Shown: piece by piece, positions 1-27,071 of the stretch
Numbering within the stretch: the stretch's first letter is position 1
How the letters are laid out: each line of letters opens with the position of its first letter
Assembly (NCBI GenBank): GCA_017992195.1
Contig: JAGOPC010000011.1
Coordinates: 1-27,071, forward strand
Source of the DNA: Patescibacteria group bacterium
GTDB taxonomy: Bacteria > Patescibacteriota > Gracilibacteria > Absconditabacterales > Absconditicoccaceae
Length of the DNA stretch: 27,071 nt
Reading direction: 5' to 3'
The notes under the pieces: model-generated
The model's database searches: none
What the model saw: the letters and a program-made list of their open reading frames with translations, nothing else
What the model was told of the DNA's origin: nothing
Made by a program: the position numbers and the translations under genes

Positions 1-689
1 TCCATCGGTTACTGCTGCTCATTGCACCGACGTCGCTGATTGCTCTCTATTTCATCCGTAAACTTCCTAAAGAAAAAATCACACTCAATCCACATTCAAA
101 GGCCCATCACTATAAAGACATTCGAAGGAATATTAAAAACATGCCAAGAAAACTCAGGACATACGGGTTTATTTATTCGGCAAGAAGTGCGTTTAATTCG
201 CTCTTGTGGCTCATCATTCCACTTTATATCTTTGCGGACACAAACAACATTTATCTCGTGGTGATAAGCGGGGTTTTGATGAGTATTCCGAGTTTATTTT
301 CATATCAGATAGGTAAGATCGCTGACAAACAAAACTCCTCAGCGATCCGGCATTCGTTCGTGATGATCGGCGTGCTCTTTCTCTCGTTTATCATGATGCC
401 ATGGTATCCGGGGAAGCTAATTATATTGTTTGTGCTGGCGGTGCTATTCGTTTTCCTTTGACTCACTATCGACAATCTCTCGAACAGATTCGTCCACCCG
501 CATCAGTATGGCAGAGTAGAGGCGACCTTCGAAATCTTCGGGGCATTTGGCTCTATCATCGGACCGATCATCGGATGATTTTTCATGGATGATTTCGGGA
601 TTATGACTATGATGCTTATCATGGGAATCTCAGCGCTGAGTGTTAGTATCTTCTACTATCATAAGCAGAAGTATCTACAACATACATAA
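1..689 (+). CDS. MFS-type transporter, C-terminal part (5' end outside the window)
   Basis: The frame starting at nt 3 is open from the window edge to TAA at 687-689. It reads through two TGA codons (459-461, 576-578). The product is very hydrophobic, with MFS-like segments (IGKIADK..., FGAFGSIIGPIIGGFF). Confidence 0.6.
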
Positions 690-745
690 AAAATATCATA
701 TCTGTCAACGCTAACTCATCTATAGCGAGCCAGTAAACTTTGACT

Positions 746-773
746 TTGCAGAGGGGGAAGTTATCTCTATAGT
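746..773 (+). promoter_or_regulatory. sigma70-like promoter, TTGCAG-N16-TATAGT
   Basis: -35 at 746-751 and -10 at 768-773, about 45 nt upstream of the ATG at 819. Confidence 0.4.
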
Positions 774-818
774 GATCATACAGGCAACTTTAGACGTATG
801 TAAAAGACAAGCAAAGCG

Positions 819-2339
819 ATGCAGGAATTTGGCTGGAAGAAGCCTGAAATCAGAGGTCGGAAGTTTTATACAAAACAGATAAACTGGTGTTTTGTTATTT
901 TGGCATTCACTGCTTTCGCATGTTTCGCATTTTATAATAATGTTTCAAGGCTCGTCTTCGCCGAAAATAAGACCGACTTGTTCCAGAACAACCTCGAGGA
1001 TCTGGCCTTTTATTTCATGGGCCGGGATCAGGATACCGCTAACCTGCTCATGTCGATCGATAGTGTAAAACGCAATTACGCAAAGGGAGATGCCAACTTC
1101 ATCAGAGACAATAAGGGGAATATGGAATATATCCTGCAATATCTCTCTAACCATCCCGAACAGCTCAAGCAACTTGGCCTTCACTCATACTCAGGAATCA
1201 TCGACGTCATCAGCGACATCTCAAAATATAATGACGATATTTTCTCGCTGCTGGGAGAAACAGAGGAGCAGAGATATCTTGTGGTCTTACAAAACAGTGC
1301 TGAAAAACGCCCAAATGGCGGTTTCTTCGGTTCATTTGCGATCGTAACGATCAAAGATGCGACGATCACGAACATCCAGCTGATGGATAGCTACTATCCA
1401 AATAAGCTTGATCCAAGCGCTACAATTAAGGCCCCCGACCGAGCGACTAATACGTTCCTTTCAGGCGAAGACACCATCACTTTCCTAGCATCAAACAAGT
1501 TCGGCTTCACCGATATGGACGGAAAGAATATTAAGGCGATCTACGAAAAGGTCTTCCACAAAACTGTCAGAGGAGTCATCTTCCTCAATTCACAGGCTTT
1601 TGCGGATCTCATCCCAGGCTTCGACAAGAAACTCAGAGAGTGGATGTTTACGAACGCTGCGACTGACATCATCCGCGGCGGAAACTTTCCGAACAAGAAA
1701 GAGCACTATCTCAAAGAGGTGGCAGAAATATTGAACAGTCAAAAGGATACTCTTATCAAAAACATGGTAAAAAATATCCGCTACCTTCTGGACAACAACT
1801 ACTTCCACGTCTATCTCGACAACGCCGGAGGCGGACTTACCAAATCTTTAGTGACGCAAGGTCTTACAACTAGCTTCCGCGACGATCAGATCTACTTCCG
1901 GGATTACAATAACGCCTACAATAAGATCGACATGTTCATCAAGAAAAATATTGTATTCACGGACATGAATGGAGAAAGAGTGATCGATACCTCGAAAGAT
2001 ATTGTTGATATAAAGAGTTTGGCGACAGGAACGTATAATGTTTCTATCAGCTATGCATTAAGTATACCGCCGAGCTACCCGCAGGAGATTGAGGATCTCG
2101 AAAAGAAGTACGGTATAGAACTGACGATCAGAGAGAAAACAATCTTAGGTCTTTACGCAGCACGGTCAACGAGAGGAGTTGTCTATGCGCCGAAGCATGT
2201 CGTTATCTCAAACGTTGAGGGTCAGCAGAAGTCGAGCCAGCTCTTCGACACACCATTTTCTCATAACGCGCTGTATATCCTGCAGAACGGGACGGATAAC
2301 ACTATAAAGACCGTAAGTATGCAGATTGAGATCAAATAA
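819..2339 (+). CDS. DUF4012 domain membrane-anchored protein
   Basis: 506 aa ORF running from ATG to TAA. It has an N-terminal TM segment (WCFVILAFTAFACFAFY). The motif LVVLQNSAEKRPNGGFFGSFAIV matches the hallmark QNxxExRPxGGFxGS of DUF4012. There is no internal TGA. Confidence 0.7.
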   Translation: MQEFGWKKPEIRGRKFYTKQINWCFVILAFTAFACFAFYNNVSRLVFAENKTDLFQNNLEDLAFYFMGRDQDTANLLMSIDSVKRNYAKGDANFIRDNKGNMEYILQYLSNHPEQLKQLGLHSYSGIIDVISDISKYNDDIFSLLGETEEQRYLVVLQNSAEKRPNGGFFGSFAIVTIKDATITNIQLMDSYYPNKLDPSATIKAPDRATNTFLSGEDTITFLASNKFGFTDMDGKNIKAIYEKVFHKTVRGVIFLNSQAFADLIPGFDKKLREWMFTNAATDIIRGGNFPNKKEHYLKEVAEILNSQKDTLIKNMVKNIRYLLDNNYFHVYLDNAGGGLTKSLVTQGLTTSFRDDQIYFRDYNNAYNKIDMFIKKNIVFTDMNGERVIDTSKDIVDIKSLATGTYNVSISYALSIPPSYPQEIEDLEKKYGIELTIREKTILGLYAARSTRGVVYAPKHVVISNVEGQQKSSQLFDTPFSHNALYILQNGTDNTIKTVSMQIEIK

Positions 2340-2586
2340 GATGTCATAAATTATAACATAAACTTTAAAAGTCTAGAGGCATTTTTAATGTTGCTATTGA
2401 TTTATAGCAAAAAAGGGATACGTAGCGCTCGCACAACAATATTGTTCACGCACAACACAAAAACCTTTTTATGACGCACAAAAAAAACAAGAAAAGAAAG
2501 TACTGATCGTAGGTGGATATGTAGACGTACCGTCCAATTGTCTCATCCTGGATGTAAAGAAAGATGCTGTTACACCCGGAGAAAAA

Positions 2587-3174
2587 TTGATTCGATTCTA
2601 CGAAAAAAAGAACAGACTCGACTTCGAACGACAATTAATTACTGCTATGAAAGCACTATTATCTCTCCCTTTAGAGATAGTTAACGTAGCCGATGGTGGT
2701 ATAAAATCAGAAGAAGGCGCTGTAGGACGGCTTATTGATATCGCCTGGACGGAGGTTGAAGGAACCATCGACTATCGAGCACAGTATACACATCCGATAG
2801 TAGTTCCTAAGGACCGGGCAACCCTTGTGAAAGATATGTGCCCCGACCTTGTCCTCTTCTTAGGAGGAACTCATACAGAATGGGAAGACTTGCAAATATG
2901 TAAGGAATTGAAAATACCCATGATAGCCCCGAAAGGCTGGAGCGACATTGGAGATATGGTCTTCAATGAGATAGCTTGGAACAAGAAACGCTACTTCGGT
3001 AGAAAATCTGTTGCACGAAAGTCCAGCAAAGTAGCTCAAGCATTCTCGCTTTTTGGCTACCTCTATAAGGACAATCAGTACGCTCCGTACCTTGATCCCT
3101 ATAATATCAAACTACTGGTCAAAAGTATTCTATCGCTGCCTCTCAGCGTACTACACACAGAACAGATTGGCTAA
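2587..3174 (+). CDS. SLOG/LOG-like Rossmann-fold protein (hypothetical); true start probably further upstream
   Basis: ORF ends at TAA and contains LFLGGTHTEWED, similar to the PGGxGTxxE motif of LOG/SLOG proteins. The same frame stays open back to 2389 and encodes a convincing beta-strand start (KVLIVGGYVDVP), but has no ATG or GTG there. An ATG at 2471 lies one frame off, across an A8 run (see findings). Confidence 0.45.
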   Translation: MIRFYEKKNRLDFERQLITAMKALLSLPLEIVNVADGGIKSEEGAVGRLIDIAWTEVEGTIDYRAQYTHPIVVPKDRATLVKDMCPDLVLFLGGTHTEWEDLQICKELKIPMIAPKGWSDIGDMVFNEIAWNKKRYFGRKSVARKSSKVAQAFSLFGYLYKDNQYAPYLDPYNIKLLVKSILSLPLSVLHTEQIG

Positions 3175-3256
3175 TAAAGCCGGCACACACGATTGAAATA
3201 ACTATCGATTTTTTCTAAGTCGATAGTTTTCTTGCGGTTTAAATATGTTTTCGCCA

Positions 3257-3284
3257 TTGACTTTAATATGCTACAGGATATAAT
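3257..3284 (+). promoter_or_regulatory. sigma70-like promoter, TTGACT-N16-TATAAT
   Basis: -35 at 3257-3262 and -10 at 3279-3284, 24 nt upstream of the ATG at 3308. No SD motif in the leader. Confidence 0.6.
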
Positions 3285-3307
3285 ACATCAACACAAAAAC
3301 ATATTGT

Positions 3308-3676
3308 ATGAACTTTCAAGACAACAAAGAGTACGAAAAAACTCAGTTAGCGGTTGCTAAGCTGCTAAATAATTCCCTCAACTTAGTAGAGAGCGTCAAG
3401 AATATGGTGAAAGACGGTACACTCATATCTTTTACTAATGCTAGTGGCGTTTTAACCGGCGGGACTACTATGCTAACCGGCGCTATGGTATGGGACAAGG
3501 TGCATCCAACTATGATACTACTTGGTATAGTTCCTACGGCAGATCGCATACAGAAGGGCATACCAGATCTCTTTACAGGTCTCCGATTTAACTGTGAGGG
3601 AGAAACAGTTAAGATATATCTTATAAAATCAGAAGATCCGTATCTTGAGAGCGAAGTAGCAATAGAAGTGTTGTAA
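3308..3676 (+). CDS. hypothetical protein (122 aa), weak similarity to the N-terminal half of LOG/SLOG proteins
   Basis: ORF from ATG to TAA with its own promoter and terminator. The segment VLTGGTTMLTGAMVW...LLGIVPTAD loosely resembles the GGxxGxMxA...GxxP part of LOG-like proteins. Confidence 0.5.
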   Translation: MNFQDNKEYEKTQLAVAKLLNNSLNLVESVKNMVKDGTLISFTNASGVLTGGTTMLTGAMVWDKVHPTMILLGIVPTADRIQKGIPDLFTGLRFNCEGETVKIYLIKSEDPYLESEVAIEVL

Positions 3677-3706
3677 GGCCCAAGAGGGTCTAGCAATGTA
3701 CTGAAA

Positions 3707-3732
3707 AGCCCCGGCATGTCCGGAGCTTTTTT
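3707..3732. terminator. rho-independent terminator between convergent genes
   Basis: Stem AGCCCCGG/CCGGAGCT (one mismatch), 5-nt loop and a T6 run on the + strand, with TTTT on the - strand. It lies between the 3308..3676 gene (+) and the pcrA 3' end (-). Confidence 0.6.
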
Positions 3733-3758
3733 CTTATATGTAATTGCGAAACCTATTC

Positions 3759-6047
3759 TTATTTCTTCTCTAAAAATCTCGCTTCTATCTTCCTCACACC
3801 AAACTTTTCGTTCTGGAATTTGACGACAGCGGTGTCACGTCGGACTTCGATGACTTCGCCGACACCGAAGAGTTTGTGCTTGACGATGTCGTGTTCGTTA
3901 AGATCAGTTTTCACCGCGTAACGGCTCGTTCAAAATCAGCCACCAGTTGATCTAGCACCAGAGGCAGCGGTCAGGTCGAACATCTTCTTGAGTTCTTCCG
4001 GAATCTCGTCAATGAAGCGTGATGACTGATTGTATTTGGTTTGTCATCGCTGCTTACGAGAGTTCGCATGTGAGAGGAAGAGATGGTCTTTAGCACGCGT
4101 GATAGCGACGTACATCAGACGTCTTTCTTCTTCCATCTCTGCATCGTCAAACGCTGCCTTCGGCAAAGGGAAGATGTTTTCTTCCAGTCAGACGAGGAAT
4201 ACGACCGAGAATTCGAGGCCTTTGCTGGCATGTACGCTCATGAGCTTGACGGCTTCGAGTTGTCCATCAGTATTCTCTTCGATATCTGTCATGAGCGTCA
4301 CCTCTTCGAGAAATTGGGTCAGAAGGACCATGCCATTTTGCGCATCTTCGACTTCGTCACTGTCATATCTCGAAGCTATATTTATGAGCTGACCGATATT
4401 TTCGTACTTTTCTTCACCGACTTCACGTCACTCAGCTTCTATCAGGTAATCCTTATATTTAATAGTTCTCACCAATTGCTCGATCAACTTTGCGGGCGTC
4501 AGCCCGTCTGCAGCCTGACGAAGAAACTTCATAGATGTCATAAACTGGCTGATCGCCTTCTGCGTGGACGGTCCTAAGACCACTGGAAGCATATCGATCT
4601 GTTCTGCGACATCCGAAAAGGTCGACTTGTTTTGCTGAGCGTACTCTTCGAGCTTCGCGACACTGTCGGTTCCGATCTTTCTTTTCGGCGTATTGATGAT
4701 TCTTTTCAGCGCTACGGAATCTCTGGGATTCAGCAAATATTTCAGATACGACATCACATCCTTTACCTCTTTTCTTTCGAAGAATTTGAAACCACCATAG
4801 ACCTTATACGGTATAGCTTCCTGGAGGAGTACCTGTTCAAAGACCGCAGATTGCGCATTAGTCCTGTAGAGGATGGCGAACTCAGCCCGAGACTTGTTCT
4901 TGTCGGTCTTGAGCTTTTTCATCAAATCGATGAGTGTCATCGCCTCATCGGTCTCATCACCATGGGTGAAGACCATGATTTTTTCGTCACCGGAACGGTG
5001 AGGTACGACAGTTTTGTCGTACTGGTTTTTGTTATGTTTGATGATGAAATTTCCCGCGTGAACGATATGCGGACGTGAACGATAGTTAGTTTGAAGTTTA
5101 AATATTTGAATATCAGGCCACACTTTTTTGACCTCGAGAAAGTTCTCCATCACCGCACCACGCCGGCGATAGATCGACTGGTAGTCATCACCGATAAAGG
5201 TAATATTCGCGCCACCACCGGTCAGCTGCTTCATCAATTCAAACTGAATTCGGTTGGTATCCTGCGCCTCATCCACAAGAATATAGCGAAATTTCTGCTG
5301 CCAGCGCTTCAAAATATCCGGATTATTTTTGAATATTAAATACGGGACCAGCAACAGATCGTCGAAATCGCACATGTTACACTCGTGAAATTTCTTCTCG
5401 TAGCGCTCGTAGATCATACCCATCGTCTGCTCGTAACCATCACTACCATGGCCAAACTGTTTCGCCGTGATTCCCTGTCATTTCAACTTTGAGATAAACG
5501 AGCGAGCCTCCCTCACCTCGACATCGTTTTCCATCTTCAGATCCTTAATAATCTCCTTCAGGATCGACTGTGCCTCCTGCTCATCGTAGACACCAAAACT
5601 GCCATTTCGCGGCAATCCCTCAGCGTTTTTCATCTCCTCCTTGAGGAATCTCAGAAACATCCCATGAAAGGTGCCAATCCGCTTAAATGATCAAGAGTGA
5701 AAACGAGGAAGAGATCAGACATTATTATCTGCAGCTTCATCGGAAATCATCTTATCAAAATCCATAACTTCTTCCGTCTTTCACACCTGCATTTTTTCCG
5801 AGATCTCCTCGGCTATCTTCACAAGTCTTTCCTTCATCTCATTCGCTGCCTTATTGGTGAATGTCACCGCCAGCACCTGATCGGATCTGACCTTTTTTTC
5901 AAACAGCAAGTATCAAATCTTGTATGTCAAAACTCTCGTTTTCCCTGAACCTGCACCCGCCAAGATAAGAGCTGAACTATCAGTATGTAAGGCAGCTTTC
6001 GTCTGCTCATCATTCAACTGTCCGCGTATATAATCCTTAATATCCAT
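3759..6047 (-). CDS. pcrA: ATP-dependent DNA helicase, PcrA/UvrD family (SF1)
   Basis: Single frame of 762 aa from ATG (6045-6047) to TAA (3759-3761), with 10 in-frame TGA and no TAA or TAG. Family motifs present: [69 protein letters not shown] (that G is a TGA), [15 protein letters not shown], and a C-terminal [10 protein letters not shown]. Confidence 0.92.
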
Positions 6048-6130
6048 GAGCTTTTTCAACGTATAATGAAACAAACGTTCTACTTCTAACGATATCTTCT
6101 TTTAATGCAATACCAGCGCATTTTTTACCA

Positions 6131-6158
6131 TTGCTTTATCGGCTAAAAATGATAAAAT
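6131..6158 (+). promoter_or_regulatory. sigma70-like promoter, TTGCTT-N16-TAAAAT
   Basis: -35 at 6131-6136 and -10 at 6153-6158, 23 nt upstream of the ATG at 6181. Confidence 0.5.
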
Positions 6159-6180
6159 GTCAATCTAAACGAAAAATATT

Positions 6181-6906
6181 ATGCAAAACATATATTCAAT
6201 CATACCATCGCCTCAAAATTGCTCTCTCGACCAGCTGCAAATCTATATGCTTTGCTTGCGTGCTATAGAATATACGATCAATAAAAAAACCGTATGTTTA
6301 GCCTCCCTGGGGATTCGCACAGAAGATAAGCATATCATGAAACAAGTAGTGGAGTCACTACGAGCTATGGGCTTCGGTGTACAGGAAAGAGAAGCTACTA
6401 ATTATGTGTACAGCGGGGCAAAGGCAAATAACAATGGTCGCCCCAGTTCTTTTTGGGCAGGGGGGCTCGACTATTACGAGATCACTTCGGCATTACGAAA
6501 GATTGCGTACTATATTACGCAACAGCCACCAAAAGGTGAGTATTCGATCAAGCGTATCCATGTCTTGATAGATAATGAGGATGGGACATTCAGTAATGAG
6601 TCTCTTCCGAATACGCTCATTGAAAAATCAGAGTTAAACCTTCCTACACTTACCGAATGTAAATGTCTCGCCCCAGATGGATCGTATCTCTGGATAAACT
6701 CCGAGGGGGAGATCTACTATTCAGAAGATATGGAAGGCATTCACCTAATGAAAGCAGAAAAGTACTGACAACCTCAATTAGTAAGTACAGAGTATCCCGG
6801 GTTTACCTGGGATTTTTTTATGGGAAAATGACTCAGTGATTATACTATATATAAAGCTAAAAAATGTGTTGACAATCCATGTCGAATGCATATGATAGAA
6901 CCCTAA
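6181..6906 (+). CDS. hypothetical protein; the end coordinate depends on how TGA 6766-6768 is read
   Basis: The standard-code ORF is 6181..6768 (195 aa) and ends in TGA. With TGA=Gly the frame continues through a second TGA (6829-6831) to TAA at 6904-6906. That extension crosses a strong terminator hairpin and the next gene's promoter. Confidence 0.5.
6794..6819 (+). terminator. rho-independent terminator
   Basis: Stem ATCCCGGG/CCTGGGAT (one G-U pair), loop TTTA, followed by T7. Confidence 0.7.
6869..6896 (+). promoter_or_regulatory. sigma70-like promoter, TTGACA-N16-TATGAT
   Basis: -35 at 6869-6874 and -10 at 6891-6896. This places the transcription start downstream of the ORF-track ATG at 6879, so ATG 6918 is the usable start. 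Confidence 0.6.
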
Positions 6907-6917
6907 AACTAAACAGA

Positions 6918-7349
6918 ATGAAAAAACTATTTATTACAATCGCAGCGTTCGCGACATTGAGCGCGATCACAGACAGCTTAACAGCAGCAGGCAAAACAGA
7001 TGCAAGCATCTCCCAGACCATTGAAGCCTACGGCAGGGTGCATTACCCGGACCAGTACACCGATGCAGCCAGCGAAGATGTACAGGCAGTGATGGACAAC
7101 CTGGATGAGGATGACAATGGTATCAGTATGAGCGTTGACGACGAAGGCAACCTTACTATTACCAGCGCGCACAGTGATGACCAGGCCGCAGATGTAACTA
7201 TGAGCGATGATGCCGGCGCGGGCGACGCAGTAACAGCTTTGTTTGCAACAGCAGCTGAGGAAACTACGGAAGCAACAAGCGCCGAAGTAAATGAGCCTGA
7301 AACAGCAGAAGCTGCAATACCGGACGGCGACGCAACAACTGAAGCGTAA
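6918..7349 (+). CDS. secreted acidic low-complexity protein (signal peptide)
   Basis: MKKLFITIAAFATLSAITDSLTAAG is a typical signal peptide. The remainder is rich in D, E, A and T. Stop is TAA. Local GC is visibly higher than in the flanks. Confidence 0.6.
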   Translation: MKKLFITIAAFATLSAITDSLTAAGKTDASISQTIEAYGRVHYPDQYTDAASEDVQAVMDNLDEDDNGISMSVDDEGNLTITSAHSDDQAADVTMSDDAGAGDAVTALFATAAEETTEATSAEVNEPETAEAAIPDGDATTEA

Positions 7350-7375
7350 GACATTCCTTCCCTATGAACACTATT

Positions 7376-7408
7376 ATCTCCCGCGTTTTATACGTGGGGG
7401 ATTTTTTT
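7376..7408 (+). terminator. rho-independent terminator
   Basis: 10-bp stem ATCTCCCGCG/CGTGGGGGAT (two G-U pairs), 7-nt loop, followed by T7. Confidence 0.7.
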
Positions 7409-7445
7409 ATGAAGAAAAAACGTTGGATGGACAGTTTTAGAGATA

Positions 7446-7473
7446 TTGACATTAGTTTGGGATCTCATATACT
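7446..7473 (+). promoter_or_regulatory. sigma70-like promoter, TTGACA-N16-TATACT
   Basis: -35 at 7446-7451 and -10 at 7468-7473, upstream of the ATG at 7512. Confidence 0.55.
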
Positions 7474-7511
7474 ACTCGCAGTATATTTCACCTCCTTTAT
7501 GAAGCAATATC

Positions 7512-8477
7512 ATGGACGCATTATGGGAACAATTAGAACAAAGAGAGAGTAAGAAAAAGAAGGATAAAGAATTAATCCGATTTGGCTCGTATCTGCCAGA
7601 CTACCAGACAGCAGTAAAAACTGCTTCTTTTGCGAATAATTTGCAGAAAGCTCTTGATGGCGTGCCGGAGTTTGACAAGAAAGCAGTGATGGCAGCGTTC
7701 AATAAGCTTGTCACTGACGAGTATATGACAGCAGAGGAGGAGCAGCTTTTGATGGAGTTTACGGGAAGCAGACAGACGAACCGGTTTGTGAAATATAATA
7801 TAGAAGAACATATCTGGGAGGTGATCAAATTGCATGAGATGCATATAGCGACCTTGGAGAAAATTTTGGAGCAGGATGAGAACAATACGAATAATGTGAA
7901 TGATCGTATAGGAGCAGTCATGAACCGATCACATAGCCAGTTCTCTCATACAGGATTAAGTAAGTTTGCGGGAGAGCAGGACTCACGTACGTATTTCAAC
8001 GAGCTTGAGGCGAAGCATCCGACTAAAGAGTTGAGCTTTACCTCACATCAGATGAGTGAGTTCAAGATAAGCGATACGAGAGAGATCATGCAGAAGAAAA
8101 AATACTATGCCCAGAAAAAGATGCAGTTTCATCAGGATCTCGTGAACTGCCTGAGAAATCTTATCGCCAAGCCAGGCAGCATGCACACTGAGGTATTTAA
8201 GGATGATACGGCGGGTTCATTATTTACGCTGAGAAGACTTATCAATCTTCACCAGGCTACACATGAAATGAAGAAATGGAAGGATCACAGCTCAAGGAAA
8301 TCCAAGAATATCAAAGTTGTCTCAGAAAACGGCAACACACTGCGCATCAAAAGAAATGACGATCACTTCGATTTTAAAATCTCTCCTCCAGTGCGCTTGC
8401 TCAAAGAAGTTTCGAGCAGTGAAGTATTCCTTTCAAAAGTACCACTCTATAATACGTTGATTGTAGATACCCCATAG
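7512..8477 (+). CDS. hypothetical protein (321 aa)
   Basis: ORF from ATG to TAG with no internal TGA. Hydrophilic and rich in charged residues. No family motif recognised. Confidence 0.6.
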   Translation: MDALWEQLEQRESKKKKDKELIRFGSYLPDYQTAVKTASFANNLQKALDGVPEFDKKAVMAAFNKLVTDEYMTAEEEQLLMEFTGSRQTNRFVKYNIEEHIWEVIKLHEMHIATLEKILEQDENNTNNVNDRIGAVMNRSHSQFSHTGLSKFAGEQDSRTYFNELEAKHPTKELSFTSHQMSEFKISDTREIMQKKKYYAQKKMQFHQDLVNCLRNLIAKPGSMHTEVFKDDTAGSLFTLRRLINLHQATHEMKKWKDHSSRKSKNIKVVSENGNTLRIKRNDDHFDFKISPPVRLLKEVSSSEVFLSKVPLYNTLIVDTP

Positions 8478-8531
8478 AGAAAAGAGAATAGTTTAACATG
8501 AGATGGATAAATTTTGTCAATTCAAATAATC

Positions 8532-8559
8532 TTGACACAGCATTTTACAAGATTAAAGT
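8532..8559 (+). promoter_or_regulatory. sigma70-like promoter, TTGACA-N16-TAAAGT
   Basis: -35 at 8532-8537 and -10 at 8554-8559. This implies a 5' leader of about 130 nt before the ATG at 8696. Confidence 0.45.
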
Positions 8560-8695
8560 TACGCGAAGTAGTATCCTACTGAAAGCGGCCCTTAACATTT
8601 TCATTCTATCTATCACACTTCCTTTTTTAGCACACACATAAAGATCAAAGACCAAACCAAATTATAAAACAAACAAGCTAAAAAAACGAAGTATC

Positions 8696-9139
8696 ATGAA
8701 AACAAAAATCATCGTTGCGCTGGCGAATTCCAGTGTCGTGAAAAAAAGAGTCCAGCAGGAGCTGGAAGGCGTAAAATGCAGTACGCCGGCAGAAGTTGCA
8801 AACTGGCTGGGGAAGCTCAGCTACACTGATGAGCATCTCATCATCATCGTCGGTCATACCGGCGGGGTAGAGATAGCTGAGATGGTAGCGAAGCTGAGAA
8901 GCAAGACAGGGTTAAATCAAGATCCGATTGCAGGCTCAAAAAACCTGGAAGTACATTACTTCTCAAGCCAAATGCTGCAAAAAAGACATGAGACTCTATT
9001 CAACTCTCGGATAGAACGGCTCTATGGAAACCACACCGAAAACCTGATATTATTCCTACAGAAACAAACAGGGCATCTACACGAACACGTGGAACAGTTT
9101 GTCAAAGAAAACGAATTAGTTTTAGAATTTGCCGCCTAA
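8696..9139 (+). CDS. hypothetical protein (147 aa)
   Basis: ORF from ATG to TAA, followed by a terminator. No motif recognised. Confidence 0.55.
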   Translation: MKTKIIVALANSSVVKKRVQQELEGVKCSTPAEVANWLGKLSYTDEHLIIIVGHTGGVEIAEMVAKLRSKTGLNQDPIAGSKNLEVHYFSSQMLQKRHETLFNSRIERLYGNHTENLILFLQKQTGHLHEHVEQFVKENELVLEFAA

Positions 9140-9176
9140 AACGATTCGTGATTCGTCAATGTATCCCTCTCACTAT

Positions 9177-9209
9177 GGGAAGAATGTTTATCATTCCTTC
9201 CCTTTTTTT
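9177..9209 (+). terminator. rho-independent terminator
   Basis: Stem GGGAAGAATG/CATTCCTTCCC (one bulge), 5-nt loop, followed by T7. Confidence 0.65.
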
Positions 9210-9226
9210 ATACAAAAAATCTACAA

Positions 9227-9254
9227 TTGACTTCAAGAAGACAAAGCATAAAAT
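9227..9254 (+). promoter_or_regulatory. sigma70-like promoter, TTGACT-N16-TAAAAT
   Basis: -35 at 9227-9232 and -10 at 9249-9254, 28 nt upstream of the ATG at 9282. Confidence 0.55.
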
Positions 9255-9281
9255 GTCAATGATTTAAAAAATGTAGTAGTG

Positions 9282-10343
9282 ATGCAGCTAAAACTAGACT
9301 TTGTATACGATAACGTGCAAGATGCTTTTATCAAAAATGGGATCACTAATGAGTCAAAAGAGCTTTGACCCTATATTTTTATGTTTCTACAAAAGAAAAA
9401 AGACGACATACAAAGAGTATTAGAGCTGTCCACGCAGATAAAATGGGTGCAAGATCAATTTGTGTGAGCGAATTTTCCAAGAAATTATACAGACGCTCTT
9501 ATAAAGGTGGTATTGAAGAAAAAACTATTTAATGAGCTTGTATGGTTGATCGATGACAGCTGATATTTACGCTGAGTAAAAGCTGTAATTAAAAAGAACC
9601 AGGAGATGAAAGAAGACGGATATGGATTTTATCTGAAGAATAAGGGGAATAGTAAATTTCCGAGATTTTGATCATTATCGCTTGGCTACTCAAGAGTATC
9701 ATTGGCCTATCTTCTTCAGAAAATTGTGAAAGACGTGGAGAAGTTTAAAAAAGCATATGAATGATTGTATAGTTATCATAGTACTGCTCGAGATCCTCCC
9801 AAAAGTAAATCCAAAGCACACGAAGATACACTGAGGGACGTGCTTGAGTTTATCGTAGGTGGCGGGCGAGACATAGAAGACGATGATATAGGAAACTTCT
9901 CCAGATTGCGTGTTGCGCTTGTACAAGATATCAGATCGACATGACTACCCGATGAGGTTCTGGAAGAGCTTGAAATGCGTTTAAAAATCAAGGAAAAGAG
10001 CGAACGTAAAACATTGTGAGACGCCGACAGCCAACAAGACTTTTTGGAAGCATTTTTCTGCTACTTCAGCTTTATGGACGCTATCCCTGCATTTATCGAA
10101 AAGCGAAAGAGCGGTGAACAAGGGAAGCAAGAGCTGATCACTGATTTCACTATCAAATATCATAATGATCCTCATGTAAATCCTAGACTTATCGGCATGT
10201 CTCCTTCTCAGCTTGGAACAAAGGAATTTGAAAAGAGATACCAAACACGAGCGAACCAGGAGTATAAGGATAAAGATGGTCTGAAGAAGAAAAGAAGAGA
10301 TATCATTGACGATGGAACAATGTTTGCGGATCAATACTACTAA
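9282..10343 (+). CDS. hypothetical protein (353 aa), visible only with TGA=Gly
   Basis: Frame 0 has no TAA or TAG from 9252 to TAA at 10341-10343. It contains 8 in-frame TGA (9366, 9465, 9561, 9573, 9669, 9762, 9942, 10017). The ORF track shows only its last 99 aa (10044..10343). A consensus promoter lies directly upstream. Confidence 0.7.
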
Positions 10344-11380
10344 ACCAGATTTTCCGGCATCCGATCTATCTTAAACCCACGACCTACCATATTCAATTTT
10401 TCAAAAGCTCCATCTAAAAAAGGACGCACTCACGCTCATTTTATCACGATATTATATCTATACTTGTCGTGCATCTTGTAAACGAGGGGAGGAGTAGCGT
10501 AGATTTCCAGCTTATTCTCTGATTTCTCCGCGAGAAATAAGAGCTCCTGATAGAGCTTGTTAACTGTCGTAAACATCTTCTGTTCGATCTCATTTTTATA
10601 GAGGACCACAGCGATCTCAGTGTAAGGAGGATAGAGATGATCCTCACGAAATTTCTTTTCTCCCAATGCGAAGGCCTCAACATCTCTGTTACACGCGCAA
10701 CGGATAGCGGGACTATCAGTATGATATGACTGCACGATGATATTATCAGCGTAGTTGTCAATAATACTCGACAGCGTCGTAAAGGTCTTTTCATGCGACT
10801 TATAGTCGGGGATGTGCAGGCCGCTATCCGCATTGAATATAATCACCAGATCCGGCTTCCGGTCTTTCGGCGGAGTCGCCAGCAACGATGTTCAAACGAT
10901 AACCTGCGCATCCTGCAAAAGCGGCATCAGCTTCTTCACCTTTGCCTGACTGTTGGCCGTTTCCGAATCTATCGTCAGCACTCTCATCGCCCCAAACTCT
11001 TTCTGCAATAGCCCCTCGAGCTTCTGCACGCCACTTCCATAGAGCTTAATATTATGGCCATGACACTGTGGACACTGCCCAAACGAACTATAGTGCTTCT
11101 TACAGATATGACAAATCCCATAGAGCTCGCCATGCACATCCTGATGAAACGCAATCGGGATATCACAATGATCACACTTCGGCACAAGTCCGCAATCATC
11201 ACACAGCATTCCAGTTGCAAAGCCCTTTTTATTCGCGATGATCAGCACCTTCTTACCCTCCTTTATCATCTTACGAATCCCACCATCGGCCAACGACGAA
11301 AATCCTGAAGCTGTCCTATCCTGCTTCATATCAACCAAAAATATCTTCTTATCCGCGCGCTCAAAGCGTTCATAATTCAT
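10340..11380 (-). CDS. priA: PriA-like protein, C-terminal half only (Cys-rich Zn region, helicase lobe 2 remnant and C-terminal domain)
   Basis: 346 aa from ATG (11378-11380) to TAG (10340-10342) with 3 in-frame TGA (10892, 10436, 10430). All four CxxC pairs are intact: CDDCG..CDHC..CHIC..CPQC. It has IVGTS (G is a TGA) matching PriA IGTQ, and a C-terminal KIDRMPENLV resembling the PriA tail. There is no Walker A or DExH part. An upstream in-frame stop lies at 11447 and a terminator sits 40 nt upstream. The motif VI position reads IIDNYADN instead of QVAGRAGR. Confidence 0.75.
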
Positions 11381-11418
11381 ACACCCAGAGTATCTATTTA
11401 CGGACGAATTTAAACAAC

Positions 11419-11445
11419 AAAAAAAGCCCGCACAAAAATGCAGGC
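11419..11445 (-). terminator. rho-independent terminator
   Basis: On the - strand: stem GCCTGCA/TGCGGGC (one G-U pair), 6-nt loop, followed by T7. It lies directly after the 11478 gene. Confidence 0.6.
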
Positions 11446-11477
11446 TTACTCTTAGATAATTGGTTTTTGATCAGTAA

Positions 11478-12503
11478 CTATTTTACCGCAACTGATTGTT
11501 GTCTTTTTTCCAACTCACACCATAAATCCGACGGAATCATGTTACACATAAAGGTAACCAGTTCGTGAAACTCCAGGCCAGCAACTGATCTAAAGATGTA
11601 GTTAAAATTAAGCTCTGCCGCAAACGGCATCTCATATGCTTTACAATGTTCAACATACGAAGCATAGTCTATGATCGGATTCTTATGAAAACCGCTCAGC
11701 ATCTTATCCTCGATAGCCACACTAAACAGTAGAGGATTTTCAAAGCTACCTGCTACGAATATCTCAGAACAAACAAAAGGAACCGGACCTAAATGAGAAA
11801 TACCCTGATGAAGACTAAAAAGCACTCTGCCTACGCCCGGTTCTGTTATTCCTTGCACGGTAAAAGCCCTGAGAAAGGCAAGCATTTCTTGCGTATAGTT
11901 CAGCTCTGCATTAAACTTTTGCGCAGCAGCCTTAGAACTTTCAATCGCGTTATAGAACTCCTTTCGCATACTAACCTTTTTGCTAGGATCAGTAAATTGC
12001 ATATCACCTGATTTCGAAATAGTTTCCACTAAGCGCCCATATGTACCTTCTGGCATATATAAGTGAGGTAAACGAGCCTTATAATCAGCAGGGATACTAG
12101 TTGCGATGAACTGTAATAAATCAGCCACCGGCAACGCTTCCATCATGTAGTCGAACACATTATAGTCTATTGCCTTGAAATCATGAACTGTGCAATAATC
12201 ATAATAGTTACTATAATCTTCCATCGGTACATGCTCACATATCGCAATACTCAAACTGTTTCTAAATACGATACTCAACAGTTTTCTTTCGAGAAGAGAG
12301 TATACCATACATGTCACATAATAGTCATTATTTTCTTGCTCTACTAAATAGACAAGAGAATACCGCGACTGATTATATTTGAAGACAATTTTCCATTTAC
12401 CGTGAGGTGCCTGCTGCGATGATTTAATCTGAAATAATGTTGAACTTTTCATACAAGTTTTTTTTGATGTAATTAATGTTAATGTCCGCGTCATTATTGA
12501 CAT
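11478..12503 (-). CDS. hypothetical protein (341 aa)
   Basis: ORF ends in TAG and has no internal TGA. It has its own promoter and terminator. The ATG at 12501-12503 lies 5 nt downstream of a -10 box. Alternative starts are ATG 12491 or the later MKSS Met. No motif recognised. Confidence 0.6.
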   Translation of the reverse strand: MSIMTRTLTLITSKKTCMKSSTLFQIKSSQQAPHGKWKIVFKYNQSRYSLVYLVEQENNDYYVTCMVYSLLERKLLSIVFRNSLSIAICEHVPMEDYSNYYDYCTVHDFKAIDYNVFDYMMEALPVADLLQFIATSIPADYKARLPHLYMPEGTYGRLVETISKSGDMQFTDPSKKVSMRKEFYNAIESSKAAAQKFNAELNYTQEMLAFLRAFTVQGITEPGVGRVLFSLHQGISHLGPVPFVCSEIFVAGSFENPLLFSVAIEDKMLSGFHKNPIIDYASYVEHCKAYEMPFAAELNFNYIFRSVAGLEFHELVTFMCNMIPSDLWCELEKRQQSVAVK

Positions 12504-12508
12504 TTCCA

Positions 12509-12536
12509 ATCTTAATCATGGACGGATATAAGTCAA
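12509..12536 (-). promoter_or_regulatory. sigma70-like promoter, TTGACT-N16-TAAGAT, predicted leaderless
   Basis: On the - strand: -35 at 12531-12536 and -10 at 12509-12514. The ATG begins 6 nt after the -10 box. Confidence 0.5.
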
Positions 12537-12582
12537 TCACAATTACAGTAGTTTTTTGGCTTCTTTTCCTTAGAAATAAGGT

Positions 12583-13485
12583 ATGTTACGTCACCAGCCA
12601 GTTATGGCGAAAGAGGTTTTTGAGTCACTCCCAACGGATCGGAAGGTCTATGTCGATGGGACTTTTGGGCATGGTGGACATGTAGAATATATACTGAATG
12701 AAATGACGCAATGAGGAAATGAGGAGACCTTACAATGAAGAAAAGTGATAGCGATCGACCGTGATGAGAAGATGCTGGAGAAGGGGAAGGAGCTTTTGAG
12801 TAAACATCATAAGTACATTGAGTTTGTTCGTGATACCTATAGCAATATTGACGGAATATTGGCAAAGGAGATCATCCAGAAAGCTGATTATATATTGCTT
12901 GATCTAGGTGTGAACATGGAACACTTTAAAGACCCGGAGCGTGGTTTTTCGTTTCTGCATGACGCGCCGCTGGACATGCGTTTTGATCAGTCAAGTGGAC
13001 AGACGGCAGCGATGGTAGTGAATACGTATTCGCGCGAGAAACTTGCGAAGATGTTTACAACCTATGGAGACTTTGCACCAACGAGCGGGCTGTATATGGC
13101 AGATGCGCTCATAGAAAAGAGGAGCGAGGGACATATCCTGACGACGCATGAGCTCAATGACACCCTCAGAAAGAAATGAATCAGAAAAGACCAGATGGCG
13201 GTGGTGTTTCAGTGCCTGAGAATAGAGACCAACCAGGAGTTGGATGCACTATTAGAATTTTTGGATGAGTTTCCGAAAATGTTGAATAAGGGCGGAAGAT
13301 GCGCTATTATGACCTACCACAGCATCGAGGATCGTCTGGTGAAGATTGCATTTAAGAAGCTGTGCGAGGAAAACTCGGCCTTCGTGCTCTACAATAAGAA
13401 AGTTATAGCGCCGCACTATACCGAGGTGCAGCATAACAGGGCTGCGAGAAGTGCGAAGTTACGCGTGATCGAAAGAATTGCATAG
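12583..13485 (+). CDS. rsmH: 16S rRNA (cytosine1402-N4)-methyltransferase RsmH (MraW)
   Basis: 300 aa from ATG to TAG with 3 in-frame TGA (12712, 12736, 13177). Family motifs present: HQPVMAKEV, YVDGTFGHGGH, AIDRD, LLDLGV, ERGFSF, APLDMRF, FQCLRIETNQEL, MTYHSIEDRLVK, RSAKLR. Confidence 0.9.
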
Positions 13486-13502
13486 GAATTTCTAGAGTGC
13501 GC

Positions 13503-13530
13503 TTGCATCAATTTGTCTCTTTCGTATATA
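13503..13530 (+). promoter_or_regulatory. sigma70-like promoter, TTGCAT-N16-TATATA, predicted leaderless
   Basis: -35 at 13503-13508 and -10 at 13525-13530. The ATG at 13538 lies 7 nt after the -10 box. Confidence 0.45.
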
Positions 13531-13537
13531 TAAGAAG

Positions 13538-13939
13538 ATGAACAAGTTACCCATAGCAAAGTCAGTTGCGAGAGAGTATTTGAAGCTCCAAAAGAGGCTC
13601 AGGACCAATAAAAGACTCGTTGAATATATCAAAGTCTGAGCGATCGGAGGGCTTTTGTTATTCTTTATCGGTGTCTACATCTACTTCGTAAACCAGGGTT
13701 CAACACTAGGATTTTTCTTGAGAGAACAACAGAGAGATCTCGACAAGATTGAGTTCAATTATAGTCTGATTGCTATTAAGAATACCGAGGAACAAAAGAA
13801 CGTTCGGGAAACTGTCATGAGCGGCAACAAGTACCTCAACAGCGAGCTCCAGACAAAGAATTTTTCGCTCGATAGCATCATCATGAGAGTTTCATACACA
13901 GGAGACAGCTTAGAGGAGAGGATTAAAGGACTGAAATAA
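13538..13939 (+). CDS. FtsL-like bitopic membrane protein
   Basis: 133 aa with one in-frame TGA (13637). It has a basic N-terminus, a single TM (AIGGLLLFFIGVYIYFV) and a polar C-terminal domain. It sits directly after rsmH, as ftsL does in dcw clusters. The call rests on position and architecture only. Confidence 0.5.
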
Positions 13940-13966
13940 ATGTCGGTCACAAGCCAGACCAACAAC

Positions 13967-13994
13967 ATTGACTTTCTCAGATAGATGTCTATAA
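13967..13994 (+). promoter_or_regulatory. sigma70-like promoter, TTGACT-N16-TATAAT
   Basis: -35 at 13967-13972 and -10 at 13989-13994. Confidence 0.6.
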
Positions 13995-14068
13995 TCTTTT
14001 AGCTTGAAAGAACCTTAACATTATTCATAACACACAAATCATTGCGAACCACTAAAATTTTACGCCAT

Positions 14069-14956
14069 ATGAATGTACATATCGAAAATACGACCAGCCA
14101 GCAATCACTCATAGATTTTATTATGAAGAATGATATGAAATTGCTGCATATTATGCACAACATAGCCTTACTTGTTAAAAAGGAGGCTAGCAACCAAGTG
14201 CGTTCTACGAAAAATTCACAGAACCACTATGCAATAGAATCGCTTGTGATAGACTACTGTGGGATTGTCTCGGAAGAGAGAGAAAAACAAATCAGAGAGG
14301 TGTTCAAGCTGGTTTCGACCTCCCTCCGCCTATCTGACATACTAAGCGTAGTAGACGTGTATGAAACCCCCCGCTGGATACGCGCAGGCGCTACGCATTT
14401 ATTGCATAGCAATCTTATTAAGGAAACTGTTACTACATTACAAAGCAGGGCGGCGGGAGAGAATATGTTTATCGCAGGAGACTGTGCGGAAATAGTTCCT
14501 AATGAAATGAATTTTAGGATCAGCCTCTTTGCTCTTCCCAATAGCATCCTATCATCTGCTGGAGAAATATATGAAAAATATATTCTCTTAAAACAAATCG
14601 GTTTAGTGGTTGGGATGGCAGCATACTTTTGTAAGCGCTACCAAAAACAGGAAGGGTTTAGGGAATACATGTTCACCTTCCCGGATAACACTACTAAGCT
14701 ACAGGGCGACGATCTCATGGAAAAATTTGTAAAGCAGTTAGAAAAAGAGATATTTATAAACGACTGCTATAAAGTACGGCACGCTGGCAAAAATCTACCA
14801 GACGATTATGTCCTGGACGCGTTCAGCGATCTCTTTGCCGCCTACTACATGGGCTTTATTATGCTTCCTGAAGCTAGCGAGGTTGTTCGTCTGCCAAGGA
14901 CCTTACGCATGTTCTTATTCAACTTCATCTATTCATTCATTACCAAACCAACGTAA
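14069..14956 (+). CDS. hypothetical protein (295 aa)
   Basis: First ATG in the 14042..14956 ORF. Stop is TAA, with no internal TGA. Followed by a perfect palindromic terminator. Confidence 0.6.
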   Translation: MNVHIENTTSQQSLIDFIMKNDMKLLHIMHNIALLVKKEASNQVRSTKNSQNHYAIESLVIDYCGIVSEEREKQIREVFKLVSTSLRLSDILSVVDVYETPRWIRAGATHLLHSNLIKETVTTLQSRAAGENMFIAGDCAEIVPNEMNFRISLFALPNSILSSAGEIYEKYILLKQIGLVVGMAAYFCKRYQKQEGFREYMFTFPDNTTKLQGDDLMEKFVKQLEKEIFINDCYKVRHAGKNLPDDYVLDAFSDLFAAYYMGFIMLPEASEVVRLPRTLRMFLFNFIYSFITKPT

Positions 14957-14985
14957 CATCTTTCAAGCAAGCATTTTGTTACAAT

Positions 14986-15015
14986 AAAGCCTCCCGATAT
15001 ATCGGGAGGCTTTTT
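14986..15015. terminator. bidirectional rho-independent terminator
   Basis: Perfect 28-nt palindrome AAAGCCTCCCGATAT/ATATCGGGAGGCTTT between convergent genes. A T run follows on the + strand and TTTATT on the - strand. Confidence 0.75.
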
Positions 15016-15038
15016 CTTATTATAATTCCTTATTTCAA

Positions 15039-16070
15039 TCAGTCAAAGTACGTATTGACCGCGTCGACTAGCGGCTCATAATCCCTGATCAGCGCAACAA
15101 CATTCTTGAAGTCTCTATTTCCTACTAAGCCGTTCACATAGTTGAACAGATACTTTCTATATTCGATAACCGACTTGCCGATCTCATATTTCGTCACATC
15201 AAAGTTTTCTACTTCGTCCATCCATTGCTTATATGATGGTTGTGGAAATTTGTCGGTGAAATGAAGATTTTTGTTGTAATAATCGTACGAGATAATCATT
15301 AATTTGAGATGAAAAAGTATGATCTCACGACGTTCTTCAGGAGTGGGCTCGTGATTTACAAAAATTCGTGGATCGGCGATCGCAGCCTGGCCTATCATGA
15401 TTCAGTCTAGATTTTTCCTCAGTTCCAATGCTTGCTCGTAGGATTTCACTCCACCATTTCAAATGATCAGACATTGATCCCCGACAGCCTTCTTCACATC
15501 GTAAATATAGTCCCGATCAACCGAGCCCGAATGCGACTGCTTATAGGTCCTACCATGGATCGTGATCGTCTTGCAGTGCGGCGCAGCAGCGATGATAAAC
15601 TCTTTTTGCGCAGCCTTATCGTCATCAGTGAGGCCGGCACGGGTCTTGATACTAAAGGGCAGAGGAGCTACCGCATCTTTCAAACGCTTTATCAACTCCA
15701 ATGTTTTTTCTTTTTCCCTCATCATACCTGCACCACCTCCACACGCCATCACCTTTGGCGATGGGCAACCTATGTTGAGCTCGAGACCAGCGAATCCAGG
15801 ATATTTCGTGACGATATCTTTTGCGGTTGCGACCAAATCATCATGATCTCACCCGTAGATCTGCGCTATGGTCTGCGTCTCAAAATCGGTCTTAATAATA
15901 TGATGAACTAAGCGCTGAGGCTGGCGAATATAACCTTCCGCATTCATAAATTCGGTCCACATCCGCAACTTCGTATCAGGATCCTTATTATATTTCTCAA
16001 AAATCTGCTTCACGACGATGCGGTAAGCAGCATTAGTGATCCCATCCATCGGAGCAAGTCACATAATCAT
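15039..16070 (-). CDS. dus: tRNA-dihydrouridine synthase (Dus family)
   Basis: 343 aa in one frame from ATG (16068-16070) to TAA-type stop, with 4 in-frame TGA (16059, 15849, 15459, 15402). Family motifs present: LAPMDGITNAAYR, QIYGGD, LELNIGCPSPKV, SIKTRAG, ITIHGRT, IIGNGG, LDGIMIGQAAIADPRIF. Confidence 0.9.
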
Positions 16071-16077
16071 GCATCAG

Positions 16078-16105
16078 AGTATAGGGATTTTCTTTAGGAT
16101 CTCAA
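16078..16105 (-). promoter_or_regulatory. sigma70-like promoter, TTGAGA-N16-TATACT, predicted leaderless
   Basis: On the - strand: -35 at 16100-16105 and -10 at 16078-16083. The dus ATG starts 7 nt after the -10 box. Confidence 0.5.
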
Positions 16106-16109
16106 AGTA

Positions 16110-16139
16110 TAAAAAAAGCCCGACCTTATGCGGTCAAGC
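16110..16139 (-). terminator. rho-independent terminator
   Basis: On the - strand: stem GCTTGACC/GGTCGGGC (two G-U pairs), 6-nt loop, followed by T7-8. Confidence 0.6.
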
Positions 16140-16159
16140 TATTGAAAATCAATGACGTT

Positions 16160-16663
16160 TTACTTCTTTCGCTGTATTCGGATGCGTAGTTGTTGTTTTC
16201 CTGCGATAATAGCTGCTGAGGTAAAAGTACCCGCAAAGAGGAAGATCAATAGACCTATTACAAAGGTTATACATCCCTCTAAAACGGAGTAATTTCCTGT
16301 AGTATGTTCGGCAATCCACCGCCATAATGCCACTATACCCACGACTCCTATGAGAGCCGAAGTAACAACCCATCCTGCAGAGTCAAATGCCTTCTCGATA
16401 GAGATGACATATTCTTCCAACAGTTGCATTGCTCGTTCTTTAACGTAGCTAACGGGCATAATGCTCATCGCAAATATAGCTAGAAAGACAGCGCCACATG
16501 CGGACCAAACAAGAGTGATCATACCCCAAAACCGAGAATTGTGCAGAAGGTGGAAGGAGCCATATACTCCTACACAACACCCCAGACAAAATACGATTAA
16601 TGTCAGGCTTTCAGACAAATCTCTTGCTCTGAAATCATAATTAGTATGTAATTTCTGTATCAT
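16160..16663 (-). CDS. integral membrane protein (167 aa, about 4 TM)
   Basis: ORF from ATG to TAA with four long hydrophobic segments. It has its own promoter and terminator. Confidence 0.6.
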   Translation of the reverse strand: MIQKLHTNYDFRARDLSESLTLIVFCLGCCVGVYGSFHLLHNSRFWGMITLVWSACGAVFLAIFAMSIMPVSYVKERAMQLLEEYVISIEKAFDSAGWVVTSALIGVVGIVALWRWIAEHTTGNYSVLEGCITFVIGLLIFLFAGTFTSAAIIAGKQQLRIRIQRKK

Positions 16664-16689
16664 AAGACGTGTGTTTTTGTTGTAGTGAA

Positions 16690-16717
16690 ATTCTAGCCGT
16701 CCTCAGGGGATTTGCAA
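16690..16717 (-). promoter_or_regulatory. sigma70-like promoter, TTGCAA-N16-TAGAAT
   Basis: On the - strand: -35 at 16712-16717 and -10 at 16690-16695. Confidence 0.5.
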
Positions 16718-16720
16718 GAG

Positions 16721-16930
16721 CTATTCATGACAAAAAAACTTAACCGAAATCGGTCAAGTTCGTGAAATTCGTATAAGATAGATAAGAATTATGATCATAT
16801 AAAGCCAGCCAGCTGCGTTAACGATATGCGGAAGGCAAAATATGATCACATCAGAGACGATCATCCATAACAACAGGAGTGCGTCATCAGCATCAGTGAA
16901 GTGAAATATAGTTCTTTTTTTTGCCTTCAT
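16721..16930 (-). CDS. small membrane protein (69 aa)
   Basis: ATG at 16928-16930, downstream of a consensus promoter. It has two hydrophobic segments. The standard-code stop TGA (16754) is read through for 10 more codons to TAG at 16721. Confidence 0.4.
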
Positions 16931-16953
16931 GGTAATTTTATTTAGATCCGATG

Positions 16954-16981
16954 ATTGTAGCCATATAGCCCAACTTGTCAA
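16954..16981 (-). promoter_or_regulatory. sigma70-like promoter, TTGACA-N16-TACAAT
   Basis: On the - strand: -35 at 16976-16981 and -10 at 16954-16959, upstream of the ATG at 16930. Confidence 0.55.
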
Positions 16982-16987
16982 TATTTT

Positions 16988-17845
16988 TTAGAAAACCTCT
17001 TTACTCGTATCCGGCAAAGCGCAATAATTAGCGATAGCATGCAGCGCCTTCGGGTTGATCGCACGCTTACGGAAGGTCCTTGTGTACCCGATCACGCTAA
17101 GAGCAGAGACCACATCACCAGAGATGCGATAGGTGAACACGTGTCTCGTCCGGTCTGCCTGCAATTGCGTATCAGCGATCAGCTGGGCAAAGGTCGGATT
17201 GGCACTTGAACCCGGATTGAAGACAGTACAGCGATCGGGCAGAAACTTCTTGGCGATAAAATAGGCGATGGTTCCACCGAGAGAGTGACCCGTCACCCGC
17301 GCCTTATAGTCAGGATATAGTTTTTTTGCTTCCTCATAAACATGAACTGACACATTGAATCTATCGTTCCACGATTGCGTTCCGAACACTATGTGCAGGT
17401 CACTAATATAGTCCTTCACCTCAGTAAACTCTGTCCCCCTGTAGCCGATAATCCGTGTCTTAAGCGCATGATTCACATAGAGCGCATACTCAAACTCGTT
17501 GAACTTTTCATCAAGCTCATAACCAAAAATATGTCTCGGGCGCTCGAACGGATTGAGATAAACTCTGTCCGAAATATAGGCACAAGGCAGATCCTGCGGA
17601 TCCAAGTTTATATCATCTTCTTCAAAAACCTTATCAAAAACTCCCGAAAATGACGTATGAATACTTTCCCACTGGCTCTTTATACCTTCCGTGGGGATCG
17701 ATTCCATGATTCCACCAAAAAAATTGCTCTTCTCGGCAATATAATCCACCGGCTTCTTGAGCGTCTTACTGGTCACATCGAGCGCATCTTTTCCGAATAC
17801 ACTGAGCGACGACCACATATTCTTGAAAGCAGAACCTAATCACAT
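16988..17845 (-). CDS. class-3 lipase-like alpha/beta hydrolase
   Basis: GHSLGG nucleophile elbow (VTGHSLGGTIAYF) preceded by YRGTE, as in the lipase_3 family. Stop is TAA. The start is taken as ATG 17843-17845 (MGLGSAFKNMWSS, with one TGA at 17840) because a -10 box ends 6 nt upstream. The alternative start is ATG 17818. Confidence 0.7.
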
Positions 17846-17851
17846 GCCTCC

Positions 17852-17879
17852 GTTATATGAATGAGGATTTTAAAAGCAA
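17852..17879 (-). promoter_or_regulatory. sigma70-like promoter, TTGCTT-N16-TATAAC, predicted leaderless
   Basis: On the - strand: -35 at 17874-17879 and -10 at 17852-17857. ATG 17845 lies 6 nt after the -10 box. Confidence 0.5.
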
Positions 17880-17889
17880 GAAATGGTAT

Positions 17890-17923
17890 AAAAAAAGAGC
17901 AGACACGTCAATACGTGAGCTCT
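17890..17923 (-). terminator. rho-independent terminator
   Basis: On the - strand: AGAGC.CACG/CGTG...GCTCT stem with an internal loop, 6-nt loop, followed by T7. Confidence 0.55.
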
Positions 17924-17944
17924 TGTAGTAACTTGAACAAACAA

Positions 17945-18256
17945 CTATCAATAGGCACCGCCTAATGCTCCTTTAGAAAGGCTGCAAAATGTACCATGAA
18001 TAGACTGTGAGATTCGATCCTTATAAGACATCATAAACCTTCCTTTTTGAGGAACGTAGTCGCTCACAGAGAATCTCGCCCGTGTACCCATAACGGGAAT
18101 GTATGTTGTTTGTTTTTTTCTTTCCTCACGGCGGATAGCAGCGAGTCGTTCTTTTTCTTTTAAAATGGCTTCGGTAAAAGCATCAAGCTTTACACGCGTA
18201 AAGGTAATGATACGCTTACGGTACTTCTTCTTTTTAGTTGTGGTGTGTGCGTTCAT
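17945..18256 (-). CDS. small basic hypothetical protein (103 aa)
   Basis: ATG at 18254-18256, downstream of a consensus promoter. The N-terminal half is rich in K and R. The standard stop TGA (17948) is immediately followed by TAG (17945). Confidence 0.5.
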
Positions 18257-18283
18257 ACAGTGGTGAATTTTTGGTGTCCGAAA

Positions 18284-18311
18284 ATTATAGCCAAGCAAAA
18301 CCAATTGTCAA
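18284..18311 (-). promoter_or_regulatory. sigma70-like promoter, TTGACA-N16-TATAAT
   Basis: On the - strand: -35 at 18306-18311 and -10 at 18284-18289. It abuts the UPF0489 stop codon. Confidence 0.6.
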
Positions 18312-18312
18312 T

Positions 18313-19044
18313 CTAAGAAAGCAGTTTCCTGATAATCTCCAGAGCGCGAGTTTGATCGATAAAATAAGGAGAAGTCGCAATCGTAACAACAGCGGCAGAG
18401 GAGATAAGCTGCTTTAGCAGGCTGATTTTATGATCTATGTCCGTTTCATGAGCGAAAAAATCTATGTCGATATCTACGATATAAGATCATAGAGCGTAGT
18501 TCATAGATCACAGATTTTGTACCACCTCTTCTAATGTAAACTCGGTTCTTATCTGAACGCACTCATGAATAAGTCATGAGCGAAGAGCGGGCTGGATGAA
18601 AGAGGCTATCTGCGTCTTGGTGTTCACATATTCAGAAATATAATCGAGATCTCATTGCCTTTCCTGATCGATTCGTTCCGCAGGCTCGTTCATATCGGCG
18701 TGCTGATCGATGTGGAGGAGAGTCATTCACTCTGTAATTATTTTGTTGCGCAACGCTTCATATCGAAAGTAAAGAGCGTGGTTGTGATTGTCGGTGATGT
18801 AGATGGTCTTATTATGGCTCACTATTCTCAGCAATGATTTCAATCCCTTGCACGGTACAAGCTTACCATCTTCAATCTCTTCAAAAACGATATTTTCTCA
18901 CAAAAGGAGATCATCCACAGTTCAGTCCACTACTTGCGCTATGTGCAATTTTCCGTGTGATCACAAAGCCATTCTTTCGACATAGGAGATCGCATTATTT
19001 CCTACTGGCTCGGTGAGTCGGGTCTCATGTGTATAAAAGTTCAT
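18313..19044 (-). CDS. UPF0489 family protein (C5orf22-like, putative metal-dependent hydrolase fold)
   Basis: 243 aa from ATG (19042-19044) to TAG (18313-18315), with 8 in-frame TGA and no TAA or TAG (checked triplet by triplet). It is absent from the ORF track. Its motif series ITDNHNHALYF / LLHIDQHADM / IVDIDIDFF / VTIATSP parallels VVEDHQEVLPF / FLHFDSHPDL / VLDIDLDFF / VTIARSS of UPF0489 proteins as I recall them. Confidence 0.75.
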
Positions 19045-19066
19045 TACTTTCGATCGCTAGGTAAAA

Positions 19067-19855
19067 TTACGAAGATTTAGTCCTTGCTCCACTGGTATGT
19101 TTTGTGCGAGGAGTTTGTGTTCTTTTTGAGTGTCTTGATTTTGGATGAATAGGTTTAGGCGAAGCAACTTTTTCTATTTTACCTTTTGCTTTGCTGAGTT
19201 TTTTTGCTTTGTAGTATTCAGAAAGATTGTAGCAGAGTTCGGCAAGCATCCGCTGCTCATGTCGAGAGATAATGTCGGCGTACTTGTGCCCCTCACGAAT
19301 GTTTGCGACATCAATGCTGATCGTAAAACCGTAGGTGTCCTTTCCCTTTCGGACGGCACCAAAGATATTTTTATAGAGCATCGTGAAGTCAAGTTTCTTC
19401 GTATACTGAAGCATGAGCATCTGTTTTTCGTAGTCTTCCCTATTCAGAATAATGTCAGCTTTGATGTGATGAGAGAGGACATTACGGCAGAAGAAAATGA
19501 TTTTCTGGAAGGCTGGGAACTGGCCATCGAGGAGCTCTTTGAGAAATCTTTCGAACTGGTCGTCCTGCTGCATAAGATCCTTCATCGATGAAAAAACTCA
19601 TCTCAGACCGCTGATCGTCGATAGGTACCCGAAAATATTTTTCTTATCAGGATGCTTATGAATATCCTCAAGAATCTTTTTGATCATGTTCGTATTGAGC
19701 ATCATGCCGGTAGTCTCGCCGGTAGAGATACGGATCGTCTCCTCAACATTCATCTTGCCATCGGTTTTTATACGATGGTCAAGAAACATCGACAGCGACA
19801 AAAATTTGTAGTAGCCTTGCAGAAGCGTGATCTGTGAGAGGGCAGGGGAAGCCAT
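19067..19855 (-). CDS. HEPN-like (Rx4H) / Abi_2-like protein with a basic C-terminal tail
   Basis: 262 aa from ATG to TAA, joining ORFs 19598..19855 and 19067..19585 across TGA 19598. It contains FFCRNVLSHH, which fits Rx4H as in HEPN and AbiD/F-type proteins. The C-terminus is rich in K, R, S and T. It ends 22 nt before the UPF0489 start with no promoter in between. Confidence 0.5.
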
Positions 19856-19882
19856 AGAGTTAAAAGTTCTTAAAGTTAAAAG

Positions 19883-19911
19883 ATTATAAAGGCATGGAAT
19901 AACTGATAAGT
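19883..19911 (-). promoter_or_regulatory. possible promoter (TATAAT -10 with a weak -35)
   Basis: On the - strand, TATAAT lies at 19883-19888. The -35 region reads only ACTTAT or TTATCA. Confidence 0.3.
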
Positions 19912-19948
19912 AGGGATTTGGAGGAAGAAAACGAGGGGAAATGATGGA

Positions 19949-19976
19949 TTGACTTATTCCCAGATAGTGTTATTAT
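19949..19976 (+). promoter_or_regulatory. sigma70-like promoter, TTGACT-N16-TATTAT
   Basis: -35 at 19949-19954 and -10 at 19971-19976, divergent from the HEPN gene. Confidence 0.5.
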
Positions 19977-20041
19977 ATCGGAGTCGAGAAAACGACACGG
20001 ACATTAACATATTATTAACGAAAAACATTCATTTAATTTTT

Positions 20042-20482
20042 ATGAAAACAAAACTATTATTACAGATCGGGATCACCTTCACTTGCATAGCGTTCATCGG
20101 CTGCAACAGTGAGCCGGAGAAGCAAGGGACACATAAAGGCGCTGACATAAAGGCAGATAGCCTTGTCGGAAATGTCATTGGTATGGACACGACCTGGGCC
20201 TACAAAAACAATGGGAATTGTGGGTATGGCGCAGTGGTACTTTCTACCGAAAGCCTGACCGGCAAACTCGATACATTGATTGTGCCACTTTCAGGATTTT
20301 CAGCAATGAATCTCCTCAACGTAATGTGGAATAATGGCATGATATTTAGCGATCTTGTATTTACTATCCCTCGTACCGCTCAATGTAATATCTGGCCCGT
20401 CAGACCTCATTACATTACTCTACAGTACACGGGAATAAGCGACGGGATAACCAATAATGGACCCGAAATATATTTCGAATAA
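20042..20482 (+). CDS. putative lipoprotein (146 aa)
   Basis: MKTKLLLQIGITFTCIAFIGC is a signal peptide with a lipobox-like FIGC. Stop is TAA, followed by a terminator. The TTG start in the ORF track (19949) is actually the -35 box. Confidence 0.6.
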   Translation: MKTKLLLQIGITFTCIAFIGCNSEPEKQGTHKGADIKADSLVGNVIGMDTTWAYKNNGNCGYGAVVLSTESLTGKLDTLIVPLSGFSAMNLLNVMWNNGMIFSDLVFTIPRTAQCNIWPVRPHYITLQYTGISDGITNNGPEIYFE

Positions 20483-20514
20483 AAAATAGTTTTCATGTGA
20501 TAAGGTTTATAGGG

Positions 20515-20543
20515 CCCGGTCTGTTCTCAGACTGGGTTTTTTT
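20515..20543 (+). terminator. rho-independent terminator
   Basis: 9-bp stem CCCGGTCTG/CAGACTGGG (one G-U pair), 4-nt loop, followed by T7. Confidence 0.7.
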
Positions 20544-20560
20544 AATGCTGAAATTTTATG

Positions 20561-21334
20561 CTAGACGGAAATATCATAGCTATGTTTCTTAATAATCTCC
20601 TTAATCGTCGTCGCCAATTTCTCATCTATCCCACGCGCGATCCTATAGAGTCTGTTGATACTGGTATGATATTTTCACTGACGAAGCACGAAGACAACAC
20701 ACTCCCGATCGAGGCTTTTCTGGTACTTCTTCAGTGCCTTCTTGATGAGTTCATAACGATAAGTATCATCACTACCATCGAGACTGTAGAGAGTTTCTAG
20801 TATAGAGAGAATCACATTCGTCACCGTAAAACTATGGCCTCATACGTAGAGTTTTGTCGTATACGGAACAATTTTCTTTAAAAATGATTTTCACTCCGAC
20901 TTCATAGTTTTATAACGAATCTTTTTATCACCAACGAGCGTCTCCTGGGCCTGCTTCTTTTCGTCGAGCACATCGACCGCTTCAGGCGCATCATAGTTCA
21001 TCATATGAAGCTCGAGGGCTTTGAGACCGATGATCGTTCGTCCGGTATTCGCATAGGTCTGACAGTGCTTTCTGAGTATCTGCCGATAAAATCTCTGGAT
21101 GATCTGTGCACTGTCAGGCGACTGATCGGGCGAGGTCACATAGAGCATATCTTTTCTGAGCGACAAAATATGTCACTTATTTTTGAGTTGATGCAGGAGC
21201 TTATAGAGTTTTGTGTCGCTATAGGCGTCATCCATACAACTTTGAAGTGTTTTTTTGACGAAGTCAATGTCGATAAGTTTATCGACACTTTTTGATAGTT
21301 TCTCCACAACAATGTTGAAATAGCTTTTCCTCAT
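20561..21334 (-). CDS. AbiEi-like winged-helix protein (putative antitoxin or regulator), with no AbiEii partner present
   Basis: One frame from ATG 21332-21334 (alternative start TTG 21388) to TAG 20561-20563, with 4 in-frame TGA (21173, 20891, 20840, 20675). The N-terminal LYKLLHQLKNKGHILSLRKDMLYV resembles the AbiEi wHTH signature L..L.k.G.l.r..rG.Y. The assignment is from memory of the family pattern only. Confidence 0.35.
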
Positions 21335-21432
21335 ATAGTAGGATGCACCTAGGGAATAGAATAAATAAAAAATATCCTTTCTTCCCAAAAAATCAAGGCG
21401 AACTTTCCCAAAGAATTTGAATGAATTGTCTG

Positions 21433-21460
21433 TTGTAATTGTACCTGAAAACGATATTAA
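21433..21460 (+). promoter_or_regulatory. sigma70-like promoter, TTGTAA-N16-TATTAA
   Basis: -35 at 21433-21438 and -10 at 21455-21460, upstream of the ATG at 21482. Confidence 0.4.
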
Positions 21461-21481
21461 CGAAAAACGTAAATCGAATGA

Positions 21482-21841
21482 ATGGATAAAGAAGCAAACG
21501 GAGAAAGATTATTACGCACGATAGCTTTAGCTTTTGAACTCTTCTTATCATACATGCAACAAGCCGCACTCTTTACGCAGGATACGTTGGATAAACACAC
21601 AGTCCAGGGGAACAATATGAAGGCAATCTTTCAGGAAAAAGAGGAAGGGAAGTACGATGTTGTACTCGAGATCAATTCACATAAGTTTCTTATCAGCATG
21701 AAGCCAGGACGAACAGACCTCGAAGAGTTCGAAGTGATCGCCATCAAAGGCTTCGTCGAATACAGCCGCGACGTCATCCAGGCACTCAAAGATATCGTCA
21801 GCGATGTCTGTTACGGAAAGGTGCACGAAGCAGCATATTAA
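21482..21841 (+). CDS. hypothetical protein (119 aa)
   Basis: ORF from ATG to TAA, 25 nt upstream of trxA and probably co-transcribed with it. Confidence 0.5.
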   Translation: MDKEANGERLLRTIALAFELFLSYMQQAALFTQDTLDKHTVQGNNMKAIFQEKEEGKYDVVLEINSHKFLISMKPGRTDLEEFEVIAIKGFVEYSRDVIQALKDIVSDVCYGKVHEAAY

Positions 21842-21866
21842 TTTATCAACTAACTCATTAAAACTC

Positions 21867-22229
21867 ATGGATATCATCGGAGCAACCAAATTCAACGAAC
21901 TTATCACAACCTCAGATAAACTTATCATGGTGGACTTCCGGGCAGAGTGGTGCGGACCTTGTCGTATCCTCAAGCCAGTTCTCGAACAACTCGCTGAAAA
22001 ATACGCTGACAAAGTTGAGCTCGTCAAAATAGACGTAGACGCTCAGGATAACTATCCACTCGCTGTTGAGTACCAGGTAAATAGCATCCCACAAGTCACT
22101 TTCTTCAAGAACGGAGTAAAAGTCGACCAGTTCATCGGCGTAGTACCACCGGTAAGAATCGATGAAATCATCAATCAGCATGCGGGCGATATGGCAATTC
22201 CAAGTAAGGATTCGCCGATGGCAGCGTAG
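21867..22229 (+). CDS. trxA: thioredoxin
   Basis: 120 aa with LIMVDFRAEWCGPCRILKP (WCGPC active site) and the thioredoxin-fold order (VDVD...IPQVTFFKNG). The start is taken at the internal ATG 21867 of ORF 21804..22229. Stop is TAG. Confidence 0.88.
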   Translation: MDIIGATKFNELITTSDKLIMVDFRAEWCGPCRILKPVLEQLAEKYADKVELVKIDVDAQDNYPLAVEYQVNSIPQVTFFKNGVKVDQFIGVVPPVRIDEIINQHAGDMAIPSKDSPMAA

Positions 22230-22278
22230 AGTTTCATTTAACGATAAAACAGCGCCTAGCACCTATCATTAGAACACT

Positions 22279-22294
22279 TTACTGACGTCAGTAA
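22279..22294. repeat. perfect 16-bp palindrome TTACTGACGTCAGTAA
   Basis: Read directly, 50 nt after the trxA stop. No loop and no T run, so it is not a typical terminator. Confidence 0.5.
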
Positions 22295-22391
22295 GATGTT
22301 ATTTGCACTCAATAGAGCCAGTTTTAAGACAAAGGATACGTTAGTTTCCCATTACGCATACCACACATAAATCAGAGGCCCTGGCAACACC

Positions 22392-22485
22392 TTATGTAAA
22401 GATATTTGCAATTATGGGCAAATATGTAAACTTTTTATTGCTTTTCTTTACATGTTTGAGTATCATGTAAAGTAAGTTTACATGT
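22392..22485 (+). promoter_or_regulatory. fic promoter (TTGCTT-N17-TATCAT) embedded in an array of five ATGTAAA heptamers and two palindromes
   Basis: ATGTAAA at 22394, 22424 and 22465; TTTACAT at 22447 and 22477. Palindrome CATGTAAAG-TAA-CTTTACATG-like (CATGTAAAgtaagTTTACATG) spans 22464-22484 and overlaps the -10 box (22461-22466). Palindrome ATATTTGC-N8-GCAAATAT spans 22402-22425. The -35 box is at 22438-22443. Confidence 0.5.
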
Positions 22486-22498
22486 TTAACCCAAAAGT

Positions 22499-23566
22499 AT
22501 GTTTTCACCTACTATCCCTTATAATGATCTGCCTTTGCTGCCAGGAAGCTATAATTTTCATAAACCCGAGCATATACAACTTGCCCTGCGCGCGAACCAA
22601 GCGCTAGGTAAGCTTGACGGATTATCACTTCTTTTGCCTGACTATACGCTACTTATAAGTCCTTTACTGGCAAAGGAATCAGTAGCCAGTAATGCTATAG
22701 AAAATATCAATACCACCACTATTGAATTCTTACAAAAAGAGGCGACGGGATCTAAACTGTCAGGAGCGGAAAAAGAGGTTGCATATTATCGTACAACTCT
22801 TCTTCAGGGGATGAGTCTTCTCGAAAAGGAAGGAGGTATTTCAACGAATATGCTTATACATTTACAAGCGATCATAGAACCCGATAAGACAGGTATAAGA
22901 AAAATCCCTGGTACTGTTATCGCGAATAGCACGGGAGAAGTTCTATATACCCCACCCGAGGGAGAACACAAAATCAGAGATCTTCTGGCAAATCTTGAAA
23001 GTTGGATCAACAGCAATGATGGTATTGATTCTCTTATAAAGATGCCCGTTATTCACTATCAGTTTGAGTCGATCCACCCATTTTACGATGGTAATGGAAG
23101 AATAGGAAGAGTCCTCATGATGCTCTATCTTATGCTCACAAAAAAAATACAAAAACCTGTATTATTTCTCAGTTCATATATCCTTCAACACAAGCAAGAG
23201 TACTACCTATCTTTAAAAAGAGGTGAAGAGGAGCATAATTATGATTCTATTATTACCTTTCTTCTTACCGGTATCATAGAGCAAGCACAGGTGACACAAG
23301 AGAAAATAATAGCCATAAACGCATGCCTGAATAAGTATATAGGGATCTTCCAGCAACTTAAACTGAGAGATTACCATCTTCTTGCTACAACATTTTTTAG
23401 ATCCGCCTTCGTTTCGATAAATACGCTTACCGAAATCAGCAACCTTTCGAGACAATCTCTTTCTCTTTACATAAAAAAACTTGAGGACAAAGGTGTAGTC
23501 AAAACAATTAAAGTGTGATCACACAAGTTAGCATTTATACCTGAGTTTATTGAGCTGATAAAGTAA
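22499..23566 (+). CDS. fic: Fic/DOC family AMPylase with Fic_N region, internal inhibitory motif and C-terminal wHTH
   Basis: It has the Fic motif HPFYDGNGRIGR. The N-terminal SNAIEN fits the (S/T)xxxE(G/N) inhibitory helix. The C-terminal LTEISNLSRQSLSLYIKKLEDKGVV is wHTH-like. The standard stop TGA (23516) is read as Gly, giving a further 15 aa (GSHKLAFIPEFIELIK) up to TAA at 23564-23566. Confidence 0.88.
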
Positions 23567-23576
23567 GTAATACAAA

Positions 23577-23601
23577 GGAAGAAGCTCGATGCTTCTTTTT
23601 T
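23577..23601 (+). terminator. rho-independent terminator
   Basis: Stem AAGAAGC/GCTTCTT, loop TCGAT, followed by a T run. Confidence 0.6.
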
Positions 23602-23633
23602 ATTTATCCAAAGTTAATGATGCAGCTTTATCA

Positions 23634-23661
23634 TTGCATTATATTCTCATATTCGTAAGTT
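23634..23661 (+). promoter_or_regulatory. sigma70-like promoter, TTGCAT-N16-TAAGTT
   Basis: -35 at 23634-23639 and -10 at 23656-23661, 40 nt upstream of the ATG at 23701. Confidence 0.45.
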
Positions 23662-23700
23662 AAACGGAAGTTTTTACTTACAGTTTTATTTCTATTTTGA

Positions 23701-24666
23701 ATGGCTAAAAAGATTCCTACGCGGAAAAAGGTAGCATGAGCAATATTAGGAACGGGAATATTAGGAGGCTGATTTTTAGCTTATCCTAGCTTTATGAGCC
23801 AGCAAAAAGCATCTTTAATAGATGCTGCTACAAACTGTAAAACTATATATGAATTTTCATGAAACCATTCTGTGTATCATTTTAAATGAGAACAAACTGA
23901 ACTAAACATAGAACTAAAAAATCTTTCAGAGGGAACAATATGAACAACGGATGAGCATAATCATAGTACAAGAAATTGTAGAATAATGTACATGTATGAC
24001 AATACCAGCACTGGCTATCAAAATATAACCTGACTGATAGCAAAATGAGAAAGCAGCTTCTTAACTATCCCTGTACAAACTCATTCTATAGGCAATACAG
24101 GTAAAATTTCAGTAGATTTAGTTTGCACAGATCAACGGAGTAATAGTTGCAGCCCTGAAGGGAAAGCATTCCTAGCAGACTATAAGGAAATTGATCTAAG
24201 TGGTTTAAGAATATTTATAGTATCGCAAATACAAGGAGTCGACAATTTGAACAATAATATTAAAGATTTTAAAAAAGAACTCTGACGAAAGAACATGAAG
24301 GCGATATCTGTGTATCCTAGTGTTTCCATAGGTAATCCTGGATATGCAGTAATTTTATATAACGAAAAACGCTTTAACGCACTTTGACCAGAGTTAGCGT
24401 TTATAAGCAGGAAACTACAGTTGAGATTTTCTCATTTTAACTATATAGTGTCATGAGCAATCAATGATGAAAACTTTAATGAGCATTTTTGAAATCTTAA
24501 CGACTGCACCCTCCCAGACGATAAAGGCAAATTGGCTTGCTCTTTAGACGGCTACTATTTTGATAACATAGCAGATAATTTTGTTTTCAGTAAAAGAATG
24601 CTAATGAATGATACAAATTTAGAAACTATTGATTTCATTGTAGATATTCCAAGAGTGAAGCCTTAA
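23701..24666 (+). CDS. membrane-anchored hypothetical protein (321 aa), visible only with TGA=Gly
   Basis: The ORF track reports no ORF of 60 aa or more across about 1 kb here. Frame 1 from ATG 23701 to TAA 24664-24666 has 11 TGA and no TAA or TAG in a visibly AT-rich stretch (checked codon by codon). It has an N-terminal TM (VAGAILGTGILGGGFLAYP), then a polar domain containing several Cys. Confidence 0.7.
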
Positions 24667-26567
24667 CCTCTCTCAGCTAACTCCAACCACCTAGTCTCTT
24701 TCTCGCCTAATACCTTCGTAATTTCACCCATTTCCTTACCTAATTTCTTCATCTTATCACCATCTAGCATCTCTCCCTGATACATGAAATTGATCTCATC
24801 AACTCTTTTTTCGAGGACGGAAATTTCTTTGCCAAGGGTGTCCATTTCGAGCTTTTCTTTGTAGGAAAGCTTTTTCTTTTCAGGGAGGACGGCGGCTTCT
24901 TTCGTGGCTTCCTGCTTTTGTCTTTGGGCCTGCAGTTCTTTTCTTTCGAGTTGTTGTTGCTCGGATCTGTGAGCCACGTATTCACTGTAGGATCCTCGGA
25001 AATCTGTGACTTTGCCGTCTCATTCGAATGCAAAGATATGGTCGACGATACGGTCCATGAAAAATCTGTCATGAGAAATCACTATTAGGCAGCCCGTATA
25101 GTCAAGGAGGAACTCCTCAAGGATCGCGAGGGTGACGAGGTCGAGATCGTTAGTAGGTTCATCGAGTATCAGGAAGTTTGGATTTTTGATAAGAACCATG
25201 AGTAAGTGGAGACGTCTTTTTTCACCTCAGCTCAGTGTGCTTGCGAAAGCTTGTTGTTGAGCGGGGGAGAAGAGAAAGCGTTCGAGCATTTGTGAGGCGG
25301 TGAGTTTCTTTCATTTTGCGACGAAAATATATTCGGCAACATCTCTGACGACGTCGATGACTCTTTTATCGGTTTGGAAGAGGGATTGCGTTTGCTGGTA
25401 GTGACCCATGTAGATAGTCTTTCACTGTTGGATATCGCCGCTGTCGGCCGGTTCTTCGCCGGTGAGGATATTCACGAAGGTGGACTTTCAGACACCGTTT
25501 TTGCCGATGATACCAACGCGTTCGCCATGTCTAAAGTCATGTGAAAAGTCACGGAGAATAGGCTTATCACCAAAGGATTTTTTGAGGTGGTGGATCTTGA
25601 GGATCTTGTCACCCATTCTTCTTTGGTTCACTTCGATGGTGAGTTTTTTGGCTTTTTCATTCAGTATGCTTTTGCTAGCTTTGTAGGTATCTTCCAGCTC
25701 TTCAAAATCTTTGATCCTCGCATACTGCTTCGTTCTTCTAGCGCCGGGAGCTCTGCGCATCCGGTCAAGCTCGTGCCTTCGGAGCTGTTTCATATTGTGG
25801 ACGGTTTTTTGCTCGAGCTCTTCACGCTGCGCTTTCTTTTCGAGAAAGATTTGATAGTTACCGTTGTATGAGTGGATCTTTCCTCTGTCGAGTTCGAGGA
25901 TATTGGTACAGACGCGTTCGAGAAAGTAACGATCGTGCGTGACGAGAAGTAACGTTAAATGAGATTGTTTTAAGTAATTTTCCAGCCGTTCGATCATGTC
26001 GAGATCAAGGTGATTAGTAGGCTCATCTAATATGAGGAAATCAGGTTCATCGAGGAGCGCCTTTGCAAGAGCGACACGTTTTGCTTCACCTCATGAGAGT
26101 GATCACATAGGGGTGGTGAGATGTTGCGTGAGATTGAGCTGACCGATGATAGTCTTCACTTTCACTTCGTACTCCCGGGCATGGGCTTCTTCGATCTGGT
26201 GGAGGATCTTTTGCATCTCGTCTTCGCTGTGGTTTGGATCGAGGAGAAGAGCCTCGTAGTGTCTGATGAGTTGTCATAGTTCGTTCTCATGCGTGAAGAG
26301 CGCTTCAAGAACAGGCATATTTGGATCTACTTGAAAATCTTGAGCGAGAAAAGAGACGCGCACATTCTTCGTGAAAGTAATATCGCCCGCACTTCACTCA
26401 AGCTGACCCATGATGAGCTTGAGAAGTGTAGTTTTACCTGCGCCGTTCTGCGCAACGAGAGCAACCTTCTGTCACTTTTCGATGGCAAAATTAACATCCT
26501 GAAGCAGGGGTTTCCCGGTGAATGACTTATAGAGCTTTCTGACGAGGAGGTATTGCATGAGGTTCAT
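24663..26567 (-). CDS. uup: ABC-F family ATPase with C-terminal coiled-coil domain (Uup-like)
   Basis: 634 aa in one frame from ATG (26565-26567; alternative 26558) to TAA (24663-24665), with 10 in-frame TGA. It has two NBDs: QNGAGKTT and GKNGVGKST (middle G is TGA 25488). LSGGE occurs twice (a G is TGA at 26091 and at 25227). LILDEPTN occurs twice. The C-terminus is a charged coiled coil. Confidence 0.92.
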
Positions 26568-26572
26568 GATAT

Positions 26573-26598
26573 AAAAAAATGCCTTGTAAACAAGGCAT
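26573..26598 (-). terminator. rho-independent terminator
   Basis: On the - strand: perfect 8-bp stem ATGCCTTG/CAAGGCAT, 4-nt loop, followed by T7. The ABC-F ATG follows within 6 nt. Confidence 0.65.
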
Positions 26599-26627
26599 TC
26601 CGGCTCTTTAGCAGCACGAGGTTGAAA

Positions 26628-27071
26628 TTAATTGGGGAAGAGTTCTAATTTTTTCATAAAATCTTCATCCCTGAAAGCTCCTATAGCCATGAGCGTTTCG
26701 CTTTCACGGCATCCGGGACAGTCACAGTAGGCATCTTTTACCGGCTGATCCTTGATGTACATGGACCCATGATGGCAGCGATGTTCATGCGGAGGAAAGA
26801 CATTGCAGCCGTCGCATATCTTGTCGCGAGGCGGCATACCAAAGCAAATAGTAAGCACTTTCGCTTCAGGCTGTCCAAAGAAGTAATCTAATTTTAATGT
26901 GGAAGCTGCCAACAACTTCTTTGTAAAATAAAGAGCTTCTATGGAGCAAACGGCGCTTTCGGTAGGCATGAGGCTTATTTGTACCTCCTCCTGATCAGCA
27001 TTCCTGCTTCTCTGGTTGAGATAGTAAATCGTCTTATTCACAGTTCCAATAAAACCTTGAAATGCTATGAA
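26628..27071 (-). CDS. Cys/His-rich hypothetical protein (start uncertain, may lie beyond the window edge)
   Basis: The frame is open from the window end to TAA at 26628-26630. It contains CDGC...HEHRCHH...CDCPGC, suggesting a zinc-binding module. Possible internal starts are GTG 27041 or a later Met. Confidence 0.45.
   Translation of the reverse strand, partial: FIAFQGFIGTVNKTIYYLNQRSRNADQEEVQISLMPTESAVCSIEALYFTKKLLAASTLKLDYFFGQPEAKVLTICFGMPPRDKICDGCNVFPPHEHRCHHGSMYIKDQPVKDAYCDCPGCRESETLMAIGAFRDEDFMKKLELFPN

Follow-up and report, generated by a model that had tools for sequence, protein, structure and literature searches.

The question raised by the window, the whole stretch of 27,071 nucleotides analysed here, is which genetic code its genes are written in. 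The first-pass annotation had placed every break in a conserved gene at an in-frame TGA, never at a TAA, a TAG or a frameshift, and had proposed that UGA is decoded as glycine (genetic code 25). Comparison of translation tables by coding coverage agreed with TGA being a sense codon: using greedy non-overlapping open reading frames (ORFs) of at least 100 amino acids, coverage of the window rose from 63.0% under code 11 to 89.7% with TGA as sense, and the control reassignments gave 66.9% (TAG as sense) and 69.5% (TAA as sense). The test was specific, as 79 standard-code metagenome loci gained at most 0.11 in coverage (mostly 0.00–0.06); recoded relatives gained 0.11–0.75. All 27 TGA-sense ORFs were terminated by TAA or TAG, and credible genes contained about 80 in-frame TGA codons, while TGA was the terminator of no gene. 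Five genes (PcrA, ABC-F, RsmH, Dus and the C-terminal half of PriA) aligned to solved homologues in a single frame across the TGA codons, and no TAA, TAG or frame change was required inside these alignments. The description of the breaks was confirmed. TGA was found deep in the coding region of 14–15 of the approximately 26 genes and near an uncertain start in up to five more, in rough agreement with the earlier estimate that about 18 of roughly 30 genes would change. The 7613 codons of the window included 80 TGA, 33 CGA, 34 CGG and 35 TGG. The genes used below are as follows.

1..27071, no strand: whole window, about 26 genes when read with UGA as Gly and CGA/CGG as Trp; terminators TAA and TAG only
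819..2339, plus strand: DUF4012 gene (Pfam DUF4012), no TGA, five CGA/CGG
3759..6047, minus strand: PcrA/UvrD-type helicase gene, ten TGA, four CGA, three CGG
10340..11380, minus strand: PriA-like gene, C-terminal half of PriA only, aligned to PriA 4nl4 residues 406–711
12583..13485, plus strand: RsmH (MraW) 16S rRNA methyltransferase gene, three TGA, one CGG; Pfam Methyltransf_5, 256 bits
15030..16070, minus strand: tRNA-dihydrouridine synthase (Dus) gene, five TGA, three CGA/CGG
21867..22229, plus strand: thioredoxin gene; Pfam Thioredoxin, 94.7 bits if CGG is read as W, 90.2 if read as R
24663..26567, minus strand: ABC-F (Uup/EttA-type) ATPase gene, ten in-frame TGA, five CGA/CGG

Comparison with homologues supported UGA as a glycine codon in the window, and neither as a tryptophan codon nor as a stop. 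The ABC-F product, which contains the Pfam domains ABC_tran (twice), ABC_tran_Xtn and ABC_tran_CTD, aligned to EttA (4fin, residues 20–537). When its ten TGA columns were pooled over 79 independent standard-code homologues, 72.8% of the residues were Gly and 0% Trp, the reference value at the window's own GGN columns in this comparison being 66.7% Gly; seven of the ten sites were at least 85% Gly and none contained any Trp. The helicase product (Pfam UvrD-helicase and UvrD_C) aligned to PcrA 1pjr and UvrD 2is1. At 21 TGA sites that could be aligned to solved structures, the best match had G in 10 cases and never W; the remaining sites were occupied by A, S, D, N, T, V, E or R. All eight positions cited by the first-pass annotation proved to be minus-strand TGA codons lying in frame:

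25488..25490, minus strand: Walker A Gly of NBD2 (GKNGV-G-KST) in ABC-F; G in 79/79 homologues and in EttA
26091..26093, minus strand: signature Gly of NBD1 (LS-G-GE) in ABC-F; G in 78/79 homologues
25227..25229, minus strand: signature Gly of NBD2 (LS-G-GE) in ABC-F; G in 79/79 homologues
4188..4190, minus strand: conserved Gly (VFLV-G-LEE) of PcrA; G in PcrA and UvrD structures; TGA, GGC, GGA and GGA in four relatives
4044..4046, minus strand: conserved Gly (RKQW-G-QT) of PcrA; G in PcrA and UvrD; TGA, TGA, GGA and TGA in four relatives
10892–10894, minus strand: PriA-like IV-G-TS; opposite the G of 'liGtqmla' (4nl4); GGA, GGT and GGA in relatives
15402..15404, minus strand: Dus D-G-IMIG; three solved Dus have G, A and G, and relatives have GGC and GGT
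15459..15461, minus strand: Dus II-G-NGG; solved Dus have S, A and T, and 2/2 relatives have GGA

One of these positions needs correcting: the Dus site at 15459 takes a small residue and not an invariant Gly, because solved Dus proteins have S, A or T there. In RsmH, the TGA at 12736 stood opposite G in 1m6y and 1wg8, and at the TGA at 13177 relatives carry GGC, GGC and GGA. In alignments with orthologues (52–91% identity) from relatives, which were located through the DUF4012 gene, window TGA codons were opposite GGN 24 times, TGA 20 times and Ser codons 9 times, plus others, and in no case opposite TGG; because as many as four relatives contribute to a single site in these counts, the events are not independent. 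Reading G instead of W at TGA increased Pfam scores for ABC_tran (+11.5 bits), Dus (+7.4), UvrD_C (+3.2) and PriA_C (+2.1), and was neutral for UvrD-helicase (-1.0) and RsmH (-0.5), the total being +22.7 bits.

When each of the 64 codons was screened on the orthologue alignments, only TGA, CGA, CGG and TGG were flagged. CGA and CGG act as codons for tryptophan in the window, a second change that was overlooked in the first-pass annotation. Both codons exchanged with TGG 37 times and with CGT, CGC, AGA or AGG only once, and they also exchanged with each other; of 20 non-identical orthologous positions of window CGA, 15 were TGG and none was another Arg codon. The control codons CGT, CGC, AGA and AGG were opposite Arg or Lys codons, and in about 370 cases they were opposite CGA/CGG three times and never opposite TGG. 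Counting CGA and CGG as Trp increased the share of this residue from 0.46% to 1.3% of codons, with 66% of the Trp codons of the window being CGA or CGG, and W for R at these codons gained 27.3 Pfam bits overall (for Dus, from 138.2 to 149.4 bits). Invariant Trp residues were found on CGG in PcrA (W-x-GTFH and Y-x-W-RGA), thioredoxin (W-x-x-WCGPC) and Dus (D-W), and at four of the five CGA/CGG sites of the DUF4012 gene at least two relatives have TGG. Distant homologues provided thinner evidence for CGA than for CGG, with one clear Trp column, and the two ABC-F CGA sites lie in variable columns (F/Y/L/M and P/N/L in the 79 homologues). Individual sites were:

25986..25988, minus strand: CGG, invariant Trp (DMIE-W-LENY) of ABC-F; W in 79/79 homologues and in EttA
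25761–25763, minus strand: CGG, Trp site of ABC-F; W in 79/79 homologues and in EttA
26175–26177, minus strand: CGG, Trp site of ABC-F; W in 79/79 homologues, EttA alignment not clear there
5679..5681, minus strand: CGG, invariant Trp ahead of GTFH (FK-W-IGTFH) in PcrA; W in UvrD; TGG in 4/4 relatives
5163..5165, minus strand: CGG, invariant Trp of helicase motif III (SIYR-W-RGA) in PcrA; W in PcrA and UvrD; CGA, TGG, CGG and TGG in four relatives
4047–4049, minus strand: CGA adjoining the 4044 TGA in PcrA; F/Y in structures; TGG in relatives L001 and L002
15366..15368, minus strand: CGA, 'P-W-IF' Trp of Dus; W, N and F in solved Dus; TGG in L002
15513–15515, minus strand: CGG, 'D-W' Trp of Dus; W, W and H in solved Dus; TGG in L002
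21939–21941, plus strand: CGG, Trp of VDF-W-AEWCGPC in thioredoxin; W in solved thioredoxins (F/Y in PDI-like domains)

What is shown here is which residue each of these codons corresponds to and that the ORFs are restored, and all of the evidence for this is comparative. On this basis, the window is very probably chromosomal DNA of an uncultured member of the Absconditabacteria/Gracilibacteria group in which UGA encodes Gly, CGA and CGG encode Trp, and genes stop at UAA and UAG only. Among named PcrA homologues, the best ones (50–54% identity) came from candidate division SR1 RAAC1, Absconditabacterales and Gracilibacteria, which fits the source suggested earlier.

Under standard code 11, the TGA codons would be real stops, due to pseudogenes or sequencing errors, or else selenocysteine or programmed readthrough sites. 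Nothing speaks for this except that it is the default, and its probability is vanishingly small: it is already contradicted by interruptions that are all TGA (about 80, with no TAA, TAG or frameshift), by many TGA being kept, or occupied by GGN instead, in relatives 9–48% diverged, and by housekeeping genes aligning full-length across TGA. Moreover, the aligned residue is Gly and not Cys or Sec, no gene ends in TGA, and neither a SECIS element nor any other Rfam family was found. Genetic code 4 (UGA as Trp) is used by Mycoplasmatales, Hodgkinia, Zinderia, Nasuia, Stammera and some Eggerthellaceae, some of its users being endosymbionts. It gives the same ORF map as code 25, W scores marginally higher in Pfam UvrD-helicase (1.0 bit) and RsmH (0.5), and public Logan translations of the relatives put W at TGA. 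The slight preference for W is probably due to a true Trp codon adjoining TGA having been read as Arg. However, Trp was present in no TGA column of the 79 ABC-F homologues or of any solved homologue, and TGA and TGG, which differ by a third-position transition and would be synonymous, were never aligned in orthologues. The invariant Gly of Walker A and of the ABC signature would become Trp, and ABC_tran and Dus would lose 11.5 and 7.4 bits. Code 4 is already contradicted and is highly improbable.

Plain code 25, in which UGA is Gly and everything else is standard, including CGA and CGG, shares with the preferred reading a component that is fully supported. Table 25 is reportedly the NCBI table for SR1 and Gracilibacteria, as is said to have been described by Campbell et al. 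and Rinke et al. in 2013; these groups now form the GTDB class JAEDAM01 (Absconditabacterales plus BD1-5). As in the window, UGA is a Gly codon without stop use, and reading it as sense restores coding density. In favor of CGA and CGG remaining Arg, three PcrA CGA codons are opposite Arg in Geobacillus PcrA, and the columns that hold the RsmH CGG and one of the PriA CGG codons are variable. Against it, relatives carry TGG at those three PcrA sites, each of the 79 standard-code homologues has W at the three ABC-F CGG sites, CGG or CGA stands where PcrA, thioredoxin and Dus have an invariant Trp, and Trp would reach only 0.46% of residues; the exchanges with TGG and the gain in Pfam bits point the same way. 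Plain code 25 is already contradicted by this CGA/CGG evidence and appears very unlikely. The earlier assignment of UGA to Gly is upheld by homologues, structures, orthologues and Pfam; the interpretation was incomplete, not wrong, because CGA and CGG are Trp as well.

The combination of UGA as Gly with CGA/CGG as Trp has been described in Absconditabacteria (Shulgina and Eddy 2021, eLife; PMC8629427) and also in PMC13092985 and the KACI preprint; table 25 has been given to the entire GTDB class JAEDAM01 (gTranslate preprint). The published code involves the same three codons with the same new meanings, leaves Arg to AGA, AGG, CGU and CGC as in the window, and occurs in the group from which the window's best named homologues, SR1 and Absconditabacterales proteins, come. 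The three-codon code is already known (PMC8629427), and the window is unusual only in its higher G+C content and heavy use of CGG. Its G+C of 0.42 lies outside the range of the published reassigned clades (0.26–0.38), and CGG reaches about 45–47 per 10,000 codons, whereas all published species but one are below 7 (PMC8629427). In the most advanced published case, CGA and CGG amount to 30 and 24 per 10,000 compared with 35 for UGG, a lower Trp share than the 66% of the window (PMC8629427). Some Bacillota (Anaerococcus, RFN20/Onthovivens) also use CGG as Trp (PMC8629427, PMC13092985), but they keep CGA for Arg and UGA as a stop.

Based on published work on the clade, UGA would be read by a tRNA-Gly with anticodon UCA and release factor 2 would be lost. 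The tRNAs with anticodons UCG and CCG would carry Trp instead of Arg identity, tRNA-Arg(GCG) would serve CGU and CGC, and AGA and AGG would keep their own tRNAs. No tRNA genes, and hence no tRNA-Gly(UCA) or tRNA(UCG/CCG), were found in the window and eight related loci.

For annotation, code 11 breaks up over half of the genes of the window and code 4 places Trp at about 80 Gly positions. Table 25 alone still mistranslates about 67 codons, with Arg at Trp positions; NCBI table-25 records of relatives do have Arg at invariant Trp, as in 'LKRIGTFHS' and 'SIYGRRGA' of P0020.

Reading TGA as an amino acid codon, with TAA and TAG as stops (TGA-sense calling), increased the coverage of the window (27,071 bp, G+C about 0.42) by non-overlapping ORFs of at least 100 amino acids from 63% under the standard code (code 11) to 90%, and the long TGA-sense ORFs ended in TAA or TAG in 27 of 27 cases. 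This bore out, at the gene level, the re-reading with genetic code 25 (UGA as glycine) proposed in the first-pass annotation. When TAG or TAA was treated as sense in the same way as a control, coverage reached 67 and 70%, respectively. The gain in coverage on TGA-sense calling did not exceed 0.11 in 79 standard-code control loci from metagenomes (usually 0.00–0.06), and ranged from 0.11 to 0.75 in recoded relatives. Credible genes of the window contained about 80 in-frame TGA codons. Conserved genes had been described as interrupted by TGA and by nothing else, and the translations of PcrA, ABC-F, RsmH, Dus, and the PriA-like gene did align to solved homologues in a single frame that runs through their TGA codons; the individual TGA codons assigned to conserved motifs were all found in frame, on the minus strand and within the motif named. 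The number of genes said to be affected (about 18 of roughly 30) agreed with our count of 14 to 20 of about 26 genes containing TGA. One detail had to be corrected: the Dus codon at 15459, taken for an invariant glycine, is not one, as the solved structures of Dus have S, A, or T at this position.

Long ORFs also arose spuriously on the wrong strand when TGA was read as sense. One of 208 codons at 8610–9236 (minus strand), containing 10 TGA and 8 CGA/CGG codons, lies opposite a clean 147-amino-acid ORF at 8696–9139 (plus strand), and 3271–3717 (minus strand) was listed with the spurious ORFs. Gene calling with TGA as sense needs, in this DNA, a model of coding potential and not ORF length alone. 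The following genes were supported by Pfam or PDB matches, and about 15 more ORFs had no family assignment:

3–689, MFS transporter fragment
819–2339, plus strand, DUF4012 protein
3759–6047, minus strand, PcrA
10340–11380, minus strand, protein corresponding to the C-terminal half of PriA
12583–13485, plus strand, RsmH
15030–16070, minus strand, Dus
16988–17845, minus strand, class-3 lipase
18313–19044, minus strand, UPF0489 protein
21867–22229, plus strand, thioredoxin
22499–23566, Fic protein
24663–26567, minus strand, ABC-F protein

Only the C-terminal half of PriA is represented in the PriA-like gene: its product aligns with residues 406–711 of the Klebsiella protein, a stretch that takes in the zinc-binding cysteines, helicase lobe 2 and the C-terminal domain, and it lacks the Walker A/B lobe. 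This 346-amino-acid form is kept in relatives at 72–87% identity (for instance at 7284–8324 of the related locus L003). The upstream ORF at 11478–12542 (minus strand) was considered as the missing N-terminal half and discarded, as it showed no Pfam or PDB similarity. Gene order was poorly conserved between the window and the related loci L001, L002, and L003, even with respect to a 91%-identical relative: the order and orientation of the DUF4012, PcrA, PriA-like, RsmH, Dus, lipase, and MFS genes differ among the four, and a 922-amino-acid ResIII helicase adjoins PcrA in L003 and not in the window.

Four independent lines of sequence evidence point to glycine as the meaning of UGA, to the exclusion of tryptophan. 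When metagenomes were scanned with the ABC-F protein in search of close relatives, 80 homologues were returned, all of 43–52% identity and 79 of them from standard-code organisms, and these 79 were reused as an independent control of alignment columns. At the 10 TGA columns of ABC-F, glycine filled 72.8% of the cells and tryptophan 0%, compared with 66.7% glycine at the ordinary GGN columns of the same gene. Glycine was present in 79/79 homologues at the TGA column of Walker A, in 78/79 and 79/79 at those of the two LSGGE signatures, and in 76–79 of 79 at three more. In the best PDB matches, 10 of 21 alignable TGA sites were glycine and the others small or polar residues, with no tryptophan. 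Codon alignments of orthologues were made with four relatives, namely two GTDB genomes (about 78% amino acid identity), a Logan contig (about 91%), and SR1 RAAC1 (about 52%); a first tally was contaminated by conserved off-frame ORFs and was repeated on true frames only. The partners of TGA codons of the window included GGN (24), TGA (20), and serine codons (9), and no TGA-TGG pair occurred among 79 aligned orthologous positions. This absence tells against code 4 (UGA as tryptophan), under which both codons would be synonyms separated by one transition. In Pfam alignments, placing G instead of W at TGA raised the score for ABC_tran (+11.5 bits), Dus (+7.4), UvrD_C (+3.2), and PriA_C (+2.1), and was neutral for UvrD-helicase (−1.0) and RsmH (−0.5). 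Code 4, already judged unfit in the first-pass annotation, was consequently rejected, tryptophan being absent from the TGA columns of both the 79 ABC-F homologues and the solved structures. Protein homologues from large collections were left out of the residue tally, since their translation depends on the code assumed by each pipeline (tryptophan at TGA in Logan, arginine at CGA and CGG in NCBI).

The re-reading with code 25 was correct in its observation and its interpretation of UGA; it was incomplete in leaving the rest of the code standard, since CGA and CGG behave as tryptophan codons. To judge from the alignments, this is a second reassignment, which had been overlooked, and the code is table 25 plus CGA and CGG as tryptophan. 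In PcrA, the invariant tryptophans of W-x-GTFH and of motif III (Y-x-W-RGA) appeared as arginine in the alignment, both codons being CGG. In ABC-F, tryptophan occupies each of the three CGG sites in 79/79 standard-code homologues. CGG also encodes the first tryptophan of the thioredoxin motif VDF-W-AEWCGPC and that of "D-W" in Dus, in which the tryptophan of "P-W-IF" is CGA. In the window, CGA (33), CGG (34), and TGG (35) are equally common, with TGG making up only 0.46% of codons. Pairs between orthologues comprised 22 CGG-TGG, 15 CGA-TGG, and 11 CGA-CGG; where the orthologous codon was not CGA itself (20 sites), CGA faced TGG in 15 cases and another arginine codon in none, and CGA and CGG together stood opposite CGT, CGC, AGA, or AGG once. 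These four codons paired in orthologues with arginine or lysine codons, with CGA or CGG in 3 of about 370 cases, and with TGG never. Replacing R by W at CGA and CGG in Pfam alignments gave a sum of +27.3 bits (Dus +11.2, UvrD-helicase +9.5, thioredoxin +4.5, ABC_tran_Xtn +3.2, RsmH −1.1). Support from distant homologues is thinner for CGA than for CGG; three CGA sites of PcrA that face arginine in Geobacillus PcrA are TGG in relatives. A screen of all 64 codons in the orthologue alignments flagged only TGA, CGA, CGG, and TGG, and so revealed no other reassignment.

The best-supported reading is that the window is a chromosomal segment from an uncultured member of the Absconditabacteria/Gracilibacteria in which UGA encodes glycine and CGA and CGG encode tryptophan. 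Neither reassignment is new to this clade, the publications dating from 2013 and 2021: Shulgina and Eddy (2021; PMC8629427) described the two together, later work has treated the combination as established (PMC13092985; KACI preprint), and the assignment of table 25 now extends to the entire GTDB class JAEDAM01 (gTranslate preprint). The window resembles code 25 in having UGA in frame in conserved genes and in glycine columns, with full-length ORFs restored and ending in UAA or UAG, and it resembles the Absconditabacteria variant (Shulgina and Eddy, 2021) in having CGG in conserved tryptophan columns and CGA in tryptophan columns, apart from the arginine codons. It differs from the published reassigned clades, in which a G+C of 0.26–0.38 and rare CGG are typical rather than defining (PMC8629427), by its G+C of 0.42 and about 45–47 CGG per 10,000 codons.

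The best matches among named PcrA homologues, as ranked by identity, came from SR1 RAAC1 (54%), Absconditabacterales (53%), and Gracilibacteria (52%). The nearest GTDB genomes, at 78% amino acid identity, carry the labels "Candidatus Peribacteria" and "bacterium". The closest GTDB representative is L001 (OZ246420.1, a 1.1-Mb chromosome), which was deposited under the name "uncultured Candidatus Peribacteria bacterium" (phylum Peregrinibacteriota). Nevertheless, L001 shows the codon behaviour of TGA as glycine and CGA/CGG as tryptophan, and its ORF coverage rises by 0.28 on TGA-sense calling. To our knowledge, Peribacteria are not a recoded class. The label of OZ246420.1 is probably wrong; the less likely alternative is that the code is more widespread. 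Among the 80 metagenome ABC-F loci, a single one looked TGA-recoded (Ga0256840_1010277, 5.3 kb, G+C 0.255, gain in ORF coverage 0.64). At 52% identity, this locus is the nearest of the 80 to the window, and its source is probably another JAEDAM01-type organism.

ARAGORN detected no tRNA genes in the window, nor in the eight related loci searched with it (12–22 kb around DUF4012 and PcrA orthologues), among which were SR1 RAAC1 and contigs of 148–282 kb. Nothing in the window reached the gathering threshold of an Rfam family, hence no SECIS element or other RNA. The tRNA expected for code 25 has the anticodon UCA and the glycine identity elements G1:C72, C2:G71, G3:C70, and U73, and tryptophan identity on tRNA(UCG) and tRNA(CCG) is expected to involve G73 and no A20. 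Following the literature, UGA would be decoded by such a tRNA-Gly(UCA) together with the loss of RF2, and CGA and CGG by tRNA(UCG) and tRNA(CCG) with tryptophan identity. CGU and CGC would be decoded by tRNA-Arg(GCG), since the CPR as a whole lacks tRNA-Arg(ACG) and inosine wobble.

The main value of these results is practical, the correct annotation of this DNA, as gene tracks under code 11, 4, or 25 are all wrong. More than half of the genes are broken up under code 11. Under code 4, tryptophan takes the place of glycine at about 80 positions, those of the Walker A and ABC signature motifs among them, and under code 25 arginine takes the place of tryptophan at about 67, some of these in the catalytic cores of PcrA, thioredoxin, and Dus. 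The last two kinds of error already occur in public protein collections for relatives, and they make homology searches and structure prediction less effective for the clade. Among homologues of the window PcrA (P0001–P0003 and P0020), Logan-derived proteins have tryptophan at TGA, as P0001 does at a conserved glycine ("VFLVWLEE"), and NCBI table-25 proteins have arginine at CGA/CGG, as P0020 does at invariant tryptophan positions ("LKRIGTFHS", "SIYGRRGA").

CGA and CGG together (CGR) account for 66% of tryptophan codons in the window, 57% in the 91%-identical relative, 31–40% in the 78%-identical relatives, and 26–47%, nearly all CGA, in low-GC relatives; these shares are indicative only, being based on 6,000–8,000 codons per locus with some uncertain ORFs included. 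It is conceivable, if rather doubtful, that the lineage formed by the window and the 240-kb Logan contig SRR32417865_260 has taken the arginine-to-tryptophan change further than any other known, the CGR share of 66% having overtaken UGG at a G+C of 0.42, above the low-GC range by which the change has been explained as codon capture. If true, this would be a clade in which annotation with table 25 mistranslates most tryptophans. A moderately GC-rich member in which CGA and CGG dominate tryptophan coding is relevant to the spread of reassigned codons once they have been captured and, if the whole genome confirms it, a captured codon can outgrow the original one once G+C rises again.

What the first reader, a model, noticed from the sequence alone, without database searches (positions are those of the whole stretch)
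10340..12536. priA is reduced to its C-terminal half, with the catalytic motif degenerate and the Zn fingers intact, next to a TGA-free orphan gene
The PriA-like ORF starts where the second RecA lobe of canonical PriA begins (FLVDMKQ...). The 3'-DNA-binding domain, the winged helix and the Walker A/DExH lobe are all absent. An in-frame stop and the upstream gene's terminator lie immediately 5' of its ATG. The position of motif VI (QVAGRAGR) reads IIDNYADN, so ATPase or helicase activity is unlikely. All four CxxC pairs and the C-terminal domain are retained, and the ORF is intact through three TGA-Gly codons. The adjacent 341-aa orphan (11478..12503) has its own promoter and terminator and no TGA codon. 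That is consistent with a foreign insertion having replaced the priA 5' half. The remnant could be a decaying gene or a repurposed zinc-finger/CTD protein, for example one still binding SSB or DnaB-type partners.
Basis: partly seen in the sequence, partly recalled or inferred. Interest (0 to 1): 0.65.

Follow-up and report, generated by a model that had tools for sequence, protein, structure and literature searches.

The report
Half-size PriA conserved across SR1 bacteria
The gene is a real, strongly conserved half-size version of the replication-restart protein PriA, present in at least 119 SR1/Absconditabacteria species; it keeps the zinc-finger and DNA-encircling parts, lacks the ATP motor and fork-recognition parts, and was not created by the neighbouring orphan gene.

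Summary
ORF 10340..11380 (-) encodes 346 aa in code 25. It matches only the C-terminal part of PriA: RecA lobe 2 (HD2), the Cys-rich region (CRR) and the C-terminal domain (CTD). All eight Cys are present and motif VI is lost.

This is not a recent truncation or a decaying remnant. The same 343-352 aa form, with an ATG at the same position, occurs in at least 120 protein clusters and 119 species genomes of TGA=Gly bacteria labelled SR1/Absconditabacterales. dN/dS against the closest relative is 0.087.

The orphan occurs in only 2 of 86 loci. In relatives the short priA directly abuts rsmH or dus, so the orphan is a later insertion. Its lack of TGA is not significant (P about 0.10).

The retained domains are the three that frame the ssDNA pore and carry the partner-docking surface in E. 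coli PriA. My best reading is an ATP-independent mini-PriA used in replisome reloading. That function is inferred, not shown.

No N-terminal half lies within 10 kb in any of the 86 loci. A genome-wide check was not possible. Stand-alone N-halves do exist in a different recoded lineage and in standard-code relatives.

The parts
10340..11380 (-). Short priA (mini-PriA), 346 aa plus TAG stop, read in code 25. Domains: HD2, CRR, CTD.
11330..11380 (-). Residues 1-17. An N-terminal beta-hairpin (MNYExF...K.IFLVDM) equivalent to the HD1|HD2 linker hairpin of full-length PriA. The ATG is conserved in 85 of 86 loci.
11051..11209 (-). Cys-rich region, residues 58-110, with four CxxC pairs. All eight Cys are invariant or nearly so across the family.
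11219..11230 (-). Motif IV equivalent, NKKG (residues 51-54). It is conserved. The Gly is often encoded by TGA in relatives.
10880..10894 (-). Motif V remnant, GTSLL (residues 163-167). G163 is a TGA codon (10892..10894). The KGxxFP part of motif V is lost.
10745..10774 (-). Position of helicase motif VI (residues 203-212, LSSIIDNYAD). No Arg fingers here, and none of 120 family members has the motif.
10343..10630 (-). C-terminal domain (residues 251-346) with invariant YPP, TPPLxYK and KYRYN elements. TGA-Gly codons at 10436..10438 and 10430..10432.
11424..11447 (-). Terminator-like hairpin plus T-run downstream of the orphan, 44 nt upstream of the priA ATG.
11478..12503 (-). 341-aa lineage-specific orphan gene, a later insertion between rsmH and the short priA. 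It is under purifying selection (dN/dS 0.19).
12509..12536 (-). Sigma-70-like promoter match upstream of the orphan (9 of 12 positions).
12583..13485 (+). rsmH. It is the divergent neighbour of the short priA wherever the orphan is absent (L005, L009).
3759..6074 (-). UvrD/PcrA-type helicase. It lies immediately downstream of the short priA, on the same strand, in L005, L008, L015 and L028. Here it is separated by about 4.3 kb of variable genes.

Best explanation
The ORF is a member of a lineage-wide, selectively maintained mini-PriA of the TGA=Gly SR1/Absconditabacterales clade. It consists only of RecA lobe 2 (HD2), the zinc-binding Cys-rich region (CRR) and the C-terminal domain (CTD).

Shown:
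- It is an ancient, fixed gene architecture, not a local truncation. The orphan gene was inserted next to it later.
- The ATP site cannot be formed in the canonical way. Lobe 1 is absent and the motif VI arginines are lost in every member.
- The nucleic-acid-contacting motif IV, part of motif V, all eight Cys and a basic CTD core are conserved.

Inferred:
- HD2, CRR and CTD are the three domains that frame the lagging-strand ssDNA pore in E. coli PriA, and the CRR carries its partner-docking surface.
- PriA's ATPase is dispensable for replisome reloading.
- The mini-PriA therefore most likely works as an ATP-independent ssDNA clamp and adaptor. It would mark ssDNA at abandoned forks or D-loops and recruit the replicative helicase or another partner.
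- Fork-structure recognition would be either abandoned or supplied by another factor.
For: Family size and constancy:
- At least 120 clusters at 90% identity, nearly all 343-352 aa, 41-86% identical over 100% of the query.
- 119 GTDB species genomes. The 80 loci fetched nearly all match from residue 1 to residue 331-346 (one starts at residue 9, one is cut at 314). They include the complete chromosomes CP006913.1, CP060225.1 and OZ246420.1.
- Across the 86 loci analysed (these 80, five earlier loci and the window), every copy has 1 to 10 or more in-frame TGA. An ATG aligns with M1 in 85 of 86. The open frame upstream is short (median about 9 codons).

Selection and separateness:
- dN/dS is 0.087 against the 86% relative.
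- Profile scores separate the family (315-546 bits) from canonical PriA (215 bits or less).

Motif pattern:
- None of 120 members has motif VI. 95 keep NKKG and 109 keep GTSLL. Invariant columns are listed.

Fold:
- The best structural match is 8fak_H, the fork-bound form of E. coli PriA (E 1.5e-22).

Literature:
- The ssDNA pore is framed by CRR, HD2 and CTD. PriB docks on the CRR. ATPase-dead K230A PriA still loads DnaB, and ATPase is not needed in vivo (PMC10175261).
- D. radiodurans PriA is a natural pseudohelicase that still binds DNA and DnaB (PMC4504706).
- An Arg at family position 319 (101 of 121 sequences) lies one column from E. coli R698, which may correspond to the SSB-tail-binding Arg697 of K. 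pneumoniae PriA.

Absence of an N-half:
- No N-half is found in the 1.34 Mb surrounding the 86 copies.
Against: - No biochemical data exist for this family.
- The fork-recognition modules (3'BD and WH) are missing, so how the protein would be targeted is unexplained.
- In E. coli, lagging-strand binding also uses 3'BD and HD1 residues.
- The SSB-tail pocket of K. pneumoniae PriA is, as I recall it, built partly from N-terminal domains that are absent here.
- Whole-genome absence of an N-terminal half could not be tested.
- Stand-alone N-halves exist in related lineages. A trans-acting partner therefore cannot be excluded.
- No conserved operon partner was found. Neighbours vary: dus upstream in 32 loci, uvrD downstream in 9 of 86.
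Confidence: 0.55

Rival explanations
1. Split gene. SR1/Absconditabacterales encode the N-terminal half (3'BD-WH-HD1) at an unlinked locus, and the two polypeptides assemble into a two-chain PriA.
For: - Stand-alone N-half genes ending exactly at the HD1|HD2 boundary exist. About 23 clusters are in standard-code relatives; P0364 (L090) and P0321 (L091) were confirmed as stand-alone genes on 1.6-Mb and 126-kb contigs.
- About 30 loci of a TGA-recoded lineage carry stand-alone N-halves.
- Stand-alone C-halves with intact motifs V and VI also exist, for example P0158 in L174. Splitting priA at this boundary is therefore a real phenomenon in this part of the tree.
Against: - The recoded N-half loci belong to a different deep lineage. 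Their GC median is 0.23 against 0.35.
- Six shared housekeeping gene families are 34-44% identical to the SR1 set, against 51-83% within it.
- No N-half lies within 10 kb of any of the 86 short priA genes.
- No named SR1/Absconditabacterales protein appears among the 120 best N-half hits.
- Motif VI, needed to complete an ATP site with lobe 1, is lost in all members.
- The SR1 C-half carries its own copy of the first hairpin strand (residues 3-8). The split-type C-halves lack this strand, and the N-halves end with it.
Confidence: 0.17
2. Repurposed protein. The HD2-CRR-CTD module is kept for a job other than replisome reloading, for example as an accessory to the adjacent UvrD/PcrA helicase or as a zinc-ribbon DNA- or RNA-binding factor.
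For: - uvrD lies downstream on the same strand in 9 loci. In 4 of them it is within 60 bp (L005, L008, L015, L028).
- Loss of every fork-recognition domain fits a changed substrate.
- NCBI annotates members only as 'hypothetical protein'.
Against: - The uvrD linkage is limited to a subclade. dus is the commonest neighbour.
- The parts conserved are the same parts that are conserved and functional in canonical PriA: CRR, CTD core and motif IV.
- No other PriA was seen near any of the copies.
Confidence: 0.22
3. This is a recent truncation caused by insertion of the foreign orphan gene, leaving a decaying remnant.
For: - The orphan sits exactly where the 5' half would be, and it has its own promoter-like and terminator-like signals.
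- The orphan has only two homologs among 5.8 billion proteins.
Against: - The short form predates the orphan. It is present in all 86 loci, the orphan in 2.
- dN/dS is 0.087.
- Start, length and 25 invariant residues are conserved.
- The TGA-free status of the orphan is not significant.
Confidence: 0.02

Closest known systems
Canonical PriA (primosomal protein N', TIGR00595 / PRK05580; E. coli and K. pneumoniae structures 4NL4, 6DCR, 8FAK)
   Same: - HD2, CRR and CTD are homologous in sequence (E 1e-24 to 1e-62) and in fold (Foldseek E 1.5e-22).
- The four CxxC pairs, motif IV, part of motif V and the CTD core strands are conserved.
   Different: - It lacks the 3'BD, WH and HD1 domains, about 390 residues.
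- Motif VI and the KGxxFP part of motif V are lost.
- It scores below the curated cut-offs of every PriA model.
- It is about half the size.
Deinococcus radiodurans PriA pseudohelicase (PMC4504706)
   Same: It is a natural PriA that has lost its ATPase/helicase motifs but is retained. That precedent binds DNA and DnaB without ATP hydrolysis.
   Different: The Deinococcus protein is full length and keeps the N-terminal DNA-binding domains. Here the whole N-terminal half is gone.
Full-length motif-degenerate PriAs of Patescibacteria (for example P0148 in L087, P0168 'primosomal protein N'')
   Same: They are the closest full-length hits to the family profile (P0148, 215 bits). The canonical Walker A, DExH and motif VI patterns are degenerate or absent.
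   Different: They retain the 3'BD and lobe 1 and use the standard genetic code. They keep the usual priA-def-fmt synteny.
Stand-alone PriA half-genes in related lineages: N-half only (P0364, P0321, P0408) and C-half only with intact motifs (P0158, P0145, P0205)
   Same: The break point is the same, at the HD1|HD2 boundary. The C-halves have the same domain content.
   Different: Those C-halves keep motifs V and VI and lack the first hairpin strand. They probably pair with an N-half. The SR1 form has lost motif VI, and no partner was found.

Membership tests
PriA (TIGR00595 / PRK05580 equivalogs) | Whole-protein score at or above the curated cut-off | tested here: not met
   TIGR00595 scores 183.7 bits against a cut-off of 230.35. 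NF004066 scores 209 against 813.
PriA | N-terminal 3' DNA-binding domain (PF17764) and winged helix | tested here: not met
   No Pfam hit. The N-half HMM finds nothing in the window or in the 86 loci.
PriA | RecA lobe 1 with Walker A (GxxGSGKT) and DExH | tested here: not met
   The match begins at E. coli PriA residue ~391. Lobe 1 is absent from the ORF, and upstream there are only 34 open codons with no start codon.
PriA | RecA lobe 2 with motifs IV, V and VI | tested here: inconclusive
   The lobe-2 fold is present. Motif IV (NKKG) and GTSLL are kept. The KGxxFP part of motif V and all of motif VI are lost in 120 of 120 members.
PriA | Cys-rich region with four CxxC pairs inserted in lobe 2 | tested here: met
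   C60/63, C69/72, C90/93 and C103/106. Six of the eight Cys are invariant and two (C60, C106) are conserved in at least 90% of sequences.
PriA | C-terminal domain (PF18074 PriA_C) | tested here: met
   PF18074 gives E 5.3e-5 at 24.4 bits, just under the 26.9 cut-off. The domain is aligned through residue 315 to solved PriA structures and covered by the fold match.
PriA | ATP-dependent 3'-5' helicase activity and primosome assembly | not testable with these tools
   This needs biochemistry. The sequence predicts no ATPase.
PriA pseudohelicase (Deinococcus type) | Full-length PriA architecture with degenerate helicase motifs | tested here: not met
   The motifs are degenerate, but the architecture is half length.
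Split PriA (two-gene form) | An N-half gene in the same genome | tested here: inconclusive
   None within 10 kb in 86 loci. The recoded N-half loci belong to another lineage. Whole genomes could not be read.

The most novel reading that the evidence does not exclude
PriA has been partitioned in the TGA=Gly bacteria.
- SR1/Absconditabacterales keep only the C-terminal pore and zinc module (HD2-CRR-CTD, ATPase-dead).
- A separate low-GC recoded lineage keeps only the N-terminal fork-recognition and RecA-1 module.
- A third recoded lineage keeps an intact full-length PriA.

On this reading the SR1 mini-PriA is a self-sufficient, ATP-independent helicase-loading adaptor. It would define the minimal functional core of the otherwise broadly conserved bacterial replication-restart protein.
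Probability: 0.3. Interest if true: 0.8.

Novelty: new variant of a known kind. Interest (0 to 1): 0.6.

Why it matters
PriA is the central, broadly conserved bacterial replication-restart protein. Its fork-recognition domains and its helicase core are usually treated as integral to it.

An entire order-level lineage keeps only HD2-CRR-CTD under strong purifying selection. That is a natural deletion experiment, and it points to the ssDNA-pore and zinc module as the part that can stand alone.

It gives a small protein (346 aa) for testing how partner recruitment and ssDNA capture work without ATP or fork recognition. It also bears on how minimal-genome episymbionts restart replication.

There is a practical consequence. 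The gene is currently labelled 'hypothetical protein' in NCBI records. Public protein sets mistranslate its TGA-Gly codons as Trp or as stops, so genome surveys will wrongly score priA as absent or broken in these bacteria.

Tried and rejected
The host accepts only table-11 window products. I used the 86%-identical ortholog P0001 instead.
- A look-up of the window's DUF4012 protein, tried to extend the window, was not on record.

Orphan gene:
- No hit in Pfam, NCBIfam, PHROGs or PADLOC.
- The AlphaFold model was useless (pLDDT 35), so I ran no fold search.

Taxon names and literature:
- Cluster look-ups mostly returned no names.
- Searches pairing PriA with Absconditabacteria, CPR, Gracilibacteria or Patescibacteria found no paper.

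Ideas considered and rejected:
- The orphan is a very diverged N-half. It has no Walker A or DExH, no HMM hit, and it is absent from 84 of 86 loci.
- Short C-half hits with intact motif VI are all fragments. Some are (MYKRQ adapter artefact, non-Met starts). P0158 is a genuine stand-alone gene.
- The recoded N-half genes belong to the SR1 genomes. GC content and housekeeping-gene identity argue against this.

Full report
**What is in the window**

The window is read in genetic code 25 (TGA = Gly). Table-25 ORF calling roughly doubles the coding content compared with table 11. In public protein sets that translated TGA as Trp, 'W' alternates with 'G' in columns where canonical PriA has conserved glycines.

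Under this code, 10340..11380 (-) is an intact 346-aa ORF with TGA at codons 163, 315 and 317. It matches only the C-terminal part of PriA:
- TIGR00595 positions 165-476 of 509 (183.7 bits, below the cut-off) and NF004066 positions 441-752 of 788.
- E. coli PriA 391-695 and K. pneumoniae PriA 406-710.
- PF18074 (PriA_C) weakly.

Motif VI (QVAGRAGR) is replaced by SSIIDNYA, and all four CxxC pairs are present. An AlphaFold model built on 106 family members (pLDDT 87.4, pTM 0.78) has PriA structures as its nine best PDB matches. These cover the whole chain, and the fork-bound E. coli structure 8fak_H is first (E 1.5e-22).

Upstream lie a terminator-like hairpin (11447..11424) and the 341-aa orphan (11478..12503), which has a promoter-like site. 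The nearest in-frame stop is 35 codons upstream rather than adjacent. The orphan's lack of TGA is not significant: it has 12 Gly codons, P is about 0.10, and six other ORFs here also lack TGA.

**It is a family, not an accident**

- A search of 5.8 billion proteins returned at least 120 clusters. Nearly all are 343-352 aa, 41-86% identical over 100% of the query, and the few names given are 'Candidatus Absconditabacterales'.
- A scan of one genome per GTDB species found the gene in 119 genomes. The 80 loci fetched nearly all match from residue 1 to residue 331-346. They include complete chromosomes of SR1 bacteria (CP006913.1, CP060225.1, OZ246420.1) and the human oral taxon HOT-345.
- The 86 loci analysed are these 80, five earlier loci and the window. 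Every copy has in-frame TGA codons. In 85 of 86 an ATG aligns with Met1. The frame upstream is closed after a median of about 9 codons.
- dN/dS against the 86%-identical relative is 0.087.
- In an exhaustive profile search, full-length family representatives score 315-546 bits. Canonical full-length PriAs score 215 bits or less, always through their C-terminal ~320 residues.

**The orphan came later**

The orphan has only two homologs anywhere: a 99% copy and the 71% ortholog in the 86% relative. It occurs in 2 of 86 loci.

In L005 the short priA starts 72 bp from the divergent rsmH and is followed directly by uvrD. In 32 loci dus lies upstream on the same strand, often within a few bases.

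Alignment of the window with L001 shows conserved blocks (rsmH plus orphan, priA, uvrD, DUF4012) separated by non-homologous islands on both sides of priA. The orphan is itself under purifying selection (dN/dS 0.19), but it remains functionally opaque.

**What is conserved and what is lost**

After correcting W to G, these elements are conserved:
- motif IV (NKKG);
- the first half of motif V (GTSLL);
- all eight Cys;
- YPP;
- the CTD core TPPLxYK...KYRYN.

The KGxxFP part of motif V is lost. Motif VI is absent in 120 of 120 members. With no lobe 1 and no arginine fingers, canonical ATP hydrolysis is not expected.

**Mechanistic reading (inferred)**

[quoted passage not shown] PriB docks on the CRR. 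ATPase-dead K230A PriA still supports DnaB loading, and ATPase is dispensable in vivo (PMC10175261).

D. radiodurans PriA is a natural pseudohelicase that still binds DNA and DnaB (PMC4504706). An Arg conserved in 101 of 121 family sequences lies one alignment column from E. coli R698. That residue may correspond to Arg697 of K. pneumoniae PriA, the CTD arginine critical for SSB-tail binding.

The SR1 protein therefore retains the pore and docking module and discards the motor and the fork-recognition domains. I propose that it is an ATP-independent ssDNA-binding adaptor in replisome reloading. How it would be targeted to forks is unknown.

**Is there an N-terminal half elsewhere?**

An HMM built from the N-terminal halves of 77 full-length PriAs finds nothing in the 1.34 Mb around the 86 copies, including the whole window. 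The best hit has E 0.008 and is a UvrB-like helicase.

Searching with the N-half of P0183 gave an unexpected result. P0183 is a full-length, motif-intact PriA from another TGA=Gly organism whose Walker A glycines are themselves TGA codons. The search found stand-alone N-half genes (3'BD-WH-HD1, with intact Walker A and DEEH) that end exactly at the HD1|HD2 boundary:
- About 23 clusters are in standard-code relatives. P0364 lies on a 1.6-Mb contig with recR next to it, and P0321 is a second confirmed example.
- Two clusters are from recoded organisms, P0320 and P0408.

A metagenome scan extended the recoded set to about 30 loci. Their ORFs are 317-337 aa with 9-16 in-frame TGA, and none has a C-half within 10 kb.

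These loci are not SR1. Their GC median is 0.23 against 0.35. Six housekeeping gene families shared with the SR1 loci are 34-44% identical across the two sets, against 51-83% within the SR1 set.

Stand-alone C-halves with intact motifs V and VI also exist (P0158, a genuine gene in L174). A standard-code CPR contig carries a C-half with degenerate motif VI (P0211, L173).

So priA is broken at this domain boundary repeatedly in this part of the tree. The SR1 form differs from the split-type C-halves in two ways. It has lost motif VI, and it carries its own first hairpin strand.

I could not read whole SR1 genomes. I give the split-gene rival about 17%.

**Comparison with what is known**

The protein works like, and descends from, PriA, but it fails most family-defining tests. 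It has no 3'BD, WH or lobe 1, it has no motif VI, and it scores below the cut-offs.

The closest described precedent is the full-length Deinococcus pseudohelicase. Full-length motif-degenerate PriAs also occur among its nearest full-length relatives in Patescibacteria. Eight of 97 representatives lack the canonical Walker A, DExH and motif VI patterns together, for example P0148 and P0168. This suggests a route in which the ATPase is lost first and the N-terminal half afterwards.

No paper in the searchable library links PriA to these lineages. NCBI labels members 'hypothetical protein'.

**Verdict**

- The 'insertion-caused, decaying remnant' interpretation is rejected.
- The 'retained Zn-finger/CTD protein' idea is supported and sharpened.
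- This is a new variant of a known kind, of moderate to high interest.

Noticed in passing
L092-L118, L122, L127, L140 (for example L097 9992-10954; L092 4985-5995): About 30 metagenomic loci of a low-GC (0.17-0.35) TGA=Gly lineage carry a stand-alone N-terminal PriA half. It is 317-337 aa (3'BD-WH-HD1) with intact Walker A and DEEH and 9-16 in-frame TGA. None has a C-half within 10 kb. This is the mirror image of the SR1 situation.
   Followed up: partly
L090 6001-7155; L091 6001-7185; L174 6001-7026: Standard-code relatives (labelled Gracilibacteria or Peregrinibacteria) have stand-alone N-half PriA genes (~385 aa). Elsewhere there are stand-alone C-half genes with intact motifs V and VI (P0158). 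This suggests a genuinely split two-gene PriA. Co-occurrence in one genome was not shown.
   Followed up: partly
L088/L089 8001-10025: A third recoded organism has a full-length, motif-intact PriA (674 aa) with 32 TGA codons. All three Walker A glycines and the motif V and VI glycines are TGA. This is very direct evidence for TGA=Gly, and it shows that the truncation is not a consequence of the recoding.
   Followed up: yes
Protein database entries P0001-P0120: Public protein sets translate these genes with TGA as Trp (table 4) or cut them at TGA (the 257-aa forms P0004 and P0005). 'W' therefore alternates with 'G' at conserved glycines, and consensus motifs look degenerate (NKKW, IWTSLL) when they are not. 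NCBI names the family 'hypothetical protein'.
   Followed up: yes
L087 10001-12166 (P0148); also P0168, P0174, P0243, P0261 and others: Eight of the 97 closest full-length PriA representatives lack the canonical Walker A, DExH and motif VI patterns together. One of them is named, as 'Patescibacteria group bacterium'. P0148 keeps the usual priA-def-fmt synteny. Full-length PriAs with degenerate helicase motifs seem to recur outside Deinococcus-Thermus.
   Followed up: partly
window 6113-10340 and 2342-3755: Both sides of the conserved blocks are variable islands compared with the 86% relative L001. Five lineage-specific + strand ORFs (6181-10343) sit between the short priA and uvrD. A 922-aa ResIII/Helicase_C gene lies between uvrD and DUF4012 in L001. 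It is absent here and is replaced by two small TGA-free ORFs (2587-3174, 3308-3676).
   Followed up: partly
window 9279-10343 (+) versus 10340-11380 (-): The 354-aa unknown ORF (8 TGA codons, no family hit) converges on the short priA, and the two stop codons overlap by 4 nt (10340-10343).
   Followed up: no
L173 10001-11011 (P0211): A standard-code, 22%-GC CPR-like contig encodes a 336-aa C-half-only PriA with degenerate motif VI and no N-half nearby. This may be an independent origin of the mini-PriA architecture.
   Followed up: partly
window 15030-16373 (-): The dus ORF as called (447 aa) has about 105 residues before the Dus domain starts. The true start is probably further downstream. 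dus is the commonest upstream neighbour of the short priA in other genomes (32 of 86 loci).
   Followed up: no

Follow-up and report, generated by a model that had tools for sequence, protein, structure and literature searches.

A probable lineage-specific operon in a TGA-recoded bacterium pairs a protein bearing a HEPN-type Arg/His signature with a predicted relative of the peptide arginases

Two adjacent genes, gene 1 and gene 2, on the minus strand of a 27,071-nt stretch of DNA from a Patescibacteria group bacterium (the window), raise the question of whether they form a conflict system or are ordinary chromosomal neighbours. They were originally predicted to be an undescribed two-gene cassette, in which a HEPN RNase effector is accompanied by a putative hydrolase of the UPF0489 family acting as its modulator. 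As predicted, both open reading frames are found when TGA is read as glycine; they encode 262 and 243 amino acids (the latter with 8 TGA codons) and lie 22 nt apart. The locus is laid out as follows.

19067..19855, minus strand: gene 1, 262 aa, with a single TGA (Gly) codon at 19598-19600
18313..19044, minus strand: gene 2, 243 aa, with 8 TGA (Gly) codons
19045..19066, minus strand: intergenic spacer ttttacctagcgatcgaaagta, 22 nt from the gene 1 stop to the gene 2 ATG
18284..18311, minus strand: TTGACA-16-TATAAT, a perfect sigma-70 consensus promoter immediately 3′ of the gene 2 stop
19883..19909, minus strand: possible promoter of the gene 1-gene 2 unit, a candidate recognised by eye

Sequence comparison confirmed that TGA encodes glycine in the window. 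TGA codons fall in the ABC signature (LSxGE) and in the Walker A motif (GVxKST) of an ABC-F gene (24663-26567), and the residues of gene 2 encoded by TGA at positions 41, 49 and 106 are Gly in 23, 26 and 28, respectively, of 31 homologues that use the standard code. The summed length of open reading frames of at least 100 aa roughly doubles, from 6996 to 15120 aa, once TGA is read as sense. The host genome is of the Gracilibacteria/Absconditabacteria type, in which TGA stands for glycine (code 25). We found no tRNA-Gly(UCA) or other structured RNA in the window, and the GC content around the pair was flat, with no anomaly. Code 11 was evidently used for the public record, since gene 1 is represented there only by a 172-aa fragment (P0003, KBC03_04940).

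A simple scan of the minus strand of the spacer (19045-19066) revealed no promoter-like or terminator-like site, which bears out the original prediction on this point. The perfect consensus promoter beyond gene 2 reads as that of the next small gene and, as such, as the 3′ limit of the unit formed by gene 1 and gene 2. At the other end, a TATAAT (19888-19883) is found 27 nt 5′ of the gene 1 ATG, with TTATCA 15 nt further upstream; this candidate promoter was missed by the consensus scan because of its 15-nt spacer. Given the 22-nt gap, the lack of any signal within it and the perfect promoter after gene 2, the two genes are probably co-transcribed here as an operon.

Judged by its sequence and its model, gene 2 is a ureohydrolase-fold protein of the family PF12640 (UPF0489, also FlmR_OhkR_N), in the peptide-arginase branch. 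Its assignment to UPF0489 was correct, as it matches Pfam PF12640 with E=9e-14 (52.6 bits versus a cutoff of 27). The match to NCBIfam NF052474, 'peptide arginase' (E=4e-15), reaches 56 bits and stays below the equivalog cutoff of 350. Among PDB sequences, gene 2 matches 8BRP (OspR). OspR 8BRP was also the top structural match when the AF2 model of gene 2 (pLDDT 95) was searched with Foldseek (E=6e-6, probability 1.0), followed by agmatinase, metformin hydrolase and arginase (E 1e-3 to 8e-3). The motifs DxH, HxDxHxD and DxDxDFF, which had been proposed to form a metal site of the arginase type, are all present, and the proposal holds at the level of individual ligands.

18778..18792, minus strand: codons of D85-N-H87-N-H89 (DNHNH); H87 corresponds to the OspR ligand His12
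18694..18714, minus strand: codons of H111-I-D113-Q-H115-A-D117 (DxHxD); D113, H115 and D117 correspond to OspR Asp39, His41 and Asp43
18454..18474, minus strand: codons of D191-I-D193-I-D195-F-F; D193 and D195 correspond to OspR Asp165 and Asp167

Indeed, all six ligands of the binuclear Mn centre of OspR (His12, Asp39, His41, Asp43, Asp165 and Asp167; PMC10028609) align, in the comparison with 8BRP, to residues of gene 2 (H87, D113, H115, D117, D193 and D195) that are invariant in 78-80 of 80 homologues. D193 and D195 are found in all 80; D, N and H of DNHNH are found in each of the 78 sequences aligned at that point, the other two being gapped there. The view that UPF0489 proteins lack an established function has been overtaken (PMC10028609, PMC12707348, PMC12703449), and with the six Mn ligands of OspR invariant in gene 2 and OspR as its best structural match, the family can no longer be called function-less. 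Gene 2 would thus be a binuclear-Mn ureohydrolase that hydrolyses a guanidino group, and the likeliest reaction would be the conversion of peptidyl or protein arginine to ornithine and urea.

Gene 2 has in common with OspR, FlmR, OhkR and BipC (PF12640, formerly UPF0489; 8BRP) the Pfam family, the six Mn ligands and the DxHxD and DIDxD motifs, but it departs from them in other respects. Its first motif is DNHNH and not EEHxE, as in RiPP arginases (PMC12707348), and OspR Glu11, which is thought to position the guanidinium group, is replaced by Asn86. Compared with OspR, the protein is about 65 aa shorter on the C-terminal side and has about 80 aa of conserved, beta-rich extension at the N-terminus. 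Besides scoring far below the RiPP arginases of the FlmR/OhkR equivalog (56 versus 350 bits), gene 2, whose activity is predicted from sequence and model, differs from them in its housekeeping genomic context. The subfamily of gene 2 is compact, non-RiPP and of a housekeeping type, and it is set apart by the DNHNH motif and the N-terminal extension, so its substrate may be different from that of the RiPP arginases. The classical ureohydrolases (arginase, agmatinase SpeB and metformin hydrolase) share the alpha/beta fold and the binuclear metal chemistry predicted for gene 2. In contrast to these, however, gene 2 is much shorter, its motifs differ from those of arginase (GGDHS / DAHxD / SxDxDxxDP; PMC10028609), and residues holding the backbone of free arginine are not evident.

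The gene 2 subfamily is present in at least 242 species-representative genomes. Its neighbours at 80 loci were housekeeping genes, among them those for RluA, a methyltransferase, HolB, LysRS, Gmk, Cmk and Dus, and no RiPP precursor or maturase genes were seen near gene 2 at these loci. The upstream neighbour on the same strand is clade-specific, being either an RluA-type pseudouridine synthase with a SAM methyltransferase, or HolB with LysRS, or Gmk, Cmk and PBP1. In Peptostreptococcaceae, gene 2 is in a conserved methyltransferase-RluA-gene 2-SEC-C operon, whose SAM methyltransferase is of the family PF10672 and whose pseudouridine synthase is RluA-type.

Sequence comparison places gene 1 in a family of about 230-aa proteins that is undescribed and was seen only in TGA-recoded (code 25) loci; the first search returned 29 homologues, and an exhaustive search 146 clusters. 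The protein ends in a Lys/Arg-rich, disordered tail, and no transmembrane segment or signal peptide was recognised by inspection. The stretch CRNVLSHH, from which a HEPN RNase had been predicted, is present.

19469..19486, minus strand: codons of R124-N125-V-L-S-H129, a HEPN-type R-[N/H]-x3-H signature within CRNVLSHH

A bare Rx4H in one protein is to be expected by chance: 13 of the 29 open reading frames of the window have one, as do 23% of 912 proteins of at least 150 aa, of which 6% contain R[NHD]x3H. The motif of gene 1 therefore gains weight solely from its invariance across the family. Among 25 family members the R, N and H do not vary, and an alignment of 46 members, the most divergent at about 16% identity, left the R and H of R-[N/H]-x3-H as the sole invariant residues. 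Among the family sequences displayed, the residue after the R is N, apart from two exceptions with H. The defining feature of HEPN proteins is a conserved Rx4-6H in which the R is followed by a polar residue, N, D or H (PMC3710099), and the family, whose R-x4-H has N or H at that place, agrees with this definition. No conserved acidic residue precedes the motif in the 46-member alignment.

The structure of gene 1 was examined in the AF2 model of an 80%-identical orthologue, P0001 (pLDDT 86, pTM 0.78), in which the motif residues are R123, N124 and H128. R123 and N124 close the helix 98-126, and H128 is part of the loop after it, the placement at a helix end and the following loop that is described for the HEPN motif (PMC3710099). 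Read from the model, helix 98-126 may be equivalent to HEPN helix 3. The model also has a large alpha/beta insert, which comes after the motif and not between helices 2 and 3. No HEPN structure was among the Foldseek matches of the model, and nothing was significant (best E 2 in PDB and 0.3 in BFVD). Foldseek has low power on all-helical bundles, so this absence is not decisive.

Profile searches were similar in outcome. A profile of the 46 members matched no PDB sequence; gene 1 and divergent members received no significant HEPN, Abi or defence assignment from Pfam, NCBIfam, PADLOC or PHROGs, and gene 1 had no Abi_2 Pfam match. The sole Pfam families matched by more than one member were PF18736 (two members, best E=0.018) and PF09509 (two members, best E=0.1), both sub-threshold and both among the HEPN families named in PMC3710099; nothing recurred across members in NCBIfam, PADLOC or PHROGs. 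Of the HEPN prediction, therefore, the motif stands, as a family-defining R-[N/H]-x3-H, whereas the fold found no support, as Pfam, structure prediction and Foldseek gave no significant HEPN match. Compared with HEPN RNases (Anantharaman et al. 2013, PMC3710099; Ymh, PF09509; pEK499_p136, PF18736), gene 1 has the R-x4-H at a helix end and a core of long helices, but it differs in the insert after the motif, the missing upstream acidic residue and the lack of a significant match. Its context differs as well: the surroundings are syntenic housekeeping genes of the chromosome, and R-M, Abi, CRISPR and TA genes are not linked to it. Gene 1 may be a HEPN-like, metal-independent RNase or an RNA-binding protein, whose Lys-rich disordered tail would aid nucleic-acid binding. 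In HEPN proteins the active site is usually a composite formed by the two halves of a dimer. The family of gene 1, with its HEPN-like catalytic signature, is invisible or shortened under code-11 annotation.

The two families are rarely found together. Gene 1 is present at 5 of 80 gene-2 genome loci and absent within 6 kb at the other 75, near which a broader gene-1 profile disclosed no cryptic relatives. Likewise, most of 33 gene-1 loci have no gene 2 within 5 kb; most of them carry DUF4012, SecDF or HAD upstream, and Lgt, PilD or a membrane protein downstream. (Alignment A2 was used for the gene-1 locus searches, the very divergent A4 being without a conserved stretch; L005 and L011 were read by HMM on all open reading frames or by direct translation.) Where the pair is linked, at 8 loci, the genes are on the same strand, with gaps that range from an overlap to 127 nt. 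At L066 and L046 the whole block is syntenic (a homologue of 20561-21388, gene 1, gene 2, lipase and Dus), and the pair is kept at 37-39% protein identity. At L011 and L108 the two genes abut or overlap amid entirely different flanks. At L006, a 51%-identical orthologue of gene 1 has kept its upstream synteny, and a pilin-like open reading frame takes the place of gene 2. Linked copies occupy a few deep, long branches of a neighbour-joining tree of gene 2, which is too weak to count independent origins.

Retention of the pair at L011/L108 and at L066/L046 hints at some selective value for adjacency. Adjacency need not mean coupling, however, since the whole block is syntenic in most linked loci. 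As members of either family usually occur without the other nearby, functional coupling, if there is any, could extend no further than individual clades. The recurrent HEPN-UPF0489 linkage expected of a conflict system was thus not observed, with gene 1 at so few UPF0489 loci and housekeeping neighbours elsewhere. We consider it fairly likely that the two genes, both chromosomal and vertically inherited, make up a bicistronic operon peculiar to this lineage of TGA=Gly genomes rather than a mobile conflict cassette; they would then be ordinary chromosomal genes that are adjacent in this lineage only.

The conflict system, with gene 1 as a HEPN RNase that serves as toxin or abortive-infection effector and with gene 2 as the matching antitoxin, modulator or sensor, is by comparison highly improbable, and the distribution of the two families has already largely refuted it. 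The families are not co-distributed at the loci compared, and the gene 1 orthologue at L006 has its pilin-like neighbour where gene 2 would be. The neighbourhoods are stable, syntenic and housekeeping; island-like or mobile surroundings were not seen, the GC content being flat. PADLOC and PHROGs assign nothing to the pair, neither family occurs in 2.9 million viral contigs, and gene 1 has neither an MNT or other known HEPN partner nor a HEPN fold match. These observations outweigh the invariant R-[N/H]-x3-H of gene 1, the tight same-strand arrangement at the 8 linked loci and the survival of the pair amid different flanks at L011, all of which would suit a new two-gene conflict system. A Fic/DOC gene 2.6 kb from the pair would suit it too, but it was inserted separately, and the syntenic relatives lack it. 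The resemblance to HEPN-MNT (HepT/MntA) type II/VII pairs and to Abi_2 proteins (AbiD/AbiF) lies in the tight two-gene layout with one putative HEPN-motif protein. In contrast to HepT/MntA, the partner here is an arginase-fold protein and not a nucleotidyltransferase, and the pair shows no co-distribution, no mobility and no PADLOC or Abi_2 Pfam match. Without a HEPN fold match and without recurrent linkage, the effector-plus-modulator arrangement is not supported, and, as a conflict system does not hold up, that headline should be dropped. A further doubt concerns gene 1 itself, which might not be a HEPN protein at all but a novel helical fold with a conserved Arg/His site of another role, perhaps in envelope, secretion or type IV pilus biogenesis. 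We regard this as possible, if on the unlikely side. The failure to match any HEPN structurally or with a significant profile, the unusual topology of the insert, the absence of a conserved acidic residue before the motif, and the recurrence of DUF4012, SecDF, Lgt, PilD and a pilin-like open reading frame among the neighbours of gene 1 would all be in keeping with it. Against this, the R and H spaced by four, with N or H after the R, as sole invariants at a helix end, are the exact HEPN signature, and the only recurrent weak Pfam matches are HEPN families. In addition, gene 1 lacks a transmembrane segment or signal peptide, and the Foldseek result is tempered by the low power of the method on helical bundles.

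The operon of ordinary chromosomal genes, our preferred reading, also has to be set against clade-specific coupling without conflict, in which both genes would serve one housekeeping pathway of the lineage of the window. The target of an Arg-to-Orn conversion by gene 2 might be gene 1, or else an RNA-binding or ribosomal substrate common to the two; another option is that both take part in the maturation of RNA or protein. The operon-like architecture and the adjacency kept at 37-39% identity and amid different flanks are consistent with such coupling; the Peptostreptococcaceae operon with the RluA-type synthase and PF10672 suggests an RNA- or ribosome-related role for gene 2, and its characterised relatives act on Arg residues of peptides (PMC10028609). 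Yet most linked loci are syntenic across the whole block and L006 breaks the pair, and we hold this coupling to be unlikely. As a substrate for the arginase, the basic tail of gene 1 was considered and rejected: its Arg content is similar in linked and unlinked copies (0.10 versus 0.08), and the tail is all but missing from two linked orthologues. A bolder version of coupling, which we consider quite improbable, is that gene 1 founds an unrecognised HEPN-type RNase family limited to TGA-recoded bacteria (Gracilibacteria/SR1) that is coupled, in one lineage, both as an operon and in function to a non-RiPP 'protein arginase', with Arg-to-Orn deguanidination of the RNase, or of a shared RNA-binding or ribosomal target, regulating RNA cleavage. 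If true, RNA cleavage controlled by deguanidination would represent a regulatory logic of a new kind, and homologues of the peptide arginases would gain their first housekeeping role.

Apart from its neighbour, gene 2 extends the picture of PF12640, the enzymes of which have so far been characterised solely as RiPP peptide arginases. It points to a large, compact subfamily with an intact Mn site, a different first motif and housekeeping contexts. This subfamily includes cultured Peptostreptococcaceae (Romboutsia, Terrisporobacter and Peptostreptococcus), which allow genetics and so make the role of a non-RiPP homologue of the peptide arginases a testable question.

TGA is a glycine codon in the window. 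In the window translation, the ABC-F gene (24663-26567) has TGA within both its LSxGE (ABC signature) and its GVxKST (Walker A) motif. Three well-aligned positions of the UPF0489 protein (gene 2) were used for a second check, and at these residues, 41, 49 and 106, Gly is found in 23/31, 26/31 and 28/31 of the standard-code homologues from Peptostreptococcaceae, respectively. With TGA as sense we reproduced exactly the two open reading frames of the original prediction, which had proposed an Rx4H-motif protein (gene 1) and gene 2 as a candidate two-gene conflict or toxin cassette; all of the motifs it named were also found (CRNVLSHH in gene 1; DxH, HxDxHxD and DxDxDFF in gene 2). The spacing between the two genes is 22 nt.

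Features in and around the pair
19067-19855, minus strand: gene 1, 262 aa, one TGA
18313-19044, minus strand: gene 2, 243 aa, eight TGA
18311-18284, minus strand: perfect sigma-70 consensus promoter, TTGACA-16-TATAAT, directly after the gene 2 stop
16988-17845, minus strand: class-3 lipase-like gene (PF01764), downstream of the pair
15030-16373, minus strand: tRNA dihydrouridine synthase Dus, downstream of the pair

In the public record, gene 1 is represented only by a 172-aa fragment (P0003, 'hypothetical protein KBC03_04940 [Patescibacteria group bacterium]'; 19067-19585, minus strand) that starts after the in-frame TGA, as it does when read in code 11. The protein-collection record of gene 2, P0030, has Trp at 8/8 TGA positions and is thus translated in code 4.

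In a consensus scan of the minus strand, no promoter-like or terminator-like site was found in the gap between the genes, as had been predicted, and the perfect promoter right after gene 2 drives the small gene that comes next. Gene 1 and gene 2 thus plausibly form a single transcription unit, judging from these signals. The small gene (17945-18311, minus strand; ATG at ~18255) encodes a very basic protein of ~103 aa (MNAHTTTKKKKYRKR...), which received no family assignment.

Gene 2 is assigned to PF12640 (UPF0489) above gathering (E=9e-14), a family now named FlmR_OhkR_N in precomputed annotations; it also matches the NCBIfam 'peptide arginase, FlmR/OhkR family' (E=4e-15), but far below the equivalog cutoff. 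The premise that UPF0489 proteins lack an established function is outdated, because the bacterial members with known function, such as OspR (crystal structure 8BRP; PMC10028609), BipC (PMC12707348), and FlmR and OhkR (PMC12703449), are Mn-dependent peptide arginases that turn Arg residues of RiPP precursors into Orn. In our alignment, OspR ligands His12, Asp39, His41, Asp43, Asp165 and Asp167 correspond to H87, D113, H115, D117, D193 and D195 of gene 2, all six of which are invariant across the gene-2 subfamily. The closest PDB match of an AlphaFold model built with 33 homologues as input (pLDDT 95, pTM 0.92) was OspR (E=6e-6, probability 1.0), with agmatinase, metformin hydrolase and arginase ranking next. 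The guess of an arginase-type metal site was, therefore, correct. Unlike RiPP arginases, however, which have EEHxE as the first motif, the gene-2 subfamily has an invariant DNHNH, so that OspR Glu11 is replaced by Asn86; gene 2 also has a conserved beta-rich N-terminal extension of ~80 aa, and none of the nearby genes is RiPP-related.

At least 242 gene-2 genome loci were found in species-representative genomes, and 80 were fetched. Gene-1 profiles, run on all ORFs of these 80 loci with TGA as sense, detected gene 1 in just five (L007, L008, L011, L046 and L066), in each case directly upstream of gene 2 on the same strand; recurrent linkage of the two elsewhere was thus not borne out. At the other gene-2 loci the upstream same-strand neighbour is a housekeeping gene that depends on the clade: PBP1 with Gmk or Cmk in Gracilibacteria, LysRS with HolB in one SR1/'Peribacteria' clade, and, in ~22-26 Peptostreptococcaceae genomes, a SAM methyltransferase (PF10672) with an RluA-type pseudouridine synthase (PF00849), followed by the gene-2 orthologue and a SEC-C-motif protein. 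This standard-code operon (around 4400-7200 in L021, L025, L030, L031, L039, L042, L049 and others) occurs in the cultured genera Romboutsia, Terrisporobacter, Peptostreptococcus and Intestinibacter, and hints that the work of the arginase-like gene-2 subfamily has to do with RNA or the ribosome.

Gene 1 matched nothing in Pfam, NCBIfam, PADLOC or PDB sequences. A word-indexed search returned 29 relatives, and an exhaustive profile search 146 clusters at 50% identity, many of which are fragments cut short by TGA. R124, N125 and H129 are invariant in the 25 closer members; in 46 divergent full-length members (to ~16% identity) nothing but the R and the H stays invariant, the R being followed by N or, occasionally, H. 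Rx4H by itself is uninformative: 13/29 window ORFs have it, as do 23% of the 912 proteins of at least 150 aa taken from the loci studied; what stands of the predicted HEPN-form motif is its conservation across the family. In a confident model of an 80%-identical orthologue, P0001 (pLDDT 86, pTM 0.78), R and N belong to the last, C-terminal part of a long helix (98-126) and H to the loop after it. The HEPN signature is defined in PMC3710099 as Rx4-6H with a polar residue (N, D or H) after the R, and the helix-end position in the model resembles the one given there. PF18736 and PF09509, the only Pfam families weakly matched by more than one gene-1 member, are listed as HEPN families (PMC3710099). 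Against this, the HEPN-fold match expected for gene 1 did not appear: Foldseek with the model gave no significant hit, the best E being 2 in PDB and 0.3 in BFVD. The family profile did not match PDB sequences, and no hit recurred when all 46 members were scanned against NCBIfam, PADLOC and PHROGs. A large alpha/beta insert after the motif and the lack of a conserved acidic residue upstream of it also count against HEPN. Weighing these, we regard gene 1 as a putative HEPN-like protein, a reading slightly more likely than not. Every gene-1 locus long enough to judge by ORF-length comparison (among L001-L008, L011, L046, L066 and L087-L111) came out as TGA-sense, so the family appears confined to recoded lineages; the gene-2 family, by contrast, also occurs in standard-code Firmicutes.

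The central idea, a new toxin or conflict cassette, is unsupported; the missing fold match and the rare linkage largely correspond to two outcomes that the original prediction had itself named as telling against it. The block conserved in the linked loci comprises a homologue of 20561-21388, gene 1, gene 2, the lipase gene and Dus, and it is kept beyond the pair even at 37-39% protein identity (L066, L046). Downstream of the pair, homologues of the lipase and of Dus are found again in L007, L046, L066 and L087 (Dus only in L008; both annotated in L005), even at 48-58% identity. Synteny therefore reaches well past two genes, and conservation of the adjacency is not clearly above it. In the sole exception, L011/L108, the two genes abut or overlap within quite different flanks, which counts in favour of a possible clade-specific coupling. 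The search of the viral contig collection turned up neither family, PADLOC matches neither, and GC content is flat across the region. We favour, with moderate confidence, the view that the pair is an operon peculiar to this lineage and that both its genes were inherited vertically. Gene 2 would be a non-RiPP, housekeeping-type ureohydrolase of the peptide-arginase branch, and gene 1 would come from an undescribed HEPN-like family confined to recoded lineages. Of the original prediction, this view keeps the arginase-type site, the probable operon and the HEPN-form motif with its conservation, but not the conflict cassette.

The basic tail of gene 1 was rejected as an arginase substrate: linked and unlinked tails are alike in Arg content (0.10 and 0.08, respectively), and two linked orthologues have no tail. 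Better suited than the pair to a conflict role is a Fic/DOC-family gene (22499-23566, plus strand) that lies between the thioredoxin and ABC-F genes and combines Fic_N and Fic with a SoFic-like wHTH at the C terminus. The syntenic loci gave no Fic homologue, the thioredoxin-ABC-F interval being covered in L005, L006 and L087, and the gene looks like a strain-specific insertion.

We also compared gene-1 loci: the linked ones, 25 from metagenomes and 4 retrieved through protein identity. The usual order is DUF4012 (or SecDF, or a HAD hydrolase), gene 1, Lgt (or PilD, or a membrane protein), without gene 2. In L006, where the gene-1 orthologue is 51% identical and upstream synteny is as in the window, a type IV pilin-like ORF (…FTLIEMLIVIVII; 8874-8939) follows gene 1 in place of gene 2. 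Gene-1 relatives lie repeatedly near secretion, pilus and lipoprotein-processing genes: in 'Peribacteria' loci L001-L004 (gene 1 of L001 at 4699-5424) they sit between SecDF and prepilin peptidase PilD with gaps of -1 to 2 nt, and Lgt adjoins them in 8 loci. DUF4012 is their commonest immediate upstream neighbour in other lineages (13 loci; L088-L110), and a 506-aa gene of the window (819-2339, plus strand), ~17 kb from gene 1, clusters with those DUF4012 proteins.

Follow-up and report, generated by a model that had tools for sequence, protein, structure and literature searches.

Class I Fic antitoxins, which are small and cytoplasmic, provide a helix with the motif [ST]xxxE[GN], and their genes are transcribed together with fic. 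In the genome of Vampirococcus, a related bacterium, 48.9% of the predicted proteins have no recognisable domain (PMC8080830). Here, we consider a reading frame that lies next to a fic gene in a stretch of DNA of 27,071 nucleotides (the window), which is from a Patescibacteria group bacterium (contig JAGOPC010000011.1 of assembly GCA_017992195.1). According to the original prediction, which was made from the letters of the window, a complete gene for a membrane-anchored protein was hidden in an ORF desert of about 1 kb. We find that the target frame is a protein-coding gene, intact and ordinary, in a bacterium whose code assigns TGA to glycine (Table 1). We think it reasonably probable that this code-25 gene encodes an orphan, membrane-anchored protein, most likely a lineage-specific protein of the envelope or surface, that is not linked to fic.

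Table 1. Features of the target gene and its surroundings, with positions counted from the first nucleotide of the window
Feature	Position	Strand	Remarks
SoFic-type Fic, upstream neighbor	22499..23566	+	355 aa under code 25; context, outside the target's unit
Intrinsic-terminator-like hairpin	23575..23609	+	11-bp stem and T-run, after the fic stop; fold -12 kcal/mol
Proposed promoter, TTGCAT-N16-TAAGTT	23634..23661	+	hexamers at 23634 and 23656; unsupported
Target CDS, 321 codons	23701..24666	+	code 25 (TGA = Gly); stop TAA at 24664-24666
Gly-rich hydrophobic segment VAGAILGTGILGGGFLAYP	23731..23787	+	codons 11-29; predicted signal-anchor or signal-peptide core
Span of the 11 in-frame TGA (Gly) codons	23737..24492	+	
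Starts of the TGA codons of the target	23737, 23770, 23860, 23887, 23941, 24031, 24046, 24283, 24385, 24454, 24490		
Target residues encoded by TGA			13, 24, 54, 63, 81, 111, 116, 195, 229, 252, 264
Six Cys codons	23836..24540	+	residues 46, 93, 142, 150, 269, 280
Best-conserved family motif, NLETIDFIVDIPR	24616..24654	+	residues 306-318
ABC-F ATPase, convergent neighbor	24663..26567	-	10 TGA; EttA 4fin alignment, E = 2e-93

If only TAA and TAG are counted as stops, then the forward-strand frame is open for 335 codons, and its first start codon is the ATG at 23701. The long frame that had been described, with 11 in-frame TGA codons and no TAA or TAG, is indeed there (321 codons and a TAA). In DNA with 33% GC content, a TAA or TAG codon is expected about every 16 codons, versus none in 335 in the target frame; at the composition of this region, any one frame would lack both over 321 codons with a probability of about 2e-9. 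The remaining five frames across this stretch have 11-32 TAA or TAG codons apiece. In simulated gaps (first-order Markov model, n = 2000, six frames), the longest open run had a mean of 89 codons and was at most 200. The sequence of the target is also 100% identical across three independent assemblies, and the samples with this exact sequence include SRR11088367 and ERZ27275549.

The apparent desert comes from applying table 11, in the ORF track, to code-25 DNA. No table-11 ORF of 60 amino acids or more lies within 23519-24662, as had been reported, but this is an artefact of the table: many genes in the window are broken by TGA (fic is cut short at the TGA at 23516-23518). Nor was the gene hidden, as public gene callers had previously called this ORF (P0001 and P0002). 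Scanning the desert for Rfam families and tRNAs gave no credible match (L20_leader came closest, with 19 bits versus a gathering score of 58.7 bits). The region was correctly described as having the window's highest AT content: the GC content of 23501-24500 is 0.321, versus 0.37-0.47 elsewhere. The target gene has a GC content of 0.333 and a GC3 of 0.27; it and fic (0.33 and 0.38) are the lowest-GC genes in the window, and the others are at about 0.42-0.46. We also scored the codons in all six frames with a model that was trained on the other genes of the window. The target frame had the highest score of the six (-0.11, versus -0.43 to -0.83), and this score is below those of all of the other genes in the window. 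As for where the protein begins, Shine-Dalgarno sequences are uninformative about the choice between the ATG at 23701 and the ATG at 23794, as they are absent from most genes in the window. We prefer 23701 because all relatives retain the hydrophobic segment at the N terminus.

An exhaustive phmmer search of 1.84 billion representative proteins identified three relatives (P0003, E = 1e-18; P0004, E = 4e-12; P0005, E = 2e-6), which can be aligned to residues 37-320 of the target. Word-indexed searches, with a single sequence or with a profile, returned only the target itself and P0004, so the exhaustive search was needed. All three of these distant relatives are from TGA-recoded genomes. Re-extraction under code 25 gave lengths of 331-346 amino acids, 8-9 in-frame TGA codons in each relative, and the same architecture as in the target. 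The full-length relatives are 27-30% identical and keep five cysteines, four glycines, and a C-terminal motif of 13 residues; as about 15 billion proteins include just four distinct members of the family, statistics of conservation are thin. In a scan of metagenome contigs, the one addition was L086, and its sequence matches L083 at 100% identity.

Substitutions between two of the family's loci, L084 and L085, are coding-like: pN is 0.325 and pS is 0.698, for a ratio of 0.47, versus 0.87 and 1.32 in shifted-frame controls (dS is saturated, and the value of dN/dS is qualitative only). These sequence comparisons show purifying selection on the target frame. The reading frame is conserved in homologues, the pattern of synonymous and nonsynonymous changes is coding-like, and, together with the open frame, these results bear out the claim of a complete gene. 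The family diverges rapidly, and far faster than a housekeeping neighbor: at both L083 and L085, the family member is convergent to topA, and topA is 83% identical versus 35% for the family members.

Other searches for relatives were negative. Using tblastn with code 25, we compared the target to 80 loci around homologues of the ABC-F gene, including those from the nearest code-25 metagenome-assembled genomes (MAGs), and found nothing below E = 0.08, so the arrangement of fic, target, and ABC-F is not conserved in those genomes. There is no paralogue of the target within the window. The target had no matches, or only noise, in Pfam, NCBIfam, PHROGs, PADLOC, and the sequences in PDB (at best TIGR04365, E = 0.14, and Rot, E = 0.14), and a profile search against PDB sequences likewise gave only noise. 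To see how the public record annotates them, the target, the ABC-F protein, and RsmH were also looked up by exact translation under codes 4 and 25, and none was present. The family is tiny and fast-evolving, and in these searches it was seen only in TGA-recoded bacteria of the candidate phyla.

The first reading that we took up was code 4, with TGA encoding tryptophan and the target being a Trp-rich (3.4%) membrane protein. The target has no TGG codons to set against its 11 TGA codons, and TGG is scarce throughout the window; the public protein collection translates P0001 and P0002 with Trp; and several of the TGA codons are in contexts that would be natural for Trp (residue 264 is opposite Tyr in all three relatives). 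We discarded this reading after aligning conserved motifs, and we now consider it extremely improbable. The stop codons of the target and of the convergent ABC-F gene overlap within TTAA (24663-24666), and 5 of the 10 TGA codons in the ABC-F gene align with glycines of EttA: these are in Walker A, in both LSGGE motifs, and at two further conserved positions. Similarly, two TGA codons of UvrD align with glycines of PcrA, one of which is the Gly of VFLIGMEEGIFP. Within the target's family, TGA occupies the invariant glycine columns G154, G168, and G214. TGA at invariant glycines of Walker A, the ABC signature motifs, the UvrD motif, and three family columns argues against code 4. Also, no TGA is opposite a Trp in the ABC-F, UvrD, or family alignments, and the one strictly conserved Trp that we tested, in the WCGPC motif of thioredoxin, is encoded by TGG. 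Across 105 pairings that involve TGA within the family, 20 are with Gly encoded by GGN, 12 are with another TGA, and none are with Trp; Gly or TGA thus accounts for 32 of the 105, versus a background of 6% Gly. Residues 111 and 116 of the target, which are encoded by TGA, match Gly or TGA in relatives. An example of the code-25 product across positions with TGA-encoded glycine is NITGLIAKGESSF.

The ABC-F gene was also used to place the window. Its nearest relatives (48-58% identity) are from MAGs that are labelled as Absconditabacterales, SR1, or "Peribacteria," and each of them has 2-24 in-frame TGA codons; matches from Saprospiraceae and Peregrinibacteria have none. Placement in the recoded clade by this single marker gene is indicative and is not a phylogeny. 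These alignments indicate that the whole window is read with code 25 and belongs to the Absconditabacteria/SR1 - Gracilibacteria clade within the candidate phyla radiation. The original prediction had assigned the gene to a code-25 lineage because it had the highest density of TGA of any gene in the window. The lineage is borne out, as every relative that we found contains in-frame TGA codons. The ranking holds as well, narrowly, among the ORFs tabulated: the target has 3.43 TGA per 100 codons versus 3.29 for the UPF0489 gene (18313-19044). However, the density is a weak argument for being native to such a lineage, because its margin over another gene is tiny; we conclude that the gene is native to code 25 because of its relatives and the alignments to glycine. 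Across the window, the share of TGA was not significantly correlated with the GC content of the gene (Spearman rho = -0.12, P = 0.61).

The target does lie directly downstream of fic, as had been stated, but a functional link between the two does not hold up. The Fic protein contains the Pfam domains Fic_N, Fic, and SoFic-like_C and matches PADLOC's SoFic over its full length (2e-88). It has the active site HPFYDGNGRIGR as well as its own inhibitory motif, SNAIEN (SNAIEN64). The hairpin after the fic stop is more stable than expected (z = -3.5; none of 200 shuffles were as good), and a scanner calls the same hairpin on the reverse strand. None of the three relatives of the target has a fic gene beside it, and the [ST]xxxE[GN] inhibitory motif is not conserved across the target's family. 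Because of the terminator in between, the self-contained Fic, and the relatives that are not next to fic, we propose that the two genes are transcribed independently and that the target is no partner of Fic. The promoter that had been suggested for the target has no evidential value: it matches the sigma-70 consensus at 6 of 12 positions, the scanner does not call it, and promoter-like sites occur in this region at the rate expected by chance (6 found versus 5.6 expected).

The predicted protein begins much as had been described, with an N-terminal segment that is followed by a polar domain with cysteines. A basic stretch (KKIPTRKK) precedes VAGAILGTGILGGGFLAYP, and the net charge of this N-terminal flank is +5. 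The maximum Kyte-Doolittle hydropathy over 19 residues is 1.41, at VAGAILGTGILGGGFLAYP; the rest of the protein is lower, and 1.41 itself falls below the usual threshold of 1.6 for a transmembrane helix. The equivalent segments of the relatives reach 1.98-2.79, with flanking charges of +3 to +6. All four members of the family have a basic stretch, then a hydrophobic segment of 18-22 residues, and no other hydrophobic segment. Membrane anchoring is therefore less certain for the target than for its relatives, judging by these hydropathies. By eye, we saw neither an AxA-type cleavage site nor a lipobox directly after the hydrophobic segment. In the four-member alignment, C93, C142, C150, C269, and C280 are invariant, and C46 is common to the target and L083; the cysteines of the target are candidates for forming three disulfides in the predicted extracytoplasmic domain. 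Near the C terminus, the family shares the pattern NLxIDFIxxIPR, and the invariant columns of NLETIDFIVDIPR are N306, L307, I310, D311, F312, I313, I316, P317, and R318.

These features suggest how the protein may be arranged. The basic and hydrophobic N terminus would insert the product into the cytoplasmic membrane, and the protein would most likely stay anchored there, with its N terminus inside and its C terminus outside, because no site for signal peptidase or lipobox is evident. The remaining 290 or so residues would be outside the cell, with one region that is rich in beta structure (residues 49-175 or so) and one that is alpha/beta (residues 180-320 or so), and disulfides that join conserved cysteines would probably stabilise this outer part. 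Such a protein would most likely have a structural role, or a role in contact with a host cell or the environment, rather than being an enzyme of central metabolism. That it is most likely a lineage-specific envelope or surface protein is suggested by its far faster divergence and by its restriction to a host-dependent clade; the role itself is read from the architecture only.

Alternatively, the N terminus might be a cleavable Sec signal peptide, with the cysteine domain being released as a secreted, soluble protein such as an effector for the host cell. Signal peptides typically pair a basic n-region with a Gly-rich h-region of moderate hydrophobicity, as is seen here at 1.41, below the TM threshold, and an even number of cysteines would suit an exported protein. 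However, the length of the hydrophobic stretch in all four members, the TM-like hydropathy of the relatives, and the lack of an obvious cleavage site or lipobox argue for an anchor, so we regard secretion as possible but doubtful. It is much less likely that the ORF is non-functional, whether as a decaying pseudogene that is no longer expressed or as a recently born frame that is not yet expressed; in either case it would stay open only because TGA has ceased to be a stop in this lineage. The composition of the gene is indeed atypical, its codon score is the lowest in the window, and it has no recognisable promoter or Shine-Dalgarno sequence, but the latter is uninformative for the reason given above. 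The openness of the frame, the motifs that are kept by full-length homologues, the purifying selection, and the identical sequences from independent assemblies all make this reading very unlikely.

Another alternative is that a mobile element or prophage carried the gene in as cargo, and that it is not native to the envelope; it might, for instance, encode a membrane protein for superinfection exclusion or another function associated with defence, and have been acquired along with SoFic. The low GC content of both genes and the target's low codon score would fit, as would PADLOC's listing of SoFic as a defence gene. Two independent assemblies break at both sides of the target gene, and the neighborhood of L083 includes KilA-N, Rep_1, and restriction-related genes. 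Nevertheless, we consider this unlikely. The target has no match in PADLOC or, at E <= 1, among the PHROGs; no relative was found in 2.9 million viral contigs, where none of 119 pattern matches was confirmed. (The suggestion that the gene might belong to a phage of the lineage is not supported by these searches.) The window contains no integrase, repeats, or tRNA flanking the target, and indeed no tRNA genes at all in its 27 kb, and a terminator splits the target from fic. Furthermore, in three other genomes the family has diverged in place at one conserved site, convergent to topA, and this fixed site resembles vertical descent, not mobility. A more speculative idea, which we consider unlikely, is that these are clade-specific, rapidly diversifying surface proteins for host contact (host range or attachment) in UGA-recoded, episymbiotic or predatory CPR bacteria, with the window's copy being a laterally exchanged allele. 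If so, then an arms race, with either hosts or phages, would explain the 35% identity of the family members at their fixed site as compared with 83% for topA, and lateral exchange would account for the different site, beside SoFic, and for the foreign-looking composition. Overall, we continue to favor a membrane-anchored envelope or surface protein that is specific to this lineage.

More broadly, table-11 ORF tracks are misleading for a window with UGA = Gly: deserts and fragmented genes are artefacts. A large protein collection contains this protein only in mistranslated or shortened form, with Trp for Gly at 9-11 positions or, from another genome, as a 126-amino-acid fragment under code 11. 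Mistranslated or shortened records hamper both homology searches and structure prediction in such lineages. The target adds one uncharacterised, fast-evolving, and probably surface-exposed family to the clade, and it is a reasonable candidate for screens of envelope proteins from Absconditabacteria/Gracilibacteria. So far, the evidence makes it one of many orphans of this kind, ordinary for these genomes, and it opens no new question alone.

Finally, we compared the target to known structures and systems. AlphaFold models had low confidence (pLDDT of 57.5 for a model from an alignment, with Trp at the TGA positions, and 60 for the C-terminal fragment P0005). The fold matches for the model with Trp at TGA were weak and were all to Ig-like beta-sandwich modules from secreted or surface proteins, with query TM-scores of at most 0.25; a fold search with the model of the C-terminal domain gave nothing significant. 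The Ig-like modules compared were the N-terminal domain of a dextranase (5axh), the beta-sandwich of a transglutaminase (1l9m), and a cell-surface domain of MA_4588 (2l0d). Like them, residues 49-175 or so of the target are modelled, at low confidence, as all-beta, but the TM-scores are low, the identity is 7-14%, and the pLDDT of this region is about 45-68. The modelled resemblance might indicate a fold class at most, and is evidence of neither homology nor function. As in class I pairs of Fic and antitoxin (VbhT-VbhA), the target ORF adjoins fic on the same strand. Unlike in the VbhT-VbhA type, the Fic protein here holds its own SNAIEN64 motif, a terminator intervenes, the neighbor is a predicted membrane protein of 321 amino acids, and its relatives are not beside fic. 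The target may also be compared with the hypothetical, lineage-specific membrane and surface proteins of Absconditabacteria/Gracilibacteria, as described for Vampirococcus lugosii (PMC8080830); in such genomes, proteins with no recognisable domain make up about half of the proteome. It differs from these in that its family, with four distinct members and no similarity to curated families, is unnamed and undescribed in the sources that we searched. Like them, it uses UGA for Gly, has no detectable domain, and is restricted to its clade; and like the hypothetical membrane or surface proteins of V. lugosii, it is predicted to be located in the membrane or to be extracytoplasmic.

The frame at 23701-24666 on the forward strand is a real, intact gene when it is read with genetic code 25 (TGA as glycine). 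The table-11 ORF list (TGA as a stop) shows no ORF of at least 60 amino acids between 23518, where its fic ORF ends, and 24663. When ORFs were re-called with TAA and TAG as the only stops, the forward frame that contains 23701 was open for 335 codons. Over the same stretch, each of the five remaining frames had 11-32 TAA or TAG. From its first candidate start (ATG 23701; the only alternative is ATG 23794), the frame runs for 321 codons and stops at TAA 24664-24666; among these codons are 11 TGA and 15 GGN but no TGG. As the original prediction had it, this is the AT-richest region of the window (GC 0.321 at 23501-24500). At that composition, TAA or TAG is expected about every 16 codons, and a 321-codon run free of both has a probability of about 2e-9. 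First-order Markov simulation (2000 runs) gave a mean of 89 codons for the longest open run in any of the six frames, with none above 200. The predicted long frame is therefore confirmed, far beyond chance. Also, a codon model trained on the other genes of the window scored this frame best of six (-0.11 vs. -0.43 to -0.83). Its absolute score lies under that of every training gene (0.07-0.33) because its GC3 is unusually low (0.27).

The apparent ORF desert is produced by the table-11 track and is not peculiar to this gene: the whole window is recoded, and many of its genes are broken by TGA under table 11. For example, fic loses 16 codons, at TGA 23516-23518. Dropping TGA as a stop also yields over-long ORFs: the thioredoxin ORF has 231 codons, with the domain only at residues 117-213. 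By eye, its Ser/Lys-rich N-terminal 110 residues look noncoding; translation probably starts instead at the ATG of MDIIGATKF, near 21864.

Code 25, which the original prediction chose, is right for this window, and UGA is an established glycine codon in Absconditabacteria/SR1 (PMC8080830). The scarcity of TGG across the window, and its absence from the target beside 11 TGA, suggested at first that TGA encodes tryptophan (code 4), but motif alignments contradict this. When ABC-F was aligned to E. coli EttA (4fin, E = 2e-93), 5 of its 10 TGA fell on glycine and none on tryptophan; these sites include the Walker A glycine (GxNGxGKST) and the glycine of both LSGGE signature motifs. Similarly, alignment of the UvrD/PcrA helicase to PcrA (1pjr) places TGA at the glycine of VFLIGMEEGIFP, and the conserved tryptophan of the thioredoxin motif WCGPC is TGG. 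In a collection of species-representative genomes, the nearest ABC-F relatives (48-58% identity) are from MAGs labelled Absconditabacterales, SR1, or 'Peribacteria', all of which carry in-frame TGA in this gene (2-24), whereas the matches from Saprospiraceae and Peregrinibacteria have none. Within the target's own family, 105 pairings of TGA included 20 with GGN glycine codons, 12 with TGA, and 0 with tryptophan (the glycine background is 6%), and the invariant glycine columns 154, 168, and 214 have TGA in relatives L083 or L085. Thus, the family confirms the code internally. The UPF0489-domain gene has TGA at 8 of 12 glycine codons (67%), above the 42% of the target, at an ordinary GC of 0.42; across the window's genes, the TGA share is not correlated with GC (rho -0.12, p 0.61).

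Coordinates of features in the window and at the loci of relatives
Locus	Feature	Position	Strand	Match or remark
Window	MFS transporter fragment	141-689	+	4e-8
Window	DUF4012	819-2339	+	7e-12
Window	UvrD/PcrA helicase	3759-6074	-	
Window	PriA-like ORF	10340-11380	-	346 aa
Window	ORF upstream of PriA-like ORF	11478-12542	-	354 aa; no Pfam match
Window	Class 3 lipase	16988-17845	-	3e-7
Window	UPF0489 domain	18313-19044	-	Pfam 9e-14
Window	Thioredoxin ORF (code 25)	21534-22229	+	
Window	fic (code 25)	22499-23566	+	Full-length SoFic type: PADLOC SoFic 2e-88; Pfam Fic_N, Fic, SoFic-like_C
Window	Hairpin and T-run	23575-23609		-12 kcal/mol, z = -3.5
Window	Target gene	23701-24666	+	
Window	ABC-F	24663-26567	-	
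L083	Family member	10001-10927		
L083	topA	12073-14550		
L084	Family member	485-1480		
L084	Downstream ORF	1508-1675		TopA C-terminus
L085	Family member	6793-7788		
L085	topA	8624-11101		
L086	Predicted lipoprotein	931-1248	-	
L086	Predicted lipoprotein	1594-2028	-	

An exhaustive phmmer search, which covered 1.84 billion representatives, identified three distant relatives of the target protein: P0003 (E = 1e-18; aligned residues 37-320), P0004 (E = 4e-12; aligned residues 68-320), and P0005 (E = 2e-6; the C-terminal 116 residues), which is only the part of a full-length gene that was called under code 11. Re-extracted with code 25, the ORFs at loci L083, L084, and L085 encode 346, 331, and 331 amino acids, with 8-9 in-frame TGA, 0-1 TGG, and 27-30% GC. 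In a scan of metagenomes, the sole further find was L086, a sequence identical to L083; the family has four distinct members, in TGA-recoded genomes only. Their alignment (A2) has 42 invariant columns, including five cysteines (C93, C142, C150, C269, and C280), four glycines (G134, G154, G168, and G214), and the motifs LSG, RF242-243, and a C-terminal NLxIDFIxxIPR. Downstream of the L083/L086 homologue, L086 encodes two small predicted lipoproteins; the lipobox glycine is TGA in one (LLSgC) and GGN in the other (LAGC), which further illustrates UGA as glycine.

L084 and L085 are the closest pair (48% amino-acid identity); with TGA counted as glycine, the Nei-Gojobori method gave pN = 0.325 and pS = 0.698, a ratio of 0.47 (dN/dS is about 0.2 with dS saturated). 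Shifting the frame in the same nucleotide alignment gave 0.87 and 1.32, and the family's frame is under purifying selection. The original prediction had named a lack of homologues with a conserved frame, or a noncoding substitution pattern, as evidence against the gene; we found neither, so the gene is real.

A word-indexed search of 5.8 billion proteins matched only the target ORF itself. P0001 (290 amino acids, starting at Met32) comes from a 27,073-nt NCBI contig that is evidently the window; its cluster mate P0002 (the full 321 amino acids) is from Logan SRR11088367 and ENA ERZ27275549. Both have tryptophan at the TGA positions. The 1.2-kb contigs that carry P0002 in these two assemblies, L001 and L002, match window 23538-24813 and 23555-24734, respectively, at 100% identity. 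Thus, this ORF was already among public gene calls, but mistranslated at TGA. The correct glycine translations are absent from the large public protein collection, and the L085 homologue is there solely as the 126-aa fragment P0005; evidently, code-25 genomes were called with codes 4 and 11. L001 and L002, which come from independent assemblies, both break just outside the target on either side, where fic ends and within the 3' end of ABC-F. Low read coverage in the AT-rich segment, or flanks that vary among strains, could explain these breaks.

The target is independent of fic. A strong hairpin with a T-run follows fic, so the target is a separate transcription unit. The promoter proposed for it did not hold up: just 6 of 12 consensus positions match, the scanner did not call it, and promoter-like matches in this region occur at the chance rate. 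The absence of a Shine-Dalgarno sequence is uninformative because most of the window's genes have none. At the other end, the target's TAA overlaps the convergent TAA of ABC-F in the palindrome TTAA (24663-24666), with zero intergenic space and no terminator between them. The L083 homologue also overlaps a convergent downstream ORF, by 4 nt (10924-10927).

None of the three relatives' loci has fic or ABC-F near the family member. Instead, all three are convergent to topoisomerase I. Between L083 and L085, TopA is 83% identical and the family member 35%, and the short ORFs that separate the two genes are not conserved. The family therefore occupies a fixed site there and evolves much more quickly than the neighbouring housekeeping gene, even under purifying selection. 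The window's copy lies elsewhere, in the lowest-GC segment, beside a defence-type gene; either relocation or lateral transfer from a different code-25 genome would give this pattern. The target (0.33) and fic (0.38) have the lowest GC among the window's genes. SoFic-type Fic is a defence-associated class (PADLOC), and this protein has an intact active site (HPFYDGNGRIGR) and its own intramolecular inhibitory motif (SNAIEN).

The proposed architecture of an N-terminal anchor and a cysteine-containing polar domain was borne out, with anchoring itself a prediction. The first ten residues carry a basic stretch (KKIPTRKK, net +5), and residues 11-29 (VAGAILGTGILGGGFLAYP) are the sole markedly hydrophobic segment (Kyte-Doolittle 19-residue mean of 1.41). 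The relatives have equivalent segments (1.98-2.79, with N-flank charges of +3 to +6), and this conservation supports ATG 23701 as the start rather than ATG 23794. The positive-inside rule predicts an N-in/C-out orientation. Residues 32-321 are polar (pI about 5.8), with six cysteines. AlphaFold2, run on the tryptophan-containing database versions, gave a low-confidence model (pLDDT 57.5, pTM 0.52) that is beta-rich at about 49-175 and alpha/beta at about 180-320, where pLDDT reaches 70-84. The only Foldseek matches in the PDB were generic Ig-like beta-sandwich modules from secreted or surface proteins (query TM-scores of at most 0.25), and the C-terminal domain modelled separately (pLDDT 60) had no significant fold match. 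The target protein has no match in Pfam, NCBIfam, PHROGs, PADLOC, or PDB sequences.

Judging from these sequence features, the target most likely serves in the envelope or at the surface of a host-dependent CPR bacterium as a lineage-specific protein, anchored in the membrane with its cysteine-containing domain presumably facing outward. The hydrophobic segment might instead be a cleavable signal peptide of a secreted protein, but this is less likely: by eye, neither a lipobox nor a clear AxA site follows residues 11-29, which favors an uncleaved signal anchor. That the gene is mobile or defence-island cargo is less likely still; its place in the lowest-GC segment beside fic would suit such cargo, but nothing points to a phage origin, which the original prediction had also allowed: the target has no PHROG match, and no viral contig searched has a relative. 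A nonfunctional ORF is very improbable given the purifying selection among relatives. A code-4 reading is hardly credible, as TGA falls on conserved glycines, never on tryptophan. Within the preferred reading of an envelope component, it is a doubtful guess that the family is a fast-evolving determinant of host contact.

A Pfam scan of ten window proteins left 6 without a match, as expected from the many orphans in genomes of this kind. By eye, the PriA-like ORF resembles the C-terminal half of PriA (CxxC zinc-binding and helicase C-terminal motifs); PriA is possibly split or highly diverged here. The target's family is extremely small and absent from any curated library, although its ORF had been called by public pipelines. 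We view the target as a lineage-specific and uncharacterised protein of the envelope in code-25 CPR bacteria, in whose genomes orphan membrane proteins account for about half (PMC8080830).
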